Part shown: positions 1 to 32,000 of the stretch, one piece after another
Position numbering within the stretch: the stretch's first letter is position 1
How the letters are laid out: each line of letters begins with the position of its first letter
Source of the DNA: Candidatus Saccharimonadota bacterium
GTDB lineage: Bacteria; Patescibacteriota; Gracilibacteria; BD1-5; UBA6164
DNA: 32,000 nt
Direction: 5' to 3'
Assembly (NCBI GenBank): GCA_965227835.1
Contig: OZ245768.1
Coordinates: 270,001-302,000 of the forward strand
Notes under the pieces: model-generated
Databases searched by the model: none
Told to the model about the DNA's origin: nothing
Seen by the model: the letters and a program-made list of their open reading frames with translations, nothing else
Position numbers and translations under genes: made by a program

Positions 1-541
1 TTTATTTTATAATCCCAAACCTCTTATGAAATGATTATATGAAAAAATGTGTACTAAGCAAGGAGTAGAATCAGCAAGAATCCTCGCGAGGTCGATACTT
101 GAAGAAAACAAAGGAAACGTAAGTAAAACAGCTTATATATTATGATGTTCTCGTAAAACAGTAAGAAGAAGTAGAGATGGTCCTATAGAAAATATATCAA
201 GAGCTCCTAAGACTCCTCATAATAAAAAAACATCTTCTGATTTAGAATGACTTGTATTACAAGAACGAAATAAAACAAAATATTGAAGAGTACGTCTAGC
301 AAAGTATTTATTCCTCAGATATGGAATAACATTCTCTTCCTCTACTATATGAAATATACTAAAAAGAAACAAAGTAAAAAAGCATCATTATTCTCGTAGA
401 AAATGAGATAGTAAACCTCTATACGATTATCAAAATATTCTTCCCTTTGAGTATGGTCAAGTAGATACAAAGCATATAGAAGATTTTGAAGCTTTATGAG
501 AACTTTGTTTTATACTAAGAAAATATAATCTTCCTTTATAT

Positions 542-757
542 CTCAAAACTACCCACTTTTTATAAAAAGTATACCTATATTTTACTTTAAATAAAGGGAA
601 ATTAAGCTATTTTTAATGTTTTATCTTTAGTATTTTATAAATGACTTATTTAAGCTAACTTTATCTTTATAAAATTCAATCAATATAAAATCTATGTTTT
701 TACTTATATAAAGGTAAAAAATAAAATATAAAATACAAAAAACTGGGTAGATTTGAG
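542..757. mobile_element. 216-bp non-autonomous MITE derived from the IS at 894-2178
   Basis: The termini are ctcaaaactacccacttttt ... aaaaactgggtagatttgag, an inverted repeat that shares its first ~26 bp and last ~20 bp with the 1285-bp IS. It is flanked by the 6-bp direct duplication ttatat (536-541 and 758-763). The uninterrupted copy at 23095-23100 has a single ttatat. There is no ORF inside. Confidence 0.9.
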
Positions 758-893
758 TTATATCAATGGACATATATATGTGCTAAAACAAAATATAAAT
801 TTATAGCTTATTCTCATAGTCTTTCTTCTGAATTTGGTCTTATGTTTATACTTACTATAGCTACATATCTTAGGAGTATGTGAATATATTATC

Positions 894-2178
894 CTCAAAA
901 CTACCCACTTTTTATAAAATCGACATATGAGAATAAGGATAACTGAGGGAAATGTAGGTTGTTTTTATTATTTAAATTTTTAATATGTTTTTTAGGAGGT
1001 TTATACAACTTTGTTAAACAATAAGATATAAATTTAACAATAGAATTAGAATTCATAGTTATTCATCGAGATTTTGTATAATCTCTAAATCTAGATTTAA
1101 ATCTAGAAGAAAGTATAAACCTCTGATTCTCACAAAAAGAATTATTCTTTTTATATATAGTCCTAGTCAAAGCCATAGCCAACTGTATAGTAGAAACAAA
1201 ATTTTTAAATACTATTAAACTCTTAGCTTGAAGTTTCTCAAGCTGAAACTCCTGCTTCATAGTTTTAAATATTGTCTCTATTTCCCGTCTTTGTTTATAT
1301 TCTTCTATATCTGTTTTTCTTGAATTTGATAATATCCTCATTGGTTCAGGAAATTTAGGATTTGATTTAATATGAAGATATATTGATTCATTAACTGAAT
1401 TAATTCTTACCTTATGAACTCAATCTTTAAATTCCTTTAATTTCAAATATTTATTGGTTTTTAAATCAAAATATATCCTATTCTTTTTAGCTCTTATTAT
1501 CCATCTATTTACACTATTATTTAAAAACTCTATATATGATGCTATATCATATCAAGCATCATATACATATATTCACTTTCATTTAGTATAATCTTCTACT
1601 TTTTTAATTAATTTTCAAAAATATTCAGATTTAAATTTATTAGTTAAATCTTCATACTCAAGTATTACAGGAATTCAATTTATACTTACTCAATGATACA
1701 TATATCAAGAAACTATATTTCAAGTACTTCAATCTCTTACTTTAGATAAATTTTCTAGCTTCTTTGAGTATTGTTTTGCTATATCAACTTCATCAAAAAC
1801 TATATAATCATTTTTATTTATTTTTCATAACATAGAAAAACATCTTTTTTCTACTTTTAGGTTAAAATTTTTAAAACTATCTTTTTCAAAGAAATGTTTT
1901 ATTTTTTCACTCATTTTGTTAGGATTTTTATATTTTCAAAATCATAATTTGTTCATTATTGTTGTTCTTAGCTTTATTATATCTCAAAAAAACTCTTTAA
2001 TAAATCTTTTATCATTTTTGCATTCATATTTCATTAAATATCATAGTTCTTTGTTTATTATTTTTTGTATTTCTTGCATAAAAAAAAGTAATAATAATAT
2101 ATTACTTCAATTATTAGATTATCCCCTCTGTCAAGCTTTTTTTAGACTTTTTTATTAAAAAAACTGGGGAGTTTTGAG
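894..2178 (-). mobile_element. Autonomous IS of the IS4/IS5 superfamily (DDE_Tnp_1 type), 1285 bp, nested inside the IS481-like element
   Basis: The terminal inverted repeats are ctcaaaactacccacttttt (894-) and aaaaactggggagttttgag (-2178). The 6-bp target duplication attatc sits at 888-893 and 2179-2184, and the empty site is present once at 23225-23230. It carries one transposase gene. Confidence 0.9.
1063..2079 (-). CDS. DDE transposase, IS4/IS5 superfamily (338 aa under code 25)
   Basis: The frame is open for 339 codons with TGA=Gly. The exact Y(2)R(3)E(6)K signature is present in YKQRREIETIFKTMK. Candidate DDE aspartates lie in FDEVDIAK / VRDGSTG and YVYDAGYD. The track ORF 1063..1341 is its C-terminal fragment. 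The start at 2079 is in frame with the Met at 1914. Confidence 0.85.
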
Positions 2179-2669
2179 ATTATCATATGGAATTTCAATG
2201 AGATAATGGCCCTGCTGATTTTTGTGGATGAAGTAAGAGAAAGGAAAATCAGTGGAATGCTATATTAAATAATATAAATTGCTGTTTTAAGAGTATTCCT
2301 GCTTGAAAAAAATATCTTCAATGAATTGTAGAGAGATCTCATAGAACTGATGATGAAGAATTATATAGACCTTATCTTGATCGCATGAAATCTCTTCCTA
2401 ATTTTTTAAACTATAGTAGTAAATATATTTATACTTATAATAATTATAGACCTTCTTTTTGAATAGGTATGAACGGTTTAAGTCCTATTGAAAAACTTAG
2501 AAGTTGTAATATAATTCTTCCTACAAAATTTAATAATTTCCCTGTCCTTATCCTAGATAATCTTGCTAAAATTGGTGGTACCTATCTAAAGGACCATTAC
2601 CTTTCTTGATTTTTTTAAATAGAATTTAGAAAAATAATAAAAAATTATATTTTAATTGAAATTTATAGC

Positions 2670-3509
2670 TTATCTTTTACTCCTATTAAAAGCATCTTCG
2701 CTAAAAATTAGATCAAAATTTTCCAGTATCTTAGTTCAAGAATTAGGGATAACTATATAAGAATTTTTAACAATTATATCTTTGTTGGTCACGAAAGTAT
2801 CTAGTAACAATTTAGAGTAATTATTCAAAGCATTATATCTTTTTATAAATTCTCAAAGAAAAACTGTATTTGTTCTTAGGCTTATTTCTTTATACTTTAA
2901 TTCATAGTAAGAATCCAAATGACTAAAAACTTCTTGAGCTCTTGATTTAGCAAAATCTATTTCTAGAGTATTTTTTAAACTTGATATCTCTGATCTAACT
3001 CTATCATTTTCAGCTAGAAGTATATCTATTTGTTTCTTTATATTGCTAATACTTTCATTTGTAACTGTATACCTTATTTCAAGCTGTTTTATTATATTTT
3101 CTAAAGTCCTTTCTCTATCTCTTGAATTTTTGATTTCTTCTTTGAAATCTGTTTTTAATATATTGTAATACTCTTTTATAGATGTCATATTATAAACTAT
3201 AGATGATTTTACTCTGTTTGTATTTTTATAAAAATCATCTGGTTTAAATATATCCTTGTTTATTCTTTGCTCACTTATAACAGAATTTTTATTAAATCAC
3301 ATTCATATATTGCTTGTTATAGCTACTCATACATTGGCTATAGGAATAAGAACCACATTTTTATAATTTTCACTATTTTTAGCTTCAACTTTTTTTATTT
3401 TATCTTCAGAAAAACTTTCAACTAAAAATAAAAGTCAAACTGTCAGAATTAAACTTAGTGTTGTTATTTTGGCTATATTTTTTATAATACCTGTCATTTT
3501 TATATCCAT
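2670..3509 (-). CDS. Hypothetical membrane-anchored coiled-coil protein (279 aa)
   Basis: There are 280 codons without TAA/TAG in AT-rich DNA. The N-terminal hydrophobic segment is ITTLSLILTVGLLFLV. The central region is heptad-like and charged (track ORF 2853..3188, in the same frame). Several in-frame TGA codons are present. Confidence 0.65.
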
Positions 3510-3570
3510 TAGTTTTATCTAACTAAACTAAAATAATTAAACTTTTACTAATTTTATCATAAAAAGTCCA

Positions 3571-5586
3571 ATGAGTAAAATTTTTAGGTTCTTATTTTCT
3601 TTTTTATTTTATATTTTCTATATTAATCTTACTTTTGCCCAAGATTTAAATGATATTGAAATAATATCAAGACAAGAATGGTGAGCAAATGAGTCTTTTA
3701 GATACCTAGACTCTCCAGAATGGCAAGAAAAGCTAGAAATATGGAAAAATATGCCCAAAAGAGAATTAACTCCACAAGAAGAATATAGAGCAAATATAGA
3801 AGCTTTGAAGATGCAAAAAGCTAACAATTATATAGTTAATAATCACTCTTCTATATTTTCAATAGATAATATAAAAACTGAAGATAACTGACGCAAACTT
3901 GCTTGGCCTATTTCTTATTCCAAAAAAAAAGCATCTATAATAGTTCATCATACAGATACTCATACAAAACCTTGAGAAGATAGTTATGATGTTATAAGAA
4001 ATATATACAACTATCACTCTTTAGGTAGATGATGGGGTGATATATGATATAATTTTTTGATATGATTAAACTGAGAAATTTTTGAAGGTAGAGCTTGATG
4101 AGATTACTCTGTTTGAGCACATAATAAATGGAATAATCAACATAGTATATGAATATCTGTTATTTGAAATTATCACTGAGAAAAAGCTAGTGAAAAACAA
4201 ATGGAATCTTTGGAAAAATTAATTGTATATTTGGTAGATAAATATGATATAAATTTAAAAAAGAAGATGCCTTTTTTTAAATGGTGTGCTGGAACAAGTA
4301 AAGAATGCCAAGAAAAACCACTTATTATAGATTATAACTATCCTATAATATGACATAGGGATGCATGACATACTAACTGTCCGTGAGATGCACTTTATGC
4401 ACAATTACAAATTCTGAAAAAAGACCTATGAGTTTGATTTTCAGATAAAAATCAGAGTTTTTTAGAAAAAATTGAAGTAAATTTAAAAAAATTCAGCGAA
4501 GATAAACTACTTGACTTATTATCAAAGATTGAGCTTGTTTTGGATAAAGATGATTTGAAAAATAGAGATTTACTATCAGGAGTAAGAGATATTATTTTAA
4601 AAATAGAAAAAGATAGAAATGTATATATAAAAAACTCTAATTATAGTTGAAGTTTTGATTTAGAAAATAAAATAAAGGTTAAATTGAGCTATCCTTTCAG
4701 TGATACTATTTCTTTTAAAATAAACTCTTCTCTTTCTCTTGATTTTATAAAAAATAAAAAAGAATATATTCTTGATTTTAGGAATAGTTCTAAAGATTCC
4801 AAAAACCGTAATTTGTTTAGTTTTAATTTAGTTGGTAGTAAGCTTTTTTCTGAAAATGTGGAAATAGTTGATTTTTCAAAAGTTGATTTTTTTAGGATTA
4901 GAGTTCCTAAAGATGAGGTAATAGAGATAAAATCTTGGAAAAGGAAACCAAGCTGGGATAAATCTGGTACTTTAAATGATAATAAATTTAGGTGAGATAT
5001 AGTACTTTATTTAAAAGATAATAAGCTTGTGGTTGTAAATGATGTTTTTTTAGATGATTATCTAAAATGATTGTGAGAAGTCAGTGATAATACAAATATA
5101 GAGAAAATTAGAACTATTATAATCCTTGCTAGAACTTATGCTAGATGGTACATAACAAAAGCTAGAAAATTTGCATGAGAATGGTATGATGCTTCAGATG
5201 ATCCAAATGTATTTCAAAAATATTTATGATTTGGTTTAGAACAAAGGAGTCCTAATGTAAATAATATAGTTGAAGAAACTAGAGATTTAGTTATTACTTT
5301 TGATTGAAAATTAATAAAACCTTGGTATTTTTCTTCTAGTGAATGAAAAACTACTTCTTTCATAGATTTTTGTAAAACTTCAAAGTGAGTTCCTGACTGT
5401 GCTTATCCTGAAAATTTTCCTTTTTTAGTTTGAGTCATAGACAACGGTTGAATTTGAAAACAAAAAGCATGACATTGAGTTTGAGTTCCTTGAACCTGAA
5501 TACAATATTTAGCAGATAGGCAGTGGAATTTTTATATGATTATAAAATATTTCTTGAGATGAGTTGAGGTGAATCTTAGGAGATAG
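3571..5586 (+). CDS. Secreted peptidoglycan hydrolase: N-acetylmuramoyl-L-alanine amidase (amidase_2/PGRP) domain fused to a SpoIID/LytB-like domain (671 aa)
   Basis: The signal-peptide-like N-terminus is MSKIFRFLFSFLFYIFYINLTFA/QD. Amidase_2 motifs are IIVHHTDT, GWGDIGYNFLIG..GEIFEGRAGG and GHRDAGHTNCPG. SpoIID-like motifs are YLKGLGEV..E..ILARTYA and GHGVGVPGTG. All of these glycines are partly TGA-encoded. The stop is TAG at 5584-5586. Track ORF 4684..4995 is an in-frame fragment. Confidence 0.85.
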
Positions 5587-5604
5587 GAAAGAAATTTTTG
5601 GATT

Positions 5605-6465
5605 TTATTTCGAAAGTACATCGTTTATTTTTTTTATAGTTTGGGAGTATATAAAAAATGATATTTCCATATATTTTTCTTCTCCAAATAATTTTAATAT
5701 TTCTCTTTGTTTATCAAAAACCTCTTTTATGCTGTGTTTACAATAGTAATCAAAGAAATTTTCAAAAATATTTCAGGAATTAAATACCTCTCATAGTCTT
5801 TCCAAAATTTCTTCTGGTAGTTTTTCCATTGATTCTATATTATCTTCTATAAAAGATTCAGCTAGTCTTAAATTCCATTTTTTTATATCTTCTATTGAAA
5901 CTAAAATATGATTTTGTAATAAACTTATCTCTCAGTCTTTCTCCATAAAAAATGGAAACATTGGGGATATTTGGGGAAAGTATATGTTTGGATATATTTT
6001 TACTCACCAGTAATTTTGAGCTATCTGAGAATACCTATGATAAGTACTAAAATTTTCCATTCAGCTTTCTTGTAGTGGTATTATAGAAACAGGTTTTTTA
6101 TCTTCAAAAACACTATCATTTGATGGATTAATAAAATGATTTCAAAGCTGAATTCAATTTTGGAAATGTCCTCAAAATTGAATTCAATATACTCTTTTAA
6201 AAACTCATCACTTTTCTTGTATGTCTTTTACCAATTTACTAAATTTAGACATCTTTTTAAATACTTCTAAACTTATTTGTCAGCAATATCATTTAGGATA
6301 TTTAGAACTTCAAATATATTTTTCATCTACTTCTTTTCTGATTTTCAATAGATATGAAGTTAGATTTGATATATTGGGAACTATCATTTCATCACTTATT
6401 TTTTCTTGATTTTTATCATCAAAAACTATTGCTTGATCTATTTTAGTTGCTTGGTAAGTTAACAT
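5605..6465 (-). CDS. Hypothetical protein (286 aa)
   Basis: There are 287 codons free of TAA/TAG with many in-frame TGA codons. I recognised no family motif. Confidence 0.6.
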
Positions 6466-6628
6466 TTTTTTTAATATATTTATACAAAAAGTTTTTCTAT
6501 TTTAAGTACAAACAAAAAAAGTCAAGCAAAAGTCATTTGAAAAACTCTTCTTTTTTGTTAATTTGGTTTTTATTATGAGGTTATTTTGAATTTCAGATAA
6601 AAATTTTATTTTTAATCATTATGTTATT

Positions 6629-7384
6629 ATGAAGAAATTTGCAGATTATACGATGAAGTTTTTTATTTTTTTGACTATTTTTTTATGAATAATAACTATT
6701 ATAAAACCAGAGTTAGTTAAAGATTTTATAGAATGGTTAAAAATTGTAATAAATGATTTATGATACATCAACTATTTTATAATATTTATTTCTAGCTTAA
6801 TTGAGAGCTTACCTGTAGTTTGAATAGTTATTCCTGGTCAAAATATATTGATGCTTGTGTGAGGTTTTTTTGCTGAAATATCAATGATAAACTTTATTTT
6901 TACTATGATTATAGCTAGTTTTTGAGCTATAATATCTAATTTTTTGTGATATTATCTTTGAATTTTGTATTGAAAGACATTTTTTGAGAAATACTGATTA
7001 CGGTTTTGAATATGAGAAACAGAAGTTAAGTATTTGGAAAAATGAATAAAAAAATGGGGAGCTTGGGGTATAATTATTTGAAAATTTCACAACTTAACTA
7101 GAGCTTTTATACCTTTTATTGCAGGTTCTATGTGAATGAAGGCAAAGATTTTTTGGATTTATAACATAATATGATCTATAATTCGGGCTTCATTTATAGT
7201 TGTTTTAGGTGTATTTTTTGCAGAACACTACGAAACTATAATTGATTATTTTTCCTACATAATAGTTTGAATAATGGTTTTGACTTGATTGTATATTTAT
7301 AAATACAAAAAATCAGAGTTTTTAAATTATATGAATGAAAAAAATATTGAAATAGAAAGAAAGATAGGCTGACCTAAGTCTTAG
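6629..7384 (+). CDS. DedA/SNARE-associated family membrane protein (251 aa)
   Basis: DedA-type motifs are LIESLPVVGIVIPGQNILMLVGGFFA and GKFHNLTRAFIPFIAGSMGM. It has multiple hydrophobic helices. The stop is TAG at 7382-7384. Confidence 0.85.
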
Positions 7385-7386
7385 AT

Positions 7387-8148
7387 TTACTTCTTAAAAA
7401 AATTTGGAATAAAAAGAGGAGTTTTTTCTTTGTAATCTTTGTAATTATTTTTACTTTTGTAAATTTTTTCTTTCATAGGTACTCAAGAGACAAAACCTAT
7501 AAGTAAACTTATTACTACAAATCATAAAATTCAAAAAATAGAATATTGTATAGATATTACACTTATTCCTAACCAGAAAACTATTTCTCAAAGATAGTTA
7601 GGATGTCTAGAATAATACCAAAGTCATTTGGTACAAATCATATTTATTTTTTTGTTTTCTTTTATAAATTTATTTAATTGTTTATCTGCGACTATCTCGT
7701 ATCAAAGTCATATAGCTGATATTATTGCTCATATTATACTAAGCTCTAGTATATATCAGTTTGTATTATAAAAAATAATAAAAATTGGTGTTGATACTAA
7801 TAGTACCAATACCATTTGTAGCATATACACTTGAAAAAAACTTCTTGTATAAAAGTATTTCCACTGTGTCCTCCATTTTGCATATCTTTTGTCTTCTCCA
7901 GCTTTTTTAAATTTTTTGTAAGCTATGTGAGATGAAATTCTAAGTGACCATAATATAATTAAAGCAAATGTTATGAAATGAGCTATATTTTTATTTTCGC
8001 AGTACAAAAAAAGCATTATTGCTACTAATCCAAAAGCCAATCACCATAATACATCTGCGATGGAGTTGTCTTTTAAGTACAAAGATAATATGAAAGTGGC
8101 AATATATACTATAAAAATTATAGTTATTATACTTATAAAAATCTCCAT
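7387..8148 (-). CDS. DUF1295 / steroid-5-alpha-reductase-like membrane protein (253 aa)
   Basis: Motifs are DNSIADVLWG, GEDKRYAKWR and GLWYYSRHPNYLGEIVFWLG. Track ORF 7756..8040 is an in-frame fragment. It is convergent with the DedA gene, with a 2-bp gap between them. Confidence 0.85.
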
Positions 8149-8156
8149 CTTTAGTT

Positions 8157-8570
8157 TTATTTAATAATTTGCATAACATAATAACTTACACCAGCAACTG
8201 CTGTTCAAACAAAGGTTCACCATGCTATATCTACAAGTGTAAATTTAAGTGAATAGTTATTTAAAAATGTTAGATTTGTTAAATCATACATAGCATAACT
8301 CATAGCTCATAAAAGAGCTCAATAGATCAATACTTCTTTGTAACTGTTGAATTGTAATGTTACAAATATTACTATCATACTTGATATTATTGCCCATGCT
8401 GTTAGTCAAACTCAAAGCTGTATTTTGATTTTACCGTTTTCAACTACTACCATATCTCAAAATTCTTTGATTATAAAATTTTTAGTTACATGTCAAAGCC
8501 ATATATAGTCAAGTAAAACAAGCACTAAAAATGCAGATAAAAAAACAACTATGTATTTATATATTTCCAT
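8157..8570 (-). CDS. DUF2177-like small membrane protein (137 aa)
   Basis: It spans 138 codons. Motifs are LLDYIWLG and YAMYDLTN, typical of DUF2177. It has four hydrophobic segments and is probably co-transcribed with the DUF1295 gene. Confidence 0.7.
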
Positions 8571-8654
8571 ATTTAAATTGGTTAAAAAATAAGTTTTTAT
8601 AATTTTTTTTCTGAACTAGTAAACAGTACTTTTTAAATAAATTTTCATTTCACT

Positions 8655-8825
8655 ACCCCAGTCTTCTCTCCATATAGCCCTCATCCCCAGCTCCTCTCCT
8701 TTGGAGGAGAGGGGAGTATAGCAGACTTCATCCTAACACTTTCCATTTCAACCTCACCCCAGCCCCTCTCAATCATAACCTCACCCCAGCCCTCTCCTTA
8801 GAGGAGAGGGAGTAGAACATGGTGT
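8655..8825. repeat. Cluster of GC-rich palindromic repeat units (family shared with 27755-27845)
   Basis: The units resemble cctcaccccagccctctccttagaggagagggagtagaacatggtg. One hairpin is ccctctcc/ggagaggg at 8790-8810. A second is ctcctctcc..ggaggagagg at 8691-8712, and a partial unit lies at 8751-8777. They stand out against the AT-rich background. Confidence 0.8.
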
Positions 8826-8860
8826 TAGAATAAGGTTCTTATTTAAGTTTTAATATTCTT

Positions 8861-9337
8861 TTATATTTTTTCATAATTAACCACTTTTCTTGCCCAAACT
8901 CAGTGTATAGTGCATCTAACTCTTACTTCGTATTCATCTAAATCTGATATGTCAAAATCTGTTTCGGGGGGCATATCTTCTTCTAAAAATACTTCATCTA
9001 CTATATCTCAATATTCATCATAAAGTCATATTGATGTTATTCTATGTTCTAGTCAGCAAGGATGTATTTCTTCTTTTCATATACTAATTTTTATATTATC
9101 TTTATCAATACTTTTTATATCTATAAAATGACTTTGTTCTAGTTTATCTATTGTACTTTTTTGTATATAGTTTATTTCTTCTTTTATTTCATGAAATATA
9201 TCAGGTAGTTCGGAGCATACAGGGCAGGTATAATAATCTCACAGGTCATAAAATTTCGTTCCTGCGGGTATATTACTATCTAAATCTCCTAGGTCTTCAT
9301 CGTATATATAACTACAATTTGTACATATATATCTCAT
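8861..9337 (-). CDS. Rubredoxin-domain / superoxide reductase (neelaredoxin-like) fusion protein (158 aa)
   Basis: The N-terminus YICTNCSYIYDE...GTKFYDLGDYYTCPVCS is a rubredoxin CxxC...CPxC pattern. The C-terminus carries EQSHFIDI, EEIHPCGLEHRITSIGL and RCTIHGVW, which matches the His4-Cys SOR centre pattern (E-x-H, HPxxxxH, C-x2-H-G-x-W). Confidence 0.75.
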
Positions 9338-9427
9338 ATTTTATTGCTATATTTAATTTGATATTTTATGTTTTGTAATATAATTTGATACTACTTAAAT
9401 ATTTTTAAAATACAAAACTTAAATTAT

Positions 9428-9501
9428 GGTGCCTTGGTAGAGTGGTTATACAGAGGTCTGCAACACCTTTTACAGCGGTTCGAACCCGCTAGGCACCTCC
9501 A
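9428..9501 (+). tRNA. tRNA-Cys: tRNA-Cys (anticodon GCA), CCA encoded
   Basis: Manual cloverleaf: acceptor ggtgcct/aggcacc; anticodon arm gaggt-CTGCAAC-acctt with U33 and A37; T arm agcgg-ttcgaac-ccgct. The discriminator is U73 and the D stem is 3 bp with a 13:22 mismatch, both typical of tRNA-Cys. The 3' end is CCA. Confidence 0.9.
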
Positions 9502-9513
9502 AATTAGAGAGTT

Positions 9514-9557
9514 AAAAACCATAAAATCGGCTCATATGAGCCGATTTTATGGTTTTT
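9514..9557 (+). terminator. Intrinsic terminator-like perfect hairpin after tRNA-Cys
   Basis: aaaaaccataaaatcggctcat/atgagccgattttatggttttt is a perfect 22-bp inverted repeat followed by a T-rich tract. Confidence 0.7.
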
Positions 9558-9648
9558 AATTTTTAAACTAATTTTTTTAATATATTTTTGCAATTATTTT
9601 ATTTATATGTTATAGTTTAAATAATTAATATTTAAATAATTTATAAAT

Positions 9649-10167
9649 ATGGTGTCATTTAATACAAGTGATACAAGATGAATTTTTCCAGAGGGATTAA
9701 ATAATTGAGCTAATACTATACTGGGAAATGTTTCTGAATACTATAAAAATCAATTCTCATCAGTTTTAAAAGATAAAAAGCATAATAAAAATGTTGGTTT
9801 TGTTGATGATATTTTTAATTCTGTTATTAATGGAAAAGAACTTAGTGAAAAAGAAAAAAGAAAAATGGTTTTATTTCTAAAAACATCTACTTTTTGGGAT
9901 GAATTATATAATTACCTTGATTCAGAGTGAACCGTTAAAAGTGTAGTTATTGATATTACTAGATTTTTTATAATTTTACCTCTTTTATGACTTTCTCATG
10001 GAGCAGGGCTAGGAGTTGATGGTATTCCTGTGCTTGATAGAATAGCATTGTGAAGTTGATTTTGAGCTTGATTTAAAAATATTAAAGATGTTATTATAGA
10101 TAAAGATAAAAAAGAGATAAAATCAGATTTTAAGCAAAAAGTTATTGATAGAATTCAATCTTTATAA
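9649..10167 (+). CDS. Hypothetical protein with a Gly-rich hydrophobic C-terminal segment (172 aa)
   Basis: It spans 173 codons and ends at TAA 10165-10167. The hydrophobic stretch is FFIILPLLGLSHGAGLGVDGIPV...LGSGFGAGF, with many TGA-encoded Gly. I recognised no family. Confidence 0.6.
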
Positions 10168-10198
10168 AAAAATTCTTGGTTTAACCAAGAATTTTTTT
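10166..10198 (+). terminator. Hairpin plus T-run after the 172-aa gene
   Basis: aaaaaattcttggtt/aaccaagaattttttt lies immediately after the stop codon. Confidence 0.6.
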
Positions 10199-10278
10199 AA
10201 AACATAAAATTTGATAAAAAACAAAATAGTGTTAATTTGATACTACTAAATCCATAAAAACACACCCAAAAATAATCT

Positions 10279-11919
10279 ATGAAACAATTAATTAAATCAA
10301 TTTATAAAGAAAACAAAGTTATCTTTTATATAACTTTGTTTGTTACCATAGTGTCTTCTTGAGCAGAGATAGTTAGTTGAGTGATACAAAAATATATTTT
10401 GGATAGTTTGGTATTATTAGACGATTTTAAAAAAGTATGATATCTACTTTTACTTTTGTTTATATCTTACTGAGTGAACCAAATCTTTTGAGCATTAACT
10501 TATTATTTTTCAGCTAAATTTTGAGAAAAACTAGAAATGGATTACAAGAAAAAAGCTTTAGATAAATTTAATAAAATAAAATACTCAATAATTCTTGATA
10601 AAAAGCAGTGAGAAATAGATAGTATTGTATCAAAATGAGCATCTTCAATAAATAGACTTATACAAAGCTTTTTCTCTCAAATTCTTCAAAACTCAATGAT
10701 GATAATTTTTTGATTAACAGTTTTATTTATAGTTGATGAATATATATTTTTTTACCTTGTTTTCTTTTTTATCCCAATTTTTGTCCTATATTCTATTTTT
10801 CAAATAAAAAAGAGAGTACCTACTCTAAAAGATATTAACAAAAAAGATGATAAAGTATCATGAGATGTAGTTGAATATATGTCTAATATAAGAGATATAA
10901 AAATATTTGGAGTTGAAAGTAAGTTTGTTTCGTCATTTTTTCATAAATTTTTAGATATTTTTTCTCTAAACTTATTCTTATACAAACATCAGCACTATAT
11001 GAATTTCATTCAATTTATTATACTTATTTGAAGTATGTGTATAGTTTTAGCTTATACTTGATACAATATTATAAATTGAGTTTTATCTATAGGGACCTTT
11101 ATACTTGTATATCATATATTTTGAACTATTAGATTTGCTCTTTGGGATTTGGTATTTCTTTATAATATATTTGAAGAAGATATAGTAAAAGTTAAAAAGT
11201 TTTTAGAATTTTTTGAACTTGAAGAACAAAACCAAGAGATAGAAAAACTGGACTGAAAATTTAAGAAATTAGAAGTTTCAAATTTAAATTTTTCATATGA
11301 TTGAAAAACAGAAATATTAAAAAATGTGTCATTTGAGCTGAAATCTGGAGATAAGATAGCTATTATTTGAAAAAGCTGACAATGAAAAACTACACTTACT
11401 TCTTTGATATTATGATTATTTGATTGATATAAGGGTAATATTTTGTTTAATAGCAAGAAAATAAATGGTAGAATAGATTCTATATTTTCGTATGTAGCTC
11501 AAGATACAAAAATGTTTAATGAAACAATTAGATTTAATATGACACTATGAGAGAAATTTAGTGATAAAATACTTGTAGATATGCTGGAAAAAGTATGACT
11601 TAATTATTTGAGTTCTAGGGTAGATTCGGGGGAAAATATACTTGATATACAAATAGGTTCTGACGGGTTAAAACTTTCTTGATGAGAAAGGCAGAGGTTA
11701 GGTATAGCAAGAGCTATGATAAGACAAAAAGATATTTATGTTTTTGATGAGATAACTTCCAATTTAGATGAACAAACTGAAAAATCTATCTTGGATTTAA
11801 TATTTAAAATAGCTAAAGACAAGACTTTTATAATTATTACTCACAAAAAAGAAGTTCTTAAAAAAGTTGATGTGATATATGAAATGAGAGACGGGAATTT
11901 AAGTTTTGTTTGACAATAG
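10279..11919 (+). CDS. ABC transporter, fused permease/ATP-binding protein (type I exporter, MsbA-like; 546 aa)
   Basis: I parsed all 547 codons and found no TAA/TAG. The N-terminal half contains six hydrophobic segments. Walker A is GKSGQGKTT (11368-11394, three of its Gly are TGA). The ABC signature is LSGGERQRL and Walker B is IYVFDE. Track ORF 11716..11913 is the in-frame tail. Confidence 0.9.
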
Positions 11920-11970
11920 TTAAATTATGAGTAAATACTTAGTATTTTTAAAATTTAAATTAATAAAATT

Positions 11971-12531
11971 ATGTCTAATGAATTATTTATATGAGAGGGG
12001 ATTTCTACTTTATATCCACCTGAAAAAAAAGTTTGAGTTACAGGCATTCCAGAAAAATTTAGATTAGATATTGCTACTAAAACAAATTCTTTAGTTTGAA
12101 CCTTGGATAATAATCAATGTAATATTAGTTATTGAATAACTGATAATGTTGATGGTAATAGAGAACATAGCAATAAAGATAATCAAAAACTCGTATGGGT
12201 GGCTAATTGAGAATTAAATGAAGAATCAGCTTTGGTTATATCATTTTTAAGAGGAAAACTAAATTCTATATTATCATGAAAATCTTTTGTTTTAACTTGA
12301 AGAAAGCTAGAGTGATTAGACTATCTTTTAAATAAAGAAGTTTCAAAAGATGTAATTGAAAATATTATAAGAAGCAAAGATTTTGCTTATAGTATTATGA
12401 ATGATTATATGTGAGCTACTCAAACCATAAAAATAGACAATTTTTGAACTTTTAAAGTTATATCCTTACTTTGAGATAAAAACTATATTTTCCTAGAAAC
12501 TGATTGAAAATATTATAATTTAGATGTTTAA
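11971..12531 (+). CDS. Hypothetical protein (186 aa)
   Basis: It spans 187 codons without TAA/TAG. It starts 51 bp after the ABC gene and ends 39 bp before the pirin gene, so it is probably in the same operon. I recognised no motif. Confidence 0.6.
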
Positions 12532-12570
12532 ATTAATAAATAAATCTAAAATCATCAAGTAATTACCAAA

Positions 12571-13266
12571 ATGAAAAACACAATAATAAATAAAAGCCAG
12601 CTATACAAATCAGATCACTCTTGGCTTACAAGCTATCATATTTTTTCTTTTGCAGATTATTACGATAGCAACAATATAGATTTTTGAAACCTAAGAGTCT
12701 TTAATGACGATTTTATAAAATCTGAAACTTGATTTTGATTACATCCTCATAGAGATACTGAAATACTAACCATAGTTTTAGAATGAGAAATAACTCATGG
12801 AGATAGTTTATGAAATAAACAAACTACCAAAACTTGAGAAATACAAACTATTACTGCAGGGACTTGAATACTTCACAGCGAACAAAATCTTTGAAAAAAG
12901 GATGTGCATTTATATCAAATTTGGTTTAAAACAAATAGTTTCTCACTAAAACCAGAATATAAAAGTCATAAAATAAATTTAAAAGAAAGTAGTCTTAACT
13001 TGCTAGCTTCCCTAAAAAAAGAAAATAATGTATGATTTTTAAACTCAGATGTATCTGTTTATAGATGAAAATTTGATAAAGATGATAACTTTGAGTTTGA
13101 AATAAAAAAATCAAAAGGCTTATTTTTATATGTTTATAAATGACAAATTGAAATAGACTGAAATAAACTTCAAACTCAAGATCATCTAAGATATTCCATA
13201 GAAGGAGTATATAAATTTAAAATCTTAGAAAAAAGTGATTTTATATTAATAGAAGTAAGCTTATAG
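12571..13266 (+). CDS. Pirin family (cupin) protein (231 aa)
   Basis: The motif HPHRDTEILTIVLEGEITHGDSLGN...TAGTGILHSEQN matches the pirin metal-binding motifs HxH...E...H. The stop is TAG at 13264-13266. Confidence 0.85.
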
Positions 13267-13492
13267 AAGTGTAGATTTTTGGTTAGAGTCTTTGCAAAAA
13301 CCTTCAAACTTTTTTTATAAATATTAATTTTATAGAGATTTCTAATACTTATCAAATGGCTAAAGCCATCTGTTGAAAATAGGCTTCAACTTAAATAAAA
13401 AACTTTGTTTTTTACTTAAATGGAGTTCTCAAAACTATTCATATATAAAAAGATCTAAAGCTCTCTGCCCAGAAAAAAAATTCTATTTAATC

Positions 13493-13550
13493 AAAAAAAA
13501 GTTTGATATATCAAACTTTTTTTTGACATATAATTCTATCTTTATATACT
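13493..13550 (+). promoter_or_regulatory. 32-bp perfect palindrome overlapping a sigma-70-like promoter for the small peptide gene
   Basis: The palindrome aaaaaaaagtttgatatatcaaactttttttt occupies 13493-13524. TTGACA lies at 13523-13528, followed by a 16-nt spacer and TATACT at 13545-13550. This is about 35 nt upstream of the ATG at 13585. Confidence 0.45.
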
Positions 13551-13584
13551 CCAAAGATAATTTTATATTTTAAAGAATAAATTT

Positions 13585-13797
13585 ATGAGTGTTCAGATGT
13601 ATAAACCAAGTATAGAACCTAGTAATTTAAATACTAATACCACAAAATCAAGCCTTTGATCAAATCAAGAAGCTACAAGAGACTCAGCTAAAAAAATACT
13701 TACTTGTTGTTGATGATGTTGAACTAAATGTAGTATAAATCAAAAATGAGTAAAATATTATAAAGATGATAAGTGAAAAAAAAGAGTGTTTGTATAG
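13585..13797 (+). CDS. Small Cys-rich hypothetical peptide (70 aa)
   Basis: The product is MSVQMYKPSIEPSNLNTNTTKSSLGSNQEATRDSAKKILTCCGGCGTKCSINQKGVKYYKDDKGKKRVFV. It is open only under code 25: the CCGGCG stretch is tgt tgt tga tga tgt tga at 13705-13722. It has its own promoter-like element and a terminator. I recognised no homology. Confidence 0.5.
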
Positions 13798-13847
13798 AAT
13801 TTATGTTAGTGATAGATTGAAAAATTAACATCTATAAAAAAATAAAA

Positions 13848-13879
13848 GCATCCCTTGTATAAACTAGGGAGCTTTTTTT
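13848..13879 (+). terminator. Intrinsic terminator after the small peptide gene
   Basis: The hairpin gc(a)tccct-N10-agggagc is followed by T7 (13873-13879). Confidence 0.6.
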
Positions 13880-13883
13880 AAAA

Positions 13884-13979
13884 AAGAAAAATTTATTACA
13901 AGAGCAAAGAGCTAAAACCCTTTGTTGATAAAAGAAAAATTTCTTACAATAGCAGAGAGCTGAAGCTCTCTGTTGATAA
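13884..13979. repeat. Two tandem ~48-bp units: AAGAAAAATTTCTTACAA-hairpin-TGTTGATAA
   Basis: Unit 1 is ...gaaaaatttattacaagagcaaagagctaaaaccctttgttgataa. Unit 2 is aagaaaaatttcttacaatagcagagagctgaagctctctgttgataa, with stem cagagagc/gctctctg. On the minus strand they lie directly after the hrpA stop and are each followed by a T-rich run, so they probably also act as its terminator. A third copy is at 18294-18345. Confidence 0.75.
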
Positions 13980-13985
13980 TGAATT

Positions 13986-16900
13986 TTAATTAATTCTTTT
14001 AATTTCTTCAAGGCAAGAACTATATTCAGCTACTCTTTGTTCTAATCATTCTATAAGTAATTCCATAACAGAAATATCTTCTAGTGAATTAAGTTCATCT
14101 TTATAGTTTTTATAATTCTCAATATAGAAAAGCAAATCTTCATATTTGGATATAAGAATGGCTTTTTTTATTATTTTTTCATCTTTTATTTTTGAAAAAG
14201 AAGATTTTAGGATAAATTTTATTATTATTTGTTTCACTCATACCCTCTTATTAATACTATCCCTAACTATATCTAAACTAAGGTTAAAAATCTTTGGATA
14301 TAAAACACTATTATAATAATCTAAATCAAAAAAATCTATAAAAAGCTTATTTATAAACTTATTTAAATCTCTCAAAAAAGGTATTGACTCTAAATTTATA
14401 TAAGATAGCTCTTTTGATATTTCTTTCTCTAAATTATTTTTAATTTTTTGTAATTCAGGGATGAAGCTCTCAAACCTTTTTATTCAAACAGATTTTTTTT
14501 CTAGATTTCCAGATGAAACCAATTCAATTGCTTCAAAGAAGTACTTTCTTTTTTGTTCATCAAAATACTTAAATTTATAAAAAGCTCTCATCAAATTCTC
14601 ATCAAACACAAAATCATCTTTTTCTAATTTTTCTATATTTCAAATAATATTTAGTACAAAAGATGTTCTCTTTTGTAATTTAGATAAATTTTTCTTTCTT
14701 GTAGTCATTTGACCCATATTTCTCAAAACTTCTTGCAAAAACAAAGATTTTCTTTTCTCCAACTTATCCAAATGCTTTTTACTTACAAGTTCTTCATTAA
14801 TACTTAATAAAATATCTTGTATATTTTGTCTAGTTATACTATCTAAAATATTTTTATAACAATTTTCTAGCTTTTCGTAAAAAGGATGCATTTCAATATT
14901 TTCAAAATGTCTATTTAGTATTTCTTTTTTTAATTCATCTACACTAACTAATTCATTTGAGCTTATTTTACCTAAAATTCTTAAATAATTCTTTTTTAAT
15001 TCTATAAATTTTTTTGTGTTTGATTCATTTTGATCTTCGCAGTAAATCTCTGGAACTTCAACTTTTTCTGCAACTCATTTATAATCCAAAGAAGAAAAAT
15101 CCACATCTTTTCACGATAAAAACTTTCTTATAAAAGGATCTTCACTATTTAAGAAATTGCTTAAAATCAGGGAATCATGTTTGAATCTCCTTTCGGTATT
15201 TGCTATACTATATGGTTGTATTCTGTGTTTCTCTTCTTCCAATATAAACCTTTTCAAAAGCTCTCTAAAAGTATAAATATATTTTTCATTTCTTCATTTC
15301 AAGAATTTCTTTATTTTTAAGTTATGTGCTATCAAAAAATCAGGTAGACAGTATTTTAGATAATAATCCAAAGCATTATAATTTGTATTAAATGAATTAC
15401 AGTTTATTTTATGTGAATATACCTCCAAAGCACTAGAATAATTTTTTATAGCAGTTTCTAAATTTAGTCTATCAAAATCAATATTCAATCCACTTATATC
15501 TTTTTTCTTCAAAAGATGCTTAAAAGGCTTTATATCTTCTTCTTGTATCTTTTCTAAAAATGTTAAGATATTTAAATCAGATTTGCTTCCGTCTCATCAT
15601 ATAATAAAAGGTGTAGCTATATATAAAGCCTTATCTTCTTTTTTTACAATACTTACATCTCAAGATATAAATTTCAACAAGCATTTTTTATTATATTTAC
15701 TCCTAAAGGTATTGCTTTTTTTATTATAAAGATAAATATTATGAAGATTTCAAGAAACAAGACACATCTTTTTATCATACTCGCTTCAGCTTTCTAATAA
15801 TTTTATTCCAAGTTCATTAAGTCTATTTATAAGTATTTCTATAGTATTTTGTATTTCTTCTATTTTTTTATTCTTTATTCAAACAGGATATAAATCAACT
15901 ATTTCAAAAAGCATATATTTTCAATCAAAACTACAAAAATTGTTTAATTCATCTTTGTCTATTCATAAATCTAAAAGTTCTTTTATTTTTAATTTATTTA
16001 GTCTTCTTGATTTTACAAGATTAAATAATTCTAGGTAGTAGAATAAATCAGAATTTTTATCTCTTTTTATGTTTATCTTTTTCCATTTTCAAGATTTTGA
16101 TAAAAATCATCATTTTTCAATTATTGAGACTATTAGTAAAATATCCTTGCTACATCATCTTTTTATTGATTCTAAAAGAATTCTTGAATTATAAACTCAA
16201 AGGGGGAATATAACAAGTTCTCTACCGAGTTTAGTTATTTTGTTTTTAAAGTCTAAAGCTCATATCTCATATAGTCTTTCATATGCCAAATTCAAAAGAT
16301 TTTCGGATACATTATGAAAAAATAGTTTTTCTCATACTTTTTTTGATTTTTTGTATTCCTTTTTTACGTCAAACCCATTAGTCATCATCACAAGTATATA
16401 TCTTTCAAGCATTTCTCTCTCTATAGGAGATTCTGGAAACTCCCCTAATTTTTCAAAATCAGTATTATTTGCTCTTATGTATTCACCCTTATGTGTTCTA
16501 CCAGCTCTACCAGCTCTTTGAATACAATTAGCTTTGTTTATATTTTCTATTCTAAGTTCTTGTATTCAAAAATCATTAGTTCTTACAATTTTGTGAGTTC
16601 ACAAATCAACTACCAAATCTATATAATCTATTGTTATACTTTCTTCTGCTATATTTGTAGATACAATTATTCTTGTTTCTCACTGACTTTTTGTTAAAAG
16701 TTTTTGTTGTTCTTCTTTAGGTAAATCTGAGTGTAGGGGATAAATACCATTTTTACTTCATATACTTTTTGATAGTGAATCTATAGTTTCTTCTATTTCT
16801 TTTTTTCAAGGTGCAAAAACCAATATATTTTTGCCTTTTTTATATGCTCCTGAAATAGTTTTTATATATCAATTTTGCTTGTTATAATATTTATCTACTT

Positions 16901-17549
16901 CATGTGTTCTACCAGGTATTTTTAAAACAGGTATATTTGAGCTGATATTTTTGAAATATTGTTGAAATATGTTTGGATCTAGAGTTGCTGACATTATTAT
17001 AATTTTAGACTTCACTTTATATTTATGCATCATTGCAATAAATTCTGTTGATATAGAAAAATTATGTACTTCATCTAAAATCAACAATTCTGGAAATCTG
17101 TTTGAAACAAACTGTCTCATTAACTCCAAAGCATCAGTATGAAAAGATATTTTTGATATTTTATTAGAGCTATTTCATTGTCATGTTCTATATCAGACTT
17201 TGTATCCCAAAGAAAATCTAGGATCTCAGCTATCTGCTAGAAATTCTTTAGAAACTCTATCTGAATTGCTTATAGCAGCTAATACTCTAGGTTGAGTAAC
17301 AATTATTCTTTTGTAATCATTTATAAGCATTTTAGGCACCTGAGTTGTCTTTCCACTTCAAGTTTCTCATTGTATTATTGTAATCATACTTTCTTTAACA
17401 CATTCTCTTATATCATCCTTCATACTTGTTGCAGGAAGTGTTTCAACGGTTTCAATGATTTTAAGCCTGCCATCTAAACTCATCTTATTTCAATACATAT
17501 CAACTACTGATCAGTCTTTTTGTTCTCAAGGTGTTAATAAATTTTCCAT
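13986..17549 (-). CDS. hrpA: ATP-dependent DEAH-box RNA helicase, HrpA-like (1187 aa)
   Basis: It spans 1188 codons, and four track ORFs (14046.., 14640.., 15294.., 16869..) fall in this one frame. Walker A is GETGSGKTTQVP (17343-17372, two Gly are TGA). Other motifs are DEVH, SATLD, IPGRTHEV, TNIAEESITI and QRAGRAGR, followed by an HA2/OB-like region and a long C-terminal extension as in HrpA. Confidence 0.9.
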
Positions 17550-17815
17550 AAATACAAAAGTAATAAATTTCTTAAAATAAAATTTAGTTTTCTCCTTATG
17601 AAAGTTTTTTTGATATTTAGGAAGAAGCTGGAGAATTCTTTAATATTTGACAAAATAATAAATTTTTCTGGTGAAAATTATCAAAGAAGAATTGTTTTTC
17701 TTTTAAATGAATTTTTCATGACTTATTTAATAAAGCAGTGATTTTTAATTGATTTTTTTGAATAAAGTTTTTGAGAAAGAATTAGTAAAAGATATTTTCT
17801 TAAATTTTCCCTTAC

Positions 17816-18076
17816 TTATAATTTTAAAATAGGTTTCTTCACTTTAGTAAATCTTCTTTCATTAAGAATACGGACTTTATATTTTTCAAAATCTTTGCTT
17901 TTTATTGTAATTAAATTTTTTGGGTTAGAGTCTTTTTTAAAAGTGAATTCACCATTAAGACCGGACAAAGCTAAAATAACTTTATGTTTAACTCAATTTA
18001 TAGAAACCTTCCATCATTGTTGTAAATTATTAGGTCTAAAACATTTATAATAAGAAAGACTATTATTATTTGACAT
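17816..18076 (-). CDS. Hypothetical small protein (86 aa)
   Basis: It spans 87 codons from ATG at 18076 to TAA at 17816-17818. The product begins MSNNNSLSYYKCFRPNNLQQGWKVSINGVKHKVILALSGLNGEFTFKK. I recognised no homology, and the call rests only on ORF length in AT-rich DNA. Confidence 0.45.
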
Positions 18077-18235
18077 ATTTTTAAGATAAATAATAAAAAA
18101 ATTATAATACTTAAAATAGGCATAAAAATAATTTAGTCAAATTTAAGTTTTACATAATTTTTTACATAAATAAATTTTATCTCTTAAATAGAAATAAATT
18201 CTTGATTTTTAGATGTTTAAATTTTTCCATTTTAT

Positions 18236-18263
18236 AGTAAACTAACTTGTAAGTTAGTTTACT
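18236..18263. promoter_or_regulatory. 28-bp operator-like perfect palindrome (13-bp arms, 2-bp spacer)
   Basis: The sequence is agtaaactaactt-gt-aagttagtttact. The half-site gttagtttact recurs at 18401-18411 with an imperfect partner (taactaac-ga-gttagttt). It lies in the divergent intergenic region between the 86-aa ORF and fic. Confidence 0.55.
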
Positions 18264-18293
18264 GTTGATAAATAAATTAGATATCTTCTTTTC

Positions 18294-18345
18294 AAAAATA
18301 GAAATTTCTTACAATAGCAAAGGGCTAAAGTCTTCTATTGACAAA
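18294..18345. repeat. Third, isolated copy of the TTACAA-hairpin-TTGA(T/C)A repeat unit
   Basis: atagaaatttcttacaatagcaaagggctaaagtcttctattgacaaa aligns with the units at 13884-13979. Confidence 0.65.
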
Positions 18346-18411
18346 AAATAAAAATTGTCTTTTTGATAAAAATTGTATTTTAAAATATTCTAACTAACGA
18401 GTTAGTTTACT

Positions 18412-18525
18412 ATAGGTAAAAACTTTACTGATTTTTTTACCTACAAACGAGATAGGTAAAATTTTTTGCTTTTTTTTTACCTATAAATAAGATAGGTAAA
18501 AAATTTTATCTTTTTTTTACCTATA
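18412..18525 (+). promoter_or_regulatory. Three tandem ~34-bp palindromes (ATAGGTAAAA-N-TTTTACCTAT) ending 4 nt before the fic start codon
   Basis: P1 (18412-18444) is ataggtaaaaactttactgatttttttacctac. P2 (18452-18485) is ataggtaaaattttttgctttttttttacctat. P3 (18492-18525) is ataggtaaaaaattttatcttttttttacctat. The period is about 40 bp. Confidence 0.7.
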
Positions 18526-18529
18526 AAAA

Positions 18530-19621
18530 ATGATTAATACCAAACCTTACAATGATTTGCCTCTTTTACCTTTTTGTTTTCAAGATTTTATGACAAATGA
18601 GGTTTATAAAAAGGTTATTAAAACAAATAAAGAATTAGCTAGATTAAACGGTATAGAGCAAATGAACAATAGGAAAATATCTTCAATTTTTCTAAATTCA
18701 CTTGTTTTAACTGAATCTATAGATTCAAATATTATTGAAAATATAAATACTACTATAGATAGTGTTGCTTTATCTAATGCTATAAAAAATATAAAATGAA
18801 ATGAAAAAGAGACTATTAGATATAAAGAAGCTATGATTTATGGTTTGGAAGAAATGAGATCAAAAAATAATCTATTATCAACTAATATCATTGTTTGAAT
18901 TCAAGAAAAAATTGAAGAAAATTCTGCTTGAGTTAGAAAAGTACCTTGAACTAAATTGAAAAATGAAAAAACTTGAGAAATAGTTTATTATCCACCATAT
19001 CCAAATTTTTTAGATAAGCTATTAAATAATCTTGAAAAGTATATAAATGATGAAAATATTCATGAAATAGATGACTGTATCAAAGCTTCTGTGATACATT
19101 ATCAATTTGAATCTATTCATCCTTTTTTAGATTGAAATTGAAGGACTTGAAGGATATTAATTCTTTTATATTTAATTAAAAGATGACTTTTAAATTTTCC
19201 AATATTGTATGTTTCATGATATATAAACCAAAATAAGTCTGATTATTATAGGCTTTTACAAGAGGTAAGAACCAAAAATAATTGGGAGGGTTATATATTG
19301 TATATGTTGGATGCTATAGAAAAGCAATCAAAAGCTACATGAGATAAGATTTTGAAAATAAATAGTCTTTATAAAAGCAAATTAGAGAATTTTAAAAAAA
19401 GCTCTGATTTGCCTTGAGTAGATACCTTGTGTGATTTACTATTTCAAGAGATATATATTACATTTTGAGAAATTCTCAAAAATCTACAAGTAAGTAAACC
19501 TACTTTGATAAAAAAATTAAATGAACTTGAAAATTTAGGTTTGGTAAACAAGATTAAAGACTGAAAAAATACGATATATTTTTTATGAGAATATTTAGAG
19601 ATTCTTAAAAATAACTGATAA
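18530..19621 (+). CDS. fic: Fic family protein (class II, AMPylase-type) with a C-terminal winged-helix-like domain (363 aa)
   Basis: The Fic core HPFLDGNGRTGR lies at 19118-19153, and all three Gly are TGA. The N-terminal inhibitory-helix motif [S/T]xxxE[G/N] appears as SNIIEN (18725-18742) within TESIDSNIIENI. The C-terminal LQVSKPTLIKKLNELENLGLV is HTH-like. The stop is TAA at 19619-19621. Confidence 0.92.
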
Positions 19622-19631
19622 TTTTAGATAA

Positions 19632-19672
19632 ATAGAAAGCCCCATAAATCTTAGATTTATGGGGCTTTCTAT
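19632..19672. terminator. Bidirectional terminator hairpin between fic and the convergent repeat-protein paralog
   Basis: agaaagccccataaatct / agatttatggggctttct is an 18-bp perfect stem with T-rich sequence on the + side. Confidence 0.7.
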
Positions 19673-19708
19673 TTTGAAGCAATTTTTTTATATTATTATA
19701 TATAAATT

Positions 19709-20091
19709 TTACTCATTCTCTCCTTCTATTTTTTTCAGTAATTCAGGCATTTTTTCTCTAACATCACTTACATCAAATCCATTTTCCTCAGCCTCTTTAA
19801 CTTTTTTTTCAAGAATATCATAAGAGCTTTTAAATAAAAATTTTTCAGTTCCAGACAGAGCTTCTCTAATCTCTTTACGAAGTACTTTTTCAAATAATTC
19901 AGGCATTTGTTTTTTTACTCTATCTATGTCAATATCGAGTTTATCTTCTATTACTATTCTAACTTCATCAGCAACATCATCATAAAGATGTCTACTTAAT
20001 TTTTTTTAGCAAGAGAGAACTTTTTATTAATAATTTTAGAAGCTACGTGTAATGCCTCACTAGAACACATATGATTAGGAGTACGACCCAT
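19709..20091 (-). pseudogene. Single-repeat paralog of the 52-aa-repeat protein, frameshifted at a homopolymer
   Basis: The ATG at 20091 opens a 31-codon ORF that stops at 19996-19998. The downstream frame encodes ...LYDDVADEVRIVIEDKLDIDIDRVKKQMPELFEKVLRKEIREALSGTEKFLFKSSYDILEKKVKEAEENGFDVSDVREKMPELLKKIEGENE. The two frames meet at T8 (20000-20007), and one extra T would give a continuous 127-aa ORF. The 53-bp 5' leader is near-identical to that of 21109..22386. Confidence 0.75.
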
Positions 20092-20258
20092 AATAAATTT
20101 AAATTAAAAATTAAACTAACAATGATATGTTATCATATATAATTAATCCAACACTAAACCACCAGCTCTGCTGGTGCGAGTAGTGGAGGTTTTACCGTTC
20201 CGGTAGTTGTGTATAATCTTCTAGGAAGCACCTAGGAGGGGAATAACTTTTTAAAGAT

Positions 20259-20918
20259 ATGTCCCACAAATACACAAAGCAGTCCCATGTGAATTGGGAC
20301 TGCATTTACCACATAGTGGTGGTACCAAAGTACCGAAAAAAAATACTTTTTCAATCAGTTAGAAAAGATATACGAGACACATTTCATGAACTTGCAAAGA
20401 GATATGATTTTGAGATATTAAAATGAAATATAACGATAGATCATGTTCATCTCGTTTTGAGGATATCTCCAAAATACTCTGTTGCAGAAATTCTGTGAAG
20501 ATTGAAATGAAAGAGTGCAATAATACTTCATAACAAACATAGTAAGAAGAAATGACTGTACTCGAAGAATTTCTGGAGTAGATGATACTATGTAAGTACC
20601 TCAAAACTACCCACTTTTTATAAAAAGTATACCTATATTTTACTTTAAATAAAGGGAAATTAAGCTATTTTTAGTGTTTTATCTTTAGTATTTTATAAAT
20701 GACTTATTTAAGCTAACTTTATCTTTATAAAATTCAATCAATATAAAATCTCTGTTTTTACTTATATAAAGGTAAAAAATAAAATATAAAATACAAAAAA
20801 CTGGGTAGATTTAAGAAGTACAGTTTGACTTGACTTGGATATGATAAAAAATTATGTTCAACATCAGCAACATAAGGATAAAACCATTGATGGAAATCAG
20901 TTAGATTTAAACTGGTAA
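20259..20918 (+). pseudogene. tnpA: IS200-type Y1 (HUH) transposase TnpA, interrupted by the MITE
   Basis: The N-terminal part is MSHKYTKQSHVNWDCIYHIVVVPKYRKKIL...ITIDHVHLVLRISPKYSVAEILGRLKGKSA...FWSRGYYVST. It carries the HUH motif as HVH and the catalytic-Tyr region as SRGYYVST. After the MITE and its target duplication the frame resumes as VGLDLDMIKNYVQHQQHKDKTIDGNQLDLNW, ending at TAA 20916-20918. The restored length is 145 aa. Confidence 0.88.
20600..20815. mobile_element. Second copy of the 216-bp MITE
   Basis: It is near-identical to 542-757, with a handful of substitutions. The 6-bp target duplication aagtac sits at 20594-20599 and 20816-20821. Removing the element and one duplicate restores the tnpA codons gta agt aca gtt (VSTV). 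Confidence 0.9.
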
Positions 20919-21108
20919 AAACTATTTTAGCCCCTTCTAGGGGCTTCCATTTAAAGCTACCAGTTCTACTGGTAGATATTTACTATTTGTGTCAAAATTT
21001 CTCTTCAAAAAAATAAAGCTTTGATATTTGAAAAATAATTTTTTCCCGAAGTAAGAAATGAAGTACAATTAATAGAGAAGAAAATATAGTATTCCCCGTA
21101 GGGTAATA

Positions 21109-22386
21109 TTATTTATTCCTTTCTTCTATTTTTTTAAGTAATTCAGGCATTTGTTTTTCAACATCGCTTACATCAACTTTATTTTCTTTAGCTTCTCTAA
21201 CACTATTTTCTAAAACATCATAAGAAGACTTACATAGTCTTTTTTTAGTATCAGCTAAACTTTCATCGACTTCATTGCGAAGAACTTTTTTAAGTAATTC
21301 AGGCATTTGTTTTTCAACATCGCTTACATCAACTTTATTTTCTTTAGCTTCTCTAACACTATTTTCTAAAACATCATAAGAAGACTTACATAGTCTTTTT
21401 TTAGTATCAGCTAAACTTTCATCGACTTCATTGCGAAGAACTTTTTTAAGTAATTCAGGCATTTGTTTTTCAACATCATCTACATTAACTCCACCTTCTT
21501 CTGCTTCTCTAATATTAATTACTAAGAAATCATAGAAAACTTTACTCAAACTTTTTTTAGTATCAGCCAAACTTTCATCAACTTCATTACGAAGAACTTT
21601 TTTCAATAATTCAGGCATTTTTTCTTTCACATCACCTACATTAACTCCACCTTTTTCAGCTTCTTTGATACTAATTAATAAATTATTATAAGAACTTTTA
21701 TTCAAATTCTCTTTTGCATCAGCCAAACTTTCATCAACTTCATTACGAAGAACTTTTTTCAATAATTCAGGCATTTTTTCTTTCACATCACCTACATTAA
21801 CTCCACCTTTTTCAGCTTCTTTGATACTAATTAATAAATTATTATAAGAACTTTTATTCAAATTCTCTTTTGCATCAGCTGAATTTTCATCAACTTCATT
21901 GCGAAGAACTTTTTTAAGTAATTCAGGCATTTGTTTTTCAACATCGCTTACATCAACTTCATTTTCTTTAGCTTCTCTAATATCATTCTTTAAAAAATTA
22001 TAAGAAATTTTACTCAAACTCTTTTCAGTTCTATCTAAACTTTCATCAACTTCATTGCGAAGAACTTTTTTAAGTAATTCAGGCATTTGTTTTTCAACAT
22101 CGCTTACATCAACTTCATTTTCTTTAGCTTCTCTAATATCATTCTTTAAAAAATTATAAGAAATTTTACTCAAACTCTTTTCAGTTCTATCTAAACTTTC
22201 ATCAACTTCATTGCGAAGAACTTTTTTAAGTAATTCAGGCATTTGTTTTTCAATGTGTTTTACATTCATCTTATTTTTTACAGCTGATTTAACATAATTA
22301 ACAAGCTCATCATAAGAATATTTATATAAATGTCTTTCAGTATAAGATAATCTATCTTCAATATTTCTAATAAAACTATCACCCAT
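21109..22386 (-). CDS. Tandem-repeat protein of unknown function: seven 52-aa charged helical repeats (425 aa)
   Basis: This is the only long ORF intact in the standard-code track. The repeat consensus is MPELLKKVLRNEVDESLxxTxKxLxKxSYxxLxxxIxEAxExxVxVxDVEKQ. There is no signal peptide or hydrophobic segment. I recognised no family. Confidence 0.85.
   Translation of the reverse strand: MGDSFIRNIEDRLSYTERHLYKYSYDELVNYVKSAVKNKMNVKHIEKQMPELLKKVLRNEVDESLDRTEKSLSKISYNFLKNDIREAKENEVDVSDVEKQMPELLKKVLRNEVDESLDRTEKSLSKISYNFLKNDIREAKENEVDVSDVEKQMPELLKKVLRNEVDENSADAKENLNKSSYNNLLISIKEAEKGGVNVGDVKEKMPELLKKVLRNEVDESLADAKENLNKSSYNNLLISIKEAEKGGVNVGDVKEKMPELLKKVLRNEVDESLADTKKSLSKVFYDFLVINIREAEEGGVNVDDVEKQMPELLKKVLRNEVDESLADTKKRLCKSSYDVLENSVREAKENKVDVSDVEKQMPELLKKVLRNEVDESLADTKKRLCKSSYDVLENSVREAKENKVDVSDVEKQMPELLKKIEERNK
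21130..22253 (-). repeat. 156-bp tandem repeat array, 7.2 units, inside the CDS
   Basis: The complement of the MPELL Met codon ends at 21150, 21306, 21462, 21618, 21774, 21930, 22086 and 22242. These positions are exactly 156 nt apart. By protein sequence the units fall into types ordered D-D-C-B'-B-A-A along the + strand. The two A units and the two D units are each identical to one another, and B and B' differ at two residues. Confidence 0.95.
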
Positions 22387-22470
22387 AATAAATTTAAATT
22401 AAAAATTAAATTAACAATGATATGTTATAATATATAATTATTTTTATCAAAGTTTCTCTTCAAAAAAATA

Positions 22471-23655
22471 TTATCTGTACCAGTAGATAGGTACCACTAT
22501 TTATTGATATGGAATTGTGTAAAAAAGAGGATGAGGATATAATAGATTTTGTAAAAAATTTTATTTTATAATCCCAAACCTCTTATGAAATGATTATATG
22601 AAAAAATGTGTACTAAGCAAGGAGTAGAATCAGCAAGAATCCTCGCGAGGTCGATACTTGAAGAAAACAAAGGAAACGTAAGTAAAACAGCTTATATATT
22701 ATGATGTTCTCGTAAAACAGTAAGAAGAAGTAGAGATGGTCCTATAGAAAATATATCAAGAGCTCCTAAGACTCCTCATAATAAAAAAACATCTTCTGAT
22801 TTAGAATGACTTGTATTACAAGAACGAAATAAAACAAAATATTGAAGAGTACGTCTAGCAAAGTATTTATTCCTCAGATATGGAATAACATTCTCTTCCT
22901 CTACTATATGAAATATACTAAAAAGAAACAAAGTAAAAAAGCATCATTATTCTCGTAGAAAATGAGATAGTAAACCTCTATACGATTATCAAAATATTCT
23001 TCCCTTTGAGTATGGTCAAGTAGATACAAAGCATATAGAAGATTTTGAAGCTTTATGAGAACTTTGTTTTATACTAAGAAAATATAATCTTCCTTTATAT
23101 CAATGGACATATATATGTGCTAAAACAAAATATAAATTTATAGCTTATTCTCATAGTCTTTCTTCTGAATTTGGTCTTATGTTTATACTTACTATAGCTA
23201 CATATCTTAGGAGTATGTGAATATATTATCATATGGAATTTCAATGAGATAATGGCCCTGCTGATTTTTGTGGATGAAGTAAGAGAAAGGAAAATCAGTG
23301 GAATGCTATATTAAATAATATAAATTGCTGTTTTAAGAGTATTCCTGCTTGAAAAAAATATCTTCAATGAATTGTAGAGAGATCTCATAGAACTGATGAT
23401 GAAGAATTATATAGACCTTATCTTGATCGCATGAAATCTCTTCCTAATTTTTTAAACCATAGTAGTAAATATATTTATACTTATAATAATTATAGACCTT
23501 CTTTTTGAATAGGTATGAACGGTTTAAGTCCTATTGAAAAACTTAGAAGTTGTAATATAATTCTTCCTACAAAATTTAATAATTTCCCTGTCCTTATCCT
23601 AGATAATCTTGCTAAAATTGGTGGTACCTATCTAAAGGACCATTACCTTTCTTGA
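22471..23655 (+). mobile_element. IS481-like insertion sequence, copy 2 (intact); the left boundary is approximate
   Basis: Positions 22560-23655 match copy 1. A 14-bp inverted repeat is present: tagataggtaccac at 22484-22497 and gtggtacctatcta at 23624-23637. The whole insertion is bracketed between 22470 and 23680, because the paralogous upstream region (21013-21022) has only aagctt there. Confidence 0.75.
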
Positions 23656-23676
23656 AACTTTTTCCAAAAAATCTAA
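22585..23676 (+). CDS. IS481-like DDE (rve integrase core) transposase (363 aa)
   Basis: The N-terminal HTH-like region is ARILARSILEENKGNVSKTAYILGCSRKTVRR. The DDE triad context is QVDTKHI, FQGDNGPADF and VERSHRTDDEELY. There are 15+ in-frame TGA codons. The ORF passes the TGA at the element terminus (23653-23655) and stops at TAA 23674-23676 in flanking DNA. Confidence 0.88.
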
Positions 23677-23746
23677 ATCTGATATTTGAAAAATCAATTT
23701 TCTTTATTAATATAAAATCCAGCAATAAATCTTAATTTTAAAAAAA

Positions 23747-25372
23747 TTGAAAACATCAGACTTATTTGTAAAAATCCTTGAAAAAAAAGGAGTAGAAACT
23801 ATTTATTGAGTGCCTTGAGAGGAAAATCTAGATTTGCTTGATTCTATATGAAAATCCAAAATAGAACTAATACTAACTAGAAACGAGCAAACAGCAGTTT
23901 TTATGGCAGCCAACTATGGTAGATTTACTTGAAAACCATGAGTGGCTCTAGCTACCCTATGACCATGAGCAACAAATATGATGACCTGAATAGCCTATGC
24001 TCAGCTTGGATGAATGCCTATAATTGCTATAACATGACAAAAACCCCAAAATAAATCAAAACAATGACAATTCCAAATAATAGACATAGTATCTATGATG
24101 AAACCTATAAGCAAATACTGTATTAGTATAGTTTCTTGAAATAGAGTACCATATATACTTGAAAATGCCTTTAAAATAGCAGAAGAAGAAAAACCTTGAG
24201 CCGTGGTTATAGAACTCCCAGAAGATATAGCATGAGAAGTTGTTAGTGAAAACTTTAGTATAATAGACCTAAAAACAGAAAAACAAAGACGACCAGTAAT
24301 AGATGATAAATGATTGAAAAACCTAATATCTGAATTAGAAAATGCTAAATCTCCTGTAATACTTATATGAGCATGAGCTAATAGAAAAAGAATCACTAAA
24401 TACCTAACAAAATTTATATACAAATACAATATACCTTTTTTTAGCTCACAAATGTGAAAGTGAGTAGTTGATGAAAGAAGTGAGCAATATATAGGAACGG
24501 CTGCTTTGACATCTTGAGATTATATACACAATTGTCTAAAAGAATCTGATCTTATAATATCTGTTTGATACGACGTAGTAGAAAAACCAACAGAAATACT
24601 TGGTATAAATGGGACAAAACTTATAAACATAAACTTTTTTTCCTCATACTATGATTATGTTTATAGTCCCTATTTAGATGTAGTATGAGATATAGCCAAT
24701 ATCTTTTGGTCTCTTTGTCAGCAAGAAATTGATTCATCTTGATGGGATTTTTCTAAAATATATGAAATTAACAAAAAAAATAAGGCACAAATAGAGGAAA
24801 ATATCAAACTTGAAGATAAGTTTTCTTATATGATGCCTAGAAGACTTTGTAAAGAATTGAGAAAATACCTGTGAGAAGATGATATACTTACACTTGATAA
24901 TTGACTTTACAAAGTATGGATAGCAAGAAACTATCCAGCCTATATGCCAAATACTTTGGTTTTAGATAATGCACTAGCAACTATGTGAGCCTGATATTCT
25001 TCAGCTATGGAAGCTAAAAGACTTAATCCAAATAAAAAAGTAGTGTGTGTTACCTGAGATTGATGACTTATAATGAATCTTTGAGATTTAGAAACAGCAG
25101 TTAGATTAAATCTAGATTTGGTAATAATAGTCCTAAACAATAATTCCTACTGAATGATAAAATGGAAACAAGAATGAGCTTGATTAAAAAAGTTTTGATT
25201 AGATTTTAAAAATCCAGATTTTGTAAAACTAGCTGAAAGTTTTGGAGCTAGATGAATAAGAATAGAAGATAAAAATGATTTCTGACCTGTATTAAAAGAT
25301 ATTTTAAGCAAAAAGGGCATCTCTATAATTGACTTGCGATTCTCATATCCTCAGGATACAGGAATCATTTAA
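23747..25372 (+). CDS. Thiamine-diphosphate enzyme, acetolactate synthase-like (541 aa)
   Basis: Motifs are [49 protein letters not shown], and the ThDP motif TGDGGLIMN...NNNSYGMI (TGDGG at 25052-25066, three Gly are TGA). The putative start is TTG at 23747, and no in-frame ATG lies between the upstream TAA and this point. The standard-code ORF 24001..24429 (-) is antisense to it. Confidence 0.88.
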
Positions 25373-26138
25373 TTAACTTTATTTCTTCTAATCAAGCTGT
25401 TTCCTCAATAGAGTTTATTGAAAAATTAGAAGAATTCTCTAACTGACCTCTTACATGTTTTATGATTTTTCCAATAGCTCTATATTCCATAATACTTACC
25501 TTTCAGCAAGATATTCATGTTAATTTTGACATTTTTCTATAACCAGCTTTTTCATTACCCTTTGTAAGTCTTGTTTTTAATACTATCTTTTCTTCTGGTT
25601 TTAGACTTTCAAAAGCACTATAAATTTTTCCAAAAAGTAAAATTAAATCAGAATATCTTTCAGGATTTTCTACAGAGTCTGCATTGTCTTCAAAATATTC
25701 CTCGTCACAAAGACCTTCATTTTCAATTATAGAATCAACATATGATATTGTATCTTCTACTTTCAATCAAATATTATATTGTGCTATAATATTTCTCATT
25801 CCTCATTCTATACACTCTCTAGCATATTTTGAAAATCTAGCCTGATTTTCTGCTTTAAAACTCTTAACAGCTTTTATAAGAAGCTCATTTCATGTTTGTA
25901 TCAAATCTTCTTTTTCTAAGTTATCTATTAAAGGTTTTTTTTTCAAACATTTTTCTACTATAGGTACAACCAAATGAAGATGTGCTTTTATTACTCTTTC
26001 CTTTGCTTTTTCATCTCATAATCTTACTTTTCTCCAAAGAGCTAATTCTTCTTTTTTACCTAAACTTTGTATATCTTGTATACTTTTTGCATAATCTTTC
26101 AATCCTTCTGGAAAACTTTCTAAGTTTACTTTATTCAT
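25323..26138 (-). CDS. RNA polymerase sigma factor, sigma-70 family (271 aa)
   Basis: The region 2-like part is EELALWRKVRLGDEKAKERVIKAHLHLVVPIVEKC ... ARFSKYARECIEGGMRNII. The region 4 HTH is YRKMSKLTGISCGKVSIMEYRAIGKIIKHV. Track ORF 25515..25766 is an in-frame fragment. The last 14 codons follow an in-frame TGA (25366-25368) and overlap the 3' end of the convergent ThDP enzyme gene. Confidence 0.8.
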
Positions 26139-26303
26139 ATTAAATAATAATTATTAAAATAAGTTTCTTGATAATAAATTTTTAATTTAAAAAGTCAAGT
26201 TTTTTTCGTAACTATTTTTGGAGTATTTTTACTATTCAAATATAATCAATCAAAAAGTTTTTAAAAATTCTTTAATATTTTTATACAATAAATAAACTAA
26301 ATT

Positions 26304-27674
26304 ATGACAACTTTAGAATCAACAAATCCATACAGTGAAGATAAAAATTGAAAAAAATTTTCTCTTTTAAACAGGGAAAATATAGATGTTATCATAAAAG
26401 ATTCACATAATGCTTTTTTGTCTTGGAAAGACACACCTGTAAGTGAAAAAAAATTATTATTTTTGTCTTTGGCTGATACCTTGGAAAATGATTTGGAGGA
26501 TTGTTCTAGGCTTCAAACTATAGAAATGTGAATGCTTTATAGTCAATCAAAAGCTTGAATGTTAGGTACGGTTAATCTTATAAGATGGTTTGCAAATAAT
26601 TTTGAGGAAATTCTAAAATCTAGAGAATTTGAAAGTGAATGAATAAAATGAAGAGAAATGTATGATCCTCTGGGAGTTATTTTTTGAATTGCCCCTCGGA
26701 ACTTCCCATTTAACCAGCTACTTAGAGCTGCTGTACCCAATATTTTAGCAGGTAATACTCAAATATATAAACATTCATCAAGTGTACCTATGTGTGCTCA
26801 AAAAATACAAGATTTATTTGATAAAGCATGATTTCCAAAGGGTGTTTACACAAATTTATTTGTTTCATCAAAGGATAGTGAGTATATAATTTCAAACAAA
26901 TTTGTTGCTTGAATAAACCTCACTGGATCAGAATGAGCTTGATCTTCTGTAGGTTCTCTTGCTTGAAAATACTTAAAACCCTCTGTACTAGAACTTGGAG
27001 GTAATGATGCTTTTTTAGTTTGTGATACTAATAACTTAGAAGATGTAGTTAATATGGCAACACAATGAAGAAATAGAAATGGATGACAGGCATGTAACTG
27101 TTCAAAAAGATTTATAGTCCCTGAAAAATATTATGATGAGTTTTGTGAAAAATATATTGAAGCTTTCAAAAAATTAAAACCTTGAAATCCTATGGATGAA
27201 GATACTACACTTCAGCCATTATCTAGTATTTCAGCTTTGGAAGAAGTTGAAGAGCAGATTCAAAAAGCTATTAAGTCTTGAGCAAAGCTTTTATATTGAT
27301 GAAAAAGACTTGATATAAAATGATATTTCATATCTCCAACTGTGCTTTGAGATGTTACTCCTAGTGTTTCAAGTTTTGACGAAGAAATATTTGCCCCTGT
27401 TGCTTCTATTATAAAATCAAGCAATTTAGAAGAATCAGTTTCTTTGGCAAATAATTCTCAATTTTGACTTTCAGCAGTTGTTGTTTGAGATGATTTGGAA
27501 CAATTAAAAAGTGTTTCTGAAAAAGTGGAATGATGAATGATTTTTATAAATCAAATAGCTTGATCAAAAGCTTCTTTACCTTTTGGTTGAGTTAAGAAAA
27601 GCTGATATGGTAAAGAAAATGGTCCTGAATGATTAAAGGCTTTTACAAATAAAAAAGTTATTTTGTATCCTTAG
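26304..27674 (+). CDS. NAD(P)-dependent aldehyde dehydrogenase family protein (succinate-semialdehyde dehydrogenase-like; 456 aa)
   Basis: ALDH motifs are GVIFGIAPRNFPFNQ, LTGSEGAG, the catalytic Glu in LELGGND, the catalytic Cys in GGQACNCSKRF, and EEIFAPV. The stop is TAG at 27672-27674. Confidence 0.9.
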
Positions 27675-27754
27675 CACAAAATAACTTTTTTATTTGTCTT
27701 CTTTAACTATTAGTTTAAAGATTTATTCAAAATCCTTTATGATAAAAATTCTGA

Positions 27755-27845
27755 AGCCTCATCCATTTCGGTAATACCTCACCCTAACCCAAACAAGCCC
27801 TCACCCTAACCCTCTCCTTAGAGGATAGGGGATAGAACAGTGTAT
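27755..27845. repeat. Second cluster of the GC-rich palindromic repeat family
   Basis: cctcatccatttcggtaatacctcaccctaacccaaacaagccctcaccctaaccctctccttagaggataggggatagaacagtg aligns with 8725-8825. The hairpin ccctctcc-ttaga-ggataggg lies at 27820-27840. Confidence 0.8.
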
Positions 27846-27877
27846 AAAACATAATTTTAACAAATTAGCTAAAATTA

Positions 27878-27901
27878 GACAAGGGGTCTTGACCCCTTGT
27901 C
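27878..27901. terminator. GC-rich hairpin in a convergent intergenic region (bidirectional terminator candidate)
   Basis: The hairpin is gacaaggggtc-tt-gaccccttgtc. T-rich sequence follows on the + strand, and taatttta follows on the - strand. Confidence 0.6.
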
Positions 27902-28013
27902 CTTGTTCCCTTTTTCTTGCTTTTTCCTCTTGACCTTTTACCTTTTTAAAGATATTCTAGAAAACTACTCCATAGTTACAAATTCTGCAGAATATTAATT
28001 TTTCAGTGTTTCC

Positions 28014-29324
28014 TTATATATCTTCTTTCTCAACAAAAACCTTCTTTATCTCCACATCACCCATTTTTGACTTAACTACATTCAAAACTCTAAATTCTAT
28101 ATTATTATGTTTCACATATTCCTTATTTGATATTTCAAATAAGATTTTTTCTCAAGAACTAGGAAACCTCTTCAATTTTTCAGTCAGCATATAACTAAGT
28201 GTTTCTCCTGAAAACTCTTTTTCAGATAATCACAAATCACTATAATCCATCTCAAGTTTATTCAAAACCTCCTCAAAAAGTACATCTGATTCTACTACCA
28301 AACTATCATTACCTATCTCTCTTATCTCATCAGTTTCTTTATCCGTTTCATCTCTTATCTCTCAAAAAATCTCCTCAATTACATCCTCAAGTGTCACAAG
28401 ACCTGCAACACCTCAATATTCATCCATAACTATAGCTAAATGTTTTCTTGATTTTTGGAAAACCTTAAGTAAAGAATCTATATCTTGATTTAAAGGAACC
28501 CTCAAAACCTCACTTAGATTCAAATCTTTCAATTTTTTATCTTCATCTTGATTTATCAAATCTCTAACGGTCATTATATTACTTATCTTATCTATAGTTT
28601 TAGTATATACAGGGATTCTAGAATGAGTATGATTTAAAAAATATTCAAAAGCTTTTTTCACCGTAGTTTCTCTTGATAAAGCCTCTATTTTTACCCTAGG
28701 AGTCATTATTTCTTCTACATCTGTATTTGAAAATTCAAGTATACTTTTTATCTTTTTATGTTCTTCGTCTTTCAAAGCCCCATCTTCTTTTCAAATATCC
28801 ATAAAACTTTCTATTTCTTCTTCTGTTATTTTTTTTGAATTACTATCTTTGGAAAAAATCTTTATAAGAATTTCTAGAAAACTTATAATAGGATAGATGA
28901 TAATCATTAGAACTTTGTATATAGGAGCAACTATTAGAGATATACTTGCTGAGTTTTTAGTTGCAATTGATTTTGGTATTATTTCACCAAAAAGCAGTAA
29001 TAAAAATGTTATTATTCAAGTTGAAAGTCATACAGCTGTACTTTGAGTAAGTCACATTCATCATGATAAAGCTATATTTATAGCTATACTTGTAGCAAAA
29101 GCTGCTGTGAAAGTATTTACTAAATTATTTCAAATGAGAATAGTTATAAGTAGCCTATCACTATTTTCTCTGATTTTTTTTAAAGATTTACTTCAAAGTT
29201 TTTTTTCCTTTAAAAGAGAATCAATTTTATGTTCTGGTAAACTCATCAAAGCTAATTCTGTTCAAGAAAAGAAAGCTGATAGAAAGAATAAAAAAACGAA
29301 GAGAATTATCTCAATGGGGCCCAT
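28014..29324 (-). CDS. DUF21-CBS-CorC_HlyC domain membrane protein (hemolysin/CNNM family; 436 aa)
   Basis: The N-terminal DUF21 part is LSAFFSGTELALMSL...LITILIGNNLVN..LLLLFGEIIPKS. The CBS pair region is track ORF 28413..28775, which is in frame. It continues across a TGA as [26 protein letters not shown], followed by a C-terminal CorC_HlyC-like domain. Confidence 0.9.
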
Positions 29325-29452
29325 AAAAGATTGGTTAGTTAAAATATATTTTTTCTCGGATTATAATTAAAAACCCATAATTTCAAATTTTATTGTAAAA
29401 TCTATTTTATTATTTATAATCTTTTTTATATATTTAAATCCATCTTTTTTAT

Positions 29453-30550
29453 ATGTTAAAGGAAAAAAGTATAGTTATATTACACGATACATTTTTATAC
29501 AAATGAGGGTGAGAAAAGCTAATGATAATGATGCAAAAAGTATTGAAATGTGATATAGCTACAGGTTTTGTAAGTAAGGGTAGTTTTGATTTGAAAAAAG
29601 AATGAGTATCAAAGAAAATAATAGAAATAAGTTCTGAAATATTTAAGTCTGGTTTTAGGCATATAAAACTAAAATGGGCTTTTTTATTTAAAACAAAATT
29701 TTTAAAAAACTATGATACAGTTATTTTCTCTTGAGACTGTCTAAGTGCTGTTAGAAATTGCAATAAAAACTCTAAAAAAATATATTATTGTCACACTCCT
29801 CCTAGATATTTATATGATTTAAAAAATCAGTATTTAAAGAAAGTTAAATGGTATATAAAACCTATATTTATATTAGTTTCATCAATATTTAGAAAAATAT
29901 ATGAGAATGATATAAAGAAAATGGATATTATAATAGTTAATTCAAAAAATACTGGAAAAAGGTTAAAAAGATTTTTGTGATATGATTCTCAAATAATTTA
30001 TCCTCCTGTGAAAATAGGGGAGTTTAAATATATAGGACAAAAAGATTATTATCTTTCTTTTGCTAGACTTTGTGATGCAAAAAGAGTTTGAAATATAGTT
30101 AAAGCTTTTAGAGAAATGCCTGAAAAAAAATTGGTAGTAATATACTGACAAAATGATCCCCAAAAAAATGAAATATTTAATCTTTGAAAATGATTTAGCA
30201 ATATAGAATTTAGAACTCTTGTAGAAAATGATAGATTTATAAATTATATATGAAATTGTATAGCTACTATATATATACCTGTTGATGAGGATTTTTGAAT
30301 GAGTCCAGTTGAATCTATGTCTGCTTGAAAACCTGTTTTAGGGGTAAATGACTGAGGATTAAAAGAATCAATCATACATAAAAAAACTTGATTTTTGATA
30401 GATAAGCAGTGAAAAATAGATGATATAATAGATGTGGTTCAAAATTTTTTAACACCAGATAAATGTTTGAAAATGAGAAAAGATTGTGAAGAGAGAGCAA
30501 AAGATTTTTCTTATGATAAATTTGAAAAACTCATAAATAAAATTATTTAA
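29453..30550 (+). CDS. Glycosyltransferase, GT4 (GT-B fold) family (365 aa)
   Basis: The C-terminal donor-binding motif is [34 protein letters not shown] (E-x7-E type). It spans 366 codons without TAA/TAG. Confidence 0.8.
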
Positions 30551-30733
30551 AAAATTTATTAATTAAAGAGTGAAGAATTGCTTCTTAATAACAAAAATAA
30601 ATATTTTTCACAATTTCCTTAAATATAGAAGTTTATGAATATTCTCTTTAAAAAAATATAAGTTTTGTTTTTTTTTCAAAATATAAAAATTCAAATCTTT
30701 TCATTAATTCTAAACCTAGAAATTAATTAATTT

Positions 30734-31855
30734 ATGAATATAAAAAATAAAAAAATAGCAATAGTTGCTGACTGGATAAAAGATTTATGAGGTGCTGAAC
30801 TTGTACTTGAAAATCTTATTCATATATTTCCCAATGCTGATATTTTCACTTCTGTTTTTTTTCAAGAAAAAACTAACTTTTTTAAGAACAAAAAAATAAA
30901 AACTAGCTTTATACAAAAAATTCCTTTTTTGGCTAAATCTCATAAATTAGCTTTAATTTTCAGACCTATAGCCTTTGAAAGTTTTGATTTTAGGCCCTAT
31001 GATATAGTTATTAGCTCAAGTAGCGCTGAAAGTAAATGAATAATAACAAAACCAGAAACTTTATTTATCTGTTATTGTCATACTCCTACTCGTTATTTTT
31101 GGAGTCATTACCATGAGTATTTAGGTATGATGGAGTTTTGAAGTATCTTGAATTTTATTTGAAAAAGACTCGCTCCTTTTATTATAAATAAACTAAGAAA
31201 ATGGGATTTTGTAGCTGGACAAAGACCAGATTTTTTTATAGCTAACTCTAAAAACACTCAAAAAAGAATCAAAAGATATTATTGAAGAGAGTCTTTTGTA
31301 ATTTATCCTCCTTTGAAATTAAAAGAATTTAAATTAAAACAAACCAAAAAAGATTTTTATTTATATGTTTGAAGATGTATTCCTTACAAAAAATTTGATT
31401 TATTGGTAGATGCCTTCAACCAAAATGGTAAAAAACTAGTTTTAGTTACAAATACAGATAATAAGCTTTATAGAGATTTAAAAATTAAATCCAATAGCAA
31501 TATATCTTGGAAGTTTAATATCTCAAGAAAAGAAATATGCAAACTCTATTGAGAAGCTAAGGCTTTTTTATTTCCACCAGAAGAAGATTTTTGAATAGTT
31601 GTTTTGGAGGCTATGGCATGTGGTACACCAGTTATAGCTTATAAAAAATGAGGAGCTTTAGAAACTGTAGTACAAAATAAGACTTGAGTTTTTTTTGATG
31701 AACAAAATATAAATTCTCTAAATTCTATTATAAATAAATTTGAAAAAATGAATTTTGATGCTAAAGAAATAAGAAAATATTCCTTATGATTTAGTGATAG
31801 TATTTTTGAAAAAAACATTTTAAATTTTGTTGAAACTAAATATAATAAATGGTAA
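30734..31855 (+). CDS. Glycosyltransferase, GT4 (GT-B fold) family (373 aa)
   Basis: The motifs are [35 protein letters not shown]. The N-terminal IAIVADWIKDLGGAELVLENL is typical of the family. Confidence 0.8.
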
Positions 31856-31894
31856 TATATAGATAGAGTTTAATTTTTAATTTTATAAAAACTT

Positions 31895-32000
31895 ATGACT
31901 ACGGAGGAAAAGTTTGATATAGTTTTATCAAAATTAGATAGTATTGCTTATTGACAGGAATCTCTTGAGAAAAAATTTTGAGTTGTTGAGATAAGACTTT
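31895..32000 (+). CDS. Hypothetical protein, 5' fragment (runs off the window)
   Basis: From the ATG at 31895 the frame is open to the window edge (MTTEEKFDIVLSKLDSIAYGQESLEKKFGVVEIRL...). It is too short to classify. Confidence 0.4.

What the first reader, a model, noticed from the sequence alone, without database searches (positions are those of the whole stretch)
1..32000. The whole window is recoded: TGA is a glycine codon (translation table 25), so the supplied ORF track is misleading
Under the standard code only one ORF exceeds 150 aa. When TGA is read through, the window resolves into about 27 contiguous genes that use only TAA/TAG as stops. The identity of the inserted residue is fixed by invariant glycines written as TGA. 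The Fic motif is cat cct ttt tta gat TGA aat TGA agg act TGA agg, giving HPFLDGNGRTGR (19118-19153). The ABC Walker A is TGA aaa agc TGA caa TGA aaa act aca, giving GKSGQGKTT (11368-11394). The HrpA Walker A is GETGSGKTT (17343-17372, minus strand). The ABC signature is LSGGERQ. The ThDP motif is acc TGA gat TGA TGA, giving TGDGG (25052-25066). Trp is still written TGG. Code 25 is established for Gracilibacteria and Absconditabacteria (SR1). That lineage assignment is an inference from the code plus the AT-richness.
Basis: partly seen in the sequence, partly recalled or inferred. Interest (0 to 1): 0.8.

Follow-up and report, generated by a model that had tools for sequence, protein, structure and literature searches.

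The report
Gracilibacteria DNA: TGA glycine, CGG tryptophan
This 32-kb stretch comes from an uncultivated Gracilibacteria bacterium that reads the stop codon TGA as glycine, which is a known oddity of that lineage, and it very probably also reads the arginine codon CGG as tryptophan, which standard translation tables miss.

Summary
With the standard code the window has one ORF of at least 150 aa. With TGA read through it resolves into 26 gene models that cover 83% of the window and end only in TAA or TAG.

TGA means glycine, not tryptophan:
- For the aldehyde dehydrogenase, Gly gives the best Pfam score of all 20 residues (403.8 bits). Ala is next (367.9) and Trp is worst (321.2).
- 68 of 125 TGA sites face Gly in solved-structure homologues, and none faces Trp.
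- In 20 orthologues TGA swaps with GGN (253 TGA, 191 GGN) and never with TGG.
- TGA is 4.2% of all codons and 69% of glycine codons.

The closest relatives are all Candidatus Gracilibacteria. This is the established code 25, so it is not new.

One refinement is worth keeping. All four CGG codons in the window sit at tryptophan positions, while CGA stays arginine. This matches a 2021 computational prediction of CGG=Trp for "some Gracilibacteria". That reassignment is absent from table 25.

The tRNA-Gly(UCA), a tRNA(CCG) and the absence of RF2 could not be checked. The window holds only tRNA-Cys.

Public protein collections hold table-4 translations of these genes, with Trp at every TGA.

The parts
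1..32000 (.). Whole window: chromosomal segment of a Gracilibacteria bacterium, 25.4% G+C, in which TGA is a sense codon (Gly)
   Evidence: There are 368 in-frame TGA in 26 gene models. Coding density is 83%. Stops are TAA 19 times and TAG 7 times.
2..565 (+). g01: 5' fragment of an IS transposase gene (HTH). It is a 100% copy of the start of g20, cut off by inserted elements. 7 TGA.
   Evidence: repeat D2: 1-300 = 22560-22859.
901..2079 (-). g02: IS4-like DDE transposase. 16 TGA. One CGG (1285-1287) sits in the RWxIE position of the catalytic motif.
   Evidence: PF01609; 38.8 bits rises to 45.6 bits when CGG is read as Trp.
2187..2618 (+). g03: 3' fragment of the same IS transposase as g20 (rve_3). 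6 TGA.
   Evidence: repeat D3: 2179-2478 = 23225-23524.
2670..3509 (-). g04: hypothetical protein with an N-terminal hydrophobic segment. 6 TGA.
3571..5586 (+). g05: N-acetylmuramoyl-L-alanine amidase plus SpoIID domain protein. 36 TGA.
   Evidence: Amidase_2 scores 72.7 bits with Gly against 49 with Trp.
5605..6465 (-). g06: hypothetical protein. 14 TGA.
   Evidence: no Pfam family.
6575..7384 (+). g07: DedA/VTT membrane protein. The likely start is 6629. 19 TGA. Two CGG codons (7001-7003 and 7184-7186) sit at Trp positions.
7387..8148 (-). g08: DUF1295 membrane protein. 10 TGA.
   Evidence: 192.7 bits with Gly against 148.7 with Trp.
8157..8570 (-). g09: DUF2177 membrane protein. 8 TGA.
8861..9337 (-). 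g10: rubredoxin plus desulfoferrodoxin-domain protein. 6 TGA.
9428..9501 (+). tRNA-Cys(GCA), the only tRNA gene in the window
9649..10167 (+). g11: hypothetical protein. 8 TGA.
10279..11919 (+). g12: ABC exporter (transmembrane plus ATPase domains). 26 TGA. Walker A at 11368-11394 and the signature motif at 11674-11694 are written with TGA.
11971..12531 (+). g13: hypothetical protein. 12 TGA.
12571..13266 (+). g14: pirin. 12 TGA.
   Evidence: 110.1 bits with Gly against 75.4 with Trp.
13986..17549 (-). g15: DEAH-box (HrpA-like) helicase. 37 TGA. Walker A GETGSGKTT at 17343-17369.
17816..18076 (-). g16: small hypothetical protein. 2 TGA.
18530..19621 (+). g17: Fic-domain protein. 16 TGA. Motif HPFLDGNGRTGR at 19118-19153, with three Gly written as TGA and both Arg written as AGG.
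20259..20648 (+). g18: IS200-type Y1 transposase. 5 TGA and no GGN. The CGA at 20334-20336 sits on the conserved Arg of the KYR motif, so CGA stays Arg.
   Evidence: 105.9 bits falls to 99.8 bits if this CGA is read as Trp.
21109..22386 (-). g19: tandem-repeat protein (7.2 copies of 156 nt) with no TGA. It is the only long ORF under the standard code.
22585..23676 (+). g20: intact IS transposase (HTH plus rve_3). 14 TGA.
23747..25372 (+). g21: acetolactate-synthase-like ThDP enzyme. It starts at TTG 23747, not at the first ATG (23903). At least 34 TGA. TGDGG at 25052-25066.
25323..26138 (-). g22: sigma-70 family protein. 8 TGA.
26304..27674 (+). g23: succinate-semialdehyde-dehydrogenase-like aldehyde dehydrogenase. 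27 TGA. The CGG at 26697-26699 sits at the invariant Trp of the PWNFP motif.
28014..29324 (-). g24: CNNM/CBS/CorC-type transporter. 13 TGA.
29453..30550 (+). g25: family-4 glycosyltransferase. 15 TGA.
30734..31855 (+). g26: family-4 glycosyltransferase. 11 TGA.

Best explanation
The window is ordinary chromosomal DNA of an uncultivated, very AT-rich Gracilibacteria (BD1-5) bacterium.

Shown here:
- UGA is a sense codon that stands for glycine. It is in fact the main glycine codon (69% of Gly codons).
- UAA and UAG are the only terminators.

Inferred from the lineage, and not visible in this window:
- UGA is read by a tRNA-Gly with anticodon UCA.
- Release factor 2 has been lost, so nothing competes for UGA.

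Shown here at the level of site conservation, with about 0.8 confidence:
- The rare codon CGG (4 of about 8,850 codons) no longer means arginine. It stands for tryptophan.
- It is presumably read by a tRNA(CCG) carrying tryptophan identity.
- CGA, CGU, CGC, AGA and AGG remain arginine.

In practice, table 11 shatters every gene. Table 4 inserts Trp at about 4% of positions. Table 25 is right except at CGG.
For: TGA is a sense codon:
- One ORF of at least 150 aa under table 11, against 26 gene models and 83% coding density with TGA read through.
- Pfam domains are matched end to end across many TGA.

TGA means Gly:
- Aldehyde dehydrogenase against Pfam, with TGA set to each residue in turn: Gly 403.8 bits, Ala 367.9, Ser 364.3, X 348.3, Trp 321.2, which is the lowest.
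- Gly beats Trp in all 19 family comparisons across 10 proteins.
- With TGA masked as X, 68 of 125 TGA sites face Gly in PDB homologues. The background Gly frequency is 7.2% (binomial p about 1e-43). None faces Trp. GGN-encoded Gly faces Gly at 33 of 50 sites.
- In 20 Gracilibacteria orthologues the window's TGA columns hold TGA 253 times, GGN 191 times and TGG 0 times. Its TGG columns hold TGG in 39 of 40 cells.
- Without TGA, Gly would be 1.8% of residues. With it, Gly is 6.0%.

Lineage:
- The best named hits and all 20 genome loci are Candidatus Gracilibacteria or Patescibacteria, at no more than 63-70% identity.

Literature:
- UGA=Gly in this lineage was confirmed by proteomics (PMC4032931).
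- prfB is absent from the closed genome and from the other BD1-5 genomes available at the time (PMC6851277).
- tRNA-Gly(UCA) is expected in the lineage (PMC8629427).

CGG means Trp, at all four CGG codons:
- g23 aa132 is the invariant Trp of PWNFP. Seventeen of 20 orthologues have TGG there, and two others also have CGG. Reading it as Trp adds 9.2 bits.
- g02 aa265 gains 6.8 bits with Trp.
- g07 aa143 is Trp in 112 of 120 homologues.
- g07 aa204 gains 2.7 bits with Trp. The 'R' that databases show there is CGG in 5 of 5 genomes sampled, and TGG in a sixth. The invariant Arg176 is AGA in all of them.
- Across 26 related loci plus the window, after filtering to non-overlapping longest ORFs, CGG sites pair mainly with TGG at 16 sites and with Arg at 1. 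AGA sites do so at 1 of about 976, and AGG sites at 0 of 156.

CGA stays Arg:
- The conserved Arg at g18 aa26 loses 6.1 bits if read as Trp.
- CGA sites pair with Arg at 11 sites and with TGG at none.
Against: - No tRNA(UCA), tRNA(CCG), prfA or prfB lies in the window or in about 0.5 Mb of fetched related loci. The decoding machinery is therefore inferred, not seen.
- The CGG inference for this organism rests on only four codons.
- One of them (g07 aa143) is mildly disfavoured as Trp by the general Pfam model (-2.3 bits), although lineage homologues are 93% Trp there.
- There are no protein-level data for this organism.
- Splitting CGA (Arg) from CGG (Trp) is considered mechanistically awkward if a tRNA(UCG) is present (PMC8629427).
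- The persistence of G+C-rich CGG at one DedA site across diverged, AT-rich genomes is not what a purely synonymous Trp codon would predict.
Confidence: 0.9

Rival explanations
1. Plain table 25. UGA is Gly and every other codon, CGG included, is standard. On this reading the four CGG sites are genuine Arg substitutions.
For: Table 25 is the accepted code for the lineage, and the closed reference genome was annotated with it (PMC6851277). There are only four CGG codons in the window. One of them is not favoured as Trp by the general Pfam model. DedA proteins are known, from my own knowledge, to carry membrane-embedded arginines.
Against: - Arg at the invariant Trp of the aldehyde dehydrogenase PWNFP motif would have had to arise independently in three genomes, each time through CGG.
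- At DedA aa204 the supposed Arg is CGG in 5 of 5 genomes, while real Arg is AGA (244 AGA against 4 CGG in the window). The alternative residues at that column are Trp and Tyr.
- The filtered cross-genome tally has CGG pairing with TGG at 16 sites and with Arg at 1, and that one is in a 43% G+C genome.
Confidence: 0.15
2. Table 4 (Mycoplasma-type). UGA is tryptophan in an AT-rich reduced genome.
For: G+C content is 25% and UGA is a sense codon. The public protein collection holds exactly this translation of two of these genes (P0001, P0122).
Against: - Trp is the worst of the 20 residues for the aldehyde dehydrogenase (321.2 against 403.8 bits).
- Trp scores lower than Gly in every family tested.
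- None of 125 TGA sites faces Trp in PDB homologues.
- TGA never swaps with TGG in orthologues.
- Trp would make up about 4.8% of residues.
- The relatives are Gracilibacteria, not Mollicutes.
Confidence: 0.01
3. Standard code, in which the TGA codons are real stops (a decayed genome full of pseudogenes), selenocysteine sites or programmed read-through sites.
For: None beyond the formal possibility.
Against: - There are 368 in-frame TGA but no in-frame TAA or TAG across 26 frames, whereas the other two frames carry 8-9% TAA/TAG.
- Full-length domain matches span the TGA codons.
- TGA positions are conserved Gly columns and are shared or swapped with GGN in orthologues.
- 4% of codons is far beyond any selenoproteome.
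- Rfam finds no SECIS element or any other RNA apart from one tRNA.
Confidence: 0.005

Closest known systems
NCBI translation table 25 (Candidate Division SR1 and Gracilibacteria code; Campbell 2013, Rinke 2013; proteomic validation Hanke 2014, PMC4032931)
   Same: UGA is glycine. UAA and UAG are the only stops. UGG is Trp. The genome is AT-rich. The closest relatives are Gracilibacteria.
   Different: CGG appears to mean Trp here, whereas table 25 keeps it as Arg. The defining tRNA-Gly(UCA) and the loss of RF2 could not be examined in this window.
Absconditabacteria code predicted by Codetta (Shulgina & Eddy 2021, PMC8629427): UGA=Gly plus CGA and CGG=Trp. The CGG=Trp reassignment was also predicted for 'some Gracilibacteria'.
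   Same: UGA is Gly and CGG sits at conserved Trp sites. CGG is very rare (4.5 per 10,000 codons here). G+C content is low, and AGA is the dominant Arg codon.
   Different: CGA behaves as Arg here (the conserved Arg in the IS200 transposase; CGA pairs with Arg and never with TGG in relatives). Only CGG of the CGR pair is reassigned. The tRNA evidence used in that paper is not available here.
Table 4 (Mycoplasma/Spiroplasma and several insect endosymbionts): UGA=Trp
   Same: UGA is a sense codon in a small, AT-rich genome. RF2 loss is the presumed route in both cases.
   Different: The amino acid is Gly, not Trp. Trp was tested and rejected at both the profile level and the codon level.
Candidatus Gracilibacteria bacterium 28_42_T64, closed genome CP042461 (Sieber 2019, PMC6851277)
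   Same: The same code and a similar G+C content (29%). Orthologues of the aldehyde dehydrogenase (59%), acetolactate synthase (71%) and DedA (59%) are present, and the same CGG sits at the DedA site (L021). It also carries a repeat-rich gene.
   Different: It is a different species. The source contig here is 1.49 Mb against 1.34 Mb. No GTDB representative shares more than 63% identity in the aldehyde dehydrogenase.

Membership tests
Translation table 25 (SR1/Gracilibacteria code) | UGA is a sense codon, not a terminator | tested here: met
   There are 368 in-frame TGA and no in-frame TAA or TAG. Pfam domains span the TGA codons.
Translation table 25 (SR1/Gracilibacteria code) | UGA encodes glycine | tested here: met
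   Gly is the best of 20 residues by 36 bits. 68 of 125 sites face Gly in PDB homologues. TGA swaps with GGN in orthologues.
Translation table 25 (SR1/Gracilibacteria code) | UAA and UAG remain the stops | tested here: met
   All 26 models end in TAA (19) or TAG (7). Protein ends coincide with the ends of homologues, for example the aldehyde dehydrogenase aligned to residue 453 of 456.
Translation table 25 (SR1/Gracilibacteria code) | tRNA-Gly with anticodon UCA is present | not testable with these tools
   The window holds only tRNA-Cys(GCA). None was found in the 27 fetched loci. The rest of the genome could not be fetched.
Translation table 25 (SR1/Gracilibacteria code) | Release factor 2 (prfB) is absent and RF1 is present | not testable with these tools
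   No release factor gene lies in the window. The absence is reported for the closed relative and for the other BD1-5 genomes available at the time (PMC6851277).
Translation table 25 (SR1/Gracilibacteria code) | The organism belongs to Gracilibacteria or Absconditabacteria | tested here: met
   All named best hits are Candidatus Gracilibacteria. All 20 GTDB loci are titled Gracilibacteria, Patescibacteria or (two) 'Candidatus Peribacteria'. No rRNA or ribosomal-protein marker lies in the window.
Translation table 25 (SR1/Gracilibacteria code) | All other 63 codons keep their standard meaning | tested here: not met
   CGG sits at Trp positions at all four of its occurrences. The other codons were not examined systematically.
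Table 4 (UGA=Trp) | UGA encodes tryptophan | tested here: not met
   Trp is the worst of 20 residues. None of 125 sites faces Trp. No TGA-to-TGG exchange occurs in orthologues.
Codetta-predicted SR1-type code (UGA=Gly, CGA/CGG=Trp) | CGG encodes tryptophan | tested here: met
   Four of four sites in the window. In related loci CGG pairs with TGG at 16 sites and with Arg at 1. This rests on conservation only, with no tRNA or peptide evidence.
Codetta-predicted SR1-type code (UGA=Gly, CGA/CGG=Trp) | CGA encodes tryptophan | tested here: not met
   At g18 aa26 a CGA sits on the conserved Arg, and reading it as Trp costs 6.1 bits. CGA sites pair with Arg at 11 sites and with TGG at none. Only 7 CGA codons are in the window, and most of them lie in variable columns.

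The most novel reading that the evidence does not exclude
This organism, and apparently most low-G+C Gracilibacteria including the closed reference genome CP042461, may use a code with two reassignments, UGA to Gly and CGG to Trp, while CGA stays Arg.

That would be a split of the CGR pair, which the 2021 Codetta study considered hard to achieve when a tRNA(UCG) is present. It would also mean that every public table-25, table-4 or table-11 annotation of the lineage carries Arg at conserved Trp sites.

A further oddity is that CGG is retained at one DedA site (window 7184-7186). It is CGG in the window and in 5 of the 6 related genomes sampled, and TGG in the sixth, despite strong AT pressure. 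This hints that CGG is not simply interchangeable with TGG. Possible reasons are selection on the codon itself or ambiguous decoding.
Probability: 0.75. Interest if true: 0.5.

Novelty: new member of a known kind. Interest (0 to 1): 0.3.

Why it matters
UGA=Gly in Gracilibacteria has been textbook knowledge since 2013-2014, so the main finding is a correct diagnosis and not a discovery. Its value is practical.

- Any annotation of this DNA with table 11 destroys the genes.
- Table 4, which is what the public protein collection holds for at least two of these genes, puts Trp at about 4% of all residues, including Walker A, the ABC signature, and the Fic and ThDP motifs. That corrupts homology searches and structure prediction.

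The CGG result matters a little more. Sense-to-sense reassignments in bacteria are rare, and all of them are so far computational predictions. Here CGG sits at Trp sites in conserved enzymes, in several independent Gracilibacteria genomes, while CGA does not. This gives specific testable sites for proteomics and tRNA work, for example the PWNFP Trp of the aldehyde dehydrogenase at 26697-26699.

Tried and rejected
- **Fetching the source genome.** I tried to reach the tRNAs and prfB. P0001 and g19 are not on record. P0122 led only to a 7.7-kb ENA contig of the same species (L024). The cluster look-up gave no accession.
- **tRNA scans.** Scans of the window and 27 loci found no tRNA(UCA) or tRNA(CCG).
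- **Strain comparison.** The window and L024 are 97.9% identical. The 67 codon differences include none that involves TGA, CGG or TGG, so the comparison is uninformative.
- **PDB search for the IS4-like transposase.** No hits.
- **Idea: g19 is foreign.** I considered that the TGA-free gene g19 was recently acquired from a standard-code organism. I rejected this. Its G+C content and GC3 are native (0.27 and 0.11). It is a Gly-poor tandem repeat, so its nine GGN codons are few independent events.
- **Idea: g21 is truncated.** I considered that the acetolactate synthase gene was truncated by the neighbouring IS. I rejected this. The ORF continues upstream to a TTG start at 23747 and matches orthologues from their N-termini.
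- **Apparent AGG-to-TGG signal.** An association appeared in the first cross-genome tables. It came from spurious antisense ORFs, where it reflects the Pro synonyms CCT and CCA on the true strand. After filtering to non-overlapping longest ORFs it vanished, while the CGG-to-TGG association stayed.
- **Rfam at gathering threshold.** Only the tRNA was found.

Full report
**1. The observation**

The window is 25.4% G+C. Under table 11 it has a single ORF of at least 150 aa (21109-22386, minus strand) and only three of at least 120 aa.

Stop-to-stop ORFs of at least 300 aa number 1 under the standard code and 12 when TGA is read through. They stay at 1 when TAG or TAA is read through instead. The effect is therefore specific to TGA.

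With TGA as a sense codon I obtain 26 gene models of at least 80 aa:
- They cover 83% of the window.
- They contain 368 in-frame TGA.
- They end in TAA (19) or TAG (7).
- Inside these frames TAA and TAG are absent, while the two other frames carry them at 8-9% of positions.

**2. Which amino acid TGA encodes**

Four independent tests agree on glycine.

(a) Profile scores. With TGA read as Gly, Pfam domains are matched end to end. The same ten proteins with TGA read as Trp score lower in every one of 19 family comparisons. Examples are ABC_tran 90 against 53.6 bits, TPP_enzyme_C 140.4 against 95.4, and Pirin 110.1 against 75.4.

(b) A full 20-residue scan of the aldehyde dehydrogenase, which has 27 TGA in one 461-column model:

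| Residue at TGA | Bits |
|---|---|
| Gly | 403.8 |
| Ala | 367.9 |
| Ser | 364.3 |
| Thr | 361.9 |
| masked X | 348.3 |
| Trp (lowest) | 321.2 |

(c) Alignment to solved structures. TGA was masked as X so that it could not steer the alignment. 68 of 125 TGA positions face Gly in structures from standard-code organisms, against a Gly background of 7.2%. None faces Trp. Glycines written GGN face Gly at 33 of 50 sites, which is a similar rate (parsed).

(d) Codon-level comparison with 20 orthologous aldehyde dehydrogenase genes from Gracilibacteria genomes. The window's TGA columns hold TGA 253 times, GGN 191 times and TGG 0 times. The window's TGG columns hold TGG in 39 of 40 cells.

TGA is 4.16% of all codons and 69% of glycine codons. 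Without it the proteins would be 1.8% Gly, and with it they are 6.0%.

**3. Where the window comes from**

- The best named homologues of the aldehyde dehydrogenase and of the DedA protein are Candidatus Gracilibacteria. Candidatus Absconditicoccus is more distant, at 55%.
- All 20 loci found among GTDB species representatives are titled Gracilibacteria, Patescibacteria or (two) 'Candidatus Peribacteria'. The closest is 63% identical, so the species itself is not among those representatives.
- The public protein collection does hold these genes, on a 1,489,121-bp contig. P0001 and P0122 match window g23 and g07 apart from Trp at the TGA sites (P0122 also starts at the internal Met19), so they are table-4 translations.
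- A 7.7-kb ENA metagenome contig (L024) is 97.9% identical over window 2602-8881. It diverges at the edge of an insertion sequence.

**4. Mechanism: what is shown and what is inferred**

Shown: UGA is a Gly sense codon and UAA/UAG are the stops.

Inferred from the lineage: decoding by tRNA-Gly(UCA) and the loss of RF2. These points are documented as follows:
- Proteomics for UGA=Gly (PMC4032931).
- prfB not detected in the closed genome CP042461 or in the other BD1-5 genomes then available, with prfA present (PMC6851277).
- tRNA(UCA) with Gly identity elements (PMC8629427).

The window has only tRNA-Cys(GCA). None of the 27 fetched loci has a tRNA(UCA). I could not reach the rest of the source genome.

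**5. A second reassignment: CGG**

The eLife screen (PMC8629427) predicts CGA and CGG as Trp in Absconditabacteria, and CGG as Trp in "some Gracilibacteria". Following that lead, I tabulated the CGN codons.

The window has 244 AGA, 47 AGG, 11 CGT, 8 CGC, 7 CGA and only 4 CGG. All four CGG codons lie at tryptophan positions.

- **g23 aa132 (26697-26699).** This is the invariant Trp of the aldehyde dehydrogenase PWNFP motif. PDB homologues have Trp there. Seventeen of 20 orthologues have TGG, and two others (L011, L017) also have CGG. Of the 121 database proteins on hand (120 homologues plus cluster member P0121), 114 show W and 4 show R. Reading it as Trp adds 9.2 bits.
- **g02 aa265 (1285-1287).** This is the RWxIE position of the DDE transposase. 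Reading it as Trp adds 6.8 bits.
- **g07 aa143 (7001-7003).** This is Trp in 112 of 120 DedA homologues.
- **g07 aa204 (7184-7186).** Database homologues show 'R' 93 times, W 20 times and Y 7 times. I fetched the DNA of six of them. The five with 'R' all use CGG, and the one with W uses TGG. The truly invariant Arg176 is AGA in all six and in the window. Reading aa204 as Trp adds 2.7 bits.

A cross-genome tally over the window and 26 related loci, restricted to non-overlapping longest ORFs with CGG masked during alignment, gave these results:

| Codon | Sites whose aligned partners are mainly TGG | Other outcomes |
|---|---|---|
| CGG | 16 | only CGG 9; Arg 1 and other 1, both in the 43% G+C genome L019 |
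| AGA | 1 of about 976 informative sites | |
| AGG | 0 of 156 | |
| CGT | 0 of 106 | |
| CGC | 0 of 21 | |
| CGA | 0 | Arg 11, other 19 |

In the window, a CGA sits on the conserved Arg of the IS200 KYR motif, and reading it as Trp costs 6.1 bits. My conclusion is that CGG is very probably Trp in this organism and CGA is still Arg.

An earlier unfiltered version of this tally contained an antisense artefact (AGG paired with TGG). I traced it and removed it.

**6. Comparison with what is known, and novelty**

The UGA reassignment is NCBI table 25 and needs no new explanation. The window is a new species-level instance of it.

The CGG reading matches a published computational prediction for part of the lineage. 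It is not in any NCBI table and has not been validated experimentally. It differs from the Absconditabacteria version because CGA is not reassigned.

One thing remains unexplained. CGG is retained at one DedA site, in the window and in 5 of the 6 related genomes sampled. Those proteins are only 55-70% identical, and in the same genomes glycine codons flip freely between TGA and GGN.

**7. Verdict**

Novelty is low for the main claim, and interest is moderate for the amendment.

The proposed tRNA and RF2 checks, a genome-wide Codetta run and proteomics remain the decisive steps.

Noticed in passing
window 26697-26699, 7001-7003, 7184-7186, 1285-1287: All four CGG codons of the window lie at conserved tryptophan positions: the aldehyde dehydrogenase PWNFP motif, two sites in DedA, and the transposase RWxIE motif. 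CGA (for example 20334-20336) lies on a conserved Arg. This points to CGG=Trp on top of table 25.
   Followed up: yes
window 7184-7186; L021 to L023, L025 and L026 (the DedA gene starts at 10001 in each): The G+C-rich codon CGG is retained at the same DedA site in the window and in five other Gracilibacteria genomes of 22-29% G+C. It is TGG in L027. About 78% of 120 database homologues show the corresponding 'R'. A merely synonymous Trp codon should have drifted to TGG, so this is unexplained.
   Followed up: partly
P0001 and P0122 (public protein collection), which correspond to window 26304-27674 and 6629-7384: The public collection holds these two genes translated with table 4. The only differences from the window's proteins over the aligned stretch are Trp at the TGA sites, 27 and 19 extra Trp respectively. 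Such entries will mislead homology searches and structure prediction.
   Followed up: yes
window 1-2618 and 22560-23700; L024 1-1406: There are nested insertion sequences. A 100% copy of the g20 IS is split at the window start by a 219-nt segment (539-757, 98% identical to 20597-20815, next to the IS200 gene) and by an IS4-like element (g02). The near-identical strain contig L024 diverges exactly at the IS edge (window 2602). This suggests IS insertion polymorphism within the species.
   Followed up: partly
window 21109-22386 (minus strand): This is a 425-aa protein made of 7.2 tandem copies of a 156-nt unit (90% identity). It has no TGA and no Trp, and it lies between two IS elements. Its composition is native (GC3 0.11), so the lack of TGA reflects its low glycine content and not a foreign origin. 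Its function is unknown. The closed relative CP042461 also has a repeat-rich gene with unusual codon use (PMC6851277).
   Followed up: partly
window 23747-23903: The acetolactate synthase gene starts at a TTG (23747), 52 codons upstream of the first ATG. Gene callers that need ATG, or that use the wrong table, will truncate it.
   Followed up: yes
window 8742-8819 and 27762-27839: This is a 78-nt G+C-rich repeat (73% identity) that ends in a perfect hairpin, CCCTCTCC-TTAG-AGGAGAGGG. Both copies lie in intergenic DNA, the second between the convergent 3' ends of g23 and g24. They are probably terminators or a small repeated element, and they stand out in 25% G+C DNA.
   Followed up: no
window 13882-13991 (two copies) and 18295-18356; also 20086-20145 and 22381-22440: A 62-nt intergenic repeat with an internal hairpin (CAGAGAGC-TGAA-GCTCTCTG) occurs three times. 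A 60-nt repeat (97% identity) lies upstream of the IS200 gene and again between g19 and g20. The function of both is unknown.
   Followed up: no
L019 (1880-3178) and L008 (6364-7716): Two loci labelled Gracilibacteria, with higher G+C (43% and 32%), have only one TGA each in the aldehyde dehydrogenase orthologue. The low-G+C genomes have 13-34. In L019, CGG aligns with Arg in all 20 partners. Codon meaning or usage therefore differs within the labelled group, as the 2021 screen also noted.
   Followed up: partly
L017 3401-3475; L008 2409-2484; L013 15262-15338: The related loci carry tRNA-Trp(CCA), tRNA-Arg(UCG) and tRNA-Gly(UCC). An anticodon CCA reads UGG only, which is consistent with UGA not being Trp in this lineage. 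A tRNA(UCG) would matter for how CGA and CGG are kept apart.
   Followed up: no

Follow-up and report, generated by a model that had tools for sequence, protein, structure and literature searches.

A genomic window of 32,000 nucleotides from a bacterium using genetic code 25 very probably records the disruption of one mobile element by two others: a copy of an IS481-family insertion sequence (IS) was struck independently, at points 130 bp apart, by an IS of the IS4 superfamily and by a MITE with the same termini. The host of these elements is a Gracilibacterium: wherever a homologue of the adjacent TPP enzyme is named, it comes from Candidatus Gracilibacteria. Of the 27 TGA codons in the aldehyde dehydrogenase gene, 15 align with Gly residues of 4it9_A and none with Trp, and the codon shares are 4.4% for TGA, 1.8% for GGN and 0.7% for TGG. 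The reading of TGA as Trp (code 4) is ruled out by the lack of any TGA aligned with Trp and by the sheer frequency of this codon, and the alignments indicate that TGA encodes glycine (code 25). TGA codons also occupy conserved Gly positions in the transposases of both the IS481-like and the IS4-like element, so that the adaptation of these genes to code 25, suggested in a first-pass annotation of the window, holds for them as well as for a housekeeping gene. Nesting of this sort is commonplace among transposons and the elements are of known kinds; what the region shows is a mobile-element population that is active and code-adapted in a very small genome.

The argument starts from an intact copy of the IS481-like element in the same window (copy 2; Table 1). 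When positions 542-757 and 894-2178, together with one repeat of each of the 6-bp duplications TTATAT and ATTATC, are taken out of 1-2609, the joined segments 1-541, 764-893 and 2185-2609 match 22560-23655 of copy 2 at 1095 of 1096 positions, the only mismatch being 2412 T (copy 1) versus 23458 C (copy 2). Copy 2 contains a single TTATAT (23095-23100) and a single ATTATC (23225-23230) of these duplicated hexamers, and these are the empty sites of the two insertions. The coordinates and duplications previously given for the MITE and the IS, their common termini and the single difference between the IS481-like copies are all borne out. The arrangement had been described as three-level; two elements do lie inside a third, but they sit side by side and the depth of nesting is two. 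It is hardly credible that the nesting arose during assembly through wrong joining of repeat copies in the contig. Such repeats do cause assembly problems, given that 17 contig ends of the short-read MAG UBA6489 break at a related IS, but a misjoin would produce neither perfect 6-bp duplications at both insertions nor an uninterrupted open reading frame (ORF) after removal of the inserts, and a duplication with its empty site recurs at a second MITE copy (MITE-2) and in L039, L040 and L041, which come from an independent long-read assembly.

Table 1 Mobile elements and associated features of the window (family names are predicted assignments)
Feature	Position	Strand	Remarks
IS481-like copy 1, 5' segment	1..541	+	identical to 22560-23100
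MITE-1, 216 bp	542..757	+	target duplication TTATAT at 536-541 and 758-763
IS481-like copy 1, middle segment	758..893	+	identical to 23095-23230; target duplication at either end (758-763, 888-893)
Putative IS4-superfamily IS, 1285 bp	894..2178	-	target duplication ATTATC at 888-893 and 2179-2184
IS transposase gene, 392 codons and TAG stop	901..2079	-	TAG within left terminal repeat
IS481-like copy 1, 3' segment	2179..2601	+	identical to 23225-23647 except 2412 T vs C
Flank TTTCTTGA, 8 nt	2602..2609	+	identical to copy 2 flank 23648-23655
Unoccupied target CTATTA in ABC-transporter gene	11126..11131	.	MITE at this site in related strain
IS200/IS605-type element hosting MITE-2	20140..20985	+	extent by homology to L039
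MITE-2	20600..20815	+	target duplication AAGTAC at 20594-20599 and 20816-20821
IS481-like copy 2, intact, 1179 bp	22469..23647	+	ends from comparison with L038 and L039; related strain lacks copy 2, breakpoint 23647/23648
IS481-like transposase ORF, 363 codons, 14 TGA codons	22585..23676	+	DDE = D147, D222, E265

Copy 2 had been proposed as the uninterrupted reference at 22560-23655, and copy 1 had been assigned the extent 1-2618. As an empty-site control copy 2 is valid, but these boundaries reflect the window edge and the 8-nt shared flank rather than the real ends of the element, and the identity of the two copies stops at 2609/23655. The right end (2601/23647), which reads ...GGACCATTACC, is set by at least nine copies with differing flanks, by L038 and L039, and by L041, where the orthologous site is empty; since that empty site carries TTTCTTGG, the sequence TTTCTTGA at the copy 2 locus is chromosomal. 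The complete element thus begins with TATTATCTGTACC and ends with GGACCATTACC, and the reference copy spans 22469-23647. The truncation of copy 1 is due solely to the window edge, which lies 91 nt inside the element, with the transposase ATG at position 26 and codons 1-172 preceding MITE-1. A 22-nt inverted repeat, TGTACCAGTAGATAGGTACCAC / TGGTCCTTTAGATAGGTACCAC, matches at 18 of 22 positions, with the core TAGATAGGTACCAC located in copy 2 at 22484-22497 and 23621-23634. No consistent target duplication of the IS481-like element was found in copy 2, L038 and L039, for which both flanks are available, together with the empty site of L041.

Under code 25, the transposase of this element is encoded by one continuous 363-codon ORF, without frameshifting. 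The stop codon is absent within the element and reading continues into the flank, hence each copy has its own C-terminal tail. The MITE and the IS interrupt this ORF behind codons 172 and 216, respectively, and copy 1, with its transposase gene split, is dead; its 5' fragment is represented in a public protein cluster as P0120 (179 aa), which ends in the MITE-encoded tail LKTTHFL. The NCBIfam model transpos_IS481 is the best match of the transposase (E 1.2e-23, profile positions 10-282 of 284), homologues with 41-54% identity are labelled IS481 family by NCBI, and, in an alignment with the named family members, D147, D222 and E265 fall on the motifs DTKH, DNG and ExSHR. These comparisons agree with the original identification and place the disrupted element as a probable divergent member of the IS481 family. 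Elements of this family carry terminal inverted repeats at their ends, often starting with 5'-TGT, and generate direct target repeats of 4-15 bp. Like the family prototype, IS481 of Bordetella pertussis (ISfinder), the element has a size close to 1.2 kb and a single long ORF whose product combines an N-terminal helix-turn-helix with a DDE core of the integrase type. It departs from the family in its 14 TGA (Gly) codons, in the lack of a stop codon inside the element, in a score of 84 bits against the curated NCBIfam cut-off of 224, and in the recognisable inverted repeat, which is set back by 8 nt and 5 nt from the ends.

The 1285-bp insert has terminal inverted repeats (894-913 and 2159-2178) that match at 18 of 20 positions and an intact transposase ORF of 392 aa, not 338 aa as first reported, in which TGA is used 16 times for Gly. 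Thirty homologues show no variation at D96, D174 and E268, the catalytic residues, or at Y261, R264, E268 and K275, which make up a full Y(2)R(3)E(6)K signature, and the protein matches Pfam DDE_Tnp_1 (PF01609) with 38.8 bits against a cut-off of 23. Among the NCBIfam models, the best IS4 match is transpos_IS4_1 (32.5 bits, cut-off 115), and the scores against the IS701, IS1634, IS982 and IS1380 models are likewise below the respective cut-offs (for IS1634, 23.9 bits against 100). Of the candidate families named in the first-pass annotation (IS4, IS5, IS982 and IS1634), which pointed to the right neighbourhood, these features single out the IS4 superfamily as the predicted affiliation. Full-length relatives with 77-99% identity are present in other Gracilibacteria/Patescibacteria contigs (L005, L034, L035 and L040); at the related copy in L035, no recognisable duplication was detected.

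The 216-bp element is a MITE: it is short and non-coding (18.5% GC, longest open stretch 42 codons), it has the termini of an IS, CTCAAAACTACCCACTTTTT and, on the reverse strand, CTCAAATCTACCCAGTTTTT, with the same length of target duplication, and it occurs in several copies with empty sites. MITE-2, which is identical to MITE-1 at 213 of 216 positions (3 mismatches), breaks an IS200-like tnpA gene into 20259-20599 and 20822-20918. Without MITE-2 and one target duplication, a 145-aa tnpA ORF is regained, which scores 119 bits against Pfam Y1_Tnp (PF01797) and in which the conserved GYYVSTVG motif of TnpA is restored; the empty paralogous site is present in L039. Altogether, three MITE copies have 6-bp duplications and matching empty sites, and a fourth copy is inferred from the protein P0001. 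MITE-2 was missing from the first-pass annotation.

The left-end 26 nt are identical between the MITE and the IS, and the right ends of both fit a 20-nt degenerate consensus, CTCAAAWCTMCCCASTTTTT, which has 6 matches in the window versus 0 expected from shuffles. A search for similarity between the interiors of the two elements returned low-complexity AT-rich alignments only, so that sharing is confined to the termini of approximately 20-26 bp and the duplication length. The IS had been called the autonomous parent of the MITE. It is a full-length IS with the termini of the MITE, but calling it a parent overstates the relationship because the interiors lack similarity, and an origin of the MITE by deletion of the IS is not evident given that no internal IS remnant is present in it.

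The most likely mechanism would be one in which the IS4-like transposase binds the termini of about 20 bp (CTCAAAWCTMCCCASTTTTT) and can move either element, the MITE in trans, inserting it where AT-rich DNA is cut with a 6-bp stagger, so as to yield the 6-bp duplications. By analogy with Tn5 and Tn10, transposition would be of the cut-and-paste type. We infer that the MITE is mobilised by the transposase of the IS in the window. It is very unlikely that the 216-bp element instead owes its mobility to a different IS family member, or is a decaying relic that no longer moves. These readings draw on the fact that the termini alone are common to MITE and IS, whose interiors are unrelated, and on the right terminus of the MITE, CTCAAATCTACCCAGTTTTT, which differs at 2 positions from the right end of the window IS and equals the left terminus of an 84%-identical IS in L034, so that the helper could be another member of the IS family; furthermore, the MITE copies, with 3/216 differences within the genome and 9% between strains, are more diverged than those of the IS (99% identity between strains). 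Against both readings, the left 26 nt of the MITE are identical to those of the IS of the same genome, the target duplications have identical lengths, the genome holds two intact 392-aa transposase genes, and MITE occupancy varies between closely related strains. Mobilisation of bacterial MITEs in trans by a resident IS is known for RUP with IS630-Spn1 in Streptococcus pneumoniae and for the Correia elements of Neisseria. The MITE of the window resembles these in being short and non-coding, with IS termini and the corresponding length of target duplication, near-identical copies, and empty and filled sites; it differs from them in the absence of an internal IS remnant and in the use of code 25 by its host.

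Duplications of 6 bp were found at six independent insertions of the IS/MITE system: in addition to the two insertions in copy 1 and to MITE-2, CTATTA is filled in L041 and empty in the window, and the IS copies of L040 and L034 are flanked by AAAAAA and TATTTG, respectively. The insertions in other transposons seem mostly to be those that did no harm and therefore survived in a small genome densely packed with genes. An active preference of the system for transposons as targets, instead of selection leaving such insertions, is unlikely. Other IS elements account for only about 10% of the remaining sequence of the window but contain all three insertions, and elsewhere in the genome the MITE lies inside its own partner IS; however, the probability of three out of three in IS is approximately 0.1 if only intergenic and IS DNA is tolerated, and the protein clusters that reveal the copies elsewhere register only insertions within genes. 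Moreover, the MITE of the related strain is inside a chromosomal ABC-transporter gene, the IS of L040 is located between ordinary genes, and AT-richness (86% A+T) is the sole feature that the six duplicated sequences have in common.

Turnover of the elements is seen from the comparison with a related strain, whose orthologous DNA, 11.1 kb in length, has 96.3% identity to that of the window. This strain lacks 19769-23647, with the right breakpoint exactly at the end of the IS481-like element, and thus has neither IS481-like copy 2 nor the IS200-like element with MITE-2; other insertions are present in place of the missing ones. In L041, a MITE 91% identical to those of the window (positions 1820-2035) has CTATTA on both sides and resides in the ABC-transporter gene that is intact in the window. 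At least five presence/absence differences were found in approximately 16 kb. In line with the recent transposition proposed earlier, this strain-to-strain variation documents mobile-element activity that appears recent and ongoing in a code-25 CPR genome of 1.49 Mb.

Copy numbers were estimated from protein variants in public clusters that derive from the same 1,489,121-bp contig, so that the counts are lower bounds. The genome contains at least 10 copies of the IS481-like element (two of these in the window), with identical cores and distinct read-through tails, and at least five copies of the IS4-like element, one of which is interrupted by the MITE: its tail, QNYPLFIKSIPIFYFK, corresponds to MITE reading frame 2. 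Truncated protein tails point to two further elements, neither of which was found in the window or in any of the loci retrieved for comparison. A scan of GTDB genomes with the terminal consensus yielded a related IS in MAG UBA6489 and 16 chance matches, with no MITE; a scan of JGI metagenomes with the consensus extended to 26 nt yielded a related IS in two contigs and two unrelated matches, again with no MITE, and the contig of the window was itself absent from these matches. An Rfam scan of the window detected one tRNA and no other known RNA family. In the literature on IS and MITEs of Gracilibacteria, Absconditabacteria and CPR bacteria, we found no earlier description of these elements.

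In Mycoplasma, elements of the IS1634 family likewise proliferate in small, AT-rich genomes with recoded TGA. The IS of the window has 6-bp AT-rich duplications in common with the IS1634 family (e.g., IS1634 of Mycoplasma mycoides), whose members are 1500-2000 bp long, generate 5-6-bp AT-rich duplications, carry a long N3-C1 spacer and in most cases lack the Arg of YREK (De Palmenaer et al. 2008, PMC2266710); unlike them, it is 1285 bp long, with a spacer of 93 residues between D174 and E268 and an invariant Arg (R264). The criterion for the IS4 family is the full Y-(2)-R-(3)-E-(6)-K motif, the target duplications of the IS4 subgroups are 7-13 bp long, and the IS10 subgroup has a size range of 1200-1350 bp (De Palmenaer et al. 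2008, PMC2266710). With the IS10, IS50 and ISPepr1 subgroups of this family, the window IS shares the DDE_Tnp_1 domain, the full YREK motif, 5'-CT termini and a size in the IS10 range, but it makes 6-bp duplications, scores far below the cut-offs of the NCBIfam IS4 models, and belongs to a close transposase clade that was found only in hosts with recoded TGA. Because it combines an IS4-type signature with 6-bp duplications, this IS fits no described IS4, IS701 or IS1634 subgroup. It is conceivable, although we would put the chances at slightly less than even, that the IS4-like element and the MITE represent an undescribed subgroup of the IS4 superfamily, with full YREK and 6-bp target duplications, that diversified exclusively in bacteria reading TGA as Gly.

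The IS transposase could not be made in a cell using the standard code because of its 16 TGA codons at conserved Gly positions. If the proposed subgroup is real, the IS4-like system and the recoded IS481-like element would constitute a code-locked mobilome; codon reassignment would be no bar to transposon proliferation in a CPR genome of about 1.5 Mb but may confine transposons to the recoded lineage, and the turnover between strains would make this lineage a natural system to test whether an altered code isolates mobile elements. IS families rich in TGA (Gly) codons bear on the question of alternative codes as barriers to mobile DNA. Public protein collections translate the TGA codons of these genes as Trp, which accounts for Trp at conserved Gly positions and for depressed profile scores. 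For annotation, four types of mobile elements of a Gracilibacterium gain curated boundaries, along with their termini and duplication lengths. Within the candidate IS4-like subgroup, diversification would reach down to about 36% protein identity.

Window positions 1-3000 and 22300-23900 were read and compared by script, and joining of the segments 1-541, 764-893 and 2185-2609 reproduced 22560-23655, in the region of the second IS481-like copy, at 1095 of 1096 positions, the sole mismatch being T at 2412 against C at 23458. The MITE and the IS4-like element that interrupt copy 1 are each flanked by a hexamer duplication, TTATAT and ATTATC, respectively, and each hexamer occurs once at the corresponding place in the uninterrupted copy 2, confirming the interrupted structure proposed in the first-pass annotation. 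The two inserts have their first 26 nt in common, and a consensus that fits all termini, CTCAAAWCTMCCCASTTTTT, has six matches in the window, two of which are the termini of a second MITE (MITE-2), and none in 100 shuffles. Both inserts lie inside the IS481-like copy, as proposed, but not at three levels: they sit side by side, 130 bp apart, neither within the other, so the nesting depth is two. Chimeric assembly as the source of this layout is strongly argued against by the perfect duplications at the inserts, the exact restoration of the ORFs once inserts are removed, and the recurrence of the same signatures in an independent assembly. The annotation was right on essentially everything important; the corrections concern element boundaries, ORF length, nesting depth and the term 'parent' for the IS.

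Coordinates of the mobile elements and other features (window positions unless a related-strain locus is named)
Feature	Position	Strand	Details
MITE-1 insert	542-757		216 bp; TTATAT flanks at 536-541 and 758-763
IS4-like insert	894-2178		1285 bp; ATTATC flanks at 888-893 and 2179-2184
IS4-like transposase	901-2079	minus	392 aa; 16 TGA codons
MITE-2	20600-20815		3 mismatches to MITE-1; target duplication AAGTAC
IS481-like copy 2, extent by comparison	22469-23647		1179 bp
IS481-like transposase ORF	22585-23676		363 codons; 14 TGA codons
IS481-like inverted-repeat core	22484-22497 and 23621-23634		TAGATAGGTACCAC; 14 nt, perfect
Flank following both IS481-like copies	2602-2609 and 23648-23655		TTTCTTGA; 8 nt
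Aldehyde dehydrogenase gene	26301-27674
Gene absent from related strain	11959-12531 (within 11903-12567)		190 codons
Tandem-repeat gene	21109-22398	minus	eight 156-bp (52-aa) repeats; zero TGA codons
Paralogous fragment of tandem-repeat gene	19709-20005	minus
Shared upstream region of these two	20086-20145 and 22381-22440		60 nt
Hairpin-containing intergenic repeat and tandem palindromic units	13882-13991, 18295-18356 and 18412-18531		62-nt repeat, three copies; 40-nt units, three in tandem
GC-rich repeat	8742-8819 and 27762-27839; L038 16887-16919; L039 15224-15265; L040 429-529		~80-100 nt
tRNA-Cys (GCA)	9428-9501		sole Rfam or ARAGORN match in window

The boundaries of the IS481-like element were redrawn by comparison with a related strain represented by an independent public assembly (ENA ERZ25074195; loci L038, L039 and L041). 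Homology to these loci begins at 22469 and stops at 23647, at ...GGACCATTACC. The right end is confirmed by at least nine further source-genome copies, the transposase products of which diverge one nucleotide past the ...KDHY codons into tails including QFKSRP..., QFVK, LFCFCVGS, QIHLIF..., HLLIWV..., LILC, PF and RKYWLSF, and by the orthologous L041, which becomes homologous to the window again at exactly 23648. By these alignments, the element occupies this interval rather than the one first annotated, and the right end of copy 1 is 2601; its apparent start at position 1 is the window edge. A perfect inverted-repeat core is present near both ends, and no target duplication was recognised at copy 2, in L038 or L039, or at the L041 empty site. 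The identical 8 nt that follow both window copies belong to the flank and not to the element because the L041 empty site reads TTTCTTGG. The chance of such identity is ~1e-4, and it may be due to a preferred target sequence or to a cut made 8 nt past the element end during transposition.

The best profile match of the IS481-like transposase is to NCBIfam IS481 (profile positions 10-282 of 284), with a score of 84 bits, below the curated cut-off of 224. Homologues with 41-54% identity carry the NCBI name IS481 family, and a relative from Caldicellulosiruptor, which uses the standard code, is 43% identical. The DDE triad consists of D147, D222 and E265, and most of the 13 core TGA positions align with Gly of the relatives, none with Trp. 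Since the ORF lacks an internal stop, each copy gains its own C-terminal tail from the flank; these read-through tails comprise 2-43 residues and differ between copies (the window ORF and source-genome proteins P0112-P0126).

When translated by the standard code, the 32-kb window contains only five ORFs of at least 100 aa; reading through TGA makes it densely coding. Across 13 long genes, TGA accounts for 4.4% of the codons, all GGN for 1.8% and TGG for 0.7%. Of the 27 TGA codons in the aldehyde dehydrogenase gene, 15 are aligned to a Gly in Synechococcus SSADH 4it9_A, including those of the PFGG, SGYG and GxP motifs, and none to a Trp. Together, the codon use and this alignment show that TGA encodes Gly (code 25). 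For the adjacent TPP enzyme, every named homologue comes from Candidatus Gracilibacteria, with at most 74% identity. Public protein collections store the source genome (one contig of 1,489,121 bp) and many related contigs with TGA as Trp (P0001, P0002, P0113 and others), resulting in 4-6% Trp, Trp at conserved Gly positions, and depressed profile scores and identities for code-25 organisms.

The transposase of the IS4-like element was annotated as 338 aa, a length that corresponds to an internal Met start; homologues span all 392 residues, and the TAG stop falls within the left terminal repeat. The protein matches Pfam DDE_Tnp_1 above threshold, and its NCBIfam matches (IS4, IS701, IS1634 and IS982 models) are weak and all under cut-off. 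An alignment of 30 family members shows invariant D96, D174 and E268, as well as invariant Y261, R264, E268 and K275, an exact Y-(2)-R-(3)-E-(6)-K signature. IS4 proper is defined by a complete YREK, and its members have duplications of 7-13 bp; 4-6 bp duplications accompany the YREK-defective families IS701, ISH3 and IS1634 (De Palmenaer et al. 2008, PMC2266710). The full YREK and 6-bp duplications combined here place the element outside all described groups, and on these sequence features we filed it as an unplaced subgroup of the IS4 superfamily. Of 19 close relatives of the transposase that were sampled (36-79% identity), 18 have a Trp content of 2.4-6.3% and place Trp in columns of conserved Gly, the hallmark of TGA-recoded genomes translated with code 4, and the 19th is Gracilibacteria by NCBI annotation. 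The next group (~22% identity) has 0.2-0.5% Trp, with Gly at those of the positions that are conserved-Gly columns. By this pattern, the clade has long resided in TGA = Gly hosts, which supports the earlier view that these elements are not recent imports.

The MITE has 18.5% GC and no coding capacity, and folding prediction pairs the two terminal repeats with each other. Comparison of the MITE and IS interiors detected no similarity beyond the termini, so that the IS is shown to be the partner of the MITE, but not its autonomous parent by deletion. Mobility is evident from the empty site for MITE-1 in copy 2 and from the further copies described next. MITE-2, which the first-pass annotation did not mention, lies inside an IS200-like tnpA: its excision with one AAGTAC yields a 145-aa Y1 transposase (119 bits, Pfam Y1_Tnp), and L039 has a MITE-free copy of the same IS200-like element. 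A third copy, 91% identical and flanked by CTATTA, is located in the ABC-transporter gene of the related strain; the window gene is intact, with the empty site at 11126-11131. A fourth breaks another source-genome IS4-like transposase gene, the tail QNYPLFIKSIPIFYFK of protein P0001 being MITE reading frame 2.

Protein variants on the 1.49-Mb contig give lower bounds of at least 10 IS481-like copies, with cores identical at the amino-acid level, and at least five IS4-like copies, two of them intact. The related strain, 96.3% identical across 11.1 kb of orthologous sequence, lacks 19769-23647, a stretch containing the body of the repeat-protein gene, the MITE-2-bearing IS200-like element and IS481-like copy 2. 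Conversely, in L041 the ABC-transporter gene is interrupted by a 1205-bp IS5-like element (39-1243, TIR GGACCTCTGCAA) and by the MITE (1820-2035), and an IS200-like element (12450-13102) separates the sigma-factor gene from that for aldehyde dehydrogenase; the window equivalents of all three (10556-10561, 11126-11131 and ~26185) are empty. A related-assembly IS4-like copy is 99.1% identical to that in the window (target duplication AAAAAA). Recent activity that probably still goes on is thus well supported. A true three-deep nest exists in the related strain (L039 9885-12913), with an IS200-like element inside an IS5-like element (TIR CCTGTTGC, target duplication CTTTATGAG) inside an IS481-like one. 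More distant relatives of the IS, with 77-84% identity, were found in MAG UBA6489, the assembly of which is broken by at least nine copies, as well as in two contigs from JGI metagenomes.

All three window insertions of the IS/MITE system are in other IS elements, which could suggest an active preference for transposon targets. This appears less likely, given the related-strain insertion in an ordinary gene, the L040 IS4-like copy of that strain between ordinary genes, and six duplications with only AT-richness in common; the likelier reason for the location would be that insertions doing no harm persist in a gene-dense genome. The features are of kinds already known, namely an IS481-family IS, an IS4-superfamily IS whose motif and duplication length form an unusual pair, a MITE and an IS200-like IS. 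More broadly, they make up an active mobilome, adapted to TGA as Gly, in a Gracilibacteria genome of small size.

Two more inserted elements occur elsewhere in the source genome and are absent from the window and the fetched loci. One (proteins P0108 and P0125, common tail ICCVLILKRVLIKKCTKIDERFIKFIYFLLNYSHFYI) interrupts an IS4-like as well as an IS481-like transposase gene; the other (P0110 and P0007, tails GTSAKR and MIFIQNHFFLVLFNNIAEVP) splits an IS4-like gene. The related strain also lacks 18249-18412 and, in its orthologous region, a 190-codon gene that the window has.

The tandem-repeat gene, the body of which is missing from L041, has a short paralogous fragment nearby with the same upstream region, and next to this pair lie IS481-like copy 2 and the IS200-like element that MITE-2 interrupts. 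The window further contains a hairpin-containing intergenic repeat and, just upstream of a Fic gene, three tandem 40-nt palindromic units (ATAGGTAAAAA...TTTTTTTACCTAT). Finally, a dispersed GC-rich repeat with the palindrome CCCTCTCCTTAGAGGAGAGGG, conspicuous against the 25% GC of the genome, may be a REP-like or other small mobile element, or a terminator.

Follow-up and report, generated by a model that had tools for sequence, protein, structure and literature searches.

A rare alpha-helical repeat family, and recent unit duplications in one member from a bacterium that reads UGA as glycine

The window analysed here is a stretch of 32,000 nucleotides. Judged from its coding sequence, the host bacterium uses genetic code 25, in which UGA encodes glycine: TGA codons stand at the invariant glycines of a Walker A motif (GETGSGKT), a Fic motif (HPFLDGNGRTGR), an ABC signature (LSGGERQR) and a TPP motif (GDGG). 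Open reading frames of at least 100 aa number 27 with table 25/4 and only 2 with table 11. Code 25 is known from CPR lineages such as Gracilibacteria and Absconditabacteria. One of the two table 11 frames is the repeat gene described below, which has no TGA codon. The features of the locus are as follows.

19709–20091, minus strand: two-unit paralogue ('gene a'), about 1 kb from the repeat gene and with the same start and 5′ region.
20000–20007, minus strand: A8 homopolymer, read directly from the sequence, at which the paralogue frame breaks.
20146–20983, plus strand: IS200-like element, with approximate boundaries and a Y1 transposase gene at 20259–20648.
21109–21150, minus strand: C-terminal cap MPELLKKIEERNK and stop codon; the cap is equivalent to the start of the long helix of a ninth unit.
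21130–21477, no strand assigned: D-D tract of perfect tandem duplication (identical over 192 nt when shifted by 156).
21151–22242, minus strand: seven complete units of 156 nt (52 aa), arranged A, A, B, B′, C, D, D.
21562–21879, no strand assigned: B-B tract of perfect tandem duplication (identical over 162 nt when shifted by 156; its register lies 57 nt away from that of the MPELL start).
21885–22253, no strand assigned: A-A tract of perfect tandem duplication (identical over 213 nt when shifted by 156).
22243–22386, minus strand: N-terminal degenerate unit, codons 1–48 (MGDSFIRNIEDRLSYTERHLYKYSYDELVNYVKSAVKNKMNVKHIEKQ), which aligns with the other units.
22387–22470, minus strand: 5′ region of the repeat gene, common to the paralogue.
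22471–23661, plus strand: insertion sequence with an rve-type transposase (22585–23676), 85 nt upstream of the start codon of the repeat gene.

The frame at 21109–22386 on the minus strand is a genuine protein-coding gene. It stays open for 1,278 nt (425 aa) in DNA of 25% GC, and its product is identical to database protein P0001. Tandem Repeats Finder reports a period of 156 with 7.2 copies (score 1365) at 21130–22253. Just as the earlier note described, eight MPELL motifs recur exactly 52 aa (156 nt) apart, at residues 49, 101 and so on to 413, with ATG codons from 22242 and 22086 down to 21150. That note counted seven repeats. The seven full units stand, and the 48-aa N-terminus must be added as a degenerate eighth. 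The four C-terminal sequence types it distinguished (A, B, C and D) are borne out by comparison of the units. It was also right that the protein lacks a signal peptide and a transmembrane segment (Kyte-Doolittle hydropathy is at most 0.45 in every 19-residue window) and that it is highly charged (41% charged residues, pI 5.3, net charge about −11). An Rfam search of the locus found nothing.

The array carries the marks of very recent unit-by-unit duplication, as had been proposed. When it is shifted by 156 nt, three perfect identity runs of 192, 162 and 213 nt appear; perfect repeats of this length at a fixed offset cannot arise by chance, and all three duplications are therefore exact. Units 1 and 2 are identical, as are units 6 and 7 (0 of 156 nt different in each case). 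Units 3 and 4 (B and B′) differ by 6 nt and 2 aa, a difference that is only apparent because the B duplication sits in the offset register. The ancestral array, an older N-unit followed by A, B, C, D and the cap, has thus grown very recently through three independent tandem duplications, each perfect and one unit long. These probably arose by unequal recombination or replication slippage between the 50–60-nt sequences that all unit boundaries share without a mismatch.

The neighbouring paralogue records an earlier event. Its downstream frame holds a degenerate unit, one full unit and the cap MPELLKKIEGENE, and its last 65 aa correspond to public annotation P0015. With A9 in place of A8, or after a −1 slip on A_AAA_AAT, its frame would be intact. 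The upstream regions of the two genes correspond in two blocks, 22381–22440 with 20086–20145 (97% match) and 22439–22470 with 20984–21015 (91%). A weak promoter-like site (TTGATA-17-TAACAT) lies at 22450–22422; promoter and terminator scans are uninformative in such AT-rich DNA. The IS200-like element interrupts the upstream region of the paralogue. The rve-type element has a second copy at window positions 1–2609, and we infer its left boundary from an empty-site-like sequence at 20984–21043. The whole gene with its promoter region was duplicated in tandem before the unit expansions; one copy has since been frameshifted, and a different insertion sequence has landed in each of the two upstream regions.

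The earlier note called the protein an orphan. This is refuted by the paralogue in the same window and by at least 75 protein clusters that match the unit profile. The family was revealed by an exhaustive HMMER search of 1.84 billion representatives with a profile of 17 units from independent proteins: 75 clusters matched at E ≤ 1e-3, and 31 of these at E ≤ 1e-10. Profiles A1 and A5 yielded almost nothing extra in word-indexed homology searches. The repeat protein is thus placed in a rare and so far unnamed alpha-helical repeat family whose core reads Y..L...I..AK..G[VI]DVSDIE.Q[ML]PELLKK; eight domains of the protein match the family HMM. Members have 1–8 units each, with a modal period of 52 aa, and many of them are encoded in other organisms where UGA means glycine. 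This has a practical consequence. In the homologue P0002, the 'W' at the conserved glycine represents TGA codons; the family's glycine appears as tryptophan in public protein sets because UGA has been read with code 4 rather than code 25. Such mistranslation degrades family profiles and needs correction.

The conserved core of the unit (P2, L4, K6, R10, E12, L17, Y29, L32, I36, A39, G43, V44, D45, V46, S47 and E50) is present in most units of the window protein. The exceptions are G43, which is E or K in types A and D; L17, which S replaces in unit 3, the first of the B units; and D45, S47 and E50, which differ between unit types. Positions that are invariant in the window protein are also the less variable ones across the family, with an entropy of 2.00 bits compared with 2.79 at the variable positions (p = 0.002). 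Recent unit duplication is not peculiar to this locus: adjacent units are 70–85% identical in P0005, P0009, P0016, P0017, P0032 and P0077.

Wider searches added little. Among species-representative genomes the sole match was a glycosyltransferase that contains QMPELLKK, a false positive; a scan of metagenome contigs matched one short contig, which is P0014; neither the IMG/VR scan nor tblastn against phage and plasmid collections found a relative; and a literature search for the motif found nothing published. The neighbourhoods of five other homologue loci have no conserved partner gene, so context offers no functional clue. Genes with a role in translation (Pth, HflX, S15) do lie next to some loci, but in small genomes chance alone would produce such proximity, and no weight was put on it.

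That the protein matches no recognised family was confirmed. We scanned the window protein, its 71 family members or both against Pfam, NCBIfam and PHROGs, and searched PADLOC and PDB sequences as well, with no meaningful match for the family. The only Pfam match above cut-off, TPR_HPS5_insect (39.9 bits), sums four short stretches that all fall on one hairpin of the profile, at positions ~96–136 of 184, and it is absent from the Pfam matches of the 71 members. An ATP-grasp_2 match was likewise not meaningful. The RelB/ParD antitoxin model NF050811 scores 35.7 bits summed over the repeats, compared with the 60 bits and the ~80-aa protein that it requires; it is matched by none of the 71 members, and no RelE/ParE-like gene adjoins. 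HEPN_IX from PADLOC gives a 22-bit match for P0001 and none for four relatives. Every PHROGs family is matched by at most 2 of the 71. The protein does not belong to the TPR, Sel1, HEAT or ARM repeats, having no full-repeat profile match and a period of 52 aa rather than 34–47.

The predicted fold is clear. AlphaFold2 models the full-length protein as all helices (pLDDT 96.2, pTM 0.75) and a single unit as three helices (pLDDT 90.5); with high confidence, the model describes a continuous all-helical solenoid. Each predicted unit consists of a 29-residue helix, a 16-residue helix and a 5-residue loop. The long helix would run ..S-D-I-E-x-Q-M-P-E-L-L-K-K-V-L-R-x-E-V.. and the short helix S-Y-x-x-L-x-x-x-I-x-x-A-K-x-x-G, followed by the V-D-V loop. 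The conserved residues of the short helix (Y29, L32, I36 and A39) follow an i, i+3, i+7, i+10 spacing. One unit and the start of the next would together form a three-helix bundle, and tandem units would share helices and stack as a solenoid. The Foldseek comparison that the earlier note recommended gave no significant structural match: no hit at E ≤ 1e-3 for the full-length model against PDB and BFVD, or for the unit model against PDB.

Conserved residues appear to form a buried stripe and helix caps, with variable residues mostly on the helix surfaces. A conserved scaffold with a variable face, as first proposed, is consistent with the solenoid model and with the entropy values. The implied analogy to modular binders of the code type is not supported, as the protein is acidic and its variation diffuse: 27 of the 52 unit positions vary within it, core and buried positions included.

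Our preferred explanation is that this is a gene in a code-25 bacterium, encoding a member of a rare helical repeat family, recently lengthened by unit duplications, with a putative role as a scaffold. As a whole we give it a probability of about 50%. Its structural and evolutionary part is very probable. The functional part is tentative: the product may be a cytoplasmic protein-binding scaffold or adaptor, whose length and valency would change with unit number.

Five family members carry N-terminal hydrophobic segments resembling signal peptides, so the module is not confined to the cytoplasm. They lend some weight to a different reading, in which the units resemble the three-helix modules of Staphylococcus aureus and the protein is a secreted or host-directed binder, a multivalent effector of an episymbiotic or predatory bacterium. 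The unit profile's best PDB sequence match is indeed SPIN (E = 0.003 over 27 residues, GLHSIKDIINKAKQDGFDVSKYE; not significant), and the NCBIfam SPIN model NF033694 is matched by 3 of the 71 members (best E = 1.6e-4), none of which reaches the NCBIfam cut-off. With Foldseek the unit model comes closest to Sbi-IV and Efb-C (TM 0.5–0.7), at E ≥ 1.8 and a probability of at most 0.54, and small helical bundles match one another generically. The three-helix bundle of SPIN is the part that binds myeloperoxidase (PMC9948029). However, all of these likenesses fall below significance; neither a signal peptide nor a hydrophobic segment is present in the window protein or in P0002 and P0003, which are close to it; and the full-length model is a solenoid of shared helices, not a string of separate beads. 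We consider host-directed binding improbable. We view in the same light a broader proposal, that the 52-aa unit is a module with which reduced episymbiotic or predatory bacteria bind partner or host proteins, present mainly in the UGA-recoded CPR lineages sampled, and that the locus is under rapid adaptive remodelling through duplications, an A-tract gene copy and avoidance of the TGA codon that otherwise dominates for glycine.

The array could also be an artefact of assembly, the true one having a single copy each of A, B and D, or some other copy number, and the identical neighbours resulting from mis-traversal of a repeat graph. The duplicated tracts are perfect over 318–369 bp, longer than typical short reads, so copy number is not verifiable from sequence alone, and one assembly only carries the repeat protein. 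Yet the usual error of assemblers is to collapse tandem repeats, not to expand them, and each duplication creates a novel junction (for example, the 3′ end of A followed by the 5′ variable part of A) that needs reads to support it. Moreover, the 1.49-Mb contig resolves two insertion sequence copies of more than 1.1 kb that are 99.8–100% identical, which suggests long reads or careful finishing and argues that tandem tracts of 318–369 bp are within reach of this assembly. Recently duplicated units in other family members point the same way. We put the chance of an artefact as slim.

Alternatively, the gene may be on its way to decay: a relic in a hot spot for insertion sequences, with neutral slippage duplications and a product that has no present function. 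The setting is suggestive, with a frameshifted paralogue alongside and insertion sequences in both upstream regions, and the Gly43 that the family conserves has been lost from unit types A and D. The substitution pattern can be read in two ways. In 35 of the 52 codons of each unit, pN is 0.18–0.33 and pS 0.26–0.39, a pN/pS of about 0.6–1.2; a ratio near 1 over two thirds of the unit fits relaxed constraint and a variable binding face equally. The N-terminal 17 codons behave differently. They vary synonymously and almost never nonsynonymously (pN 0–0.07, pS 0–0.41), with 4 synonymous-variable and 2 nonsynonymous-variable codons compared with 8 and 25 in the other 35 (Fisher p = 0.06). From this comparison, purifying selection, and not homogenisation alone, appears to act on the N-terminal 17 residues. 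The long open frame in AT-rich DNA, the ~85 nt of upstream sequence still held in common with the paralogue and the very confident AlphaFold2 model likewise speak against decay, which we regard as having little chance of being the answer.

A contingency locus, at which unit number and the paralogue's A-tract would switch often and so vary product length or expression within the population, accords with three independent perfect duplications that have gathered no later mutation, with boundary stretches that are good slippage substrates and with a paralogue frame that hangs on an A8 run. It is a long shot. Unit number is constant in P0002 (seven sequence variants, more than 28 contigs) and in P0003 (two samples), the two other lineages sampled more than once, so rapid length change is not family-wide, and the break at A8 may reflect an error in sequencing the homopolymer or an ordinary pseudogene mutation.

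A modular reader of nucleic acids like the TALE, PPR or PUF proteins, in which a few variable residues of each unit would recognise one base or a short stretch, would suit a helical solenoid with a fixed unit length and nearly invariant and variable segments, but it is very unlikely: a TALE-like code sits poorly with a pI of 5.3 and with variation spread over so many positions, rather than over one or two that set specificity, the period is not 33–36 aa, no TALE, PPR or PUF family appears in the Pfam scans, and Foldseek offers one synthetic PPR (E = 0.49, TM 0.12).

We return, then, to a helical repeat protein with a putative scaffold role. The family has a confident predicted fold and a sharp signature and is absent from Pfam, NCBIfam, PHROGs and PDB, which recommends it for a family entry of its own and for structural study. 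Its unusually regular two-helix unit of 52 residues, with idealised caps, may interest engineers of repeat proteins. The locus itself is an instance of very recent repeat expansion in a small genome, with several insertion sequences in the window. Biological interest is moderate, not exceptional, barring a partner or a role in host interaction; if the unit were a binding module under adaptive remodelling, it would represent a new class of fast-evolving, length-variable interaction protein.

How does the protein compare with known systems? With TALE, PPR and PUF proteins it has in common helical units of fixed length that join a near-invariant part to a variable one. It departs from them in its acidity, its diffuse variation and its period, and has no significant sequence or fold match to them.

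Spectrin offers a likeness of architecture: each three-helix bundle passes into the next through one continuous helix, which is part of both. Spectrin repeats, in contrast, are ~106 residues long with three long helices each, and have no sequence or Foldseek match to the window protein.

Protein A is a tandem array of 58-aa helical modules. Its domains, together with SPIN, Efb-C and Sbi-IV, are the staphylococcal binders to set beside the predicted three-helix bundle of ~60 residues that one unit would form with the next helix; the weak local likeness to SPIN concerns its last helix and tail and is not significant. The window protein lacks a signal peptide, a wall anchor and any N-terminal inhibitory region of the SPIN type. 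Its units share helices, whereas staphylococcal modules are separate domains, and its host is an uncultured code-25 bacterium rather than a staphylococcus.

The alpha-solenoids (TPR, Sel1-like, HEAT/ARM and the designed DHRs) are likewise built from tandem helix-turn-helix units with a conserved buried stripe, conserved caps and a variable surface. The best whole-protein Foldseek matches are of this kind, namely designed repeats (8cwy, 5h7c DHR14 and 5cwm DHR64) and TPR/Sel1 proteins, all at E ≥ 1.2e-3 and TM ≤ 0.2. Known alpha-solenoid families have periods of 34–47 aa, whereas the window protein has a period of 52 aa, very unequal helices (29 and 16 residues) and, in AKxxG-VDVSDIE-xQMPELLKK, a motif that is its family's own.

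The repeat gene belongs to a family of helical-repeat proteins, and its array has grown recently by exact duplication of single units. The gene lies among the following features:

13986-17549, minus: DEAH-type helicase gene (1187 aa)
18530-19621, plus: Fic/DOC protein gene (Fic_N, Fic and C-terminal winged-helix)
19709-20091, minus, as the repeat gene: two-unit paralogue, the second family gene
~20146-20983: IS200-like element, upstream of the paralogue, splitting the shared upstream sequence
21109-22386, minus: repeat gene ORF (425 aa)
~22471-23661: rve-type IS, 85 nt upstream of the repeat gene, splitting the shared upstream sequence
23735-25372, plus: TPP-dependent enzyme gene, acetolactate-synthase-like

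The translated ORF contains eight MPELL motifs spaced exactly 52 residues apart, as an earlier note had stated, and Tandem Repeats Finder recovers the corresponding period (156 nt, 7.2 copies, score 1365). That note counted seven repeats. There are indeed seven full units (A, A, B, B', C, D, D), but the first 48 residues add a degenerate eighth, and the family HMM counts eight domains. A 13-residue C-terminal cap has the same sequence as the beginning of a unit. Units 1 and 2, and likewise 6 and 7, are the same across 156 nt, where the note had claimed identity at the protein level; units 3 and 4 differ at 6 nt. The paired neighbours share 100, 96 and 100% identity. The two-residue difference reported between B and B' is present, but it is a register effect: the duplicated block spans codon 20 to codon 19 of the next unit, and the B duplication is itself perfect.

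Compared with itself at a 156-nt shift, the gene gives perfect identity runs of 192, 162 (the B duplication) and 213 nt, in keeping with the very recent unit-by-unit duplication proposed earlier. These runs show that an older array of N-unit, units A, B, C and D, and cap has been lengthened by three tandem duplications, each an exact copy of a single unit. Between the four old unit types there are 22-40 differences in 156 nt. Identical boundary sequence flanks the duplicated units; unequal recombination or slippage would naturally act on such sequence and is the likely mechanism of the three duplications. A copy-number error in the assembly has a low probability, because each duplication would need novel junctions, and because the contig spans 1.49 Mb and resolves near-identical IS copies of more than 1.1 kb.

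Each unit of the array has two segments. Over codons 1-17, pN stays at 0-0.07 and pS reaches 0.3-0.4, bearing out the near-invariant N-terminal part that the note described; in the other 35 codons pN is 0.18-0.33 and pS 0.26-0.39. Nonsynonymous and synonymous codon sites number 2 and 4 in the first segment against 25 and 8 in the rest (Fisher p=0.06). Since the invariant segment holds synonymous differences, it appears, on these small numbers, to be kept by selection and not merely homogenised. Positions at which units of this protein differ from one another are also the variable ones of the family as a whole (2.79 versus 2.00 bits, Mann-Whitney p=0.002). That the gene is decaying neutrally in an IS hot spot is given a low probability.

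The earlier note called the protein an orphan, and in this it was wrong. A word-indexed search turned up no more than two relatives, the 256-aa P0002 and the 350-aa P0003, which consist of the same units. Exhaustive scoring of a 17-unit family profile against 1.84 billion representative proteins matched 75 at E<=1e-3, of which 31 also reach E<=1e-10, and there is the paralogue in the window as well. Family members have 1-8 units with a modal period of 52 aa (53-54, 58 or 61 aa in certain subfamilies) and share the core motif Y..L...I..AK..G[VI]DVSDIE.Q[ML]PEL.KK. In most members neighbouring units are divergent (15-50% identity); in a few, adjacent units are 70-85% identical, a sign of recent duplication, and the window protein is the extreme in both adjacent-unit identity and unit number. 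No length variation was found among seven sequence variants of P0002, or between two samples of P0003; that the array is a contingency locus is rated improbable.

Searches of Pfam, NCBIfam, PHROGs and PADLOC with the window protein and 71 members gave only scattered matches, which either were summed over the repeats or involved no more than three members each. The precomputed Pfam list in the database record of the window protein (P0001) gives PF26341.1; P0002 and P0003 have no Pfam match. Phage, plasmid and IMG/VR collections yielded no relatives, and homologues showed no conserved gene neighbourhood. Three members from outside the window (P0020, P0032 and P0046) have a common N-terminal domain of ~60 aa preceding the repeats (G.KAKV...EL.I.L...GKY....VKKGEV.LLDKRK.PE.YPLS), which has no Pfam match and could offer a handle on function.

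The window (25% GC) yields 27 ORFs of 100 aa or longer with UGA as a sense codon against 2 with the standard bacterial code. TGA codons occupy invariant glycines of a helicase Walker A motif (GETGSGKT), of the Walker A motif and LSGGERQR signature of an ABC transporter, of the TPP-enzyme GDGG motif and of the intact Fic motif HPFLDGNGRTGR, where they supply three of the glycines. These placements show that UGA encodes glycine and that the source is a code-25 organism; code 25 occurs in Gracilibacteria and Absconditabacteria. In public sequences of many family members the conserved glycine (AKxxG[IV]DV) appears as tryptophan. All six such residues of P0002 are TGA codons in its DNA (locus L001, 3821-4591), so these members belong to other UGA-recoded organisms and were wrongly translated, with code 4 in place of code 25. 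TGA makes up 353 of 494 Gly codons (71%) in 22 neighbouring genes, with 47% in the lowest single gene. P0002, from another code-25 organism, uses TGA at 6/6 Gly, whereas the repeat gene (0/9) and paralogue (0/3) have none; recent acquisition, an expression-level effect or chance are possible explanations.

The start codon and 60 nt upstream are 97% identical between the paralogue (20086-20145) and the repeat gene (22381-22440), and further shared pieces lie at 20984-21015 and 22439-22470 (91% identity) and at 21004-21043 and 23662-23701 (80%). These shared pieces imply that the gene and its promoter were tandemly duplicated long ago. At the DNA level the paralogue unit has just 76-77% identity to units of the array, so this event is much older than the unit duplications. 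Each upstream region later received a different IS. The paralogue frame is broken at an A8 run (20000-20007); the frame beyond this run codes for a degenerate unit, a single full unit and the cap, and the public annotation covers the paralogue's last 65 aa only (P0015). The two-unit protein would be restored if the run were A9, or by a -1 slip on A_AAA_AAT; a homopolymer sequencing error, a mutation of a pseudogene and slippage during transcription or translation would each explain the break.

A sequence of ~12 nt at both flanks of the rve-type IS may be a target-site duplication. Nested insertions occupy window 1-2609: a second rve-type copy lies in three pieces (1-542, 758-893 and 2179-2609), whose identity to the copy at 22560-23655 is 99.8-100% in each case. 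Two insertions break it up: 216 nt (539-754) matching the right end of the IS200-like element (20597-20812, 98.6% identity) and, at 893-2179, an IS4-like element that carries a DDE_Tnp_1 transposase. Because the TPP-enzyme frame is open for ~55 codons before the first ATG and encodes there the conserved N-terminal TPP-binding segment, the start codon of the gene is probably not ATG and lies shortly after the IS. The Fic/DOC gene and paralogue are convergent, and between them a 45-nt near-perfect palindrome (19630-19674) resembles a terminator acting in both directions; other family loci do not share the Fic neighbour. Tandem repeats also occur directly upstream of the Fic gene (18412-18527, period 40, 2.9 copies) and just past the helicase stop codon (13882-13979, period 48, 2.0 copies).

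With high confidence, the window protein is predicted to be a helical solenoid. AlphaFold2, given the full-length protein and 17 homologues, returned an all-helical model (mean pLDDT 96.2, pTM 0.75) in which each unit has two helices, of 29 and 16 residues, and a loop of 5. A unit-plus-cap model from 70 aligned units has three helices (pLDDT 90.5). As the long helix crosses the unit boundary, adjacent three-helix bundles would share helices in a continuous array. The conserved residues would suit a scaffold: Y29, L32, I36 and A39 would form a stripe at i, i+3, i+7 and i+10, G43 would cap the short helix, and S-D-I-E would be an N-capping box, with a proline early in the long helix.

The protein is acidic (pI 5.3) and, as noted earlier, highly charged (41% of residues) and free of transmembrane segments; its maximum hydropathy is 0.45, with no hydrophobic segment, and five family members have N-terminal hydrophobic segments. 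We infer that the protein is soluble and would act as a scaffold or adaptor for other proteins, longer or shorter according to its number of units; the architecture is that of a scaffold, the function putative. A nucleic-acid code of the TALE or PPR kind is unlikely, because the protein is acidic, its variation diffuse and its period 52 aa.

Foldseek, one of the checks proposed in the note, gave no significant match for the whole-protein or the unit model. The best whole-protein matches, without significance, were designed helical repeat proteins and TPR/Sel1 proteins (TM<=0.2). Those of the unit were the Staphylococcus aureus three-helix bundles Sbi-IV and Efb-C (TM 0.5-0.7 but E>=1.8), and among PDB sequences the unit profile best matched the final helix and the tail of SPIN (E=0.003, 27 residues), whose three-helix bundle is the part that binds myeloperoxidase (PMC9948029). 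We treat the SPIN likeness as a lead and not as evidence of homology, and a host-directed binder of the SPIN, Efb or protein A kind has a low probability. The earlier note's observation is borne out and its reading is half right: the architecture is scaffold-like and, in place of an orphan, there is a new, unnamed helical-repeat family with recent local expansion, among the alpha-solenoid repeat proteins.
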